Source of the DNA: Thalia democratica
Lineage: Eukaryota
Direction: 5' to 3'
Length of the DNA stretch: 64,000 bases
Assembly (NCBI GenBank): GCA_965202585.1
Contig: OZ241828.1
Coordinates: 17,608,001-17,672,000 of the forward strand
In this document: positions 1 to 64,000 of the stretch, in pieces
How positions within the stretch are numbered: the stretch's first letter is position 1
Layout: each line of letters begins with the position of its first letter
Program-made: the position numbers and the translations under genes
The notes under the pieces: model-generated
Databases searched by the model: none
What the model was told of the DNA's origin: nothing
What the model saw: the letters and a program-made list of their open reading frames with translations, nothing else

Positions 1-219
1 TATTTGTTAGATATTAATTAAATAAAGTAGGATTTAACTATGATGGGTAGTACTAATAAGTTAAGTGAACCACAATCAGTCCAAAACTTTACTACTAAAT
101 TGTCAACCTTTGCTAGCTATTCTACTGATTAATAGATTAAAGTAATTTTTTCAGTTTTAAAAACCTCATTCTGACTCAGGCTTTTTTATACTCACTCTAG
201 CTAGTTTTATTGACTTAAA

Positions 220-233
220 CAGTGGCAACCCTG
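220..233. mobile_element. Orphan hAT-like terminal inverted repeat (right end)
   Basis: CAGTGGCAACCCTG, reverse complement CAGGGTTGCCACTG, resembles (C/T)AGGGTTGCCA hAT termini. No partner TIR found in the window. Confidence 0.3.
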
Positions 234-529
234 CTAGTTTGAAAGTTTTTGGGAATTTTAGAAATTCTTGGACTGCCTCATGCTAGTTCAGTTTTTTATA
301 AAAACTCAGGCTAGTTTTCTTTTATATTTTGAATGAGTTTGAGCTGATCCAGTTTTTAATATTTTGTAATTTTCTAGTGTATTTTGTTCAAGAAATTGAT
401 TTCAGATTTTTAATTGTAAATAACACCTAAATTTGTAAACCTTGTGGCTAGCTGTTCTACTTATTATTTGTTTAAAGTTCTTTTTTTTCAGTTTTTAAAA
501 ACCTCATACTGACTCAGGCTAGTTTATAC

Positions 530-720
530 TAGTGATGTACCGGACTCACTATCCGGGTCCGGGTCCGGCCGGATATTGCCATTTTTGTCTGATATCCGGA
601 TCCGGCCGGATTCTAATTTGAAAAAAAAGTCCGGATCCGGTTCGGCCGGATTCTAATTTGAAAAAAAAAACCGGATCCGGGTCCGGCCGGACCCGAAATT
701 GTGGGTCCGGTACATCACTA
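530..720. mobile_element. 191-bp MITE, probably hAT-derived
   Basis: Perfect 16-bp TIR TAGTGATGTACCGGAC...GTCCGGTACATCACTA (19/20 when extended). Internal CCGGATCCGG/CCGGCCGG motifs and a duplicated CCGGCCGGATTCTAATTTGAAAAAAAA block. The 8-bp flanks (GTTTATAC / ATAACAAT) do not match as a TSD. Confidence 0.85.
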
Positions 721-924
721 ATAACAATTGCATAAAAGTTAATAGTTTTACTTTTATTTTTATGTTTTTATAAAATAGATTATTAATGCTTAATTTGAAG
801 TTTGAAACGCTAGAATTTGAAACCTCTAAAAATGCAGTATGTTTGTTTATTTTAATTTATATAAACAATGATAGCACAAAAAATATTAAAAACTTTAGAT
901 TTGTTCATAAATATTGTTTATAAT

Positions 925-1443
925 TTTGGTCCTAGTGAATGCCCTATATAATTAAGACTACCGTATTTAGGTAAAGTAGCAACTGCTCTTGAAAAGAATG
1001 TCAAAAACACAGTCAACTCCACTTTTCGTTCTGTACAACTAAGAATCAGTCATGTAACAAGAAAACCCTTAAATTAAATTTTTAAAGATCATAATGATGA
1101 TCTCAAAAAAATAAAGTAATTTAAAAATTTAAATGCCATTGCGATAGTGTTTACATCGGCAGAACGTCCCAGAGATTCCATATTAGAAGAGAACAACATG
1201 TTTCTAAATCCCTCAGAAATTGGATAGACACGGGTTTGAAAAAACCATCTAACAGATTATCAGCGATTGCCGAACACTTATTTAACAATTAAGTTTTTGC
1301 AAATAATAAAGTGACAGTAACTTTTTAAATTTAACTAACGTAATGATTATCGTGTAGGTGATTTAGAATCTTTATTTATAAAAACTTTATAACCTAATTT
1401 GTGTAAGAAACAATGCGTTTATAATTCTAATGTTTATAAGTAG
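925..1443 (+). mobile_element. Decayed Penelope-like retroelement, C-terminal GIY-YIG endonuclease region
   Basis: Manual translation across stops and a frameshift: FGPSECPI*LRLPYLG ... KFKCHCDSVYIGRTSQRFHIRREQHV ... SAIAEHL ... LESLFIKTL*PNLCK. These are the characteristic PLE motifs (LRLPYxG, CxCxxxYIGxT, SAIxEH, LExLxI..PxLC). Confidence 0.8.
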
Positions 1444-3546
1444 ATATGAATTTTATTTTATTTGAATTAAATTCTATTTTATTTTAATTTAATTTTGTCG
1501 CTTATTTTGTTGTTTGTTTTGGTATTGTTGCTTAATTTAGTTAAATTACTGATAAACTGTTTATAAATTTGTAGTATTTAGTTGTGAATGTCTATTTAAT
1601 TTTTGTAAATTATGCTTACTAGTGTTAATTGATTGTTTTTTCTGATGAATTCTCTAACTATTTATTTACTCACAATTTAATCTAAAAATTAGTTGCTACC
1701 ATTAGTAGTTGATAAGAGTTAGCTGTCTATTTCACTTGCATTTGTTTGAACAAAAATCTGTTTTTGAATAAGTCATGTCTATATTTCTGTGTAAAAAACC
1801 CACTATATTTAAATATTACCTTATGTCTTGTAGTACACATTAGTTTTTTAAAAAGTTATTAAATTTAACTAAATTGAAATTAATACTAATAAAACTTGAT
1901 TAAAAGATCGTGTATTTATTTTTTGATAATCATACTTGTATAAAAAAATTGTGTATAGTTTAAACGTTTAAGTGACTTTTTGTACTAAGCTATATAAGTG
2001 ATAGGAATTACCTTTAATTTGAAATTTAAAAAGCAAATTAGAAAGAGACAAAGTTGACTTCAAATATAAATAACGCTGAAAGATATAAGCGAAACAGATA
2101 GAGTATGTAGCTGTAAGACTGACACTAATTTTCATTTTTAATGGTGAGTGCCTTATAAAGGATTATTAAAAAGCAACAATTAAGAATTATGAATACGTTG
2201 GATCAACCGGAGCCGGAAAGGTGAAGTTTTGCAGAATCAGATATTTGTAAAGAACTTTTTTATTTCGTAAAAACTTAATTGCGCTTACAACTTGTATAAA
2301 AATTGCACAAACATATCTAAGACAATTTGGCTAGCTGTAGAGGTATAAATTTGTTTTTAATATGTAACAAAAAAACCGAAAGATATATTATATAAATTTA
2401 AAATCCAACTGTTTTTTATATTTTATTCTTGAAAAAAGTATCAACTTTGTAAACATATATAATATCACATTTAACTGAATAAAATTTTCCTTAAAGTTTT
2501 TATTATTCTATTACTTTTATATCATGTTTATGTTTAAACTGCTGATACCGTCATGTAAGATTTATTTAAAATACTTTTTATTAATAAAGATAATATGTTT
2601 TTACAAGGAGCAAATTTTATAGAGTTCAATTTGTTTTTCTGCCTAAAAATTAAAATAAATCTAAAACTCATTTTTTAAAACTTGACTATAAATAAATTAT
2701 ACAAAAAAATTGGTAAAAGTAAATAAATTAAATACTATAAACGTTACATTTAACAACAAATACAAAGATAAAATTCGATTAACAAAGAAGACTTCATTAA
2801 CTTGTACTACTTTAGTTAACATTTTAAAATGGAACTAGTAAATATACATTAATTTACGATTTGATAACAACTATAAAAAAATTGAGTATCTACAATACCA
2901 TTTATAGATTTACCTACCAACCAACTTTAAAACTTCAATAAACTTTATTATTCAAAATTGACAATAAACTAAAATAAGAAAATAAAAAGTGAAGTAATGG
3001 CAAAAACTACTTTTTTTATCCTTATAACAATGTAAATAATTACAATGCAAACAAGATTATTTCAAATACTAAATGAAATTTAACATTCAAAGAAAACCTT
3101 CGTGCACTTCCATACAAAATAAGTATCAAAACAAAACTAAACAACTAGGCAAAATTTCTAATGTTATAATGAATCCCGTTATATTAATTGTTTCTTCAGG
3201 TATATTAAACTTTTTTTTTTGTCATTCTATAATACAGGTCAGTTTTAGTGTTAAATTCTTTTGACTTTTTAAAACTATCAAAAAAATATTTTATTTATAA
3301 TAGTTCAAGTATTAAAAGTAATGTTAGTTTTAGAAATACTAAAATTCCGTAAATAACTTGCATATTGAACAGAAAGATATTTATATAATTAAAAATAACC
3401 TGTTACTACAACTACATCAACTTTATATTTATAAAGTTTATAATTTTAAGAAGTTAAAGCACAGTTTTTGTAAATAATTGTAACTTTATGGAATTGTTCA
3501 TTAATATAATTAAAACTTATATATAAATTATGAATTTTTATGTATG

Positions 3547-4066
3547 TGTAACCGCTTGGTAGCGGTTTAGAGTTGTTTCTAATTAGGGGTTTTTTCTGAC
3601 TTGTTTACTTCTTGAAGCTGTACCGCGTGAGCGGTAATTGTCTCTTTTTTACTTTCTTTTTTTGTTTTCAAGCGAGTATAAATTAAGAATATCGCGTAAT
3701 TAGCACAGTTCAGTTTTTCTAGTTTCTACTTCATTGAATGGTCTGAACTCAGTGCCGCGTTTCGCGGCACCTAAGTTTTAATGGTTTCAATCTTGTTGTC
3801 AAATTGAGTTCGATTTTAGAATGTTTTTTTGAATTTGGTTTAAACATGTAGTGTTTAGTTTCTGTTATTCTAGTGTAATGTTGCGCAGATTTTTATCATC
3901 TTTTCGTTTCGCAAGTTCATTGTAAATATATTCATGATCACAAACTCGAACTCAGTTTAAATTAAGTAACTGATTTATTAAACATTTAGTAAATGGTAAG
4001 TAATCCATATTAGTTTTTTTAGTTAAAACAATTATAATTTAAGCGTTATCTTACGAGATAGCGACA
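3547..4066 (+). repeat. 5' LTR (520 bp)
   Basis: TG..CA termini. TATAAA at 3677. 3674-4066 aligns with 6050-6512 at roughly 90% identity by eye. Confidence 0.8.
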
Positions 4067-4081
4067 TGATGACCCGGACGT
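4067..4081 (+). promoter_or_regulatory. Degenerate primer-binding site (tRNA-Trp)
   Basis: TGATGACCCGGACGT matches 13/15 to TGGTGACCCCGACGT, the complement of the metazoan tRNA-Trp 3' end. It directly abuts the LTR-terminal CA. Confidence 0.65.
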
Positions 4082-5473
4082 CCAGTTGTTTATAGCTGGA
4101 ATCGAACACAGATACCTTCATTAAAATTTTTACGTTTTGTAGATGGTGACTTGAAAACAGAGTAAAATAAACTTTATTTAATAATATTATAAATTCGATA
4201 AATTTAAGGGCATTTATTTAACCCAGTCATCTGGTCTGTAAAGTTTTAAAAATGAGTTTAAAATTTCTAGTTGGAAAAACAACTAAGTAGTTCGAGTTTG
4301 TGAGAGATTTGTGTTGTTTTTTGCAAAAAGTAATTAGCTTTTTTGTGTTGAATTTTATGTTAAAGTGGTTTGGGAAAAGCTAATGGACATGTGTTAGAAC
4401 TAAAATGTATTTGTTGTGTAGATATTATTGCAATTCATTGTTGAACCTTTTTTAAAAATGAGTTTTAAACTTGTACGAGCAAGTTTAAACAAAAGTTTGT
4501 CTTGTTTTCAAGTTGTTCCGCGTTTTGTCAAATTAATTAAATATCGTTCAATCGTTTTAAACATTTTATTAAAAGTTAAAATGAAACTAAAGGCTTCTAA
4601 TAATAAAACTTTCTTGTAACAAAAAGAGTTTTAAACTTCTATAAAAGTTAGCATCTGTAAAGTTTAATTGTTTTGTTTTCAAACAATCGTTTAATTTGAA
4701 CTATAATGGATAATAAACTTTTTAAACTGCATGTAAAAACATTGTTGTTTTTTCGTTCGTCCTTGTAAAAGTATTTGTATGAGGTTATTAAAACTTGTTT
4801 TCGAGTGCATAATCGGTTAATGAAGTGAAATTTCTTAAGTTTATTAAACTTAATTTAGTTTTATATTTAGCAACAATGTCATGTTCAAACTTTAAACTAT
4901 AATATTTAAAGTTTTTTTTTACAATGACCTTTTAATTGCTTGTAACAAACTTTATTGGCTTGTTTTTTGTTATTATACATTTCAGCTTACTTATAAAACC
5001 ACAATTTTAATAAGGTCATTTGAGCTATTAATATCTTATTCAACATTTAAACTCTAACAACAACTTTGTTTTTAACTTTCTTAGAATGTTAAAGTTTTAT
5101 AAATTAGTATAAAGTTCAAGAGCTATATATTTTTACGAAACAAATTTAAGCTTTTGAAATGAATATAATTGTTTGTTTTGTCAACTAACTCATGTTGAAT
5201 GTGAAATGTTTTTAATATACTAAAAGTTTTTATAATGAATAATTAGTTTAAACTGAAGCTATAAATGTTTTTTAAGTTTCTTATAAACATATTTAAAAGT
5301 ACTTGAAAATACTTGAAATAGTATTTTCTTTATATTTTTGCTTGAACTTTTATTGCACTTTCGCACGAACGGCTCGAGAAACGAATCGGCGAGGAGCGGG
5401 GAGGAGACGTATGAACGAGGTGAGGAACGAGGAGATGAAAGAGGAGATGTATGAAGAGACGGATCAGAGGATT

Positions 5474-5896
5474 CCGTAGCGCCAAGAGACCGCTGGGTGA
5501 GGCAAGGAGACGGTTCCGTAGGGCCAACAGACCGCTGGTTGAGGCAAGGAGACGGGTTCCGTAGGGCCAAGAGACCGCTGGTTGAGGCAAGGAGACGGTT
5601 CCGTAGGGCCAAGAGACCGCTGGTTGAGGCAAGGAGACGGTTCCGTAGGGCCAAGAGACCGCTGGGTGAGGCAAGGAGACGGTTCCGTAGGGCCAAGAGA
5701 CCGCTGGTTGAGGCAAGGAGACGGGTTCCGTAGGGCCAAGAGACCGCTGGTTGAGGCAAGGAGACGGTTCCGTAGGGCCAAGAGACCGCTGGTTGAGGCA
5801 AGGAGACGGTTCCGTAGGGCCAAGAGACCGCTGGTTGAGGCAAGGAGACGGGTTCCGTAGGGCCAAGAGACCGCTGGGTGAGGCGAGGAGACGGAT
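5474..5896. repeat. GC-rich 42-bp minisatellite, 10 copies
   Basis: Unit CCGTAGGGCCAAGAGACCGCTGGTTGAGGCAAGGAGACGGTT. Copies 2, 6 and 9 are 43 bp (extra G). It accounts for all ORF-track hits at 5259-5969. Confidence 0.95.
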
Positions 5897-6049
5897 CGGC
5901 GTGGACCGGTCAGACGACGAGGAGATGTGCAGGGGCGGAGCGAGTTCCGGCGGCGAGGAGATTTTTTGAACTGTCTACATTTTACTGTTATTTAAGTCTT
6001 AATGTGTTCTAACCAACTCTTAAGTTTTATAAACGATGTTGTATAGTTG

Positions 6050-6512
6050 GAGTATAAATTAAGAATATCGCGTAATTAGCACAGTTCAGTTTTTCTAGTT
6101 TCTACTTCATTGAGTGGTCTGAACTCAGTGCAGCTTTTTGCTGCACTTAAGTTTTAATGGTTTCAATCTTGTTGAAGTGATTTCGATTTTAGAATGTTTT
6201 TTAGTTTGGTTTAAACATGTAGTGTTTAGTTTCTGTTATTCTAGTGTAATGTTGCGCGGTTTTTTATCATCTTTTCGTTTCGCATTTCATTGTAAATATA
6301 TTCATGATCACAAATTCGAACTCAATTTAAATTAAGTAACTGATTTATTAAACATTTAGTAATTGGTAAGTAATTCATATTAGTATATTTAAGCAATTAT
6401 AATTTAAGCGTTATCTTGGGGACTTCTACTTTATATAAGTTAGAGCGCACGTTGCGTATTAAACCAGGCCAATAATAAGTTATATAAGTAGAACCTCTAC
6501 GAGATAGCGACA
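6050..6512 (+). repeat. 3' LTR, 5'-truncated, with 81-bp insertion
   Basis: Homology to the 5' LTR begins at GAGTATAAATTAAG and ends at GATAGCGACA. The first ~127 bp of the LTR are missing. Confidence 0.8.
6418..6498. mobile_element. 81-bp MITE-like insertion in the 3' LTR
   Basis: Absent from the 5' LTR (TTATCTT|ACGAG). Imperfect inverted ends TTCTACTTTATATAA ... TTATATAAGTAGAA. No clean TSD. Confidence 0.5.
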
Positions 6513-7606
6513 TATGAACTAGTTTACATATAAAGAACAACTGATTTTAATATTTACTTATACCAATTGCTATAAGGTATGTTTTTTCTTAGTTCTTATG
6601 ATCGAATACATTTTTAAATTTAAGTTTTAATTCTGTAGTAAAGTTATTTACATCATTTAAATACAACCTTGTTGCTTCGTTTATTAACGAAACTGTAAAA
6701 TTAAAAAAAAAAAATACAAAAAAAAAAGTGAGGCAGCTCTAGTAGATTTTATTTTACTTTATTAGAATTAAAGCTTTGTATTTTTTAAATTGAAGTTTTG
6801 TTGACAGTTATTTTAAGTAAATGATAAATTGTTGCAGTCAATTTCAGGTTGTCGGTCTGCCCACAGACAGTCAATCAGACCCAACTGAGACTTTTCATGT
6901 TTGCCGACTAACATCCATAGCTCACAATGTGTTAAACTAAAAACTCACAACTTGTAAAAACTGATTGATTATTTTTTATGTGGTATGTTAATTTTTGTTC
7001 AAATTTATATTTTTAGATATTTAGCTTATAATTACTTTTTTATAAGAAAAATAATTGAGATAACATTTATCCATTATCTTTTAAAAACAAAAACGAAAAT
7101 TACTGAAAAATATAACTTAAAGTCTTGGCTTTTGGACTGTATATTATATCGGCTAAAATCGACCGTTTTAATAAGATACAAGTTTAAGGGTAAGATAAGT
7201 CAAGAAAGTGCTTAGTGTTGTAAAAAGTTACGTCAAAAGTTTGTTTCTTTATTTAATAACATTTCAGCAAACAAATACGTACAGTTTAAATGTTTTGTTT
7301 GCAGTTCAAAAGTTTTTAAACTTTTTATATCATATATTAATATTAAAAACAGCAAACAGCTTGATGAGTAGTGATGACACGACAATAAAGGAATTGTTTT
7401 TTTATGGTTGATACTTATTTTTTCTTAAAATTTTTTCTTCAAATTACTACTCTTTGTATTAGCACTTATATATGCTAATTTTGTTAACTTCTTACACTTA
7501 AATAATGATTTATCCGCCACTAATGGCTGTAATAGTGCACCAAGTAGTAGGTTAAATGAAATGCTAAGTAGGTGGGGAAGTAGTGGTAACAAAACTTCGG
7601 CAACAA

Positions 7607-7760
7607 GTAGTCCAAGTAATTGAACTATTTGTAGTCCAAGTATTTGGGCAACCTGTAGTACAAGTAGTTGGGCAACCTGTTGTACAAGTAATTGAACTAT
7701 TTGTAGTCCAAGTAGTTGGAAACCTATAGTACAATTAATTGAACAACCTGTAGTCCAAGT
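7607..7760. repeat. 24-bp minisatellite (GTAGTCCAAGTARTTGRRCAACCT-like)
   Basis: Six full units plus a partial here, versus three plus a partial in the later units (e.g. 20259-20341). It underlies the 7425..7790 ORF. Confidence 0.85.
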
Positions 7761-7849
7761 AAATAAATGTTTAATAAAAATGTTGTACATTAAATTTTTT
7801 TTTAATTAAATAGATTTGAAATAATGACCAACCAAATTCAATAGGATTA

Positions 7850-8015
7850 TATAGGCTAGATCCGCATAGTAATTACTAATTGGGATACTGCCAGATCCGG
7901 ATCTAAAAAGGGATTATCATGCTTGATCCGGTATATTATTAATTTGAACAGCCCCGTCAAGGACTAATTTTATCTTGATTCAAACCGCCGATTAAAAACG
8001 TTGTCCACTTCTATA
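7850..8015. mobile_element. Decayed hAT-like MITE relic 3' of each kelch gene
   Basis: GATCCG/CGGATC motifs. The better-preserved paralogous copy at ~20675-20829 ends in TGCCCACCCCTA (reverse complement TAGGGGTGGGCA, a hAT-type TIR). Confidence 0.4.
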
Positions 8016-8130
8016 CTAAACTAAAAAATAAATTTTGTAATACCAGTAAATAAAGTTTAATAAACACTTAAACATTTCGACAAAACACTTTATCACTATA
8101 TGAACACACTTTTGCATACAAACAGATCTT

Positions 8131-9594
8131 TTATATCGATATGGTTTCTAAGAACCATGGCACCTTGACGCACGAAAACCTTTCTTTTGTTTGCGTGGTC
8201 GCGCAGGGTTTTTTCGACCATTCGCTCCCATCAACGTCGTAACAAGCAACGTACGGCTCTCCGCTTTGAAAAATTGCGATCACGCCTCCGAACGCCACCG
8301 CTCCGTGCACGGCCGTTTCCCACAGGTAAGGTGGCGATTTGATGGAAACGAAACTGCCGCCAACGTCGTCGAAAACCTCGCACTCTCCAGCTCCGTCCCC
8401 GAAAACATACAACTTTTGCCGCAAGGCCACCGTGTAGTGACGGCCCCTGCAGCGGATCATGCTCGGCATTGACAGCCACCTGTCGTTGGCGTGATCGTAA
8501 CGCTCCGCAAAGTTCAGCCTCTTGTGCTGCTGATTCATACCGCCGGTGACCACAACCGTTTCGTTGAGAAGCGAGCACGCCGTCACCGCCCTCGCGCCCA
8601 CATTCATGCCGGCCAGTTCTTTCCACTTGAAGCCGGCCGTGTCCAGTTGCAAGCAAGAGCCGTGGACGGGGTACGGATATTCTGGAGACCAGCCCCCGAA
8701 AGTTAAAATTTTGTTGGCAACGGCGCAAACGGAAAAGCTGTTGCGCGGGTCGAAGGCGTCTGCCACTTTCATCCACGTGTTGTTGGCTGGTGAGTACCTT
8801 TCAACGTACATTTCATAGTGCTCACAGCCATCTAAAACGTAAACTTCCCCTTCAATGCAAACTGCTTGGATATCATGTCGTTCTGCCAGCATGAAAGGAA
8901 GAGCTTCTGCGCTTTTAAAATTGCACAACTGGATGACATCTCTACAGTGTTCGACGGGTTTAAAACCAGAAAGATACTTTAAATCACCTAGAACTAGTAA
9001 GTTAGAACTTGCCTTATAAGAATAAAGGCTTATGCAATTGACTCTTAACTTATTACGAAAAAAAAATTTTTGATCATGCAACACATCTTTGAACACTGTA
9101 ATACCTTCATCAGTTTTGTAATACAATGAAGACTCACTGAAAAGTCTTTTTAAAACACCTTTTGGTAGTGAGTAAACACGAAGTTTTAACAAAAAGTTTT
9201 TGGCAAACTTCTCACGTTCCTTAATTTTGTAAGTTAACCAACTTTCGGCTGCATGAAGCACTTTAAGTTCTAACTTTGCAAGTAAACTGGAACTTGAAAG
9301 TAGTTTTACTAGAGAAATATATTACAGTTCTAGAAAACTAATAGTTCCAACTACCTAAGTAAAGCATTCTTCCATGAAATTGATGGAAAATTACGAAATT
9401 GTTTTTAAATTAAAAACTTCTGCTATTTTATACAACATAATTACATTTTTAGCAGAAAACTTTTCTTTTATTTTATCGCACCATTCTTTTTCACAACTCG
9501 TTGTGGTGTTAATACAAATCTGCTTCTGTTTAATATAAAACATAACACCATTTTCATCCAAATTATTACCTTTAAACGAAAGTTTAATTAACAT
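8131..9594 (-). pseudogene. Kelch-like (BACK + Kelch repeats) copy 1, pseudogene
   Basis: ATG at 9594 (MLIKLSFKGNNLDENGVMFY...). In-frame nonsense codons at 9391-9393 (TAA), 9355-9357 (TAG) and 9322-9324 (TAA), where other copies encode K, L, E. The 376-aa ORF-track entry starts at a GTG (Val). Confidence 0.85.
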
Positions 9595-10566
9595 ATCTGT
9601 TGTAAATTATAAACAAAATGATTTAAAACTCTCAAGTTAGTTTTTAGTTGCTGATAAAATTTAGATTATTTTACCATTTAACGTAAAAAGTAAGATTTTT
9701 TTAAACTTAATAACGTAAACTACTGATCATAGTTTTTTTGGACTTTGGCAAATTTTATGTGTGTTATCTTGCTTGAGACACAGAAACATATTTAAGTTCA
9801 ATAAAGAAAGTGTACTTTAAACATTTGTTGTTATAATATATTGAATAATATAAATGAATACTAGGTTATCGAAATTGAACTATTCAAATTACTTTTGAAC
9901 TAACTAAAATTTTATATTTTGAATTATTAGCTTAACTGTATGATTAAATCAAAATGTTTGAAAACAACTTTATTCTCCATTTTTCAATCCTTATGGAATT
10001 TAAAACTGTAACAGGATATCAACTTGATTACTGTTTAGATTTGGTTTGAAGTTTTGAGCTAAAAGTTAATTCAAGCGGTTAAGAGAAAGCTTGCAAATTA
10101 ATATTTTATTTACTTATATATTATATAAATTTATATAACAAATAAAATGATACTTAAGGCACTTTGTCATTTTTTAGCTATGACTGTTACTGGTTGTATG
10201 TTTTTTCTTTTGTTTATTATGTTTACCATTTCGTATTTTACGAGAGCTTGTTATGTGAAGTTTTACTAAAATTATGTGCTATAAAGTGAGTTTTATGTTT
10301 ATATAAATGAAACAAAAGTTGAGTTTGTCAGCTTATTATAATTTAATAGTTTGTTTTTCATTAGAAGAAATAGGTAAATTAGTAAAACAAATAAATGAAG
10401 TTTTTGGTAATTGAAAAGTAAAATTACAAACTATTTGTTTACTGTAGTTTGCATAGAAACAAAAAATGTTGTGAAAATTTAGAAAGAAATGCATTTGAAA
10501 GGGCATATTACGTAAGATGTATATTTTAAGAAAAAAAAATTTCGCTCAGTATTAGTGCTAAGCTTT

Positions 10567-10695
10567 TAGGGTGGAGGCGGGGACGTGGTGGTTACGGGAG
10601 AGCGACAGCGTGTGGTGAAGAACCCGTAAACTTTTTTAATTTTTTTTTTCTAAAGTCGATATGGTGCAATCTTGTGGGTTTGCGACACCTAGCGG
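10567..10695. promoter_or_regulatory. GC island, candidate promoter (unit 1)
   Basis: GC/CpG-rich patch in ~20% GC DNA. Sp1-like GGAGGCGGGG at 10573 and CTCF-like GCGACACCTAGCGG at 10682-10695. Lies between the divergently oriented kelch and plus-strand exons. Confidence 0.5.
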
Positions 10696-10798
10696 ATAAA
10701 AAAATTAGAAATTTAACTTTGATTTTTATTTAAAATAAACTAATTTCGCGATGTGTTTAAAAATCGTAATCAATTAGGCAGTTTTACAATTTTATTAG

Positions 10799-12258
10799 AA
10801 GTCAGAGCTTAAAAACCTCGGGAACTTCTTTAAGATAATGGAAAGATTTACGGTTTTATATTTAATTAAAGATTAACGTTATTATAATGAAGTAAAGTCT
10901 AAGTTTTAACAAGTTTTTTAAAGTCAACAAGTTAAACTGCATATATTATAAAATCTATGAAAAACTGTGAAAATTTATTAAATTTTATTGCTTTGATTTT
11001 AAGTAAATGAGCTATATTAAATTTATTTAAACTATAACAACATAAATAACAAGCTATTTAAAAACTAACATTAATTGAAGCAATTACAGCAAAAGCTAAA
11101 CTACAAAGTAAAATTTCATTTTTAAATGAACTAATTAATGTTTTTTTTTTAATTCGGATAAACTTAATAATAAATGCATATTTCTAAGTACAACATTTCT
11201 AAAACAGCACTCATTACAGCAGATAAATCAAGGTAATGGAGTACAATACAAAACCAGAAAAAGTGGGTTTGAATCTTTATGTTAAGCTTAAAGCCATGTG
11301 AAATTTTATATTTATTATCACGCTTCTTATACATAACTCGTAATTATTTGTCCTTTAAAGTTCAAATAATATTTTTGTTTGATAGTACGATTGTTATAAT
11401 TAACTTTAGCAAAATCGATCTAACACTTGTAAAAGGTTGCCGTACCCTCTACTTCACAAATGTATAACAAATAGTTTTTCTTGTAAACATTATTGTTGTT
11501 TTCTTTTTAAAGTTTGCAGTTTGTTTTAACACGCTTAAACGTATTTTAAAAAAGCTATACATAAAAGCTGTATCTTAAATTAAGAAAAGCTGTATAGAAA
11601 TTAGTAAAAGCTTAGAAGTAGAGCAACGAATAAAACTTATGAAAAGTTATTAACTCATGTTTGTTTGTTATTCAAAAAACGAGATTTTTAAGTAAATTTT
11701 CTGTCTATGTATGAACTCAAGTTAAATTTATTAAAAATTTTACAATAAAAATGATTTTTTTTTTCAAAGCTTATAAAAGTTTCAGTAATTCTTCCACTTT
11801 CATAAAATACTAACGTACAAAATTAAAGGTTCGTATTTAACTAAACATAAATTTTTTTGAATCAAACATTGTTTGTTTTTTCTCTGGTTGGAGTAAACTT
11901 TACATATAAATGCTTATAGTTCCTAAAACAGTAGTCATTACAGTCATAAAAGCAGATTAAGCGAGGCGATGGAGTAAAGTACCCACCAAGACAAAACGGG
12001 TCTGAATCTCGGCAAAAATTATATCAAGCTTAACTTTACATTAAATTTTTATTATAATTATCAGGCTTTTAATACATAATTTGTAACCACTTATCCTTTA
12101 TACTTTAAAATCGTGTTTCTTATTGATAATACAATTATTTCATGTAACTTTAGCCCGCGGAAAACTTTTTATATATTCTGCTCGCAACTCTTTCTAAAAA
12201 GAATGGCCTTTTACCTATAAAAGGTTGCCGTACCTTGTATTTTACTCGTGTTAAATAA
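10799..12258 (+). pseudogene. Cryptic spliced small gene, duplicated, A-type (frameshifted)
   Basis: Exon 10799-10852 (KSELKNLGNFFKIMERFT), an exon at ~11208-11280, and terminal codons GCRTLYFTNV* (11435-11467) and GCRTLYFTRVK* (12223-12258). Relative to B there is a 46-bp deletion in the first terminal exon and a +1 A in the second. Confidence 0.45.
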
Positions 12259-12637
12259 ATAGTCTATTTTCTAAATAGTATCTTTTTTTTTTATTATAAA
12301 ATGTATTATCTATGTCTGGTGTACTACCTGACAAAAAGCAAGTCGTGTTTGTTATGCGCAAATTATAAGTAGTTTATAAAAAATATCACAGTAAAGTAAT
12401 GTTCAAACAATGTATAAATAATAGAAATTAAAAGTAGAACGGATTTTACATTAAAGTGTGTATTTTGATTTTAAAATTAGCCGCAATAAAATAAACTAAA
12501 TATTAAATAAACTCTACTTAACAATTTATCTTTCAACTTGTCATAAGCAAAAAGCTAAATGTCTATTAATCGGATGTTTGAAATAGTAGCTATAGCCAGT
12601 TAACATAAGCTTTAATTCTTTTTGAAAAAGATTCATT

Positions 12638-12675
12638 TAAGCACTGACGATGTCTTTGACCGAAACTTAGTTTGT
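12638..12675 (+). ncRNA. Degenerate minimal type-I hammerhead ribozyme motif (Penelope-type), unit A
   Basis: CTGACGA-T-GTC-TTT-GAC-C-GAAAC-TTA-GT-T: core CUGANGA and GAAA, 3-bp stem II, minimal stem III, only a 3-bp stem I, followed by AAATAAAA. Confidence 0.55.
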
Positions 12676-14338
12676 AAAATAAAATCTTGAAAGAATAAAT
12701 TCATTATTTCTCCTATAGTAGCTAGTTAAGTGCTTTATCTAAACCCGAAATCGTTAAACTTAACATAATAATTCTAAAAGTTAAGTATTGAGTACACAGA
12801 GATTTTATAGAAACTAAATACCTATACAATAAAGATATCTTTAGACCCCAACTAACATTATACAAGAAAGTATTTTTGTAGTTTTTTGTGTACGCAGTAT
12901 ATGTGTTTAAAGTTGTTTCAATTTAGTTGAAAAATAACCGAAAGGCTTGCGTTAAATTTAAAATAATGAGCTGAAACAATTTTTTTATTAATTTAAATGA
13001 CACAAAAGTTTCGTTGTTAAAATTTGTTGGTATACTGTAACTTTCTACCAAAATTTATGTATAGTTTAGCAGTTTTAAATTCATCAAAGAGCTGCGTTTA
13101 AAGTTTTAAAAAAATATTTGGTATCCAGTTAAACTTCTCAATAACAGGTTCAGAATGATAAAGTAGATAATTTCTACTTATTTAAGCTATAATTTTCAGC
13201 TTCAAGCTGAGTAATAATTAAATTGTATTTTATCGCGTTCATGTGATTTCTTTAGCAAGTTTCTTACTTTTGTAAGTTTATTATATAACCTCTAACTTAT
13301 TTTGATAATATACTGCATTGACAAAAGTAAAAATATACAAAATACAACCAGGCTTGGTAGAAACAATTTCCAGCAAAGTTTGCCATAAAAAGTGTCATTC
13401 GACTTTAGAACAAGTTTATTTCATTTATACTGTAAAAATCAGATTTCATTACATAAAATTAGTAGCTTTTAACTTCCCGAAACACGACATTGTTAGAGTG
13501 AAAACTTGCAGTAGCTAATAACTCGTACTTTAACAGTGTTTATTTTACCAAAATTTAGTTTTAAAATAGGATATTTTAGTGATAGCTGCAGCCCGCAGCA
13601 ATCTTATTCTTTATAAAGTGCAGCCCGTGAATAACTCAACATAGAAAAATGACTATTTAATTGTCAAGTCTGCCAATTTAACTGATAATGAAATGCTGTA
13701 GCTACATAACTTTTAATTGAAATTAACACAAATTTATTTTTTTAGGAAAAATTGTTATAAATAAATTTTTGTTATGTTTTCACACCAGAGCCCTACAGTG
13801 TTATTTGACGTGAGAACCTAAACAAATCACATTATATTTTAATAACATGTTCATAAACAAGCACGAAGAAATTTGCAAAGCAGGTCCTTTTTTAAATACA
13901 TACATGGACAGCAAAATATTTCAGTTTAAACGCCGTTGATCAAGAAAACAAAAATTTTTTTAGAACCTTAACTACGTTCGTAAAATCTACCCTTCAGTAA
14001 TGATATTAACAACTGCAAGACTACCATGATAAAAAAAACTAGTACATACTAATTATCTCGTTAAATATAATTAACCGAATTATGCTTATTAAACGTCTTG
14101 GTCTTTACCCTTTTCGTGTTCGATGCATTAACAACTTTTTATAACAACTTCAGTAAGGGACTATTTCTTATCAGAATTATGCAGTGCACAATAATTGTAA
14201 ATACAAAAACATTTAAATTGATTTTTGAACTTTTGTAACCTTATGTAATTCTGTAACTTTATTTTAGATAAAAAACAGTTTATAACAGAACACAATTTAT
14301 TTAATACACGAAAAAAACATAATATTTGAAGATTGCAT

Positions 14339-17300
14339 TCATTCCACGTTTTTCACACGTCCAACGTCAGCAACAAGTGAAGACAATCGGAAAGACCTGT
14401 AAGAATAATATACAATTAATAAAACGGAAAAATTATTGATGCTTTTTAAACTAAAAATTGGTAATATTTCATTTAATAATTAAAACATATTAGTGAACAG
14501 ATGCCGTGAAAAGTGGCTGAAACTCAATATAAACGTAACATGTAATAAAAATGCATCCTTCAAACTTGTAGCTTTTGCAGTCAAAACAACAGTTTATTAA
14601 CAATTTACAAATAAAAAAATGCAAGCAAGCAATACAAACTAAATAAATTTATCAATTTTAATAATTAAACGTGTTCAAAGTTTTGATAAAATCATATAAC
14701 TTAGCTATTAAATACCACAAAGAAATAAATTATAGTTCTGTGAAACAAAATAGCTTCCACAGCTTCAAACTTTTTAATAACCTCTATTTCACAAGTACTA
14801 TATTTTAGTCTCTTTAAAATTAATTGTAGACTTGTAACAAAAATTATAGTAAAACAATCAAAAAACATACAAGTTTAAAATGTTAGCTACAAATTCTAAA
14901 TGTTATTGAAAAATAACACCAGCTTTTTAATTTGACTTAAGTAAGTTTATCTCAAAGCTTATAAAATTTATACATATGTAAACAACAAATAAATAAAGAC
15001 GTTTGAATGATTAAAATTAACAACACTTTTTTTTACTTTTAACAAGTTTGATTGAGCAATGCTTACAAATTTTCTTTACAAAAGATAATAAATACTCAAA
15101 AAATAAATTAATAGAACAAAAATTCGAGTAAATTTGAGAAAAATAATTATAATAGCAATCGAAACAAACGATATAAAATTTATAAATTATAAAATCTAAA
15201 TAAGATAATTAGAAGGAGCATAGACTATTTAAAAGCTTTGTTTTTCAATCATAGTTGTCACAACTGTTATTAAATTTAGTAAATAAAAATTTATTTACAT
15301 TAAAACAGATTAAAATATTATAATAAATTGGACAAAATAAAATGAGAAAATACTGCACTATTTGTTGGTCTAGTAATTTAAACAAATGTAATTTTAATAG
15401 CTCTCAAATTTGCTATGATACACCGCTAAGTTAAACATTTTATTTAATTTTGGTTAAATTAATAAATACATATTTTTTCTTATGTTCAAAATAAACAGTC
15501 GATTTATAAATCAAATTCAAAACTCTATTTAACTATATAAAACACCAAGCACTAAAGAAACACTTTGGATTTATTTAAAAAATTTCAGTATCAGATTATT
15601 TTTTCTATATGTTGAACAAAACAGTTTTTAAATTATTTGTAATTGTAATTACTTACTTATTGTTACACTTTGCATAATTAATGAGATTTAGTGACAGAGA
15701 GGACCACCGGTTCCGCATCAGTGATTTGTCATCGGTGAACCAATTCAAGACACTGAAAAAAAATTATAAATATTACAATTCATAGAGTTGATTTAAACTG
15801 GTATTAAATATTTAGTTAAGCATTTTATTTAAACACAATAGGTATATAGAATATGTAAAAATTTGTGGCCACATTGTTAAATATTAAGCATGTTCCATCA
15901 CAATTATCATTGTTTTCTTATGATTTCTTAATAAGATAACTAGCAAACTAAATTTCAATAAATTTCTTTAAAAATATAAAAACTAAGTATAATGTGCAAC
16001 AGTTGTATGAAAAATGTTAGCAGGAATAATTAAAACGACATATTCTGTAAAAAAAGTTTCGGAGGTTATTGTTCTGATAAGTTCAAATTTGTCAGTAAAC
16101 TGAACTGTATAATTATTTCTTGACATACAGATTAAAATGTCAAGTTGACTAAAAGGTTTGTAGTTTGTTGTAGATGAAAAGTTTATAGAAGTTCAAATGA
16201 CCAGTTTGTAGAGAGCATATTTATTTTTTATAAACTTTGTAAATTGAAACTGTGAAAAACACTCTTGAAAGTATTAATGATTATAAATAACTAATTTTTG
16301 TACTAATATGTACTAACTAATATGTACTATGATTACTTAATTTAAACTACTGATATGAAAACACACTGTTCAAATATTACTTACATTTCAGGCCACCTGT
16401 ATTGAACAATAAATTTTACTACTATTTTTTATGCTTTACTACACCACTATACATATTAAACACAACATTATAAGATACTAAGTTTTACAACTACTATATT
16501 TTAGTCTCTTTAAACTTAATTGTAGATTTGTATACAGTATATACAAGTTAACATGTAATAAAAAAGCATCCAACAAACTTGTAGCTTTTGCAGTCAAAAC
16601 TACAGTTTGATAAAAATTGACAAAAAATTAAATGCAAGCAAGCAATACAAACTAAATATATTTATTAATTTTAATAATTATATGTGTTTAAAGTTTAATT
16701 AAAATCATACAACTTATAAATAAAGACGTTTGAATGATTTAAATTACCATTTTATTGAAATTAACAACACTTTTTATTTTTAACAAGTTTGTTTGAGCAA
16801 TGCTTACAAATCTTAACTAACTTATTTTCCTTTCAAAAGATGATAAATACTCACATAATTAATTTACCAAACAAAAATTCGAGTTTAAATTATTAAAATA
16901 GAAATCAAAACAAACAAATGAAATTAATCAATTATCAAACCTAAATAAGATATTAGAAGGAGCATACACTATTTAAAAGCTTTATTTTTTAATCATAGTT
17001 GTTGCAACTGCTAATAACTTTTTCTCTACTAAATTTTAGTACATTAAAACAGTTTATTATATTATAATAAATTTGACAAAATTAACATTGCTCAATATGA
17101 GAAAATACTGCACTATTTGTTGGTTTAGTAAGTTATACATATGTAACTTTAATAGTTATCAAGTTTGCTATGATAGACCGCTTAGATAAACATTTTACTT
17201 TACTTTGATAATATCAATAAAAACATCTTTTTTCTTATGTTTAAAATAAACAGTAAATTTATAAACCAAAACTCTATTTAACCATAAAAAAAAACCCCAA

Positions 17301-18904
17301 GCACTAAAGAAACACTTTGAATTTATTAAAAAAATTTCAGTATCAGATTATTTTCTATAAGTTGAACAAAACAGTTTTTAAATTATTTGTAATTGTAAAT
17401 ACTTACTTATTGTTTCACTTTGCATAGTCAATGAGATTTAGTGACAGAGAGGTCCACCGGTCAGTGATTTGTCATGGTCAGTGATCAAATTTAAGAACAG
17501 AAACTGAAAAAAAAAAAAAAAGTTATAAATAATATAATACATAAAGTTGATTTAAACTGGTATTTTTATTAAAATAGTCATGTGTGTGCATGTCTAACAA
17601 CTTAAGTAAAGTACACACAACTGTTATGCTAACAGACATTATAAATTTGTTTAAAAAATCATAAAAATATTACTTTTAATAAATGTGTTTTACTCATTAT
17701 AAATACAAACAAGTTGGTTTACATTAAAAATAATTCTCATAGTATAAAAACAACATTGCCACTCTATAAAACAAAAAACTATCCTTAGTGACCTTGTACA
17801 GTCTTAAGTCATCCTGTGCTTTTTTTCAAATCATATTAAAAATCTTAATTTAATTGAAATAAACTTTTCAAATCAATATGAATCATGTTTTAAAATAAAA
17901 CAGGTTATAAAATATCAAAACATTGTTACTGGACCAACTTTATCTGTATCAAGATCTAGAAAAAAAAATAGCCTAAGACTTTTAAAAACATAAAACTATT
18001 TTGAGTTGTCCTTACTCAACCTTAGTTAGATTTAAAAAATTTAAACTCTGCTGAACAATATTGAGTATTTTGAATGTATGGCAAGCATGATACAAAATAC
18101 TTATAAACTTTTGGTAAAAATGAAAAGTATTAATAATTTGATCTATTTTTACAACATTACACTTATATAAAGATAAAATGTTTTAAGAGAAAGTGTTGCT
18201 TAAGAAAAAATTAATTTTATATATTTAGATATATAAATGTAAAAGTACTGGGTGTAAGGGACTGGGATGGGGGCTTATAAATTTATATGCTCATCTGTTT
18301 ACCAGAGGTCTTAACTACTTTATCTACTTTATAGATAGCTGATGTATCAATTAAATGTTATTTGTCATCAGTCACCTAAAGGTTAGAATTTTTTTCTATA
18401 CCCTTAATAGGTTTTAACCAAAACGCTTTGTAAAATTTTAGCATGGGTGGCATACTTTCAGAAAAAAAGAATAGTTTAAGTTTGTGTATCAGGTTAAACC
18501 TTTTTTAAAAACTTGTAAATAGTTATATAAAATAGTTATTTACTGCTATGATCAAATTATATGTTAATGAAACTAAAGCTTTTAGCTTTTGTGTTTTACC
18601 AGGTAAAATGTATTATACTGTTATCTTAATCTTCAAATTACATACATGGTTTGTCTTATAGTATGGCTCTGTTTGATATATAAGAGTTGAACAACTCTAA
18701 GTTGTAGATAATAATACTATCATTGAAATATACTCACCACTGTACTATACCAAAAACTTGCAGAAATAAATTTATTGGGTGGATTATATAAGAAGATATT
18801 CTTGTAAACAAACTTTCAAAACACTAGGTGCTTATTTCTTTTTTTAAGTATTCGCTGTTCAAATACTAGTCATATCACTTACAACAGTATTGAGTATTGA
18901 CATT
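14339..18904 (-). pseudogene. Multi-exon minus-strand locus with microexon, unit A
   Basis: Exons with AG/GT boundaries and matching phases: 18904-18883, 18800-18738, 18375-18303, 17955-17922, 16396-16385, 15752-15657, 14396-14339. One in-frame TAA in the 73-nt exon. Confidence 0.5.
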
Positions 18905-20946
18905 CTATATGAAAAATATTTACTTTTTTTATAACCGATAAATATCAATATGTACGGAACCCAATTTACAAATTAACTAAAAAAAAATTACGTTTAAAAT
19001 AACCATGCTATAAAATTAAAAATCAAAAAAATTAAATTCTTGCAATATTCACAAATTTAAACATACTATCAAAAAATTACAAAATGTTAAATTTGACTAA
19101 TAAAACTAGGTTTTAATAAAAACATTTTTAATAGATTTCTTTATAAAAATTGTTACAACAGAAAGTTATTTTTACATCTATAAAACTCGCACAAATAAAC
19201 GTTTTAGAACGTTTGTATAATGTTTCAATTTTTTTTTAAATAGAGTAGTTTTATCCGTGAAAAACTATGTGAATGAAAGTTAAACTTCAAAACAGGAAAA
19301 GAAAGCAGTTACTAGTTAATGTTATATTTACCAGACCAAAAAAGTACAGAAAAACAAGTTTAATATTTTTTTGTTTAACAATACATATGGTTGAAAAAGT
19401 TTAATTTTTGCTTCAGAATTTAAAGAATATTAAAATTTATTTTGGATTTTTTACATAACAGTTTATACCATATATTTTGAAATTTAAAAGCGTCAATTAG
19501 CCTAAACAAGTTAAAACGTCTTATTTTTGTATTGTATGTCTATAAAAAAAACAGTAGTTAAGTTGGTGTCTATTGTTAATGTTATTTTAGTTTATAAACT
19601 TTTCAGTTGTTGGTTTTATGAGTATACATGTAAAACCGCGGTTATTTTTCTTAATGATTTTTGTAAAAAAAAATATCTTTAAAACTTAACTTTTATCAAT
19701 ACTTGTGCAAATGATATAAAAACTCCAAACTTAAATATTAAATTAATTCAATAACTGCTTACTTAGATGCTTTAAACAGCTTTCTTATGATATGATTATG
19801 ATATGATTATGATTTACTAAACTTAAGTAAAAGAAAAAAAATGTAGCATAATAAAGTTAAATAAGCATTTGTAAGCAAATTTTAAAATTTTTCTAGTAAC
19901 TAATATTGTTTCAAACAAAAAAGTTTATGTAAAAAAAAAATTACAAAACGAATAGTAAAAACTTTTTTAACTTTTTATATCATATATCAATATAAAACAC
20001 AGCAAACAGCTTGATGAGTAGTGATGACACGACAATAAAGGAATTGCTTATTTATGGTTGATACTCATTTTTTCTTAAAAGTTTTATCTTCAATTTACTA
20101 CTCTTTGTATTAGCACTTATATATGCTACCTTTTGTTAACTTCTTACACTTAAATAATGATTTAGCCGCCACTAATAGCTGTAATAGTGCACCAAGTAGT
20201 AGGTTAAATGAAATGCTAAGTATGTGGGGAAGTAGTGGTCACAAAACTTCGGCAACAAGTAGTCCAAGTAATTGAACTATTTGTAGTCCAAGTAGTTGGA
20301 CAACCTGTAGTACAATTAATTAAACAACCTGTAGTCCATGTAAATAAATGTTAAATAAAAATGTTGTATATTAATTTTTTTTTCATTTAAATAGATTTGA
20401 AATAATGACCAACAAAATTCAATAGGATTATATCGGCTAGATCCGCATAGTAATTACTAACTGGGATACTGCCAGATCCAGATCTAAAAAGGGATTATCA
20501 TGCTTGATCCGGTATATTAGTTATTTGAACAGCCCCGTCAAGGACAAATTTTATCTTGATTCGAACCGCCGATTAAAAACGTTGTCCACTTTTATACTAA
20601 ACTAAAAAAGAAATTATGTACTACCAGTAAATAAAGTTTAATAAGATTACCAAGTTCATAAGATTATAGTATTATAGTATATCGGCTAGATCCGTATAGT
20701 AATTTCTAACCGGATCTAAAAAGGGATTACCATGCTTGATCCTTAAACTTAATCCGGTATAGTAGTAATTTGTACTGCCCTGCCAAGGACTAATTTTATC
20801 ATGATCCGGACCGCCGATGCCCACCCCTATACTAAACTAAAAAAGAAGTTTTGTAATACTAGTAAATAAAGTTTAATAAACACTTAAACATTTTGATAAA
20901 ACACTTTATCACTATATGAACACACTTTTGCATACAAACAGATCTT

Positions 20947-22359
20947 TTATATCGATATGGTTTCTAAGAACCATGGCACCTTGACGCACGAAAACCTATC
21001 TTTTGTTTGCATGGTCGCGCAGGGTTTTTTCGACCATTCGCTCCCATCAACGTCGTAACAAGCAACGTGAGGCTCTCCGCTTTGAAAAATTGCGATCACG
21101 CCTCCGAACGCCACCGCTCCGTGCACGGTCGTTTCCCACAGGTAAGGCGGCGATTTGATGGAAACGAAACTGCCGCCAACGTCGTCGAAAACCTCGCAAT
21201 CTCCAGCTCCGTCCCCGAAAACATACAACTTTTGCCGCAAGGCCACCGTGTAGTGACGGCCCCTGCAGCGGATCATGCTCGGCATTGCCAGCCACTTGTC
21301 GTTGGCGTGATCGTAACGCTCCGCCCAGTTCAGCCTCTTGTGCTGCTGATCCATACCGCCGGTGACCACGACCGTTCCGTTGAAAAGCGCGCACGCTGTC
21401 ACTGCCCTCGCGCCCACCTTCATTTCGGCCAGCTCTTTCCACTCGAAGCCGGCCGTGTCCAGTTGCAAGCAAGAGCCGTGGACGGGGTACGGATATTCGG
21501 GAGACCAGCCCCCGAAAGTTAAAATTTTGTTGGCAACGGCGCAAACGGAAAAGCTGTGGCGCGCGTCGAAGGCGTCTGCCACTTTCGTCCACGTGTTGTT
21601 GGCTGGTGAGTACCTTTCAACGTACATTTCATAGTGCTCACAGCCATCTAAAACGTAAACTTCCCCTTCAATGCAAACTGCTTGGATATCATGTCGTTCT
21701 GCCAGCATGGGGGGAAGAGCTTCTGCGCTTTTAAAATCGCACAACTGGATGACATCTCTGCAGTATTCGACGGGTTTAAAACCAGAGAGATACTTCAAAT
21801 CTCCTAGAATTAGTAAGTTAGAACTTGCCCTATAAGAATAAAGGCTAATGCAATTGACTCCTAACTTATTACGAAAAAAAAAATTTTGATCATGCAACAC
21901 ATCTTTGAACACTGTAATACCTTCATCAGTTTTGTAATACAATGAAGACTCACTGAAAAGTCTTTTTAAAACACCTTTTGATAGTGAGTAAACACGTAGT
22001 TTTAACAAAAGGTTTTTGGCAAACTTACCACGTTCCTTAATTTTGTAAGTTAGCCAACTTTCGGCTGCACGAAGCACTTTAAGTTCTAACTTTGCAAGTA
22101 AACTGGAACTTGAAAGTAGTTTTACTACAGAAATATATTCCAGTTCTAGAAAACTTATAGTTGCAACTACCAAAGTAAAGCACTCTTCCATGAAATTGAT
22201 GGAAAATTTCGAAATTGTTTTTAAATCAAAAACTTCTACTAATTTATACAACATAATTACATTTTTAGCAGAAAATTTTTCTTTTATTTTATTGTACCAT
22301 TCTCTTTCACAACTCGTTGTGGTGTTAATAAAAATCTTCTTCTTTTTAATATAAAACAT
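20947..22359 (-). CDS. Kelch-like protein (BACK + ~5-6 Kelch blades, BTB absent or vestigial), copy 2, 470 aa
   Basis: BACK-type FLELEYISVVKLLSSSSL..ELKVLRAAESWL and Kelch signatures (VYVLDG..VERYSP..W; ILTFGG; VVVTGG..AERYD..KW; KLYVFG). Intronless. The upstream ATG (22410) is cut off by TAG at 22375-22377. Confidence 0.85.
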   Translation of the reverse strand: MFYIKKKKIFINTTTSCEREWYNKIKEKFSAKNVIMLYKLVEVFDLKTISKFSINFMEECFTLVVATISFLELEYISVVKLLSSSSLLAKLELKVLRAAESWLTYKIKERGKFAKNLLLKLRVYSLSKGVLKRLFSESSLYYKTDEGITVFKDVLHDQNFFFRNKLGVNCISLYSYRASSNLLILGDLKYLSGFKPVEYCRDVIQLCDFKSAEALPPMLAERHDIQAVCIEGEVYVLDGCEHYEMYVERYSPANNTWTKVADAFDARHSFSVCAVANKILTFGGWSPEYPYPVHGSCLQLDTAGFEWKELAEMKVGARAVTACALFNGTVVVTGGMDQQHKRLNWAERYDHANDKWLAMPSMIRCRGRHYTVALRQKLYVFGDGAGDCEVFDDVGGSFVSIKSPPYLWETTVHGAVAFGGVIAIFQSGEPHVACYDVDGSEWSKKPCATMQTKDRFSCVKVPWFLETISI

Positions 22360-23365
22360 AACTCCATTTTTACCCTAATTATTACCTTTAAAAGAAAGTT
22401 TGATTAACATACTTTTTGTAAATTATAAACAAATTGATTTAAAACTCTCAAGTTAGTTTTTAGTTGCTGATAGAATTTAGGTTATTTTACTATTTAACGT
22501 AAAAAGTAAGATCTTTTTAAACTTAATAACGTATACTACTGATCATAGTTTTTTTGGACTTTGGCAAATTTTATGTGTGTTATCTTGCTTGAGACACAGA
22601 AACATATTTAAGTTCAATAAAGAAAGTGTACTGTAAACATTTGTTGTTATTATATATTGAATAATATAAATGAATACTAGGTTATCGAAATTGAACTATT
22701 CAAATTACTTTTGAACTAATTTAAATTTTATATTTTAAATTATTAGCTTAACTGTATGATTAAATCAAAATATTTGAAAACAACTTTATTCTCCATTTTT
22801 CAATCCTTATGGAATTTAAAACTGTAACAGGATATCAACTTGATTACTGTTTAGATTTGGTTTGAAGTTTTGAGCTAAAAGTTAATTCAAGCGGTTAAGA
22901 GAAAGCTTGCAAATTAATATTTTATTTACTTATATATTATATAAATTTATATATCAAATAAAATAATACTTAGGGCACTTTGTCATTTTTTAGCTGTGAC
23001 TGTTACTGGTTGTATGTATTTCCTTTTGTTTATTATGTTTACCATTTCGTATTTTACGAGAGCTTGTTATGTGAAGTTTCACTAAAATTATGTGCTATAA
23101 AGTAAGTTATATGTTTATATAAATGAATAGCTTATTATAATTTGATAGTTTGTTTTTCATTAGAAGAAATAGGTAAATTAGTTAAACAAATAAATGAAGT
23201 TTAAAGTAATTGAAAAGTAAAATTACAAACTATTTGTTTACTGTAGTTTGCATAGAAACAAAAAATGTTGTGAAAATTTAGAAAGAAATGCATTTGAAAG
23301 GGCATATTACGTAAGATGTATATTTTAAGAAAAAAAAATTTCGCTCAGTATTAGTGCTAAGCTTT

Positions 23366-23495
23366 TAGGGTGGAGGCGGGGACGTGGTGGTTACGGGAGA
23401 GCGACAGCGTGTGGTGAAGAACCCGTAAACTTTTTTAATTTTTTTTTTTCTAAAGTCGATATGGTGCAATCTTGTGGGTTTGCGACACCTAGCGG
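23366..23495. promoter_or_regulatory. GC island, candidate promoter (unit 2)
   Basis: Essentially identical to 10567-10695. Confidence 0.5.
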
Positions 23496-23598
23496 ATAAA
23501 AAAATTAGAAATTTAACTTTGATTTTTATTTAAAATAAACTAATTTCGCGATGTGTTTAAAATTCGTAATCAATTAGGCAGTTTTACAATTTTTTTAG

Positions 23599-24313
23599 AA
23601 TTCAGAGCTCAAAAACCTCGGGAACTTCTTTAAGATAATGGAAAGATTTACGGTTTTATATTTAATGAAAGATTAGCGTTATTATAATGAACTAAAGTCT
23701 AAGTTTTAACAAGTTTTTTAAAGTCAACAAGTTAAACTGCGTATATTATAAAATCTATGAAAAACTGTGAAAATTTATTAAATTTTATTGCTTTGATTTT
23801 AAGTAAATGAGCTGTATTAAATTTATTTAAACTATAACAACATAAATAACAAGCTATTTAAAAACTAACATTAATTGAAGCAATTACAGCAAAAGCTAAA
23901 CTACAAAGTAAAATTTCATTTTTAAGTGAACTAATTAATGTTTTTTTTTGAATTCGGATAAACTTAATAATAAATGCATATTTCTAAGTACAACATTTCT
24001 AAAACAGCACTCATTACAGCAGATTAATCAAGGTAATGGAGTACAATACAAAACCAGAAAAAGTTGGTTTGAATATTTATGTTAAGCTTAAAGCCTTGTG
24101 AAATTTTATATTTATTATCACGCTTCTATTACATAACTCGTAATTATTTGTCCTTTACAGTTCAAATAATATTTTTGTTTGATAGTACGATTGTTATAAT
24201 TAACTGTAGCCCGCCTAAAACTTTTCTTCTATGTTCCGCGAGCAACTACTTCTAGCAAAATCGATCTAACACTTGTAAAAGGTTGCCGTACGCTCTACTT
24301 CACAAATGTATAG
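23599..24313 (+). CDS. Candidate three-exon microprotein gene, B-type, frame intact
   Basis: Exons 23599-23652 (phase 0-0), 24008-24080 (or to 24032; phase 0-1) and 24210-24313 (phase 1 to stop). Splices to NSELKNLGNFFKIMERFT-HSLQQINQGNGVQYKTRKSWFEYL-SRLKLFFYVPRATTSSKIDLTLVKGCRTLYFTNV*. Several synonymous differences between paralogues. Confidence 0.5.
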
Positions 24314-24995
24314 CAAATAGTTTTTCTTGTAAACATTATTGTTGTTTTCTTTTTAAAGTTTGCAGTTTGTTTTAACACGCTAAAACGTATTTTAAAAGAG
24401 CTATACATAAAAGCTGTATCTTAAATCAAGAAAAGCTGTATAGAAATCAGTAAAAGCTTAGAAGTAGAGCAACGAATAAAACTTATGAAAAGTTGTTAAC
24501 TCATGTTTGTTTGTTATTCAAAAAAAGAGATTTTTAAGTAAATTTTCTGTCTATGTATGAACTCATGTTAAATTTATTAAAAGTTTACAATAAAAATGAT
24601 TTTTTTTTTCAAAGCTTACAAAAGTTTCAGTAATTCTTCCACTTTCATTAAATACTAACGTACAAAATTAAAGGTTCGTATTTAACTAAACATAAATTTT
24701 TTTGAATCAAACATTGTTTGTTTTTTCTCTGGTTGGAGTAAACTTTACATATAAATGCATATAGTTCCTAAAACAGTAGTCATTACAGTCATAAAAGCAG
24801 ATTAAGCAAGGCGATGGAGTAAAGTACCCACCCAGACAAAACGGGTCTGAATCTCGGCAAAACTTATATCAAGCTTAATTTTACATTAAACTTTTATTAT
24901 AATTATCAGGCTTTTAATCAAAATTTGTAACCACTTATCCTTTATAGTTTAAAATCGTGTTTCTTATTGAATACAATTATTTCATGTAACTTTAG

Positions 24996-25099
24996 CCCGC
25001 GGAAACTTTTTATATATTCTGCTCGCAACTCTTCCTAAAAAGAATGGCCTTTTACCTATAAAAGGTTGCCGTACCTTGTATTTTACTCGTGTAAAATAA
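24996..25099 (+). other. Paralogous terminal exon of the duplicated small gene (B-type)
   Basis: TTTAG|CC CGC GGA AAC..., phase 1, open to RGNFLYILLATLPKKNGLLPIKGCRTLYFTRVK*. No in-phase donor found for its upstream QIKQGDGVKYPP exon. Confidence 0.4.
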
Positions 25100-25479
25100 A
25101 TAGTCTATTTTCTAAATAGTATCAATTTTTTTTTATTATAAAATGTATTATCTATGTCTGGTGTACTACCTGACAAAAAGCAAGTCGTGTTTGTTATGCG
25201 CAAATTATAAGTAGTTTATAAAAAATATCACAGTAAAGTAATGTTCAAAAAATGTATAAATAATAGAAATTAAAAGTAGAACGGATTTTACATTAAAGTG
25301 TGTATTTTGATTTTAAAATTAGCCGCAATAAAATAAACTAAATATTAAATAAACTCTACTTAACAATTTATCTTTCAACTTGTCATAAGCAAAAAGCTAA
25401 ATGTCTATTAATCGGAAGTTTGAAATAGTAGCTATAGCCAGTTAACATAAGCTTTAATTCTTTTTGAAAAAGATTCATT

Positions 25480-25517
25480 TAAGCACTGACGATGTCTTTG
25501 ACCGAAACTTAGTTTGT
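25480..25517 (+). ncRNA. Degenerate hammerhead motif, unit B
   Basis: Same sequence as 12638-12675. Confidence 0.55.
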
Positions 25518-27206
25518 AAAATAAAATCTTGAAAGAATAAATTCATTATTTCTCCTATAGTAGCTAGTTAAGTGCTTTATCTGAACTCGAAATCGGTAAA
25601 CTTAACATAATAATTCTAAAAGTTAAGTATTGAGTACACAGAGATTTTATAGAAACTAAATACCTATACAAAAAAGATATCTTTAGACCCCAACTAACAT
25701 TATACAAGAAAGTATTTTTGTAGTTTTTTGTGTACGCAAAAACGTATATGTGTTTAAAGTTGTTTCAATTTAGTTGAAAAATAACCGAAAGGCTTGCGTT
25801 AAGTTTAAAATAACGAGCTGAAACAATTTTTTTATTAATTAAAATGACACAAAAGTTTCGTTGTTAAAATTTGTTGGTATACTGTAACTTTCTACCAAAA
25901 TTTATGTATAGTTTAGCAGTTTTAAATTAATCAAAGAGCTGCGTTTAAAGTTTTAAAAAAATATTTGGTATCCAGTTAAACTTCTCAATAACAGGTTCAG
26001 AATGATTAAGTAAAAACTAATAGATAATTTCTACTTATTTAAGCTATAATTTTCAGCTTCAAGCTGGGTAATAATTAAATTGTATTTTATCGCGTTCATG
26101 TGATTTCTTTAGCAAGTTTCTTACTTTTATAAGTTTATTATATAACCTCTAACTTATTTTGATAATATACTGCATTGACAAAAGTAAAAATATACAAAAT
26201 ACAACCAGGCTTGGTAGAAACAATTTCCAGCAAAGTTGCCATAAAAAGTGTCATTCGACTTTAGAACAAGTTAATTTCATTTATACTGTAGAAATCAGAT
26301 TTCATTATATAAAATTAGTAGCTTTTAACTTCCCAAGTTGCCAAAACACGACATTGTTAGAGTGAAAACTTGCAGTAGCTAATAACTCGTACTTTAATAG
26401 TGTTTATTCTACCAAAATTTAGTTTTAAAATAGGATATTTTAGTGATAGCTGCAGCCTGCAGTAATCTTATTCTTTATAAAGTGCAGCCCGTGAATAACT
26501 CAACATAGAAAAATGACTCTTTAATTGTCAAGTCTGCCAATTTAACTGATAAGGAAATGCTGTAGCTACATAACTTTTAATTGAAATTAACACAAATTTA
26601 GTTTTTTTAGGAAAAATTCGTAATAAATTTTTGTTAGGTTTTCACACCAGAGCCCTACAGTGTTATTTGACGTGAGAACCTAAACAAATCACAATATATT
26701 TTAATAACATGTTCATAGTTTATAAACAAGCACGAAGAAATTTGCAAAGCAGGTCCTTTTTTAAATACATACATGGACAGCAAAATATTTCAGTTTAAAC
26801 GCCGTTGATCAAGAAAACAATAATTTTTTTGGAACCTTAACTACGTTCGTAAAATCTACCATTCAGTCATGATATTAACAACTGCAAGACTACCATGATG
26901 AAAAAACTAGTACATACTAATTATCTCGTTAAATATAATTAACCGAATTATGCTTATTAAACGTCTTGGTCTTTACCCTTTTTTTGTTCGATGCATATTC
27001 AACTTTTTATAACAACTTTAGTAAGGGGCTATTTCTTATCAGAATTATGCAGTGCACAAATAATTGTAAATACAAAACATTTAAATTGATTTTTCAACTT
27101 TTGTAACCTTATATTATTCTGTAACTTTATTTTAGATAAAAAACAATTTATAACAGAACACAATTTATTTAATACACAAAAAAAACATAATACTTGAAGA
27201 TTGCAT

Positions 27207-30200
27207 TCATTCCATGTTTTTCACACGTCCAACGTCAGCAACAAATGAAGACAATCGGAAAGACCTGTAAGAATAATATACAATTAATAAAACGGAAAAA
27301 TTATTGATGCTTTTTAAACTAAAAATTAGTAATATTTCATTTAATAATTAAAACACATTAGTGAACAGATGCCGTGAAAAGTGGCTAAAACTCAAACGTC
27401 AACGTAACATATAATAAAAATGCATCCTTCAAACTTGTAGCTTTTGCAGTCAAAACAACAGTTTATTAACAATTTACAAATAAAAAAATGCAAGCAAGCA
27501 ATACAAACTAAATAAATTTATCAATTTTAATAATTAAACGTGTTCAAAGTTTAGATAAAATCATATAACTTAGCTATTAAATACCACAAAGAAATAAATT
27601 ATAGTTCTGTGAAACAAAATAGCTTCCACAGCTTCAAACTTTTTAATAACCTCTATTTCACAAGTACTATATTTTAGTCTCTTTAAAATTAATTTTAGAC
27701 TAGTAACAAAAATTATAGTAAAACAATAAAAAAACATACAAGTTTAAAATGTTAGCTACAAATTCTAAATGTTATTGAAAAATAACACCAGCTTTTTAAT
27801 TTGACTTAAATCAGTTTATCTTAAAACTTATAAAATTTATACAAATGTAAACAACAAATAAATAAAGACGTTTGAATGATTAAAATTACCAACACTTTTT
27901 TTACTTTTAACAAGTTTGATTGAGCAATGCTTACAAATCTTAAATAACTTATTTTCTTTACAAAAGATAATAAGTACTCAAAAAATAAATTAATAAAACA
28001 AAAATTCGAGTAAATTTGAAAAAATAATTATAACAGCAATCGAAACAAACGATATAAAATTTATAAATTATAAAATCTAAATAAGATAATTAGAAGGAGC
28101 ATAGACTATTTAAAAGCTTTTTTTTTCAATCATAGTTGTCACAACTGTTATTAAATTTAGTAAATAAAAATTTATTTACATTAAAACAGATTAAAATATT
28201 ATAATAAATTGGACAAAATAAAATGAGAAAATACTGCACTATTTGTTGGTCTAGTAATTTAAACAAATGTAATTTAATAACTCTCAAATTTGCTATGATA
28301 CACCGCTAAGATAAACATTTTATTTAATTTTGGTTAAGTTAATAAATACATATTTTTTCTTTTTTTCAAAATAAACAGTCGATTTATAAATCAAAACTCT
28401 ATTTAACTATATAAAACACCAAGCACTAAAGAAACACTTTGGATTTATTTAAAAAATTTCAGTATCAGATTATTTTTTCTATACGTTCAACAAAACAGGT
28501 TTTTAATTATTTGTAATTGTAATTACTTACTTATTGTTCCACTTCGCACAATTTATGAGATTTAGTGACAGAGAGGTCCACTGGTTCCGCATCAAGTGAT
28601 TTGGCATCGGTGAACCAATTCAAGACACTGAAAAAAAATTATAAATATTACAATTCATAGAGTTGATTTAAACTGGTATTAAATATTTAGTAAAGCATTT
28701 TATTTAAACACAATAGGTATATAGAATATGTAAAAATTTGTGGCCACATTGTTAAATATTAAGCATGTTCCATCACAATTGTCATTGTTTTCTTATGATT
28801 TCTTAATAAGATAACTAGCAAACTAAATTTCAATAAATTTCTTTAAAAATATAAAAACTAAGTATAATGTGCAACAGTTGTATGAAAAATGTTAGCAGGA
28901 ATAATTAAAACGACATATTCTGTAAAAAAAGTTTTGAGGTTATTGTTCTGATAAGTTCAAATTTCTTAGTAAACTGAACTGTATACAGTAACCTCTCGCT
29001 TATTTACGCACATTGTGTCCACAGAAAAAGTGCGTAAAGATATGAAGGATCGTAAAGATACGAGAGGTATCAAATATACTTACTATAATGGCTGTTTTTT
29101 TATATTGCTTCTGGTTAAAAGCAGACTGGAGACTTTCCCATTTTTAACTATTTGTTTACTTTATTTATAAATATGAAAACAAAAGATAGAAATATACTTA
29201 TATTTAAAAAAGGAAATTAAATTTTTATAAAACAATAGTACTTTTAAGGTTATAATCCAATTTTAAATAAATAACACTTGTAGAAAAATTCTACTAATTT
29301 TAATAACAAGTAGATTTTATCTTTATATTTATTCATATGTGACTAGTTTTAATACTTAACATTTTATATTCTGTTCTACTTAGCAAATTCAATTTATAAT
29401 TGAGCATTGTTTACAATTAAGAAATGCTGTGGTGTTTATATTAAAATGTGCTTATATAACCTTATAGAAAAATATGCATTTGGTGCTATAATAGATTTCT
29501 TCTTTTGAATATTAGTATATAAAGAATAAGAAAAATGTTTAATAAAAATTGTTTGTTTTACAACAATTTTTTTTTAATTTGACCTTTGTCAACAAAAGGA
29601 TAAACTTGTCTTGCATGGAGTGCACTTTTTGCTAAGAAGTTTCATTTAATTTCATTTTTTGATGTTTATTCATATAAAGGGCAAGAGTGCTGTATTATTT
29701 ATCTGTGTCTTAAACTCTTATTATTCGAGTTTACTTTCATTATTTGACAAAGTCATATTTCTTACAGAATTTTAATTTAATCTCTTATTGTTAACAACAT
29801 TTCTGATATACTGAGGTATAACTAGATGTTTATCAACTTAGTAAAGGAACATAAGTTTACAAAGTCTAAAGATATATAGAGGTGAGTTAGCATTTAAAAA
29901 TATACAATAAACCTAACTTCAGCAATATTAAAAAAAAAAAGATCTTTTTAGAATTCTAAAATGCGTAACTAAACGAGAGTGCGTAACGTCACGAGTGCGT
30001 AAAGATCCGAGAGGTTACTGTAATTATTTCTTGACATTCAGATTAAAATGTCAAGTTGACTAAAAGCTTTGTAGATTGTTGTAGATGAAAAGTTTATAGA
30101 AGTTCAAATGACCAATTTTTAGAGAGCATATTTTTCTTTTATAAACTTTGTAAATTGAAACTGTGAAAAACACTCTTAAAAGTATTATTAATTTTAAACA

Positions 30201-32793
30201 ACTAATTTTGTAATATGTACTATGATTACTTAATTTAAACTACTGATATGAAAACACACTGTTCAAATATTACTTACATTTCAGGCCACCTGTATTGAAC
30301 AATAAATTTTACTACTATTTTTTATGCTTTACTACACCACTATACATATTAAACACAACATTATAAGATACTAAGTTTTACAAGTACTATATTTTAGTCT
30401 CTTTAAACTTAATTGTAGATTTGTATACAATATATACAAGTTAACATGTAATAAAAAAGCATCCAACAAACTTGTAGCTTTTGCAGTCAAAACTACAGTT
30501 TGATAAAAATTGACAAAAAATTAAATGCAAGCAAGCAATACAAACTAAATAAATTTATTAACTATAATAATTATATGTGTTTAAAGTTTAAATAAAATCA
30601 TATAACTTATAAATAAAGACGTTTGAATGATTTAAATTACCATTTTATTGAAATTAACAACACTTTTTACTTTTAACAAGTTTGTTTGAGCAATGCTTAC
30701 AAATCTTAACTAACTTATTTTCCTTTCAAAAGATGATAAATACTCACATAATTAATTTACCAAACAAAAATTCGAGTTTAAATTATTAAAATAGAAATCA
30801 AAACAAACAAATGAAATTAATCAATTATCAAACATAAATAAGATATTAGAAGGAGCATACACTATTTAAAAGCTTTATTTTTTAATCATAGTTGTTGCAA
30901 CTGCTAATAACTTTTTCTCTACTAAATTTAAGTACATTAAAACAGTTTAATATATTATAATAAATTTGACAAAATTTACATTGCTCAATATGAGAAATTA
31001 CTGCAATATTTGTTGGTTTAGTAAGTTAATCATATGTAACTTTAATAGTTATCAAGTTTGCTATGATAGACCGCTAAGATAAACATTTTATTTAATTTTG
31101 GTTAAATTAATAAATACATATTTTTCCTTATGTTCAAAATAAACAGTCGATTTATAAATCAAAACTCTATTTAACTATATAAAACCCCAAGCACTAAAGA
31201 AACACTTTGGATTTATTACAAAAATTTCAGTATCAGATTATTTTTTCTATATGTTCAACAAAACAGTTTTTAAATTATTTGTAGTTGTAAATACTTACTT
31301 ATTGTTTCACTTAGCATAATCAATGAGATTTAGTGACAGAGAGGTCCACATCAGTGATTTGTCATGGTCAATGATTTAATTTAAGAACAGAAACTGAAAA
31401 AAAAACAAAGTTATAAATAATATAATACATAAAGTTGATTTAAACTGGTATTTTTATTAAAATAGTCATGTGTGTGCATGTCTAACAACTTAAGTAAAGT
31501 ACACACAACTGTTTTGCAAACAGACATTATAAATTTGTATAAAAAAACATAAAAATATTACTTTTAATAAATGTGTTTTATTCATTATAAATACAAACAA
31601 GTTGGTTTACATTAAAAATAATTCTCATAGTATAAAAACAACATTGCCACTCTATAAAACAAAAAACTATCCTTAGTGACCTTGTACAGTCTTAAGTCAT
31701 CCTGTGCTTTTTTTCAAATCATATTAAAAATCTTAATTTAATTGAAATAAACTTTTCAAATCAATATAAATCATGTTTTAAAATAAAACAGGTTATAAAA
31801 TATCAAAACATTGTTACTGGACCAACTTTATCTGTATCAAGATCTAGAAAAAAACTAGCCTAAGACTTTTAAAAACATAAAACTATTTTGAGTTGTCCTT
31901 ACTCAACCTTAGTTAGATTTAAAAAATTTAAACTCTGCTGAACAATATTGAGTATTTTGAATGTATGGCAAGCATGATACAAAATACTTATAAACTTTTG
32001 GTAAAAATGAAAAGTATTCTTAATTTGATCTATTTTTATAACATTACACTTATATAAAGATAAAATGTTTTAAGAACAAGTGTTGCTTAAGAAAAAATTA
32101 ATTCTATATATTTAGATATATAAATGTAAAAGTACTGGGTGTAAGGGACTGGGGTGGGGGCTTATAAATTTATATGTTCATCTGTTTACCAGAGGTCTTA
32201 ATCACTTTATCTACTTTATAGATAGCTGATGTATCAATTAAATGTTATTTGTCATCAGTCACCTAAAGGTTAGAATTTTTTCTATACCCTTAATAGGTTT
32301 TAACCAAAACGCTTTGTTGAAATTTTAGCATGGGTGCCATACTTTCAGAAAAAAAGAATAGTTTAAGTTTGTGTATCAGGTTAAAACTTTTTTTAAAAAC
32401 TTGTAAATAGTTATATAAAATAGTTATTTACTGCTATGATCAAATTATATGTTAATGAAACTAAAGCTTTTAGCTTTTGTGTTTTACGAGGTAAAATGTA
32501 TTATACTGTTATCTTAATCTTCAAATTACATACATGGTTTGTCTTATAGTATGGCTCTGTTTGATATATAAGAGTTAAACAACTCTAAGTTGTAGTTAAT
32601 AATACTATAATTGAAATATACTCACCACTGTACTATACCAAAAACTTGCAGAAATAAATTTATTGGGTGGATTGTATAAGAAGATATTCTTGTAAACAAA
32701 CTTTCAAAACACTAGGTGCTTATTTCGTTTTAATAAGTATTCGCTGTTCAAATACTAGTCATATCACTTACAACAGTATTGAGTATTGACATT
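27207..32793 (-). pseudogene. Multi-exon minus-strand locus, unit B
   Basis: Same exon chain as 14339-18904. The 96-nt exon is 97 nt here (28531-28627, frameshift), and the pogo-like element lies in an intron. Confidence 0.5.
28986..30020. mobile_element. Non-autonomous Tc1/mariner-superfamily (pogo/Tigger-like) element, 1,035 bp
   Basis: 13-bp perfect TIR CAGTAACCTCTCG, TA TSD, and subterminal TTACGCAC/TGCGTAA repeats. The empty site CTGAACTGTA-TA-ATTATTTC is visible in A units (~16101). Confidence 0.92.
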
Positions 32794-34593
32794 CTATATG
32801 AAAATATTAACTTTTTTTATAACCGATAAATATCAATATGTACGGAACCCAATTTACAAATTAATTTAAAAAAAAAAACGTTTAAAATAACCAATCTATA
32901 CAATTAAAAATCAAAAAAATTAAATTCTTGCAATATTCACAAATTTAAACATACTATCAAAAAATTACAAAATGTTAAATTTGACTAATAAAACTAGGTT
33001 TTAATAAAAACATTTTTAATAGATTTCTTTATAAAAATTGTTACAACAGAAGTATTTATTTTTACATCTATAAAACTCGCACAAATAAACGTTTTAGAAC
33101 GTTTGTATAATGTTTCAATTTTTTTTTTTAAATAGAGTAGTTTTATCCGTGAAAAACTATGTGGATGAAAGTTAAACTTCAAAACAGGAAAAGAAAGCAG
33201 TTACTAGTTAATGTTATATTTACCAGACCAAAAAAGTACAGAAAAACAAGTTTAATATTTTTTTGTTTAACAATACATATGGTTGAAAAAGTTTAATTTT
33301 TGCTTCAGAATTTAAAGAATATTAAAATTTATTTTTGGAATTTTTACATAACAGTTTATACCATATATTTTTAAATTTAAAAGCGTCAATAAACCTAAAC
33401 AAGTTAAAACGTCTTATTTTTGTATTGTATGTCTATAAAAATAAACAGTAGTTAAGTTGGTGTCTATTGTTAATGTTATTTTAGTTTATAAACTTTTCAG
33501 TTGTTGGTTTTATAAGTATGCATGTAAAACCGCGGTTATTTTTCTTAATGATTTTTGTAAAAAAAATATCTTTAAAACTTAACTTTTATCAATACTTGTG
33601 CAAATGATATAAAAACTCCAAACTTAAATATTAAATTAATTCAATAACTGCTTACTTAGATGCTTTAAACAGCTTTCTTATGATATGATTATGATTTACT
33701 AAACTTAAGTAAAAGAAAAAAAATGTAGCATAATAAAGTTAAATAAGCATTTGTAAGCAAATTTTAAAATTTTTCTAGTAACTAATATTGTTTCAAACAA
33801 AAAAGTTTATGTAAAAAAAAAAATTACAAAACAAATAGTAAAAACTTTTTTAACTTTTTATATCATATATCAATATAAAACACAGCAAACAGCTTGATGA
33901 GTAGTGATGACACGACAATAAAGGAATTGCTTATTTATGGTTGATACTCATTTTTTCTTAAAAGTTTTATCTTCAATTTACTACTCTTTGTATTAGCACT
34001 TATACATGCTACCTTTTGTTAACTTCTTACACTTAAATAATGATTTAGCCGCCACTAATAGCTGTAATAGTGCACCAGGTAGTAGGTTAAATGAAATGCT
34101 AAGTAGGTGGGGAAGTAGTGGTCACAAAACTTCGGCAACAAGTAGTCCAAGTAATTGAACTATTTGTAGTCCAAGTAGTTGGACAACCTGTAGTACAATT
34201 AATTGAACAACCTGTAGTCCAAGTAAATAAATGTTAAATAAAAATGGTGTACATTAATTTTTTTTTCATACAAATAGATTTGAAATAATGACCAACAAAA
34301 TTCAATAGGATTATATCGGCTAGATCCGCATAGTAATTACTAATTGGGATACTGCCAGATCCAGATATAAAAAGGGATTATCATGCTTGATCCGGTATAT
34401 TATTAATTTGAACAGCCCCGTCAAGGACTAGTTTTATCTTGAATCGAACCGCCGATTAAAAACGTTGTCCACTTTTATACTAAACTAAAAAGAAATTTTG
34501 TAGTACTAGTAAATAAAGTTTAATAAACACTTAAACATTTCGACAAAACACTTTATTACTATATGAACACACTTTTGCATACAAACAGATCTT

Positions 34594-35901
34594 TTATATC
34601 GATATGGTTTCTAAGAACCATGGCACCTTGACGCACGAAAACCTTTCTTTTGTTTGCGTGGTCGCGCAGGGTTTTTTCGACCATTCGCCCCCATCAACGT
34701 CGTAACAAGCAACGTACGGCTCTCCGCTTTGAAAAATTGCGATCACGCCTCCGAACGCCACCGCTCCGTGCACGGCCGTTTCCCACAGGTAAGGTGGCGA
34801 TTTGATAGAAACGAAACTGCCGCCAACGTCGTCGAAAACCTCGCACTCTCCCGCTCCGTCCCCGAAAACATACAACTTTTGCCGCAAGGCCACCGTGTAG
34901 TGACGGCCCCTGCAGCGGATCATGCTCGGCATTGCCAGCCACTTGTCGTTGGCGTGATCGTAACGCTCCGCCCAGTTCAGCCTCTTGTGTTGCTGATCCA
35001 TACCGCCGGTGACCACGACCGTTCCGTTGAAAAGCGCGCACGCTGTCACTGCCCTCGCGCCCACCTTCATTTCGGCCAGCTCTTTCCACTCGAAGCCGGC
35101 CGTGTCCAGTTGCAAGCAAGAGCCGTGGACGGGGTACGGATATTCGGGAGACCAGCCCCCGAAAGTTAAAATTTTGTTGGCAACGGCGCAAACGGAAAAG
35201 CTGTGGCGCGCGTCGAAGGCGTCTGCCACTTTCGTCCACGTGTTGTTGGCTGGTGAGTACCTTTCAACGTACATTTCATAGTGCTCACAGCCATCTAAAA
35301 CGTAAACTTCCCCTTCAATGCAAACTGCTTGGATATCATGTCGTTCTGCCAGCATGGGGGGAAGAGCTTCTGCGCTTTTAAAATCGCACAACTGGATGAC
35401 ATCTCTGCAGTATTCGACGGGTTTAAAACCAGAGAGATACTTCAAATCTCCTAGAATTAGTAAGTTAGAACTTGCCCTATAAGAATAAAGGCTAATGCAA
35501 TTGACTCCTAACTTATTACGAAAAAAAAGTTTTTGATCATGCAACACATCTTTGAACACTGTAATACCTTCATCAGTTTTGTAATACAATGAAGACTCAC
35601 TGAAAAGTCTTTTTAAAACACCTTTTGGTAGTGAGTAAACACGTAGTTTTAACAAAAGGTTTTTGGCAAACTTACCACGTTCCTTAATTTTGTAAGTTAG
35701 CCAACTTTCGGCTGCACGAAGCACTTTAAGTTCTAACTTTGCAAGTAAACTGGAACTTGAAAGTAGTTTTACTACAGAAATATATTCCAGTTCTAGAAAA
35801 CTTATAGTTGCAACTACCAAAGTAAAGCACTCTTCCATGAAATTGATGGAAAATTTCGAAATTGTTTTTAAATCAAAAACTTCTGCTAATTTATACAACA
35901 T
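34594..35901 (-). CDS. Kelch-like protein copy 3, 435 aa (N-terminally truncated)
   Basis: Same BACK+Kelch sequence. An extra TAA at 35926-35928 removes the first 35 codons relative to copy 2. May be a pseudogene. Confidence 0.7.
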   Translation of the reverse strand: MLYKLAEVFDLKTISKFSINFMEECFTLVVATISFLELEYISVVKLLSSSSLLAKLELKVLRAAESWLTYKIKERGKFAKNLLLKLRVYSLPKGVLKRLFSESSLYYKTDEGITVFKDVLHDQKLFFRNKLGVNCISLYSYRASSNLLILGDLKYLSGFKPVEYCRDVIQLCDFKSAEALPPMLAERHDIQAVCIEGEVYVLDGCEHYEMYVERYSPANNTWTKVADAFDARHSFSVCAVANKILTFGGWSPEYPYPVHGSCLQLDTAGFEWKELAEMKVGARAVTACALFNGTVVVTGGMDQQHKRLNWAERYDHANDKWLAMPSMIRCRGRHYTVALRQKLYVFGDGAGECEVFDDVGGSFVSIKSPPYLWETAVHGAVAFGGVIAIFQSGEPYVACYDVDGGEWSKKPCATTQTKERFSCVKVPWFLETISI

Positions 35902-37012
35902 AATTACATTTTTAGCAGAAAATTTTTAATTTATTTTATTGTACCATTCTCTTTCACAACTCGTTGTGGTGTTAATAAAAATCTTCTTCTGTTTAATATA
36001 AAACATAACTCCATTTTTACCCTAATTATTACCTTTAAAAGAAAGTTTGATTAACATACTTTTTGTAAATTATAAACAAATTGATTTAAAACTCTCAAGT
36101 TAGTTTTTAGTTGCTGATAGAATTTAGGTTATTTTACTATTTAACGTAAAAAGTAAGATCTTTTTAAACTTAATAACGTATACTACTGATCATAGTTTTT
36201 TTGGACTTTGGCAAATTTTATGTGTGTTATCTTGCTTGAGACACAGAAACATATTTAAGTTCAATAAAGAAAGTGTACTGTAAACATTTGTTGTTATTAT
36301 ATATTGAATAATATAAATGAATACTAGGTTATCGAAATTGAACTATTCAAATTACTTTTGAACTAATTTAAATTTTATATTTTAAATTATTAGCTTAACT
36401 GTATGATTAAATCAAAATATTTGAAAACAACTTTATTCTCCATTTTTCAATCCTTATGGAATTTAAAACTGTAACAGGATATCAACTTGATTACTGTTTA
36501 AATTTGGTTTGAAGTTTTGAGCTAAAAGTTAATTCAAGCGGTTAAGAGAAAGCTTGCAAATTAATATTTTATTTACTTATATATTATATAAATTTATATA
36601 TCAAATAAAATAATACTTAGGGCACTTTGTCATTTTTTAGCTGTGACTGTTACTGGTTGTATGTATTTCCTTTTGTTTATTATGTTTACCATTTCGTATT
36701 TTACGAGAGCTTGTTATGTGAAGTTTCACTAAAATTATGTGCTATAAAGTAAGTTATATGTTTATATAAATGAATAGCTTATTATAATTTGATAGTTTGT
36801 TTTTCATTAGAAGAAATAGGTAAATTAGTTAAACAAATAAATGAAGTTTAAAGTAATTGAAAAGTAAAATTACAAACTATTTGTTTACTGTAGTTTGCAT
36901 AGAAACAAAAAATGTTGTGAAAATTTAGAAAGAAATGCATTTGAAAGGGCATATTACGTAAGATGTATATTTTAAGAAAAAAAAATTTCGCTCAGTATTA
37001 GTGCTAAGCTTT

Positions 37013-37142
37013 TAGGGTGGAGGCGGGGACGTGGTGGTTACGGGAGAGCGACAGCGTGTGGTGAAAAACCCGTAAACTTTTTTAATATTTTTTTTTCTAA
37101 AGTCGATATGGTGCAATCTTGTGGATTTGCGACACCTAGCGG
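37013..37142. promoter_or_regulatory. GC island, candidate promoter (unit 3)
   Basis: Copy of 10567-10695 with a few private variants shared with unit 5. Confidence 0.5.
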
Positions 37143-37245
37143 ATAAAAAAATTAGAAATTTAACTTTGATTTTTATTTAAAATAAACTAATTTCGCGATG
37201 TGTTTAAAAATCGTAATCAATTAGGCAGTTTTACAATTTTTTTAG

Positions 37246-38705
37246 AAGTCAGAGCTTAAAAACCTCGGGAACTTCTTTAAGATAATGGAAAGATTTACGG
37301 TTTTATATTTAATTAAAGATTAACGTTATTATAATGAAGTAAAGTCTAAGTTTTAACAAGTTTTTTAAAGTCAACAAGTTAAACTGCATATATTATAAAA
37401 TCTATGAAAAACTGTGAAAATTTATTAAATTTTATTGCTTTGATTTTAAGTAAATGAGCTATATTAAATTTATTTAAACTATAACAACATAAATAACAAG
37501 CTATTTAAAAACTAACATTAATTGAAGCAATTACAGCAAAAGCTAAACTACAAAGTAAAATTTCATTTTTAAATGAACTAATTAATGTTTTTTTTTTAAT
37601 TCGGATAAACTTAATAATAAATGCATATTTCTAAGTACAACATTTCTAAAACAGCACTCATTACAGCAGATAAATCAAGGTAATGGAGTACAATACAAAA
37701 CCAGAAAAAGTGGGTTTGAATCTTTATGTTAAGCTTAAAGCCATGTGAAATTTTATATTTATTATCACGCTTCTTATACATAACTTGTAATTATTTGTCC
37801 TTTAAAGTTCAAATAATATTTTTGTTTGATAGTACGATTGTTATAATTAACTTTAGCAAAATCGATCTAACACTTGTAAAAGGTTGCCGTACCCTCTACT
37901 TCACAAATGTATAACAAATAGTTTTTCTTGTAAACATTATTGTTGTTTTCTTTTTAAAGTTTGCAGTTTGTTTTAACACGCTTAAACGTATTTTAAAAAA
38001 GCTATACATAAAAGCTGTATCTTAAATTAAGAAAAGCTGTATAGAAATTAGTAAAAGCTTAGAAGTAGAGCAACGAATAAAACTTATGAAAAGTTATTAA
38101 CTCATGTTTGTTTGTTATTCAAAAAACGAGATTTTTAAGTAAATTTTCTGTCTATGTATGAACTCAAGTTAAATTTATTAAAAATTTTACAATAAAAATG
38201 ATTTTTTTTTTCAAAGCTTATAAAAGTTTCAGTAATTCTTCCACTTTCATAAAATACTAACGTACAAAATTAAAGGTTCGTATTTAACTAAACATAAATT
38301 TTTTTGAATCAAACATTGTTTGTTTTTTCTCTGGTTGGAGTAAACTTTACATATAAATGCTTATAGTTCCTAAAACAGTAGTCATTACAGTCATAAAAGC
38401 AGATTAAGCGAGGCGATGGAGTAAAGTACCCACCAAGACAAAACGGGTCTGAATCTCGGCAAAAATTATATCAAGCTTAACTTTACATTAAATTTTTATT
38501 ATAATTATCAGGCTTTTAATACATAATTTGTAACCACTTATCCTTTATACTTTAAAATCGTGTTTCTTATTGATAATACAATTATTTCATGTAACTTTAG
38601 CCCGCGGAAAACTTTTTATATATTCTGCTCGCAACTCTTTCTAAAAAGAATGGCCTTTTACCTATAAAAGGTTGCCGTACCTTGTATTTTACTCGTGTTA
38701 AATAA
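37246..38705 (+). pseudogene. Cryptic small gene, A-type, second HOR copy
   Basis: 10799-12258 shifted by 26,447. Same 46-bp deletion and +1 A. Confidence 0.45.
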
Positions 38706-39084
38706 ATAGTCTATTTTCTAAATAGTATCTTTTTTTTTTATTATAAAATGTATTATCTATGTCTGGTGTACTACCTGACAAAAAGCAAGTCGTGTTTGTT
38801 ATGCGCAAATTATAAGTAGTTTATAAAAAATATCACAGTAAAGTAATGTTCAAACAATGTATAAATAATAGAAATTAAAAGTAGAACGGATTTTACATTA
38901 AAGTGTGTATTTTGATTTTAAAATTAGCCGCAATAAAATAAACTAAATATTAAATAAACTCTACTTAACAATTTATCTTTCAACTTGTCATAAGCAAAAA
39001 GCTAAATGTCTATTAATCGGATGTTTGAAATAGTAGCTATAGCCAGTTAATATAAGCTTTAATTCTTTTTGAAAAAGATTCATT

Positions 39085-39122
39085 TAAGCACTGACGATGT
39101 CTTTGACCGAAACTTAGTTTGT
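39085..39122 (+). ncRNA. Degenerate hammerhead motif, unit A'
   Basis: Same sequence as 12638-12675. Confidence 0.55.
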
Positions 39123-40785
39123 AAAATAAAATCTTGAAAGAATAAATTCATTATTTCTCCTATAGTAGCTAGTTAAGTGCTTTATCTAAACCCGAAATCG
39201 TTAAACTTAACATAATAATTCTAAAAGTTAAGTATTGAGTACACAGAGATTTTATAGAAACTAAATACCTATACAATAAAGATATCTTTAGACCCCAACT
39301 AACATTATACAAGAAAGTATTTTTGTAGTTTTTTGTGTACGCAGTATATGTGTTTAAAGTTGTTTCAATTTAGTTGAAAAATAACCGAAAGGCTTGCGTT
39401 AAATTTAAAATAATGAGCTGAAACAATTTTTTTATTAATTTAAATGACACAAAAGTTTCGTTGTTAAAATTTGTTGGTATACTGTAACTTTCTACCAAAA
39501 TTTATGTATAGTTTAGCAATTTTAAATTCATCAAAGAGCTGCGTTTAAAGTTTTAAAAAAATATTTGGTATCCAGTTAAACTTCTCAATAACAGGTTCAG
39601 AATGATAAAGTAGATAATTTCTACTTATTTAAGCTATAATTTTCAGCTTCAAGCTGAGTAATAATTAAATTGTATTTTATCGCGTTCATGTGATTTCTTT
39701 AGCAAGTTTCTTACTTTTGTAAGTTTATTATATAACCTCTAACTTATTTTGATAATATACTGCATTGACAAAAGTAAAAATATACAAAATACAACCAGGC
39801 TTGGTAGAAACAATTTCCAGCAAAGTTTGCCATAAAAAGTGTCATTCGACTTTAGAACAAGTTTATTTCATTTATACTGTAAAAATCAGATTTCATTACA
39901 TAAAATTAGTAGCTTTTAACTTCCCGAAACACGACATTGTTAGAGTGAAAACTTGCAGTAGCTAATAACTCGTACTTTAACAGTGTTTATTTTACCAAAA
40001 TTTAGTTTTAAAATAGGATATTTTAGTGATAGCTGCAGCCCGCAGCAATCTTATTCTTTATAATGTGCAGCCCGTGAATAACTCAACATAGAAAAATGAC
40101 TATTTAATTGTCAAGTCTGCCAATTTAACTGATAATGAAATGCTGTAGCTACATAACTTTTAATTGAAATTAACACAAATTCATTTTTTTAGGAAAAATT
40201 GTTATAAATAAATTTTTGTTATGTTTTCACACCAGAGCCCTACAGTGTTATTTGACGTGAGAACCTAAACAAATCACATTATATTTTAATAACATGTTCA
40301 TAAACAAGCACGAAGAAATTTGCAAAGCAGGTCCTTTTTTAAATACATACATGGACAGCAAAATATTTCAGTTTAAACGCCGTTGATCAAGAAAACAAAA
40401 ATTTTTTTAGAACCTTAACTACGTTCGTAAAATCTACCCTTCAGTAATGATATTAACAACTGCAAGACTACCATGATAAAAAAAACTAGTACATACTAAT
40501 TATCTCGTTAAATATAATTAACCGAATTATGCTTATTAAACGTCTTGGTCTTTACCCTTTTCGTGTTCGATGCATTAACAACTTTTTATAACAACTTCAG
40601 TAAGGGACTATTTCTTATCAGAATTATGCAGTGCACAATAATTGTAAATACAAAAACATTTAAATTGATTTTTGAATTTTTGTAACCTTATGTAATTCTG
40701 TAACTTTATTTTAGATAAAAAACAGTTTATAACAGAACACAATTTATTTAATACACGAAAAAAACATAATATTTGAAGATTGCAT

Positions 40786-43700
40786 TCATTCCACGTTTTT
40801 CACACGTCCAACGTCAGCAACAAGTGAAGACAATCGGAAAGACCTGTAAGAATAATATACAATTAATAAAACGGAAAAATTATTGATGCTTTTTAAACTA
40901 AAAATTGGTAATATTTCATTTAATAATTAAAACATATTAGTGAACAGATGCCGTGAAAAGTGGCTGAAACTCAATATAAACGTAACATGTAATAAAAATG
41001 CATCCTTCAAACTTGTAGCTTTTGCAGTCAAAACAACAGTTTATTAACAATTTACAAATAAAAAAATGCAAGCAAGCAATACAAACTAAATAAATTTATC
41101 AATTTTAATAATTAAACGTGTTCAAAGTTTTGATAAAATCATATAACTTAGCTATTAAATACCACAAAGAAATAAATTATAGTTCTGTGAAACAAAATAG
41201 CTTCCACAGCTTCAAACTTTTTAATAACCTCTATTTCACAAGTACTATATTTTAGTCTCTTTAAAATTAATTGTAGACTTGTAACAAAAATTATAGTAAA
41301 ACAATCAAAAAACATACAAGTTTAAAATGTTAGCTACAAATTCTAAATGTTATTGAAAAATAACACCAGCTTTTTAATTTGACTTAAGTAAGTTTATCTC
41401 AAAGATTATAAAATTTATACATATGTAAACAACAAATAAATAAAGACGTTTGAATGATTAAAATTAACAACACTTTTTTTTACTTTTAACAAGTTTGATT
41501 GAGCAATGCTTACAAATTTTCTTTACAAAAGATAATAAATACTCAAAAAATAAATTAATAGAACAAAAATTCGAGTAAATTTGAGAAAAATAATTATAAT
41601 AGCAATCGAAACAAACGATATAAAATTTATAAATTATAAAATCTAAATAAGATAATTAGAAGGAGCATAGACTATTTAAAAGCTTTGTTTTTCAATCATA
41701 GTTGTCACAACTGTTATTAAATTTAGTAAATAAAAATTTATTTACATTAAAACAGATTAAAATATTATAATAAATTGGACAAAATAAAATGAGAAAATAC
41801 TGCACTATTTGTTGGTCTAGTAATTTAAACAAATGTAATTTTAATAGCTCTCAAATTTGCTATGATACACCGCTAAGTTAAACATTTTATTTAATTTTGG
41901 TTAAATTAATAAATACATATTTTTTCTTATGTTCAAAATAAACAGTCGATTTATAAATCAAATTCAAAACTCTATTTAACTATATAAAACACCAAGCACT
42001 AAAGAAACACTTTGGATTTATTTAAAAAATTTCAGTATCAGATTATTTTTTCTATATGTTGAACAAAACAGTTTTTAAATTATTTGTAATTGTAATTACT
42101 TACTTATTGTTACACTTTGCATAATTAATGAGATTTAGTGACAGAGAGGACCACCGGTTCCGCATCAGTGATTTGTCATCGGTGAACCAATTCAAGACAC
42201 TGAAAAAAAATTATAAATATTACAATTCATAGAGTTGATTTAAACTGGTATTAAATATTTAGTTAAGCATTTTATTTAAACACAATAGGTATATAGAATA
42301 TGTAAAAATTTGTGGCCACATTGTTAAATATTAAGCATGTTCCATCACAATTATCATTGTTTTCTTATGATTTCTTAATAAGATAACTAGCAAACTAAAT
42401 TTCAATAAATTTCTTTAAAAATATAAAAACTAAGTATAATGTGCAACAGTTGTATGAAAAATGTTAGCAGGAATAATTAAAACGACATATTCTGTAAAAA
42501 AAGTTTCGGAGGTTATTGTTCTGATAAGTTCAAATTTGTCAGTAAACTGAACTGTATAATTATTTCTTGACATACAGATTAAAATGTCAAGTTGACTAAA
42601 AGGTTTGTAGTTTGTTGTAGATGAAAAGTTTATAGAAGTTCAAATGACCAGTTTGTAGAGAGCATATTTATTTTTTATAAACTTTGTAAATTGAAACTGT
42701 GAAAAACACTCTTGAAAGTATTAATGATTATAAATAACTAATTTTTGTACTAATATGTACTAACTAATATGTACTATGATTACTTAATTTAAACTACTGA
42801 TATGAAAACACACTGTTCAAATATTACTTACATTTCAGGCCACCTGTATTGAACAATAAATTTTACTACTATTTTTTATGCTTTACTACACCACTATACA
42901 TATTAAACACAACATTATAAGATACTAAGTTTTACAACTACTATATTTTAGTCTCTTTAAACTTAATTGTAGATTTGTATACAGTATATACAAGTTAACA
43001 TGTAATAAAAAAGCATCCAACAAACTTGTAGCTTTTGCAGTCAAAACTACAGTTTGATAAAAATTGACAAAAAATTAAATGCAAGCAAGCAATACAAACT
43101 AAATATATTTATTAATTTTAATAATTATATGTGTTTAAAGTTTAATTAAAATCATACAACTTATAAATAAAGACGTTTGAATGATTTAAATTACCATTTT
43201 ATTGAAATTAACAACACTTTTTATTTTTAACAAGTTTGTTTGAGCAATGCTTACAAATCTTAACTAACTTATTTTCCTTTCAAAAGATGATAAATACTCA
43301 CATAATTAATTTACCAAACAAAAATTCGAGTTTAAATTATTAAAATAGAAATCAAAACAAACAAATGAAATTAATCAATTATCAAACCTAAATAAGATAT
43401 TAGAAGGAGCATACACTATTTAAAAGCTTTATTTTTTAATCATAGTTGTTGCAACTGCTAATAACTTTTTCTCTACTAAATTTTAGTACATTAAAACAGT
43501 TTATTATATTATAATAAATTTGACAAAATTAACATTGCTCAATATGAGAAAATACTGCACTATTTGTTGGTTTAGTAAGTTATACATATGTAACTTTAAT
43601 AGTTATCAAGTTTGCTATGATAGACCGCTTAGATAAACATTTTACTTTACTTTGATAATATCAATAAAAACATCTTTTTTCTTATGTTTAAAATAAACAG

Positions 43701-45351
43701 TAAATTTATAAACCAAAACTCTATTTAACCATAAAAAAAAACCCCAAGCACTAAAGAAACACTTTGAATTTATTAAAAAAATTTCAGTATCAGATTATTT
43801 TCTATAAGTTGAACAAAACAGTTTTTAAATTATTTGTAATTGTAAATACTTACTTATTGTTTCACTTTGCATAGTCAATGAGATTTAGTGACAGAGAGGT
43901 CCACCGGTCAGTGATTTGTCATGGTCAGTGATCAAATTTAAGAACAGAAACTGAAAAAAAAAAAAAAAGTTATAAATAATATAATACATAAAGTTGATTT
44001 AAACTGGTATTTTTATTAAAATAGTCATGTGTGTGCATGTCTAACAACTTAAGTAAAGTACACACAACTGTTATGCTAACAGACATTATAAATTTGTTTA
44101 AAAAAACATAAAAATATTACTTTTAATAAATGTGTTTTACTCATTATAAATACAAACAAGTTGGTTTACATTAAAAATAATTCTCATAGTATAAAAACAA
44201 CATTGCCACTCTATAAAACAAAAAACTATCCTTAGTGACCTTGTACAGTCTTAAGTCATCCTGTGCTTTTTTTCAAATCATATTAAAAATCTTAATTTAA
44301 TTGAAATAAACTTTTCAAATCAATATGAATCATGTTTTAAAATAAAACAGGTTATAAAATATCAAAACATTGTTACTGGACCAACTTTATCTGTATCAAG
44401 ATCTAGAAAAAAAAATAGCCTAAGACTTTTAAAAACATAAAACTATTTTGAGTTGTCCTTACTCAACCTTAGTTAGATTTAAAAAATTTAAACTCTGCTG
44501 AACAATATTGAGTATTTTGAATGTATGGCAAGCATGATACAAAATACTTATAAACTTTTGGTAAAAATGAAAAGTATTAATAATTTGATCTATTTTTACA
44601 ACATTACACTTATATAAAGATAAAATGTTTTAAGAGAAAGTGTTGCTTAAGAAAAAATTAATTTTATATATTTAGATATATAAATGTAAAAGTACTGGGT
44701 GTAAGGGACTGGGATGGGGGCTTATAAATTTATATGCTCATCTGTTTACCAGAGGTCTTAACTACTTTATCTACTTTATAGATAGCTGATGTATCAATTA
44801 AATGTTATTTGTCATCAGTCACCTAAAGGTTAGAATTTTTTTCTATACCCTTAATAGGTTTTAACCAAAACGCTTTGTAAAATTTTAGCATGGGTGGCAT
44901 ACTTTCAGAAAAAAAGAATAGTTTAAGTTTGTGTATCAGGTTAAACCTTTTTTAAAAACTTGTAAATAGTTATATAAAATAGTTATTTACTGCTATGATC
45001 AAATTATATGTTAATGAAACTAAAGCTTTTAGCTTTTGTGTTTTACCAGGTAAAATGTATTATACTGTTATCTTAATCTTCAAATTACATACATGGTTTG
45101 TCTTATAGTATGGCTCTGTTTGATATATAAGAGTTGAACAACTCTAAGTTGTAGATAATAATACTATCATTGAAATATACTCACCACTGTACTATACCAA
45201 AAACTTGCAGAAATAAATTTATTGGGTGGATTATATAAGAAGATATTCTTGTAAACAAACTTTCAAAACACTAGGTGCTTATTTCTTTTTTTAAGTATTC
45301 GCTGTTCAAATACTAGTCATATCACTTACAACAGTATTGAGTATTGACATT
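40786..45351 (-). pseudogene. Multi-exon minus-strand locus, unit A'
   Basis: 14339-18904 shifted by 26,447. Confidence 0.5.
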
Positions 45352-47393
45352 CTATATGAAAAATATTTACTTTTTTTATAACCGATAAATATCAATATGT
45401 ACGGAACCCAATTTACAAATTAACTAAAAAAAAATTACGTTTAAAATAACCATGCTATAAAATTAAAAATCAAAAAAATTAAATTCTTGCAATATTCACA
45501 AATGTAAACATACTATCAAAAAATTACAAAATGTTAAATTTGACTAATAAAACTAGGTTTTAATAAAAACATTTTTAATAGATTTCTTTATAAAAATTGT
45601 TACAACAGAAAGTTATTTTTACATCTATAAAACTCGCACAAATAAACGTTTTAGAACGTTTGTATAATGTTTCAATTTTTTTTTAAATAGAGTAGTTTTA
45701 TCCGTGAAAAACTATGTGAATGAAAGTTAAACTTCAAAACAGGAAAAGAAAGCAGTTACTAGTTAATGTTATATTTACCAGACCAAAAAAGTACAGAAAA
45801 ACAAGTTTAATATTTTTTTGTTTAACAATACATATGGTTGAAAAAGTTTAATTTTTGCTTCAGAATTTAAAGAATATTAAAATTTATTTTGGATTTTTTA
45901 CATAACAGTTTATACCATATATTTTGAAATTTAAAAGCGTCAATTAGCCTAAACAAGTTAAAACGTCTTATTTTTGTATTGTATGTCTATAAAAAAAACA
46001 GTAGTTAAGTTGGTGTCTATTGTTAATGTTATTTTAGTTTATAAACTTTTCAGTTGTTGGTTTTATGAGTATACATGTAAAACCGCGGTTATTTTTCTTA
46101 ATGATTTTTGTAAAAAAAAATATCTTTAAAACTTAACTTTTATCAATACTTGTGCAAATGATATAAAAACTCCAAACTTAAATATTAAATTAATTCAATA
46201 ACTGCTTACTTAGATGCTTTAAACAGCTTTCTTATGATATGATTATGATATGATTATGATTTACTAAACTTAAGTAAAAGAAAAAAAATGTAGCATAATA
46301 AAGTTAAATAAGCATTTGTAAGCAAATTTTAAAATTTTTCTAGTAACTAATATTGTTTCAAACAAAAAAGTTTATGTAAAAAAAAAATTACAAAACGAAT
46401 AGTAAAAACTTTTTTAACTTTTTATATCATATATCAATATAAAACACAGCAAACAGCTTGATGAGTAGTGATGACACGACAATAAAGGAATTGCTTATTT
46501 ATGGTTGATACTCATTTTTTCTTAAAAGTTTTATCTTCAATTTACTACTCTTTGTATTAGCACTTATATATGCTACCTTTTGTTAACTTCTTACACTTAA
46601 ATAATGATTTAGCCGCCACTAATAGCTGTAATAGTGCACCAAGTAGTAGGTTAAATGAAATGCTAAGTATGTGGGGAAGTAGTGGTCACAAAACTTCGGC
46701 AACAAGTAGTCCAAGTAATTGAACTATTTGTAGTCCAAGTAGTTGGACAACCTGTAGTACAATTAATTAAACAACCTGTAGTCCATGTAAATAAATGTTA
46801 AATAAAAATGTTGTATATTAATTTTTTTTTCATTTAAATAGATTTGAAATAATGACCAACAAAATTCAATAGGATTATATCGGCTAGATCCGCATAGTAA
46901 TTACTAACTGGGATACTGCCAGATCCAGATCTAAAAAGGGATTATCATGCTTGATCCGGTATATTAGTTATTTGAACAGCCCCGTCAAGGACAAATTTTA
47001 TCTTGATTCGAACCGCCGATTAAAAACGTTGTCCACTTTTATACTAAACTAAAAAAGAAATTATGTACTACCAGTAAATAAAGTTTAATAAGATTACCAA
47101 GTTCATAAGATTATAGTATTATAGTATATCGGCTAGATCCGTATAGTAATTTCTAACCGGATCTAAAAAGGGATTACCATGCTTGATCCTTAAACTTAAT
47201 CCGGTATAGTAGTAATTTGTACTGCCCTGCCAAGGACTAATTTTATCATGATCCGGACCGCCGATGCCCACCCCTATACTAAACTAAAAAAGAAGTTTTG
47301 TAATACTAGTAAATAAAGTTTAATAAACACTTAAACATTTTGATAAAACACTTTATCACTATATGAACACACTTTTGCATACAAACAGATCTT

Positions 47394-48806
47394 TTATATC
47401 GATATGGTTTCTAAGAACCATGGCACCTTGACGCACGAAAACCTATCTTTTGTTTGCATGGTCGCGCAGGGTTTTTTCGACCATTCGCTCCCATCAACGT
47501 CGTAACAAGCAACGTGAGGCTCTCCGCTTTGAAAAATTGCGATCACGCCTCCGAACGCCACCGCTCCGTGCACGGTCGTTTCCCACAGGTAAGGCGGCGA
47601 TTTGATGGAAACGAAACTGCCGCCAACGTCGTCGAAAACCTCGCAATCTCCAGCTCCGTCCCCGAAAACATACAACTTTTGCCGCAAGGCCACCGTGTAG
47701 TGACGGTCCCTGCAGCGGATCATGCTCGGCATTGCCAGCCACTTGTCGTTGGCGTGATCGTAACGCTCCGCCCAGTTCAGCCTCTTGTGCTGCTGATCCA
47801 TACCGCCGGTGACCACGACCGTTCCGTTGAAAAGCGCGCACGCTGTCACTGCCCTCGCGCCCACCTTCATTTCGGCCAGCTCTTTCCACTCGAAGCCGGC
47901 CGTGTCCAGTTGCAAGCAAGAGCCGTGGACGGGGTACGGATATTCGGGAGACCAGCCCCCGAAAGTTAAAATTTTGTTGGCAACGGCGCAAACGGAAAAG
48001 CTGTGGCGCGCGTCGAAGGCGTCTGCCACTTTCGTCCACGTGTTGTTGGCTGGTGAGTACCTTTCAACGTACATTTCATAGTGCTCACAGCCATCTAAAA
48101 CGTAAACTTCCCCTTCAATGCAAACTGCTTGGATATCATGTCGTTCTGCCAGCATGGGGGGAAGAGCTTCTGCGCTTTTAAAATCGCACAACTGGATGAC
48201 ATCTCTGCAGTATTCGACGGGTTTAAAACCAGAGAGATACTTCAAATCTCCTAGAATTAGTAAGTTAGAACATGCCCTATAAGAATAAAGGCTAATGCAA
48301 TTGACTCCTAACTTATTACGAAAAAAAAAATTTTGATCATGCAACACATCTTTGAACACTGTAATACCTTCATCAGTTTTGTAATACAATGAAGACTCAC
48401 TGAAAAGTCTTTTTAAAACACCTTTTGATAGTGAGTAAACACGTAGTTTTAACAAAAGGTTTTTGGCAAACTTACCACGTTCCTTAATTTTGTAAGTTAG
48501 CCAACTTTCGGCTGCACGAAGCACTTTAAGTTCTAACTTTGCAAGTAAACTGGAACTTGAAAGTAGTTTTACTACAGAAATATATTCCAGTTCTAGAAAA
48601 CTTATAGTTGCAACTACCAAAGTAAAGCACTCTTCCATGAAATTGATGGAAAATTTCGAAATTGTTTTTAAATCAAAAACTTCTACTAATTTATACAACA
48701 TAATTACATTTTTAGCAGAAAATTTTTCTTTTATTTTATTGTACCATTCTCTTTCACAACTCGTTGTGGTGTTAATAAAAATCTTCTTCTTTTTAATATA
48801 AAACAT
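47394..48806 (-). CDS. Kelch-like protein copy 4, 470 aa
   Basis: HOR twin of copy 2, differing by S>C (RASSN/RACSN) and G>D (CRGRH/CRDRH). Confidence 0.85.
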   Translation of the reverse strand: MFYIKKKKIFINTTTSCEREWYNKIKEKFSAKNVIMLYKLVEVFDLKTISKFSINFMEECFTLVVATISFLELEYISVVKLLSSSSLLAKLELKVLRAAESWLTYKIKERGKFAKNLLLKLRVYSLSKGVLKRLFSESSLYYKTDEGITVFKDVLHDQNFFFRNKLGVNCISLYSYRACSNLLILGDLKYLSGFKPVEYCRDVIQLCDFKSAEALPPMLAERHDIQAVCIEGEVYVLDGCEHYEMYVERYSPANNTWTKVADAFDARHSFSVCAVANKILTFGGWSPEYPYPVHGSCLQLDTAGFEWKELAEMKVGARAVTACALFNGTVVVTGGMDQQHKRLNWAERYDHANDKWLAMPSMIRCRDRHYTVALRQKLYVFGDGAGDCEVFDDVGGSFVSIKSPPYLWETTVHGAVAFGGVIAIFQSGEPHVACYDVDGSEWSKKPCATMQTKDRFSCVKVPWFLETISI

Positions 48807-49812
48807 AACTCCATTTTTACCCTAATTATTACCTTTAAAAGAAAGTTTGATTAACATACTTTTTGTAAATTATAAACAAATTGATTTAAAACTCTCAAGT
48901 TAGTTTTTAGTTGCTGATAGAATTTAGGTTATTTTACTATTTAACGTAAAAAGTAAGATCTTTTTAAACTTAATAACGTATACTACTGATCATAGTTTTT
49001 TTGGACTTTGGCAAATTTTATGTGTGTTATCTTGCTTGAGACACAGAAACATATTTAAGTTCAATAAAGAAAGTGTACTGTAAACATTTGTTGTTATTAT
49101 ATATTGAATAATATAAATGAATACTAGGTTATCGAAATTGAACTATTCAAATTACTTTTGAACTAATTTAAATTTTATATTTTAAATTATTAGCTTAACT
49201 GTATGATTAAATCAAAATATTTGAAAACAACTTTATTCTCCATTTTTCAATCCTTATGGAATTTAAAACTGTAACAGGATATCAACTTGATTACTGTTTA
49301 GATTTGGTTTGAAGTTTTGAGCTAAAAGTTAATTCAAGCGGTTAAGAGAAAGCTTGCAAATTAATATTTTATTTACTTATATATTATATAAATTTATATA
49401 TCAAATAAAATAATACTTAGGGCACTTTGTCATTTTTTAGCTGTGACTGTTACTGGTTGTATGTATTTCCTTTTGTTTATTATGTTTACCATTTCGTATT
49501 TTACGAGAGCTTGTTATGTGAAGTTTCACTAAAATTATGTGCTATAAAGTAAGTTATATGTTTATATAAATGAATAGCTTATTATAATTTGATAGTTTGT
49601 TTTTCATTAGAAGAAATAGGTAAATTAGTTAAACAAATAAATGAAGTTTAAAGTAATTGAAAAGTAAAATTACAAACTATTTGTTTACTGTAGTTTGCAT
49701 AGAAACAAAAAATGTTGTGAAAATTTAGAAAGAAATGCATTTGAAAGGGCATATTACGTAAGATGTATATTTTAAGAAAAAAAAATTTCGCTCAGTATTA
49801 GTGCTAAGCTTT

Positions 49813-49942
49813 TAGGGTGGAGGCGGGGACGTGGTGGTTACGGGAGAGCGACAGCGTGTGGTGAAGAACCCGTAAACTTTTTTAATTTTTTTTTTTCTAA
49901 AGTCGATATGGTGCAATCTTGTGGGTTTGCGACACCTAGCGG
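49813..49942. promoter_or_regulatory. GC island, candidate promoter (unit 4)
   Basis: Copy of 23366-23495. Confidence 0.5.
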
Positions 49943-50045
49943 ATAAAAAAATTAGAAATTTAACTTTGATTTTTATTTAAAATAAACTAATTTCGCGATG
50001 TGTTTAAAATTCGTAATCAATTAGGCAGTTTTACAATTTTTTTAG

Positions 50046-50760
50046 AATTCAGAGCTCAAAAACCTCGGGAACTTCTTTAAGATAATGGAAAGATTTACGG
50101 TTTTATATTTAATGAAAGATTAGCGTTATTATAATGAACTAAAGTCTAAGTTATAACAAGTTTTTCAAAGTCAACAAGTTAAACTGCGTATATTATAAAA
50201 TCTATGAAAAACTGTGAAAATTTATTAAATTTTATTGCTTTGATTTTAAGTAAATGAGCTGTATTAAATTTATTTAAACTATAACAACATAAATAACAAG
50301 CTATTTAAAAACTAACATTAATTGAAGCAATTACAGCAAAAGCTAAACTACAAAGTAAAATTTCATTTTTAAGTGAACTAATTAATGTTTTTTTTTGAAT
50401 TCGGATAAACTTAATAATAAATGCATATTTCTAAGTACAACATTTCTAAAACAGCACTCATTACAGCAGATTAATCAAGGTAATGGAGTACAATACAAAA
50501 CCAGAAAAAGTTGGTTTGAATATTTATGTTAAGCTTAAAGCCTTGTGAAATTTTATATTTATTATCACGCTTCTATTACATAACTCGTAATTATTTGTCC
50601 TTTACAGTTCAAATAATATTTTTGTTTGATAGTACGATTGTTATAATTAACTGTAGCCCGCCTAAAACTTTTCTTCTATGTTCCGCGAGCAACTACTTCT
50701 AGCAAAATCGATCTAACACTTGTAAAAGGTTGCCGTACGCTCTACTTCACAAATGTATAG
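50046..50760 (+). CDS. Candidate three-exon microprotein gene, B-type, second HOR copy
   Basis: 23599-24313 shifted by 26,447. The paralogous terminal exon ends at 51546. Confidence 0.5.
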
Positions 50761-51926
50761 CAAATAGTTTTTCTTGTAAACATTATTGTTGTTTTCTTTT
50801 TAAAGTTTGCAGTTTGTTTTAACACGCTAAAACGTATTTTAAAAGAGCTATACATAAAAGCTGTATCTTAAATCAAGAAAAGCTGTATAGAAATCAGTAA
50901 AAGCTTAGAAGTAGAGCAACGAATAAAACTTATGAAAAGTTGTTAACTCATGTTTGTTTGTTATTCAAAAAAAGAGATTTTTAAGTAAATTTTCTGTCTA
51001 TGTATGAACTCATGTTAAATTTATTAAAAGTTTACAATAAAAATGATTTTTTTTTTCAAAGCTTACAAAAGTTTCAGTAATTCTTCCACTTTCATTAAAT
51101 ACTAACGTACAAAATTAAAGGTTCGTATTTAACTAAACATAAATTTTTTTGAATCAAACATTGTTTGTTTTTTCTCTGGTTGGAGTAAACTTTACATATA
51201 AATGCATATAGTTCCTAAAACAGTAGTCATTACAGTCATAAAAGCAGATTAAGCAAGGCGATGGAGTAAAGTACCCACCCAGACAAAACGGGTCTGAATC
51301 TCGGCAAAACTTATATCAAGCTTAATTTTACATTAAACTTTTATTATAATTATCAGGCTTTTAATCAAAATTTGTAACCACTTATCCTTTATAGTTTAAA
51401 ATCGTGTTTCTTATTGAATACAATTATTTCATGTAACTTTAGCCCGCGGAAACTTTTTATATATTCTGCTCGCAACTCTTCCTAAAAAGAATGGCCTTTT
51501 ACCTATAAAAGGTTGCCGTACCTTGTATTTTACTCGTGTAAAATAAATAGTCTATTTTCTAAATAGTATCAATTTTTTTTTATTATAAAATGTATTATCT
51601 ATGTCTGGTGTACTACCTGACAAAAAGCAAGTCGTGTTTGTTATGCGCAAATTATAAGTAGTTTATAAAAAATATCACAGTAAAGTAATGTTCAAAAAAT
51701 GTATAAATAATAGAAATTAAAAGTAGAACGGATTTTACATTAAAGTGTGTATTTTGATTTTAAAATTAGCCGCAATAAAATAAACTAAATATTAAATAAA
51801 CTCTACTTAACAATTTATCTTTCAACTTTTCATAAGCAAAAAGCTAAATGTCTATTAATCGGAAGTTTGAAATAGTAGCTATAGCCAGTTAACATAAGCT
51901 TTAATTCTTTTTGAAAAAGATTCATT

Positions 51927-51964
51927 TAAGCACTGACGATGTCTTTGACCGAAACTTAGTTTGT
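51927..51964 (+). ncRNA. Degenerate hammerhead motif, unit B'
   Basis: Same sequence as 12638-12675. Confidence 0.55.
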
Positions 51965-53653
51965 AAAATAAAATCTTGAAAGAATAAATTCATTATTTCT
52001 CCTATAGTAGCTAGTTAAGTGCTTTATCTGAACTCGAAATCGGTAAACTTAACATAATAATTCTAAAAGTTAAGTATTGAGTACACAGAGATTTTATAGA
52101 AACTAAATACCTATACAATAAAGATATCTTTAGACCCCAACTAACATTATACAAGAAAGTATTTTTGTAGTTTTTTGTGTACGCAAAAACGTATATGTGT
52201 TTAAAGTTGTTTCAATTTAGTTGAAAAATAACCGAAAGGCTTGCGTTAAGTTTAAAATAACGAGCTGAAACAATTTTTTTATTAATTAAAATGACACAAA
52301 AGTTTCGTTGTTAAAATTTGTTGGTATACTGTAACTTTCTACCAAAATTTATGTATAGTTTAGCAGTTTTAAATTAATCAAAGAGCTGCGTTTAAAGTTT
52401 TAAAAAAATATTTGGTATCCAGTTAAACTTCTCAATAACAGGTTCAGAATGATTAAGTAAAAACTAATAGATAATTTCTACTTATTTAAGCTATAATTTT
52501 CAGCTTCAAGCTGGGTAATAATTAAATTGTATTTTATCGCGTTCATGTGATTTCTTTAGCAAGTTTCTTACTTTTATAAGTTTATTATATAACCTCTAAC
52601 TTATTTTGATAATATACTGCATTGACAAAAGTAAAAATATACAAAATACAACCAGGCTTGGTAGAAACAATTTCCAGCAAAGTTGCCATAAAAAGTGTCA
52701 TTCGACTTTAGAACAAGTTAATTTCATTTATACTGTAGAAATCAGATTTCATTATATAAAATTAGTAGCTTTTAACTTCCCAAGTTGCCAAAACACGACA
52801 TTGTTAGAGTGAAAACTTGCAGTAGCTAATAACTCGTACTTTAATAGTGTTTATTCTACCAAAATTTAGTTTTAAAATAGGATATTTTAGTGATAGCTGC
52901 AGCCTGCAGTAATCTTATTCTTTATAAAGTGCAGCCCGTGAATAACTCAACATAGAAAAATGACTCTTTAATTGTCAAGTCTGCCAATTTAACTGATAAG
53001 GAAATGCTGTAGCTACATAACTTTTAATTGAAATTAACACAAATTTAGTTTTTTTAGGAAAAATTCGTAATAAATTTTTGTTAGGTTTTCACACCAGAGC
53101 CCTACAGTGTTATTTGACGTGAGAACCTAAACAAATCACAATATATTTTAATAACATGTTCATAGTTTATAAACAAGCACGAAGAAATTTGCAAAGCAGG
53201 TCCTTTTTTAAATACATACATGGACAGCAAAATATTTCAGTTTAAACGCCGTTGATCAAGAAAACAATAATTTTTTTGGAACCTTAACTACGTTCGTAAA
53301 ATCTACCCTTCAGTCATGATATTAACAACTGCAAGACTACCATGATGAAAAAACTAGTACATACTAATTATCTCGTTAAATATAATTAACCGAATTATGC
53401 TTATTAAACGTCTTGGTCTTTACCCTTTTTTTGTTCGATGCATATTCAACTTTTTATAACAACTTTAGTAAGGGGCTATTTCTTATCAGAATTATGCAGT
53501 GCACAAATAATTGTAAATACAAAACATTTAAATTGATTTTTCAACTTTTGTAACCTTATATTATTCTGTAACTTTATTTTAGATAAAAAACAATTTATAA
53601 CAGAACACAATTTATTTAATACACAAAAAAAACATAATACTTGAAGATTGCAT

Positions 53654-56600
53654 TCATTCCATGTTTTTCACACGTCCAACGTCAGCAACAAATGAAGACA
53701 ATCGGAAAGACCTGTAAGAATAATATACAATTAATAAAACGGAAAAATTATTGATGCTTTTTAAACTAAAAATTAGTAATATTTCATTTAATAATTAAAA
53801 CACATTAGTGAACAGATGCCGTGAAAAGTGGCTAAAACTCAAACGTCAACGTAACATATAATAAAAATGCATCCTTCAAACTTGTAGCTTTTGCAGTCAA
53901 AACAACAGTTTATTAACAATTTACAAATAAAAAAATGCAAGCAAGCAATACAAACTAAATAAATTTATCAATTTTAATAATTAAACGTGTTCAAAGTTTA
54001 GATAAAATCATATAACTTAGCTATTAAATACCACAAAGAAATAAATTATAGTTCTGTGAAACAAAATAGCTTCCACAGCTTCAAACTTTTTAATAACCTC
54101 TATTTCACAAGTACTATATTTTAGTCTCTTTAAAATTAATTTTAGACTAGTAACAAAAATTATAGTAAAACAATAAAAAAACATACAAGTTTAAAATGTT
54201 AGCTACAAATTCTAAATGTTATTGAAAAATAACACCAGCTTTTTAATTTGACTTAAATCAGTTTATCTTAAAACTTATAAAATTTATACAAATGTAAACA
54301 ACAAATAAATAAAGACGTTTGAATGATTAAAATTACCAACACTTTTTTTACTTTTAACAAGTTTGATTGAGCAATGCTTACAAATCTTAAATAACTTATT
54401 TTCTTTACAAAAGATAATAAGTACTCAAAAAATAAATTAATAAAACAAAAATTCGAGTAAATTTGAAAAAATAATTATAACAGCAATCGAAACAAACGAT
54501 ATAAAATTTATAAATTATAAAATCTAAATAAGATAATTAGAAGGAGCATAGACTATTTAAAAGCTTTTTTTTTCAATCATAGTTGTCACAACTGTTATTA
54601 AATTTAGTAAATAAAAATTTATTTACATTAAAACAGATTAAAATATTATAATAAATTGGACAAAATAAAATGAGAAAATACTGCACTATTTGTTGGTCTA
54701 GTAATTTAAACAAATGTAATTTAATAACTCTCAAATTTGCTATGATACACCGCTAAGATAAACATTTTATTTAATTTTGGTTAAGTTAATAAATACATAT
54801 TTTTTCTTTTTTTCAAAATAAACAGTCGATTTATAAATCAAAACTCTATTTAACTATATAAAACACCAAGCACTAAAGAAACACTTTGGATTTATTTAAA
54901 AAATTTCAGTATCAGATTATTTTTTCTATACGTTCAACAAAACAGGTTTTTAATTATTTGTAATTGTAATTACTTACTTATTGTTCCACTTCGCACAATT
55001 TATGAGATTTAGTGACAGAGAGGTCCACTGGTTCCGCATCAAGTGATTTGGCATCGGTGAACCAATTCAAGACACTGAAAAAAAATTATAAATATTACAA
55101 TTCATAGAGTTGATTTAAACTGGTATTAAATATTTAGTAAAGCATTTTATTTATACACAATAGATATATAGAATATGTAAAAATTTGTGGCCACATTGTT
55201 AAATATTAAGCATGTTCCATCACAATTGTCATTGTTTTCTTATGATTTCTTAATAAGATAACTAGCAAACTAAATTTCAATAAATTTCTTTAAAAATATA
55301 AAAACTAAGTATAATGTGCAACAGTTGTATGAAAAATGTTAGCAGGAATAATTAAAACGACATATTCTGTAAAAAAAGTTTTGAGGTTATTGTTCTGATA
55401 AGTTCAAATTTCTTAGTAAACTGAACTGTATACAGTAACCTCTCGCTTATTTACGCACATTGTGTCCACAGAAAAAGTGCGTAAAGATATGAAGGATCGT
55501 AAAGATACGAGAGGTATCAAATATACTTACTATAATGGCTGTTTTTTTATATTGCTTCTGGTTAAAAGCAGACTGGAGACTTTCCCATTTTTAACTATTT
55601 GTTTACTTTATTTATAAATATGAAAACAAAAGATAGAAATATACTTATATTTAAAAAAGGAAATTAAATTTTTATAAAACAATAGTACTTTTAAGGTTAT
55701 AATCCAATTTTAAATAAATAACACTTGTAGAAAAATTCTACTAATTTTAATAACAAGTAGATTTTATCTTTATATTTATTCATATGTGACTAGTTTTAAT
55801 ACTTAACATTTTATATTCTGTTCTACTTAGCAAATTCAATTTATAATTGAGCATTGTTTACAATTAAGAAATGCTGTGGTGTTTATATTAAAATGTGCTT
55901 ATATAACCTTATAGAAAAATATGCATTTGGTGCTATAATAGATTTCTTCTTTTGAATATTAGTATATAAAGAATAAGAAAAATGTTTAATAAAAATTGTT
56001 TGTTTTACAACAATTTTTTTTTAATTTGACCTTTGTCAACAAAAGGATAAACTTGTCTTGCATGGAGTGCACTTTTTGCTAAGAAGTTTCATTTAATTTC
56101 ATTTTTTGATGTTTATTCATATAAAGGGCAAGAGTGCTGTATTATTTATCTGTGTCTTAAACTCTTATTATTCGAGTTTACTTTCATTATTTGACAAAGT
56201 CATATTTCTTACAGAATTTTAATTTAATCTCTTATTGTTAACAACATTTCTGATATACTGAGGTATAACTAGATGTTTATCAACTTAGTAAAGGAACATA
56301 AGTTTACAAAGTCTAAAGATATATAGAGGTGAGTTAGCATTTAAAAATATACAATAAACCTAACTTCAGCAATATTAAAAAAAAAAAGATCTTTTTAGAA
56401 TTCTAAAATGCGTAACTAAACGAGAGTGCGTAACGTCACGAGTGCGTAAAGATCCGAGAGGTTACTGTAATTATTTCTTGACATTCAGATTAAAATGTCA
56501 AGTTGACTAAAAGCTTTGTAGATTGTTGTAGATGAAAAGTTTATAGAAGTTCAAATGACCAATTTTTAGAGAGCATATTTTTCTTTTATAAACTTTGTAA

Positions 56601-59240
56601 ATTGAAACTGTGAAAAACACTCTTAAAACTATTATTAATTTTAAACAACTAATTTTGTAATATGTACTATGATTACTTAATTTAAACTACTGATATGAAA
56701 ACACACTGTTCAAATATTACTTACATTTCAGGCCACCTGTATTGAACAATAAATTTTACTACTATTTTTTATGCTTTACTACACCACTATACATATTAAA
56801 CACAACATTATAAGATACTAAGTTTTACAAGTACTATATTTTAGTCTCTTTAAACTTAATTGTAGATTTGTATACAATATATACAAGTTAACATGTAATA
56901 AAAAAGCATCCAACAAACTTGTAGCTTTTGCAGTCAAAACTACAGTTTGATAAAAATTGACAAAAAATTAAATGCAAGCAAGCAATACAAACTAAATAAA
57001 TTTATTAACTATAATAATTATATGTGTTTAAAGTTTAAATAAAATCATATAACTTATAAATAAAGACGTTTGAATGATTTAAATTACCATTTTATTGAAA
57101 TTAACAACACTTTTTACTTTTAACAAGTTTGTTTGAGCAATGCTTACAAATCTTAACTAACTTATTTTCCTTTCAAAAGATGATAAATACTCACATAATT
57201 AATTTACCAAACAAAAATTCGAGTTTAAATTATTAAAATAGAAATCAAAACAAACAAATGAAATTAATCAATTATCAAACCTAAATAAGATATTAGAAGG
57301 AGCATACACTATTTAAAAGCTTTATTTTTTAATCATAGTTGTTGCAACTGCTAATAACTTTTTCTCTACTAAATTTAAGTACATTAAAACAGTTTAATAT
57401 ATTATAATAAATTTGACAAAATTTACATTGCTCAATATGAGAAATTACTGCAATATTTGTTGGTTTAGTAAGTTAATCATATGTAACTTTAATAGTTATC
57501 AAGTTTGCTATGATAGACCGCTAAAATAAACATTTTATTTAATTTTGGTTAAATTAATAAATACATATTTTTCCTTATGTTCAAAATAAACAGTCGATTT
57601 ATAAATCAAAACTCTATTTAACTATATAAAACCCCAAGCACTAAAGAAACACTTTGGATTTATTACAAAAATTTCAGTATCAGATTATTTTTTCTATATG
57701 TTCAACAAAACAGTTTTTAAATTATTTGTAGTTGTAAATACTTACTTATTGTTTCACTTAGCATAATCAATGAGATTTAGTGACAGAGAGGTCCACATCA
57801 GTGATTTGTCATGGTCAATGATTTAATTTAAGAACAGAAACTGAAAAAAAAACAAAGTTATAAATAATATAATACATAAAGTTGATTTAAACTGGTATTT
57901 TTATTAAAATAGTCATGTGTGTGCATGTCTAACAACTTAAGTAAAGTACACACAACTGTTTTGCAAACAGACATTATAAATTTGTATAAAAAAACATAAA
58001 AATATTACTTTTAATAAATGTGTTTTATTCATTATAAATACAAACAAGTTGGTTTACATTAAAAATAATTCTCATAGTATAAAAACAACATTGCCACTCT
58101 ATAAAACAAAAAACTATCCTTAGTGACCTTGTACAGTCTTAAGTCATCCTGTGCTTTTTTTCAAATCATATTAAAAATCTTAATTTAATTGAAATAAACT
58201 TTTCAAATCAATATAAATCATGTTTTAAAATAAAACAGGTTATAAAATATCAAAACATTGTTACTGGACCAACTTTATCTGTATCAAGATCTAGAAAAAA
58301 ACTAGCCTAAGACTTTTAAAAACATAAAACTATTTTGAGTTGTCCTTACTCAACCTTAGTTAGATTTAAAAAATTTAAACTCTGCTGAACAATATTGAGT
58401 ATTTTGAATGTATGGCAAGCATGATACAAAATACTTATAAACTTTTGGTAAAAATGAAAAGTATTCTTAATTTGATCTATTTTTATAACATTACACTTAT
58501 ATAAAGATAAAATGTTTTAAGAACAAGTGTTGCTTAAGAAAAAATTAATTCTATATATTTAGATATATAAATGTAAAAGTACTGGGTGTAAGGGACTGGG
58601 GTGGGGGCTTATAAATTTATATGTTCATCTGTTTACCAGAGGTCTTAATCACTTTATCTACTTTATAGATAGCTGATGTATCAATTAAATGTTATTTGTC
58701 ATCAGTCACCTAAAGGTTAGAATTTTTTCTATACCCTTAATAGGTTTTAACCAAAACGCTTTGTTGAAATTTTAGCATGGGTGCCATACTTTCAGAAAAA
58801 AAGAATAGTTTAAGTTTGTGTATCAGGTTAAAACTTTTTTTAAAAACTTGTAAATAGTTATATAAAATAGTTATTTACTGCTATGATCAAATTATATGTT
58901 AATGAAACTAAAGCTTTTAGCTTTTGTGTTTTACGAGGTAAAATGTATTATACTGTTATCTTAATCTTCAAATTACATACATGGTTTGTCTTATAGTATG
59001 GCTCTGTTTGATATATAAGAGTTAAACAACTCTAAGTTGTAGTTAATAATACTATAATTGAAATATACTCACCACTGTACTATACCAAAAACTTGCAGAA
59101 ATAAATTTATTGGGTGGATTGTATAAGAAGATATTCTTGTAAACAAACTTTCAAAACACTAGGTGCTTATTTCGTTTTAATAAGTATTCGCTGTTCAAAT
59201 ACTAGTCATATCACTTACAACAGTATTGAGTATTGACATT
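53654..59240 (-). pseudogene. Multi-exon minus-strand locus, unit B'
   Basis: 27207-32793 shifted by 26,447. Confidence 0.5.
55433..56467. mobile_element. pogo/Tigger-like non-autonomous element, second HOR copy
   Basis: Same TIRs and TA TSD as 28986-30020. Confidence 0.92.
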
Positions 59241-61041
59241 CTATATGAAAAATATTAACTTTTTTTATAACCGATAAATATCAATATGTACGGAACCCAA
59301 TTTACAAATTAATTAAAAAAAAAAAACGTTTAAAATAACCAATCTATACAATTAAAAATCAAAAAAATTAAATTCTTGCAATATTCACAAATTTAAACAT
59401 ACTATCAAAAAATTACAAAATGTTAAATTTGACTAATAAAACTAGGTTTTAATAAAAACATTTTTAATAGATTTCTTTATAAAAATTGTTACAACAGAAG
59501 TATTTATTTTTACATCTATAAAACTCGCACAAATAAACGTTTTAGAACGTTTGTATAATGTTTCAATTTTTTTTTTTAAATAGAGTAGTTTTATCCGTGA
59601 AAAACTATGTGGATGAAAGTTAAACTTCAAAACAGGAAAAGAAAGCAGTTACTAGTTAATGTTATATTTACCAGACCCAAAAAGTACAGAAAAACAAGTT
59701 TAATATTTTTTTGTTTAACAATACATATGGTTGAAAAAGTTTAATTTTTGCTTCAGAATTTAAAGAATATTAAAATTTATTTTTGGAATTTTTACATAAC
59801 AGTTTATACCATGTATTTTTAAATTTAAAAGCGTCAATAAACCTAAACAAGTTAAAACGTCTTATTTTTGTATTGTATGTCTATAAAAATAAACAGTAGT
59901 TAAGTTGGTGTCTATTGTTAATGTTATTTTAGTTTATAAACTTTTCAGTTGTTGGTTTTATAAGTATGCATGTAAAACCGCGGTTATTTTTCTTAATGAT
60001 TTTTGTAAAAAAAATATCTTTAAAACTTAACTTTTATCAATACTTGTGCAAATGATATAAAAACTCCAAACTTAAATATTAAATTAATTCAATAACTGCT
60101 TACTTAGATGCTTTAAACAGCTTTCTTATGATATGATTATGATTTACTAAACTTAAGTAAAAGAAAAAAAATGTAGCATAATAAAGTTAAATAAGCATTT
60201 GTAAGCAAATTTTAAAATTTTTCTAGTAACTAATATTGTTTCAAACAAAAAAGTTTATGTAAAAAAAAAAATTACAAAACAAATAGTAAAAACTTTTTTA
60301 ACTTTTTATATCATATATCAATATAAAACACAGCAAACAGCTTGATGAGTAGTGATGACACGACAATAAAGGAATTGCTTATTTATGGTTGATACTCATT
60401 TTTTCTTAAAAGTTTTATCTTCAATTTACTACTCTTTGTATTAGCACTTATACATGCTACCTTTTGTTAACTTCTTACACTTAAATAATGATTTAGCCGC
60501 CACTAATAGCTGTAATAGTGCACCAGGTAGTAGGTTAAATGAAATGCTAAGTAGGTGGGGAAGTAGTGGTCACAAAACTTCGGCAACAAGTAGTCCAAGT
60601 AATTGAACTATTTGTAGTCCAAGTAGTTGGACAACCTGTAGTACAATTAATTGAACAACCTGTAGTCCAAGTAAATAAATGTTAAATAAAAATGGTGTAC
60701 ATTAATTTTTTTTTCATACAAATAGATTTGAAATAATGACCAACAAAATTCAATAGGATTATATCGGCTAGATCCGCATAGTAATTACTAATTGGGATAC
60801 TGCCAGATCCAGATATAAAAAGGGATTATCATGCTTGATCCGGTATATTATTAATTTGAACAGCCCCGTCAAGGACTAGTTTTATCTTGAATCGAACCGC
60901 CGATTAAAAACGTTGTCCACTTTTATACTAAACTAAAAAGAAATTTTGTAGTACTAGTAAATAAAGTTTAATAAACACTTAAACATTTCGACAAAACACT
61001 TTATTACTATATGAACACACTTTTGCATACAAACAGATCTT

Positions 61042-62349
61042 TTATATCGATATGGTTTCTAAGAACCATGGCACCTTGACGCACGAAAACCTTTCTTTTG
61101 TTTGCGTGGTCGCGCAGGGTTTTTTCGACCATTCGCTCCCATCAACGTCGTAACAAGCAACGTACGGCTCTCCGCTTTGAAAAATTGCGATCACGCCTCC
61201 GAACGCCACCGCTCCGTGCACGGTCGTTTCCCACAGGTAAGGCGGCGATTTGATAGAAACGAAACTGCCGCCAACGTCGTCGAAAACCTCGCACTCTCCC
61301 GCTCCGTCCCCGAAAACATACAACTTTTGCCGCAAGGCCACCGTGTAGTGACGGCCCCTGCAGCGGATCATGCTCGGCATTGCCAGCCACTTGTCGTTGG
61401 CGTGATCGTAACGCTCCGCCCAGTTCAGCCTCTTGTGCTGCTGATCCATACCGCCGGTGACCACCACCGTTCCGTTGAAAAGCGCGCACGCTGTCACTGC
61501 CCTCGCGCCCACCTTCATTTCGGCCAGCTCTTTCCACTCGAAGCCGGCCGTGTCCAGTTGCAAGCAAGAGCCGTGGACGGGGTACGGATATTCGGGAGAC
61601 CAGCCCCCGAAAGTTAAAATTTTGTTGGCAACGGCGCAAACGGAAAAGCTGTGGCGCGCGTCGAAGGCGTCTGCCACTTTCGTCCACGTGTTGTTGGCTG
61701 GTGAGTACCTTTCAACGTACATTTCATAGTGCTCACAGCCATCTAAAACGTAAACTTCCCCTTCAATGCAAACTGCTTGGATATCATGTCGTTCTGCCAG
61801 CATGGGGGGAAGAGCTTCTGCGCTTTTAAAATCGCACAACTGGATGACATCTCTGCAGTATTCGACGGGTTTAAAACCAGAGAGATACTTCAAATCTCCT
61901 AGAATTAGTAAGTTAGAACTTGCCCTATAAGAATAAAGGCTAATGCAATTGACTCCTAACTTATTACGAAAAAAAAGTTTTTGATCATGCAACACATCTT
62001 TGAACACTGTAATACCTTCATCAGTTTTGTAATACAATGAAGACTCACTGAAAAGTCTTTTTAAAACACCTTTTGGTAGTGAGTAAACACGTAGTTTTAA
62101 CAAAAGGTTTTTGGCAAACTTACCACGTTCCTTAATTTTGTAAGTTAGCCAACTTTCGGCTGCACGAAGCACTTTAAGTTCTAACTTTGCAAGTAAACTG
62201 GAACTTGAAAGTAGTTTTACTACAGAAATATATTTTAGTTCTAGAAAACTTATAGTTGCAACTACCAAAGTAAAGCACTCTTCCATGAAATTGATGGAAA
62301 ATTTCGAAATTGTTTTTAAATCAAAAACTTCTGCTAATTTATACAACAT
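61042..62349 (-). CDS. Kelch-like protein copy 5, 435 aa
   Basis: HOR twin of copy 3 with E>K, A>T and G>S differences. Same upstream TAA. Confidence 0.7.
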   Translation of the reverse strand: MLYKLAEVFDLKTISKFSINFMEECFTLVVATISFLELKYISVVKLLSSSSLLAKLELKVLRAAESWLTYKIKERGKFAKNLLLKLRVYSLPKGVLKRLFSESSLYYKTDEGITVFKDVLHDQKLFFRNKLGVNCISLYSYRASSNLLILGDLKYLSGFKPVEYCRDVIQLCDFKSAEALPPMLAERHDIQAVCIEGEVYVLDGCEHYEMYVERYSPANNTWTKVADAFDARHSFSVCAVANKILTFGGWSPEYPYPVHGSCLQLDTAGFEWKELAEMKVGARAVTACALFNGTVVVTGGMDQQHKRLNWAERYDHANDKWLAMPSMIRCRGRHYTVALRQKLYVFGDGAGECEVFDDVGGSFVSIKSPPYLWETTVHGAVAFGGVIAIFQSGEPYVACYDVDGSEWSKKPCATTQTKERFSCVKVPWFLETISI

Positions 62350-63460
62350 AATTACATTTTTAGCAGAAAATTTTTAATTTATTTTATTGTACCATTCTCT
62401 TTCACAACTCGTTGTGGTGTTAATAAAAATCTTCTTCTGTTTAATATAAAACATAACTCCATTTTTACCCTAATTATTACCTTTAAAAGAAAGTTTGATT
62501 AACATACTTTTTGTAAATTATAAACAAATTGATTTAAAACTCTCAAGTTAGTTTTTAGTTGCTGATAGAATTTAGGTTATTTTACTATTTAACGTAAAAA
62601 GTAAGATCTTTTTAAACTTAATAACGTATACTACTGATCATAGTTTTTTTGGACTTTGGCAAATTTTATGTGTGTTATCTTGCTTGAGACACAGAAACAT
62701 ATTTAAGTTCAATAAAGAAAGTGTACTGTAAACATTTGTTGTTATTATATATTGAATAATATAAATGAATACTAGGTTATCGAAATTGAACTATTCAAAT
62801 TACTTTTGAACTAATTTAAATTTTATATTTTAAATTATTAGCTTAACTGTATGATTAAATCAAAATATTTGAAAACAACTTTATTCTCCATTTTTCAATC
62901 CTTATGGAATTTAAAACTGTAACAGGATATCAACTTGATTACTGTTTAGATTTGGTTTGAAGTTTTGAGCTAAAAGTTAATTCAAGCGGTTAAGAGAAAG
63001 CTTGCAAATTAATATTTTATTTACTTATATATTATATAAATTTATATATCAAATAAAATAATACTTAGGGCACTTTGTCATTTTTTAGCTGTGACTGTTA
63101 CTGGTTGTATGTATTTCCTTTTGTTTATTATGTTTACCATTTCGTATTTTACGAGAGCTTGTTATGTGAAGTTTCACTAAAATTATGTGCTATAAAGTAA
63201 GTTATATGTTTATATAAATGAATAGCTTATTATAATTTGATAGTTTGTTTTTCATTAGAAGAAATAGGTAAATTAGTTAAACAAATAAATGAAGTTTAAA
63301 GTAATTGAAAAGTAAAATTACAAACTATTTGTTTACTGTAGTTTGCATAGAAACAAAAAATGTTGTGAAAATTTAGAAAGAAATGCATTTGAAAGGGCAT
63401 ATTACGTAAGATGTATATTTTAAGAAAAAAAAATTTCGCTCAGTATTAGTGCTAAGCTTT

Positions 63461-63590
63461 TAGGGTGGAGGCGGGGACGTGGTGGTTACGGGAGAGCGAC
63501 AGCGTGTGGTGAAAAACCCGTAAACTTTTTTAATATTTTTTTTTCTAAAGTCGATATGGTGCAATCTTGTGGATTTGCGACACCTAGCGG
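63461..63590. promoter_or_regulatory. GC island, candidate promoter (unit 5)
   Basis: Copy of 37013-37142. Confidence 0.5.
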
Positions 63591-64000
63591 ATAAAAAAAT
63601 TAGAAATTTAACTTTGATTTTTATTTAAAATAAACTAATTTCGCGATGTGTTTAAAAATCGTAATCAATTAGGCAGTTTTACAATTTTTTTAGAAGTCAG
63701 AGCTTAAAAACCTCGGGAACTTCTTTAAGATAATGGAAAGATTTACGGTTTTATATTTAATTAAAGATTAACGTTATTATAATGAAGTAAAGTCTAAGTT
63801 TTAACAAGTTTTTTAAAGTCAACAAGTTAAACTGCATATATTATAAAATCTATGAAAAACTGTGAAAATTTATTAAATTTTATTGCTTTGATTTTAAGTA
63901 AATGAGCTATATTAAATTTATTTAAACTATAACAACATAAATAACAAGCTATTTAAAAACTAACATTAATTGAAGCAATTACAGCAAAAGCTAAACTACA

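Follow-up and report, generated by a model that had tools for sequence, protein, structure and literature searches.

A tandem array of intronless BACK-Kelch genes in Thalia democratica, probably founded once and then amplified as a two-unit repeat

Organization of the array

We analysed a 64-kb stretch of the Thalia democratica assembly ("the window"), which contains no runs of N. It includes the beginning of a tandem array of 21 head-to-tail units that spans 276 kb (C4:17,615,309-17,891,304). The window covers 4.3 of the 21 units, and 16 more lie beyond its end. The units are 12.6-13.9 kb long, except for one of 20.5 kb, which has an insertion. Each unit consists of a gene segment (K, 2.6-2.9 kb) and a non-coding block (E, 10-11 kb). 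The junctions between them, J1 (from E to K) and J2 (from K to E), are identical in all units, which implies that the array arose from one founding rearrangement. J2 is exactly where a dispersed repeat ends.

A short form of the unit (S, about 12.6 kb) alternates with a long form (L, about 13.9 kb), which gives a dimer of 26,447 bp. The original prediction was of a genic macrosatellite with a two-unit repeat of 26.4 kb. This agrees with a BLAST comparison of the window to itself, which has a 29.9-kb match at an offset of 26,463/26,447 bp and 99.4% identity. (In the same comparison, neighbouring units are 94.9-96.2% identical, with indels.) With head-to-tail units of over 1 kb and many copies (21 in the assembly), the array is a macrosatellite. 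And as copies of the dimer are far more alike than the monomers inside a dimer, it is also a higher-order repeat.

To the left of the array (positions 1-7308), an insertion of a multi-copy LTR-like element (3547-6517) contains a 42-bp minisatellite (5472-5894). The remainder of this flank (1-3546 and 6513-7308) has an inverted paralogue at C4:18.326-18.331 Mb. The left junction of the array is at 7309-7319. The repeat had been predicted to start at 7316, which is correct for the junction, but the young repeat excludes the array's initial 3.7 kb (7309 to about 11000), which differs from its counterpart by 3.6-4.8%. Those 3.7 kb include the gene segment at the edge, K1 (7309-9996, minus strand), whose Kelch ORF (8131-9543) is a pseudogene. 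They also include the first 1 kb or so of the S-form block E1 (9997-19958), which differs by 3.6% from the other units. From about 11000 on, E1 is homogenised with the S units (differences of about 0.1%).

The next segment, K2 (19959-22812, minus strand), is of the L form. It contains an intact BACK-Kelch ORF of 470 amino acids (20947-22359) and a 24-bp minisatellite (20259-20343). It is followed by the L-form block E2 (22813-33841; 11,029 bp), whose first 100 bp or so are the terminus of the dispersed repeat. In the S-form segment K3 (33842-36459, minus strand), the ORF (34594-36006) has a TAA at codon 27, which leaves an ORF of 435 amino acids from Met36 (34594-35901). The S-form block E3 (36460-46405; 9,946 bp) lacks the transposon that is described below. 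This arrangement then repeats, with an L-form segment, K4 (46406-49259, minus strand), that has an intact ORF of 470 amino acids (47394-48806); an L-form block, E4 (49260-60289); and an S-form segment, K5 (60290-62907, minus strand), whose ORF (61042-62454) again has a TAA at codon 27 and an ORF of 435 amino acids (61042-62349). The last block, E5 (from 62908), is cut off by the end of the window at 64000.

We then compared the two forms. The spacers of the two kinds of unit had been predicted to differ by several percent, plus indels. When all units are aligned in full, substitutions between S and L amount to 2.2-2.3%, and there are 1.44 kb of indel columns. Within either form, the copies are just 0.1-0.3% apart across the array. 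Within the window, the differences are 0.11% (between the second and fourth units, U02 and U04) and 0.17% (U03 and U05), or about 13 per 11 kb, which is close to the 8-10 that had been noticed in a non-exhaustive count. The alternation of S and L is clean at 230 diagnostic sites and is strict over 18 units. Two units, U12 and U20, are hybrids of the two forms, and U18 has an insertion of a 7.7-kb foldback element that is specific to that unit.

The L form is marked by a Tc1/mariner-like MITE of 1,035 bp (28986-30020, with a second copy in the window at 55433-56467). It has perfect 13-bp terminal inverted repeats (TIRs) that begin with CAGT, and a TA target-site duplication. The S units have intact empty sites (16110/16111 and 42557/42558), and there are dispersed copies, at 95% identity, on C8, C2, and C5. 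All of the features of a Tc1/mariner-type MITE that we checked (TIRs, TA duplication, dispersed copies, and empty site) are therefore present. Since L is S plus the MITE, and S retains the empty site, the polarity is from S to L.

The genealogy of the units is star-like: differences between units are mostly private variants. Outside of the ORF, two units have about 20 differences per 11.5 kb, regardless of how far apart they lie. The MITE's polarity and the star-like genealogy, along with the 2.3% divergence between forms and 0.1-0.3% within them, fit the predicted history of an older split between the monomers and a very recent amplification of the dimer.

The Kelch gene and its protein

Every unit carries one Kelch gene, as had been predicted: an intronless ORF that encodes a BACK domain and a six-blade Kelch propeller. 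Of the 21 ORFs, 10 are intact (470 amino acids) and 9 have a stop at codon 27. The genes at both edges of the array are diverged pseudogenes. (In K1, codons 51, 63, and 74 of the ORF are stops, and the ORF differs from the core copies by 4.6%.)

In Pfam, the BACK domain (PF07707) matches residues 35-134 (E = 5.5e-14) and Kelch (PF01344) matches with E = 2.8e-24. The predicted structure is helical across residues 15-160, and AlphaFold 2 places the propeller at residues 181-461, with pLDDT mostly 75-93. According to Foldseek, the propeller is similar to the Kelch domains of KEAP1 and KLHL2/3/12/17/20 (E of about 1e-17 and TM scores, relative to the target, of about 0.8). Across BACK and Kelch together, the predicted fold matches KBTBD2 (473-498 aligned columns; TM scores of 0.41-0.49).

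In this predicted order, a helical BACK domain and then a six-blade Kelch propeller, the protein resembles the BTB-BACK-Kelch adaptors for cullin-3 (KLHL, KBTBD, and KEAP1). In those adaptors, the BTB/POZ domain mediates dimerisation and docks the protein on cullin-3. The genes in the array had been described as BTB/BACK-Kelch adaptors as well. Unlike those adaptors, they have no BTB domain: Pfam does not identify one in any of the ORFs, and tblastn with six BTB-bearing relatives found neither a BTB domain nor an upstream BTB exon in the units, the flanks, or the inverted locus. So, strictly speaking, the array's gene does not encode a BTB/BACK-Kelch adaptor. Furthermore, two full-length relatives from metagenomes (P0001 and P0002) begin at about the same N-terminus as the array's ORF. 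(A third relative, P0003, is a shorter fragment.) Most likely, these proteins act as stand-alone binding modules, which is a putative role.

The best outside relative is just 31% identical, and in our literature search, we did not find any report of this Kelch family or of the array. Within the genome, similar intronless genes form a very large family, with 2,532-5,180 candidates at first look. Besides the 21 copies in the array and the inverted paralogue, there are 128 matches with E < 1e-16. The open frames of these paralogues are mostly 460-500 amino acids long and start from the same N-terminus as the array's ORF. The array is a tandemly amplified member of this very large family of Kelch proteins without BTB. 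(About 60% of the paralogue matches include a single TAA, which might have been a conserved or recoded stop. In fact, it is the paralogues' own terminal stop: the alignments that read through it extend to query residue 465 or beyond.)

Within the array, variation is unevenly distributed along the ORF. Nucleotide diversity in the 3' 500 bp is 1.44% for L and 0.86% for S, versus about 0.15% elsewhere, and the 3' alleles are shared between S and L as mosaics. From the sequences, gene conversion seems to be restricted to the GC-rich coding part, with the rest of the unit being two clean lineages. A separate GC island had been reported in each unit, but this is really the 3' part of the Kelch ORF, 900 bp long. 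We also considered whether the high GC content results from GC-biased gene conversion that is still ongoing. This is rejected for the recent lineages, which have 30 strong-to-weak changes versus 6 weak-to-strong changes; the polarised changes in the GC-rich part of these lineages look like decay.

Between the array and the inverted paralogue, dN/dS is 0.26-0.35, which suggests purifying selection between these copies. The variants within the array have pN/pS of about 0.3, and there are few of them. Given this small number, and the stop at codon 27 in 9 of the 21 copies, the amplified genes could be heading for decay.

The non-coding block and the inverted locus

The E blocks do not contain any ORF of 70 amino acids or more, any rise in GC content, or any match to a known family. 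These results do not support the prediction of two cryptic spliced loci in each unit. Similarly, a ribozyme-like motif had been proposed, but Rfam finds neither a ribozyme nor any other RNA family in the window at gathering scores. (For 23001-36500, the best E-values are 0.32 and 0.6, both for unrelated families.)

Apart from its first 100 bp or so, E2 matches blocks on C5 at 90-95% identity. There, relatives of E form a second array (C5:79.4-79.7 Mb) of at least 17 copies, at a spacing of 14.3-22 kb; 4.5 kb of the C5 unit is sequence other than E. A Pfam search for RING genes lists none at C5:79 Mb among the best 150 of 2,849 candidates. Solitary copies of E are found at C5:20.09 Mb, at C4:0.38 Mb, and on C309. 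The genome searches for these relatives covered E apart from one short stretch near its start (10101-10140 in E1, 22917-22956 in E2, 36564-36603 in E3, 49364-49403 in E4, and 63012-63051 in E5).

The inverted paralogous locus (C4:18.326-18.331 Mb) is 0.43 Mb away from the array. It contains both flanks and one gene, and it has no E. It preserves the single-gene state, without amplification.

Origin of the array

We believe that this is a real gene-carrying macrosatellite, which was probably founded once, as K-E-K, and was later amplified as the S+L dimer. In the founding rearrangement, a single intronless BACK-Kelch gene gave rise to K-E-K, in which a foreign block E of 10 kb lies between two K segments of 2.6 kb. 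The founding event may have been associated with a transposon. The cluster would then have stayed small while its neighbouring units diverged by 2.3% and one of them gained the MITE, which created the L form. Next, a single short burst would have amplified the S+L dimer about nine-fold, whether by out-of-register (unequal) recombination or by replication-based re-copying. The genes at the edges probably escaped homogenisation and decayed because they could not be replaced from outside of the array. After the burst, single crossovers would account for the hybrids U12 and U20, and the foldback element would have inserted into U18. Short-tract gene conversion may have shuffled the alleles of S and L only in the GC-rich 3' third of the ORF. 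We predict that the main effect of the amplification would be to raise dosage, with copies that differ slightly.

We considered whether the array could instead be an artefact of the assembly, either because it was over-expanded or because the assembly joined the two haplotypes of a shorter array, S and L, in alternation. T. democratica is a wild marine animal, and its heterozygosity could reach a few percent, which is similar to the divergence between S and L. Also, the copy number is that of the assembly, and two runs from the probable source organism (X1 and X2) contain only 0.42-0.46 of the words that we sampled. But haplotypes would not explain the strict alternation over 18 units, the substitutions that are private to single units, the two recombinant units, the 7.7-kb insertion in just one unit, or the diverged pseudogenes at the edges. 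Together, these imply that the array is real and resolved, rather than being built from duplicated haplotigs. Contigs from marine metagenomes (8 studies) contain 5-17% of the words, which is what multi-copy sequence from an organism at low coverage should give. We consider an artefact to be very unlikely.

Two other explanations accept the array but differ as to what drove it, and we view each of them as unlikely. In one of these, E is the active agent: a hitherto undescribed 10-kb module that is mobile or prone to amplification, and that seeds macrosatellites and carries the adjoining gene along (the Kelch gene in this array, and another cargo in the array at C5:79.4-79.7 Mb). This would explain why E is found both in arrays on two chromosomes and in solitary copies, and E's left end is a transposon terminus that lies exactly at J2. 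However, E has no long ORF; it contains no inverted terminus that matches the end of the repeat at J2; and no transposase, Rep, or reverse transcriptase is recognisable in it. Also, the homology to the other copies of E ends at J1, which is this unit's own change from E to K, so it does not define a natural terminus of E. A one-off templated insertion fits the data equally well. The other explanation is adaptive: selection for diversified recognition (in immunity, allorecognition, or defense against parasites) caused the amplification and maintains the differences between copies. The 19 ORFs that we translated (including 17 array copies, among them U01 with its three stops, and the inverted paralogue) encode 17 distinct proteins; the diversity is concentrated in the C-terminal blades of the propeller; and the size of the family would fit as well. 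But diversifying selection on the variable part of the propeller is not supported, as it has 12 synonymous and 12 non-synonymous changes (pN/pS of about 0.3). Furthermore, the variants are old differences between S and L that were shuffled by conversion, not new changes, and nearly half of the copies have an early stop. Overall, we prefer a single founding event followed by amplification of the dimer, which makes the array a clean but fairly ordinary case of recent gene amplification.

What is unusual is how legible the history of this gene-carrying macrosatellite is: there is an unamplified "before" locus, a single founding junction, a transposon that polarises the two forms, a burst-like genealogy, and decayed edges. 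If E turns out to be a shared vehicle of several arrays, then this would point to a mechanism behind the many genic macrosatellites, of 14-18 kb, in this genome.

Gene-carrying macrosatellites in vertebrates include the D4Z4/DUX4, RS447/USP17, REXO1L1, CT47, and TAF11L arrays. Like those, this array has kilobase-sized units, each with one intronless ORF, that are repeated head-to-tail tens of times, with very high identity between units and diverged copies at the edges. Unlike those, its unit is larger (12.6-13.9 kb) and it is organised as a higher-order repeat of two monomers. Also, a foreign non-coding block, shared with another array, makes up four-fifths of each unit.

In other respects, the array is similar to the higher-order repeats of alpha satellite. 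In both, the monomers are percents apart while copies of the multimer are about 0.1% apart, divergence is greater at the edges than in the core, and hybrids arise by out-of-register exchange. However, the monomers in this array are about 13 kb (versus 171 bp), are protein-coding, and are only 2.3% apart, and unlike centromeric alpha satellite, the array does not imply a role in the centromere. There is also a hint of a super-period of four units: each pair shares 3-5 variants, and the pairwise differences drop only slightly.

A tandem array of Kelch units

The window is 27% G+C, with no runs of N. A BLAST self-comparison gives a single match of 29.9 kb, offset by 26,463 bp (99.4% identity); identity between adjacent units is 94.9-96.2%, and their alignments have many gaps. 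Along the 29.9-kb match, the density of differences is 36-48 per kb between window 7668 and about 11000, and only 0-4 per kb at 11000-37552. This drop implies that the young repeat begins within the first unit, not at the left end.

We took the entire array region from the assembly and divided it into units (U01 to U21). The Kelch ORF occurs 21 times in tandem, from C4:17,616,131 to 17,890,852 (C4 is the sequence that includes the window, at C4:17,608,001-17,672,000), and there is one additional, inverted copy at C4:18,324,520. These 21 copies confirm the tandem amplification of Kelch units that was originally predicted and extend it beyond the window. Unit spacing is alternately 12.80 kb and 13.65 kb, except in three places (13,886 bp at U12, 20,533 bp at U18, and two long units side by side at U19-U20). 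The array is a gene-carrying macrosatellite with higher-order structure, which makes it a well-resolved case of a kind already known.

Comparison to the array's flanks and to the inverted locus shows that the native part of each unit is just ~2.6-2.9 kb long. Called K here, it comprises the gene, about 1 kb downstream, and 453 bp upstream. The remainder is a block (E) of 9.95 kb in short units or 11.03 kb in long units, which is absent from the flanks and the inverted locus. The junctions from E to K (window 7309, 19959, 33842, 46406, and 60290) and from K to E (9996, 22812, 36459, 49259, and 62907) are identical in all units. Within E, we found no ORF of at least 70 amino acids, no rise in G+C save one weak spot, and no match in Rfam. 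With no Rfam match, the predicted ribozyme-like motif is not supported, and neither are the predicted cryptic spliced loci.

On another sequence, C5, at least 17 copies with 90-95% identity to E lie at intervals of 14.3-22 kb between 79.418 and 79.712 Mb. Solitary matching copies lie at C5:20.09 Mb, at C4:0.38 Mb, and on contig C309. The first ~100 bp of E, starting exactly at the K-to-E junction, is the terminus of a dispersed repeat that occurs at many loci and in both orientations; a search inside E did not find a partner terminus. C5:79,418,000-79,712,000 is itself a second macrosatellite, with at least 17 units that each combine a ~9.85-kb E block with ~4.5 kb of other sequence.

Two repeats within the units are also worth describing. 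A 24-bp minisatellite lies directly downstream of each Kelch gene, about 300 bp inside the E-to-K junction (window 7599-7762, 20259-20343, 34142-34226, 46706-46790, and 60590-60674). The edge unit contains 6.5 copies of the 24-bp repeat and every other unit 3.5; the minisatellite also occurs at the inverted locus. The "GCRTLYFT" reading frame from the original prediction occurs twice per unit, about 790 bp apart (window 11435-11460 and 12223-12250, and their counterparts), with a stop within 2-3 codons both times. Rather than a protein gene, it looks like DNA that was duplicated locally within E.

Two unit forms and the history of the array

In a MAFFT alignment, the units separate into two forms. 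Divergence is 0.10-0.34% between units of the same form, but 2.2-2.3% between short and long units, which are also separated by about 1,440 indel columns. A set of 230 diagnostic substitutions assigns units cleanly to the short or the long form, with few exceptions: U12 is long and then short, U20 combines a short-form gene with a long-form block, and a few patches span one to three sites each. The chief indel is a 1,035-bp element (window 28986-30020), present in 11 array units, with perfect 13-bp terminal inverted repeats starting with CAGT and a TA duplication. Other copies (95% identity) are on C8, C2, and C5. Because the element has the features of a MITE and its target is uninterrupted in short units, the long form is derived: it is the short form plus a Tc1/mariner-type MITE.

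The inverted locus (C4:18,314,009-18,341,482) has the order right flank, one gene, left flank, with 90-96% matches. Since it has both flanks and one gene, but neither E nor the LTR-like insertion at window 3547-6517, it preserves the unamplified state. At the array's edges, K and the first kilobase of E in U01 are 3.6-4.8% from the core, the U21 ORF is 3.3% from the core, and both ORFs are broken. As these edge copies are old, the founding K-E-K event dates to about the same time as the inverted duplication.

Within each form, variants are mostly private to a single unit, and pairwise differences outside the ORF (~20 per 11.5 kb) are independent of the distance between units. The genealogy is thus star-like, which indicates that the dimer was probably amplified in one short burst. 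A few variants common to units four apart hint weakly at amplification steps of 52.9 kb. Together with the divergence between forms, the star-like genealogy supports the predicted model of an older monomer split and then a recent burst of dimers.

The LTR-like element is multi-copy, with ~500-bp terminal repeats, an internal GC-rich 42-bp minisatellite (5472-5894, 10 copies), and dozens of copies across the genome at 94-98% identity. U18 has a private insertion (C4:17,850,280-17,858,000), a 7.7-kb foldback-type palindrome whose long inverted arms (95.8%) consist of ~217-bp tandem subrepeats, with a ~12-bp target duplication. Among public sequencing runs, two runs of one organism contain 0.42-0.46 of the sampled words and marine metagenomes from several studies contain 0.05-0.17 (both at the contig level); we found no RNA data with these words among the runs searched (contig-level matches only).

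The Kelch gene and its GC-rich end

The 470-amino-acid ORF encodes a BACK domain together with Kelch repeats. The original prediction included a BTB domain, but the ORF lacks one, and tblastn with BTB-bearing relatives as queries did not locate a BTB exon in the units, at the inverted locus, or in the flanks. The closest outside proteins are from metagenome contigs (26-31% identity), and two full-length metagenomic relatives (P0001 and P0002) begin at about the same position as the array's ORF. In the AlphaFold model (mean pLDDT 74.6), residues 15-160 form a helical BACK region and residues 181-461 a propeller. With Foldseek, the model matched KBTBD2 across BACK and Kelch, and the propellers of KEAP1 and KLHL proteins (target TM ~0.8).

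The ORF is intact in 10 of the 21 copies and at the inverted locus. Nine copies have TAA at codon 27, which leaves a 435-amino-acid ORF from Met36; two of these (U14 and U20) additionally share an insertion of 1 nt close to codon 443. In U01 there are three stops, and U21 is frameshifted. The dN/dS ratio between the inverted copy and the array (0.26-0.35) shows that the gene was under purifying selection in the past. Among 19 translated ORFs (17 array copies plus the inverted paralogue, with U01 included), there are 17 distinct proteins.

Each unit has just one G+C-rich stretch, which covers the 3' 900 bp of the ORF (57-62% G+C, GC3 of up to 80%, and CpG observed/expected of 1.25-1.66), so the predicted GC island is not a separate feature. 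Window 20947-21850, like its counterpart in each unit, resembles a CpG island confined to the propeller-coding part, in a genome of 25% G+C. Polarised changes in the stretch are strong-to-weak 30 times and weak-to-strong 6 times, so it is currently decaying toward A+T, not being built.

Within-form diversity in the ORF's last 500 bp is 1.44% (long) or 0.86% (short), versus ~0.15% elsewhere. Selection for diversity could be proposed, but the variants in the GC-rich end are mosaic between short and long copies and half are synonymous, which does not support it. We read them instead as old differences between the forms that were probably shuffled by short-tract conversion. The predicted arms race is another side claim that was not supported.

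The intronless Kelch family is very large in this genome, with 2,532-5,180 first-look candidates. With an N-terminal query, 128 of the 150 scored matches were outside the array (all 150 at E < 1e-16), and most paralogues among these 150 have open frames of 460-500 amino acids. Near-identical BACK-Kelch paralogues also recur regularly, tens of kb apart, at C8:11.80-11.93 Mb, C33:14-151 kb, and C10:9.53-9.56 Mb, suggesting that the family has more amplified arrays.

Follow-up and report, generated by a model that had tools for sequence, protein, structure and literature searches.

Organization of the array

The window analysed here is a 64-kb stretch of Thalia democratica DNA (C4:17608001-17672000), taken from a genome of 802 Mb with about 25% G+C; positions given without a contig refer to the window. 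Self-comparison of the window revealed a tandem array of units of about 13 kb, which belong to two alternating types, A and B, that are about 96% alike. One A and one B unit together make up a higher-order unit of about 26.45 kb, repeated at 99.4% identity. The array extends over at least 270 kb (C4:17.619-17.880 Mb) and holds 11 B-type and at least nine A-type units. Every unit carries an intronless BACK+kelch ORF on the minus strand and, upstream of this ORF on the plus strand, two modules of about 0.4 kb, an upstream one termed m1 and a downstream one termed m2. The features of the array are as follows.

7668-20644: A unit, as delimited by self-comparison
20748-34130: B unit, as delimited by self-comparison
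20947-22359, minus strand: intronless BACK+kelch ORF of the B unit, 470 aa, head-to-head with the modules
11140-11500, plus strand: m1 of the A unit, with a net 46-nt deletion and the GCRTLYFTNV tail at 11435-11467
11875-12290, plus strand: m2 of the A unit, with TATAAAT at 11905-11911, TCATTAC at 11935-11941 and the GCRTLYFTRVK tail at 12223-12258
23599-23652, plus strand: proposed exon 1 of the B unit, with an ATG at 23638, evolving at the background rate
23945-24345, plus strand: m1 of the B unit, with the proposed exon 2 (24008-24080) and exon 3 (24210-24313) inside, evolving near-neutrally
24725-25125, plus strand: m2 of the B unit
37587-38737, plus strand: m1 and m2 of the second A unit, a copy of 11140-12290 at +26447
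50046-51572, plus strand: proposed exon 1, m1 and m2 of the second B unit, 99.9% identical to 23599-25125

A preliminary description of this DNA had proposed a small gene co-amplified with kelch and present in two paralogous copies. The co-amplification is borne out, the modules and the kelch ORF of the minus strand being parts of a single repeat unit, and the modules are real paralogues. The kelch ORF of the A unit (8131-9261) is shorter than that of the B unit, with 376 aa from a GTG compared to 470 aa from an ATG, in agreement with a 5'-truncation noted separately in the preliminary description. No further gene was found in the unit, where neither a meaningful ORF of 50 aa or more nor a homeodomain motif was detected. 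A homeobox gene, or any other gene in the unit, was therefore rejected as a candidate.

Two old paralogous modules

The two modules of each unit are old paralogues, with an identity of 66-72% between m1 and m2 along the full length, including the segments that had been described as introns. Further copies of the whole stretch, 84-92% identical, are found in other arrays and at single loci, namely C5:79.4-79.7 Mb, C309, C4:0.386 and 0.417 Mb, C4:79.99 and 80.04 Mb, and C5:20.09 Mb, the last with m2 only. At this last locus (L078, C5:20090037-20093138), a solitary m2 and 1.5 kb or more of its downstream flank are 92-93% identical to the unit, while about 1.3 kb upstream has no match to the unit, m1 included. 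The m2 of L078 is also devoid of about 60-70 nt of the unconstrained middle described below.

On the branch leading to the present array, private changes amount to 0.06-0.12 per site in the m1 segment versus 0.007-0.026 in the flanks. A cluster of changes private to the m1 of this array, at 24019-24034, makes m1 resemble m2 (GCAGATTAA.CAAGG), suggesting a short conversion tract derived from the m2 next to it. An LTR or TRIM-like pair of direct repeats was also considered and rejected, as inspection of 24314-24738 by eye revealed no TG..CA end, primer-binding site or polypurine tract.

The three-exon reading frame is private to the B-type units

The gene proposed in the preliminary description comprised three exons and encoded 63 aa. 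The letters on which it was built are confirmed. The two quoted codon strings, which run from GGT TGC CGT ACC to TAA and encode the GCRTLYFTNV and GCRTLYFTRVK tails, are present at 11435-11467 and 12223-12258, as are the silent B-unit variants ACG, GTA and TAG at 24281-24313 and 25064-25099. The B-unit exons 23599-23652, 24008-24080 and 24210-24313 have GT-AG borders and are in phase. From the ATG at 23638 they yield 15+73+104 = 192 nt, that is 63 codons and a stop; this total is phase arithmetic only. In the searches, the exons were used one by one.

A 63-aa microprotein gene is, however, not supported by the other copies. Neither the start codon nor the complete ORF is conserved among the paralogues, and the start codon, the open frame of exon 2 and the GT donors are all private to the B-type units of the present array. 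In all other arrays the ATG of exon 1 is replaced by AAA, AAC or AAG, and the donors read GC or AT in other arrays. The other m1 copies read ..CAA TTA CAT TAA GGC.. in exon 2, resulting in an in-frame stop. Protein similarity between the upstream exons had been put forward as well. The peptides QINQGNGVQY and QIKQGDGVKY indeed read so in the B unit (the A m2 reads QIKRGD instead), but the likeness of QINQ to m2 lies in the array-private patch and is most simply explained by conversion.

The frame is also not preserved, with frameshifting indels in many copies. In the A unit, where the preliminary description had located the gene, both copies are frame-broken, which it had missed: the net 46-nt deletion in m1 takes out the acceptor together with 38 nt at the start of exon 3, and an extra A after CCCGCGG in m2 causes a +1 frameshift. 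The m1 copies of C5, C309 and L075 have a 5-nt deletion inside GCRT, and the core of the C5 m2 is replaced. The indel that separates m1 from m2 inside exon 3 is 3 nt long and in frame. In m2, in-frame stops are found upstream, and no in-frame ATG occurs between the putative start site and the stop. Judged from these copies, the 63-aa ORF is a chain of short open stretches that is complete only in the B-type units of the present array.

In the A unit, the 46-nt deletion joins the frame of the proposed intron to the GCRTLYFTNV tail, creating an unspliced ATG ORF of 62 codons at about 11279-11467; from the same ATG, the B unit has an overlapping unspliced ORF of 58 codons in another frame (24078-24254). 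These overlapping ORFs show how easily ORFs of such a size arise here. Two other gene models were tried. An alternative start (ATG GA|GTAAAG) joined to 24996 gives, by phase reasoning, 15-16 codons only and is not conserved. An exon on the minus strand, where the core contains AAG|GTACGG, is not favoured, as the minus frames are stop-ridden or not conserved between m1 and m2.

Codon-level selection

Purifying selection had been proposed on the basis of the silent differences; it holds for m2 at the nucleotide level, as shown below, but not at the protein level across exon 3. GY94 on 14 distinct intact exon-3 sequences gave an omega of 0.905 (2dlnL of 0.09 against omega = 1), so that with more copies exon 3 is indistinguishable from neutrality in the codon test. 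The first 22 codons gave 1.56 and the last 11 codons (KGCRTLYFT..) 0.27, with a 2dlnL of 5.15 and a nominal P of about 0.02 for a partition chosen post hoc. The NG86 pairwise pN/pS between m1 and m2 was 0.63-1.05 in the proposed frame, which is no better than the 0.73-1.07 of the two off-frames. In the m2 clade, replacement changes (29) outnumber silent ones (6), with 22, 7 and 7 changes at codon positions 1, 2 and 3. Silent sites are so scarce in m2 that an omega of about 0.4 is still compatible with these counts. The 5' part of m2, block 1, has 1 silent and 13 replacement changes in the same frame, together with in-frame stops and a 1-nt indel polymorphism among the arrays. No frame of block 1 can be coding.

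The local pattern of silent changes is unusual. In neutral simulations using the module's own substitution spectrum, a run of six silent changes in any frame had a P of 0.003, and a silent share of 0.29 compared to the expected 0.13 had a P of 0.01. The pattern is confined to the last 11 codons or so, and part of it is made up of changes private to the m1 of this array (TTT>TTC, ACT>ACA and ACC>ACG). An unbiased 26-mer search, allowing up to three mismatches, gave 13 events with 6, 0 and 7 changes at codon positions 1, 2 and 3; when worked out by hand, the same-register antisense frame accounts for this distribution about equally well. The signal of the silent-only stretch is local, extending over the last 11 codons beside a conserved core of 17-18 nt (AAAGGYTGCCGTACC), and is at best the relic of an ancestral coding exon.

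Homologues and distant copies

The search for homologues, suggested in the preliminary description as a check, found none in the databases searched. This result and the whole-exon omega close to 1 are two of the three outcomes that the preliminary description had named as speaking against its gene. Using the exon peptides (37-42 aa) as queries, neither a Pfam family nor a word-search match was obtained, and among 1.84 billion representatives the only match was a low-complexity repeat protein. The Atlas score of 0.77 was below the lead level, and no metagenome pattern was found. The exon-3 peptide has a low protein-likeness score, and its AlphaFold model, based on an 11-row alignment, showed no confident fold, with a pLDDT of 54.6.

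Within the genome, a profile of the exon-3 peptide retrieved distant copies from at least seven independent loci at genome-wide E values of 3e-9 to 1e-4. These exon-3-like copies are located at C2:58337767, C9:10983100, C661:26823, C6:57175130, C5:43004869 and C8:51852496 and in an array of about 26 copies on C10, and most of them can be read over 33-54 aa without a stop. The exon-3 frame is uninterrupted in m1, on C2 and C9, and in the C10 array. The antisense control frame contains stops in m1 and in the distant copies recovered from C2 and C9. This control frame is also open in all close m2 copies, and frame openness among close copies is therefore meaningless. In the C10 array (C10:8.917-9.190 Mb), about 26 exon-3-like frames of 50-51 aa are evenly spaced at about 12-13 kb and read KGCSNLDFT at the motif. 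Judged by these frames, the array is a third, more distant paralogue type.

Two constrained blocks in m2

The substitution rate along the modules was profiled by parsimony over ten lineages from at least three contigs, with rates expressed relative to the flanks. Both m1 and the proposed exon 1 evolve near the background rate, whereas m2 is divided into three parts, with the following positions in the B unit.

24736-24872, plus strand: m2 block 1, 0.48 times the flanking rate (Poisson P = 1.5e-5)
24873-24959, plus strand: m2 middle, 0.98 times the flanking rate, indel-rich
24960-25100, plus strand: m2 block 2, 0.46 times the flanking rate (Poisson P = 7e-6)

Gaps are found in 71 of the 88 aligned columns of the middle, compared to 2 of 138 and 8 of 144 in the two blocks. 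Block 1 is 95-100% identical in all of the approximately 50 m2 copies, while whole units are 86-92% alike; a translated-frame search did not detect it in m1 or at the distant loci. Judged by rates and gaps, m2 is under purifying selection, and by the codon counts given above this constraint is independent of the reading frame.

Block 1 contains TATAAAT at 24750-24756 and an initiator-like TCATTAC at 24780-24786, the A of which is at position 32 counted from the first T of the TATA motif; about 90 nt of the block follow TCATTAC. TCATTAC is invariant in the aligned m2 lineages, and TATAAAT is intact in all but L078, L089 and L090. In m1 the TATA motif is degenerate and its spacing to the initiator is 44. 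No canonical GT donor is present at the end of block 1. Block 2 begins with about 35 conserved nt in front of an AG at 24994-24995, followed by an open frame at 24996-25099, which ends in a TAA (25097-25099) overlapping an AATAAA; the conservation stops there. The TATA, initiator and AATAAA motifs are short and common in DNA of 75% A+T.

The end of block 2 forms a perfect 8-bp hairpin at 25074-25093 (TATTTTAC-TCGT-GTAAAATA), which is absent from m1. It is because of this hairpin that TLYFTRVK of the plus frame is mirrored by TIYFTRVK on the minus strand. Just downstream of m2, conservation is also high at 25140-25200 (..TCTATGTCTGGTGTACTACCTGACAAAAAGCAAGTCG..), where the minus strand contains CAG|GTAGTA, which resembles a splice site. 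RNA folding against shuffled sequences yielded no signal, with z scores of -0.08 for block 1, -1.98 for block 2 and +0.74 for the whole unit, and no Rfam match was found in the modules at E values up to 10. A structured RNA, snRNA or SL RNA was dropped as a candidate, given the absence of both an Rfam match and a fold signal.

Proposed nature of the modules

Based on the rate profile and the motifs, we propose, with a probability of about 45%, that m2 represents a small non-coding element under constraint, which is probably a compact transcription unit, and that m1 is a decaying copy of it. An old tandem duplication of a module of about 0.4 kb would have given rise to the pair found in each 13-kb unit. 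Subsequently, m2 would have been retained through selection acting directly on its nucleotides rather than on a reading frame, leaving two blocks of about 135-140 nt each at about half the local neutral rate and a middle that is free to vary and to lose sequence. The most economical reading of the motifs is a predicted compact RNA polymerase II unit that spans about 340 nt and has a middle resembling an intron. Its product would be a short RNA with no demonstrable coding constraint, and m1 would be the decaying paralogue of m2.

Such an element resembles lineage-specific conserved non-coding elements and short lncRNA genes in its blockwise, frame-independent and indel-free conservation, and in having a TATA motif about 30 nt before an initiator-like motif and an AATAAA end. 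Unlike short lncRNA genes, m2 has no canonical donor, and it is known from sequence alone, through paralogous arrays of one genome and not through different species. The modules are also similar to pseudo-exons in birth-and-death tandem arrays, given the kelch co-amplification, one decaying copy, deletions, frameshifts and conversion patches; in contrast to dead duplicated gene fragments, m2 still appears to be constrained.

The first alternative, which we consider unlikely but worth keeping in view, is a real micropeptide family whose last coding exon is the 3' block, with the conserved C-terminus KGCRTLYFT, and whose upstream part has been mis-modelled, for example through an unknown start, non-canonical splicing or trans-splicing. 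Trans-splicing occurs in tunicates. The members would be m2, some m1 copies and the loci on C2, C10, C9, C6 and C661. The omega of 0.27 in the last 11 codons, the excess of silent changes (P = 0.01), the silent run (P = 0.003) and the 0 of 13 changes at second positions in the 26-mer search are all consistent with this, and so are the distant profile matches with open frames at seven or more independent loci, the stops of the antisense control frame in distant copies, the in-frame 3-nt indel between m1 and m2, and a rate of about 0.43 times neutral at the replacement sites of m2. However, omega is 0.905 over the whole exon and 1.56 in its first 22 codons, and the changes in m2 are mostly replacements. 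Moreover, m2 lacks an in-frame ATG between the putative start site and the stop, its best conserved part, block 1, is non-coding in any frame, many copies are frameshifted, no homologues were found and the protein-likeness score is low. The partition at 11 codons is post hoc, and the same-register antisense frame fits about equally well.

We give roughly one chance in four to the 3' block being, or once having been, a coding exon in an orphan family of small proteins. A more specific version is somewhat more doubtful: an orphan micropeptide family at ten or more loci or arrays, often alongside amplified kelch units, with the 3' block as the terminal coding exon, a KGCRTLYFT-type tail and an unconventional start by non-canonical splicing, trans-splicing or a non-AUG codon. 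Compared to known smORF and micropeptide genes, the modules share the short open frame, the two paralogues, the locally silent pattern and the compact layout from promoter to poly(A) signal. They differ in having no conserved start, an omega of about 0.9 over the exon, frameshifts, no homologues in the databases searched and a best conserved part that is non-coding.

The same data would also be explained by cis-regulatory DNA, the blocks of m2 then being pieces of an enhancer or promoter for a neighbouring gene with no transcription unit of their own. Short conserved blocks that are frame-independent, free of indels and devoid of an RNA-structure signal would be expected of such DNA, and at C5:20.09 Mb m2 has travelled with at least 1.5 kb of downstream flank and no m1. 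We regard this as improbable, as the TATA-initiator geometry, the conserved stretch before the AG and the abrupt loss of conservation at AATAAA suggest exon borders more than enhancer borders, and no target gene was found in the unit.

It is also improbable, and slightly more so, that nothing in the modules is functional, that is, that they are relics evolving neutrally and that gene conversion between arrays, or chance, accounts for the low divergence in the m2 blocks. Mosaic ancestry is indeed visible in the private changes of the m1 segment (0.06-0.12 per site versus 0.007-0.026 in the flanks), and the m1 patch is conversion-like. The two troughs, however, appear in ten lineages on at least three contigs with the same sharp edges and a full-rate stretch between them, and such shared borders are unexpected for conversion tracts.

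It is highly improbable that the 63-aa ORF of the B-type units represents a functional gene of very recent, de novo origin that is restricted to this array. Only in the A/B lineage did the ATG arise (A>T at 23639) and the in-frame TAA disappear (T>C at 24029), and only there are both donors GT; exon 3 shows 5 silent against 1-2 replacement changes on this lineage, and eleven identical or near-identical B copies exist. However, about half of the array (at least nine A-type units) lost the ORF through the 46-nt deletion with no visible consequence, exons 1 and 2 evolve at or above the background rate, the model was picked freely among the abundant GT/AG sites of 75% A+T DNA, and ORFs of similar length overlap it, such as the unspliced 58-62 codons from the ATG at about 24078 in B and about 11279 in A. 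Like chance or proto-gene ORFs in A+T-rich DNA, the complete ORF is lineage-private, arose by few point changes, which provided an ATG and eliminated a stop, and is overlapped by ORFs of similar length; unlike de novo candidates, its exon 3 is old and common to distant paralogues, so the ORF is not wholly de novo.

The locus serves mainly as a calibration case: in DNA of 75% A+T, short exons that chain in phase and a brief run of silent differences between two paralogues are insufficient for calling a gene. Upon the addition of about a dozen independent paralogous lineages, most of the signal was gone. What remains is a sharply bounded two-block element, apparently under selection in a massively amplified kelch unit, and a weak coding-like signal in the last 11 codons. 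If the tail motif is translated, it would represent an orphan peptide family tied to the kelch arrays.

Other repeats in the window

Two further repeats were found in the window. An internal repeat of about 800 bp, with 81-86% identity between its copies, is present in every unit (15010-15805, 16754-17564 and copies of these). Just outside the first unit of the array, a G+C-rich tandem repeat at 5259-5866, made up of PQPAVSWPYGTVSL-type units, is open in several frames.
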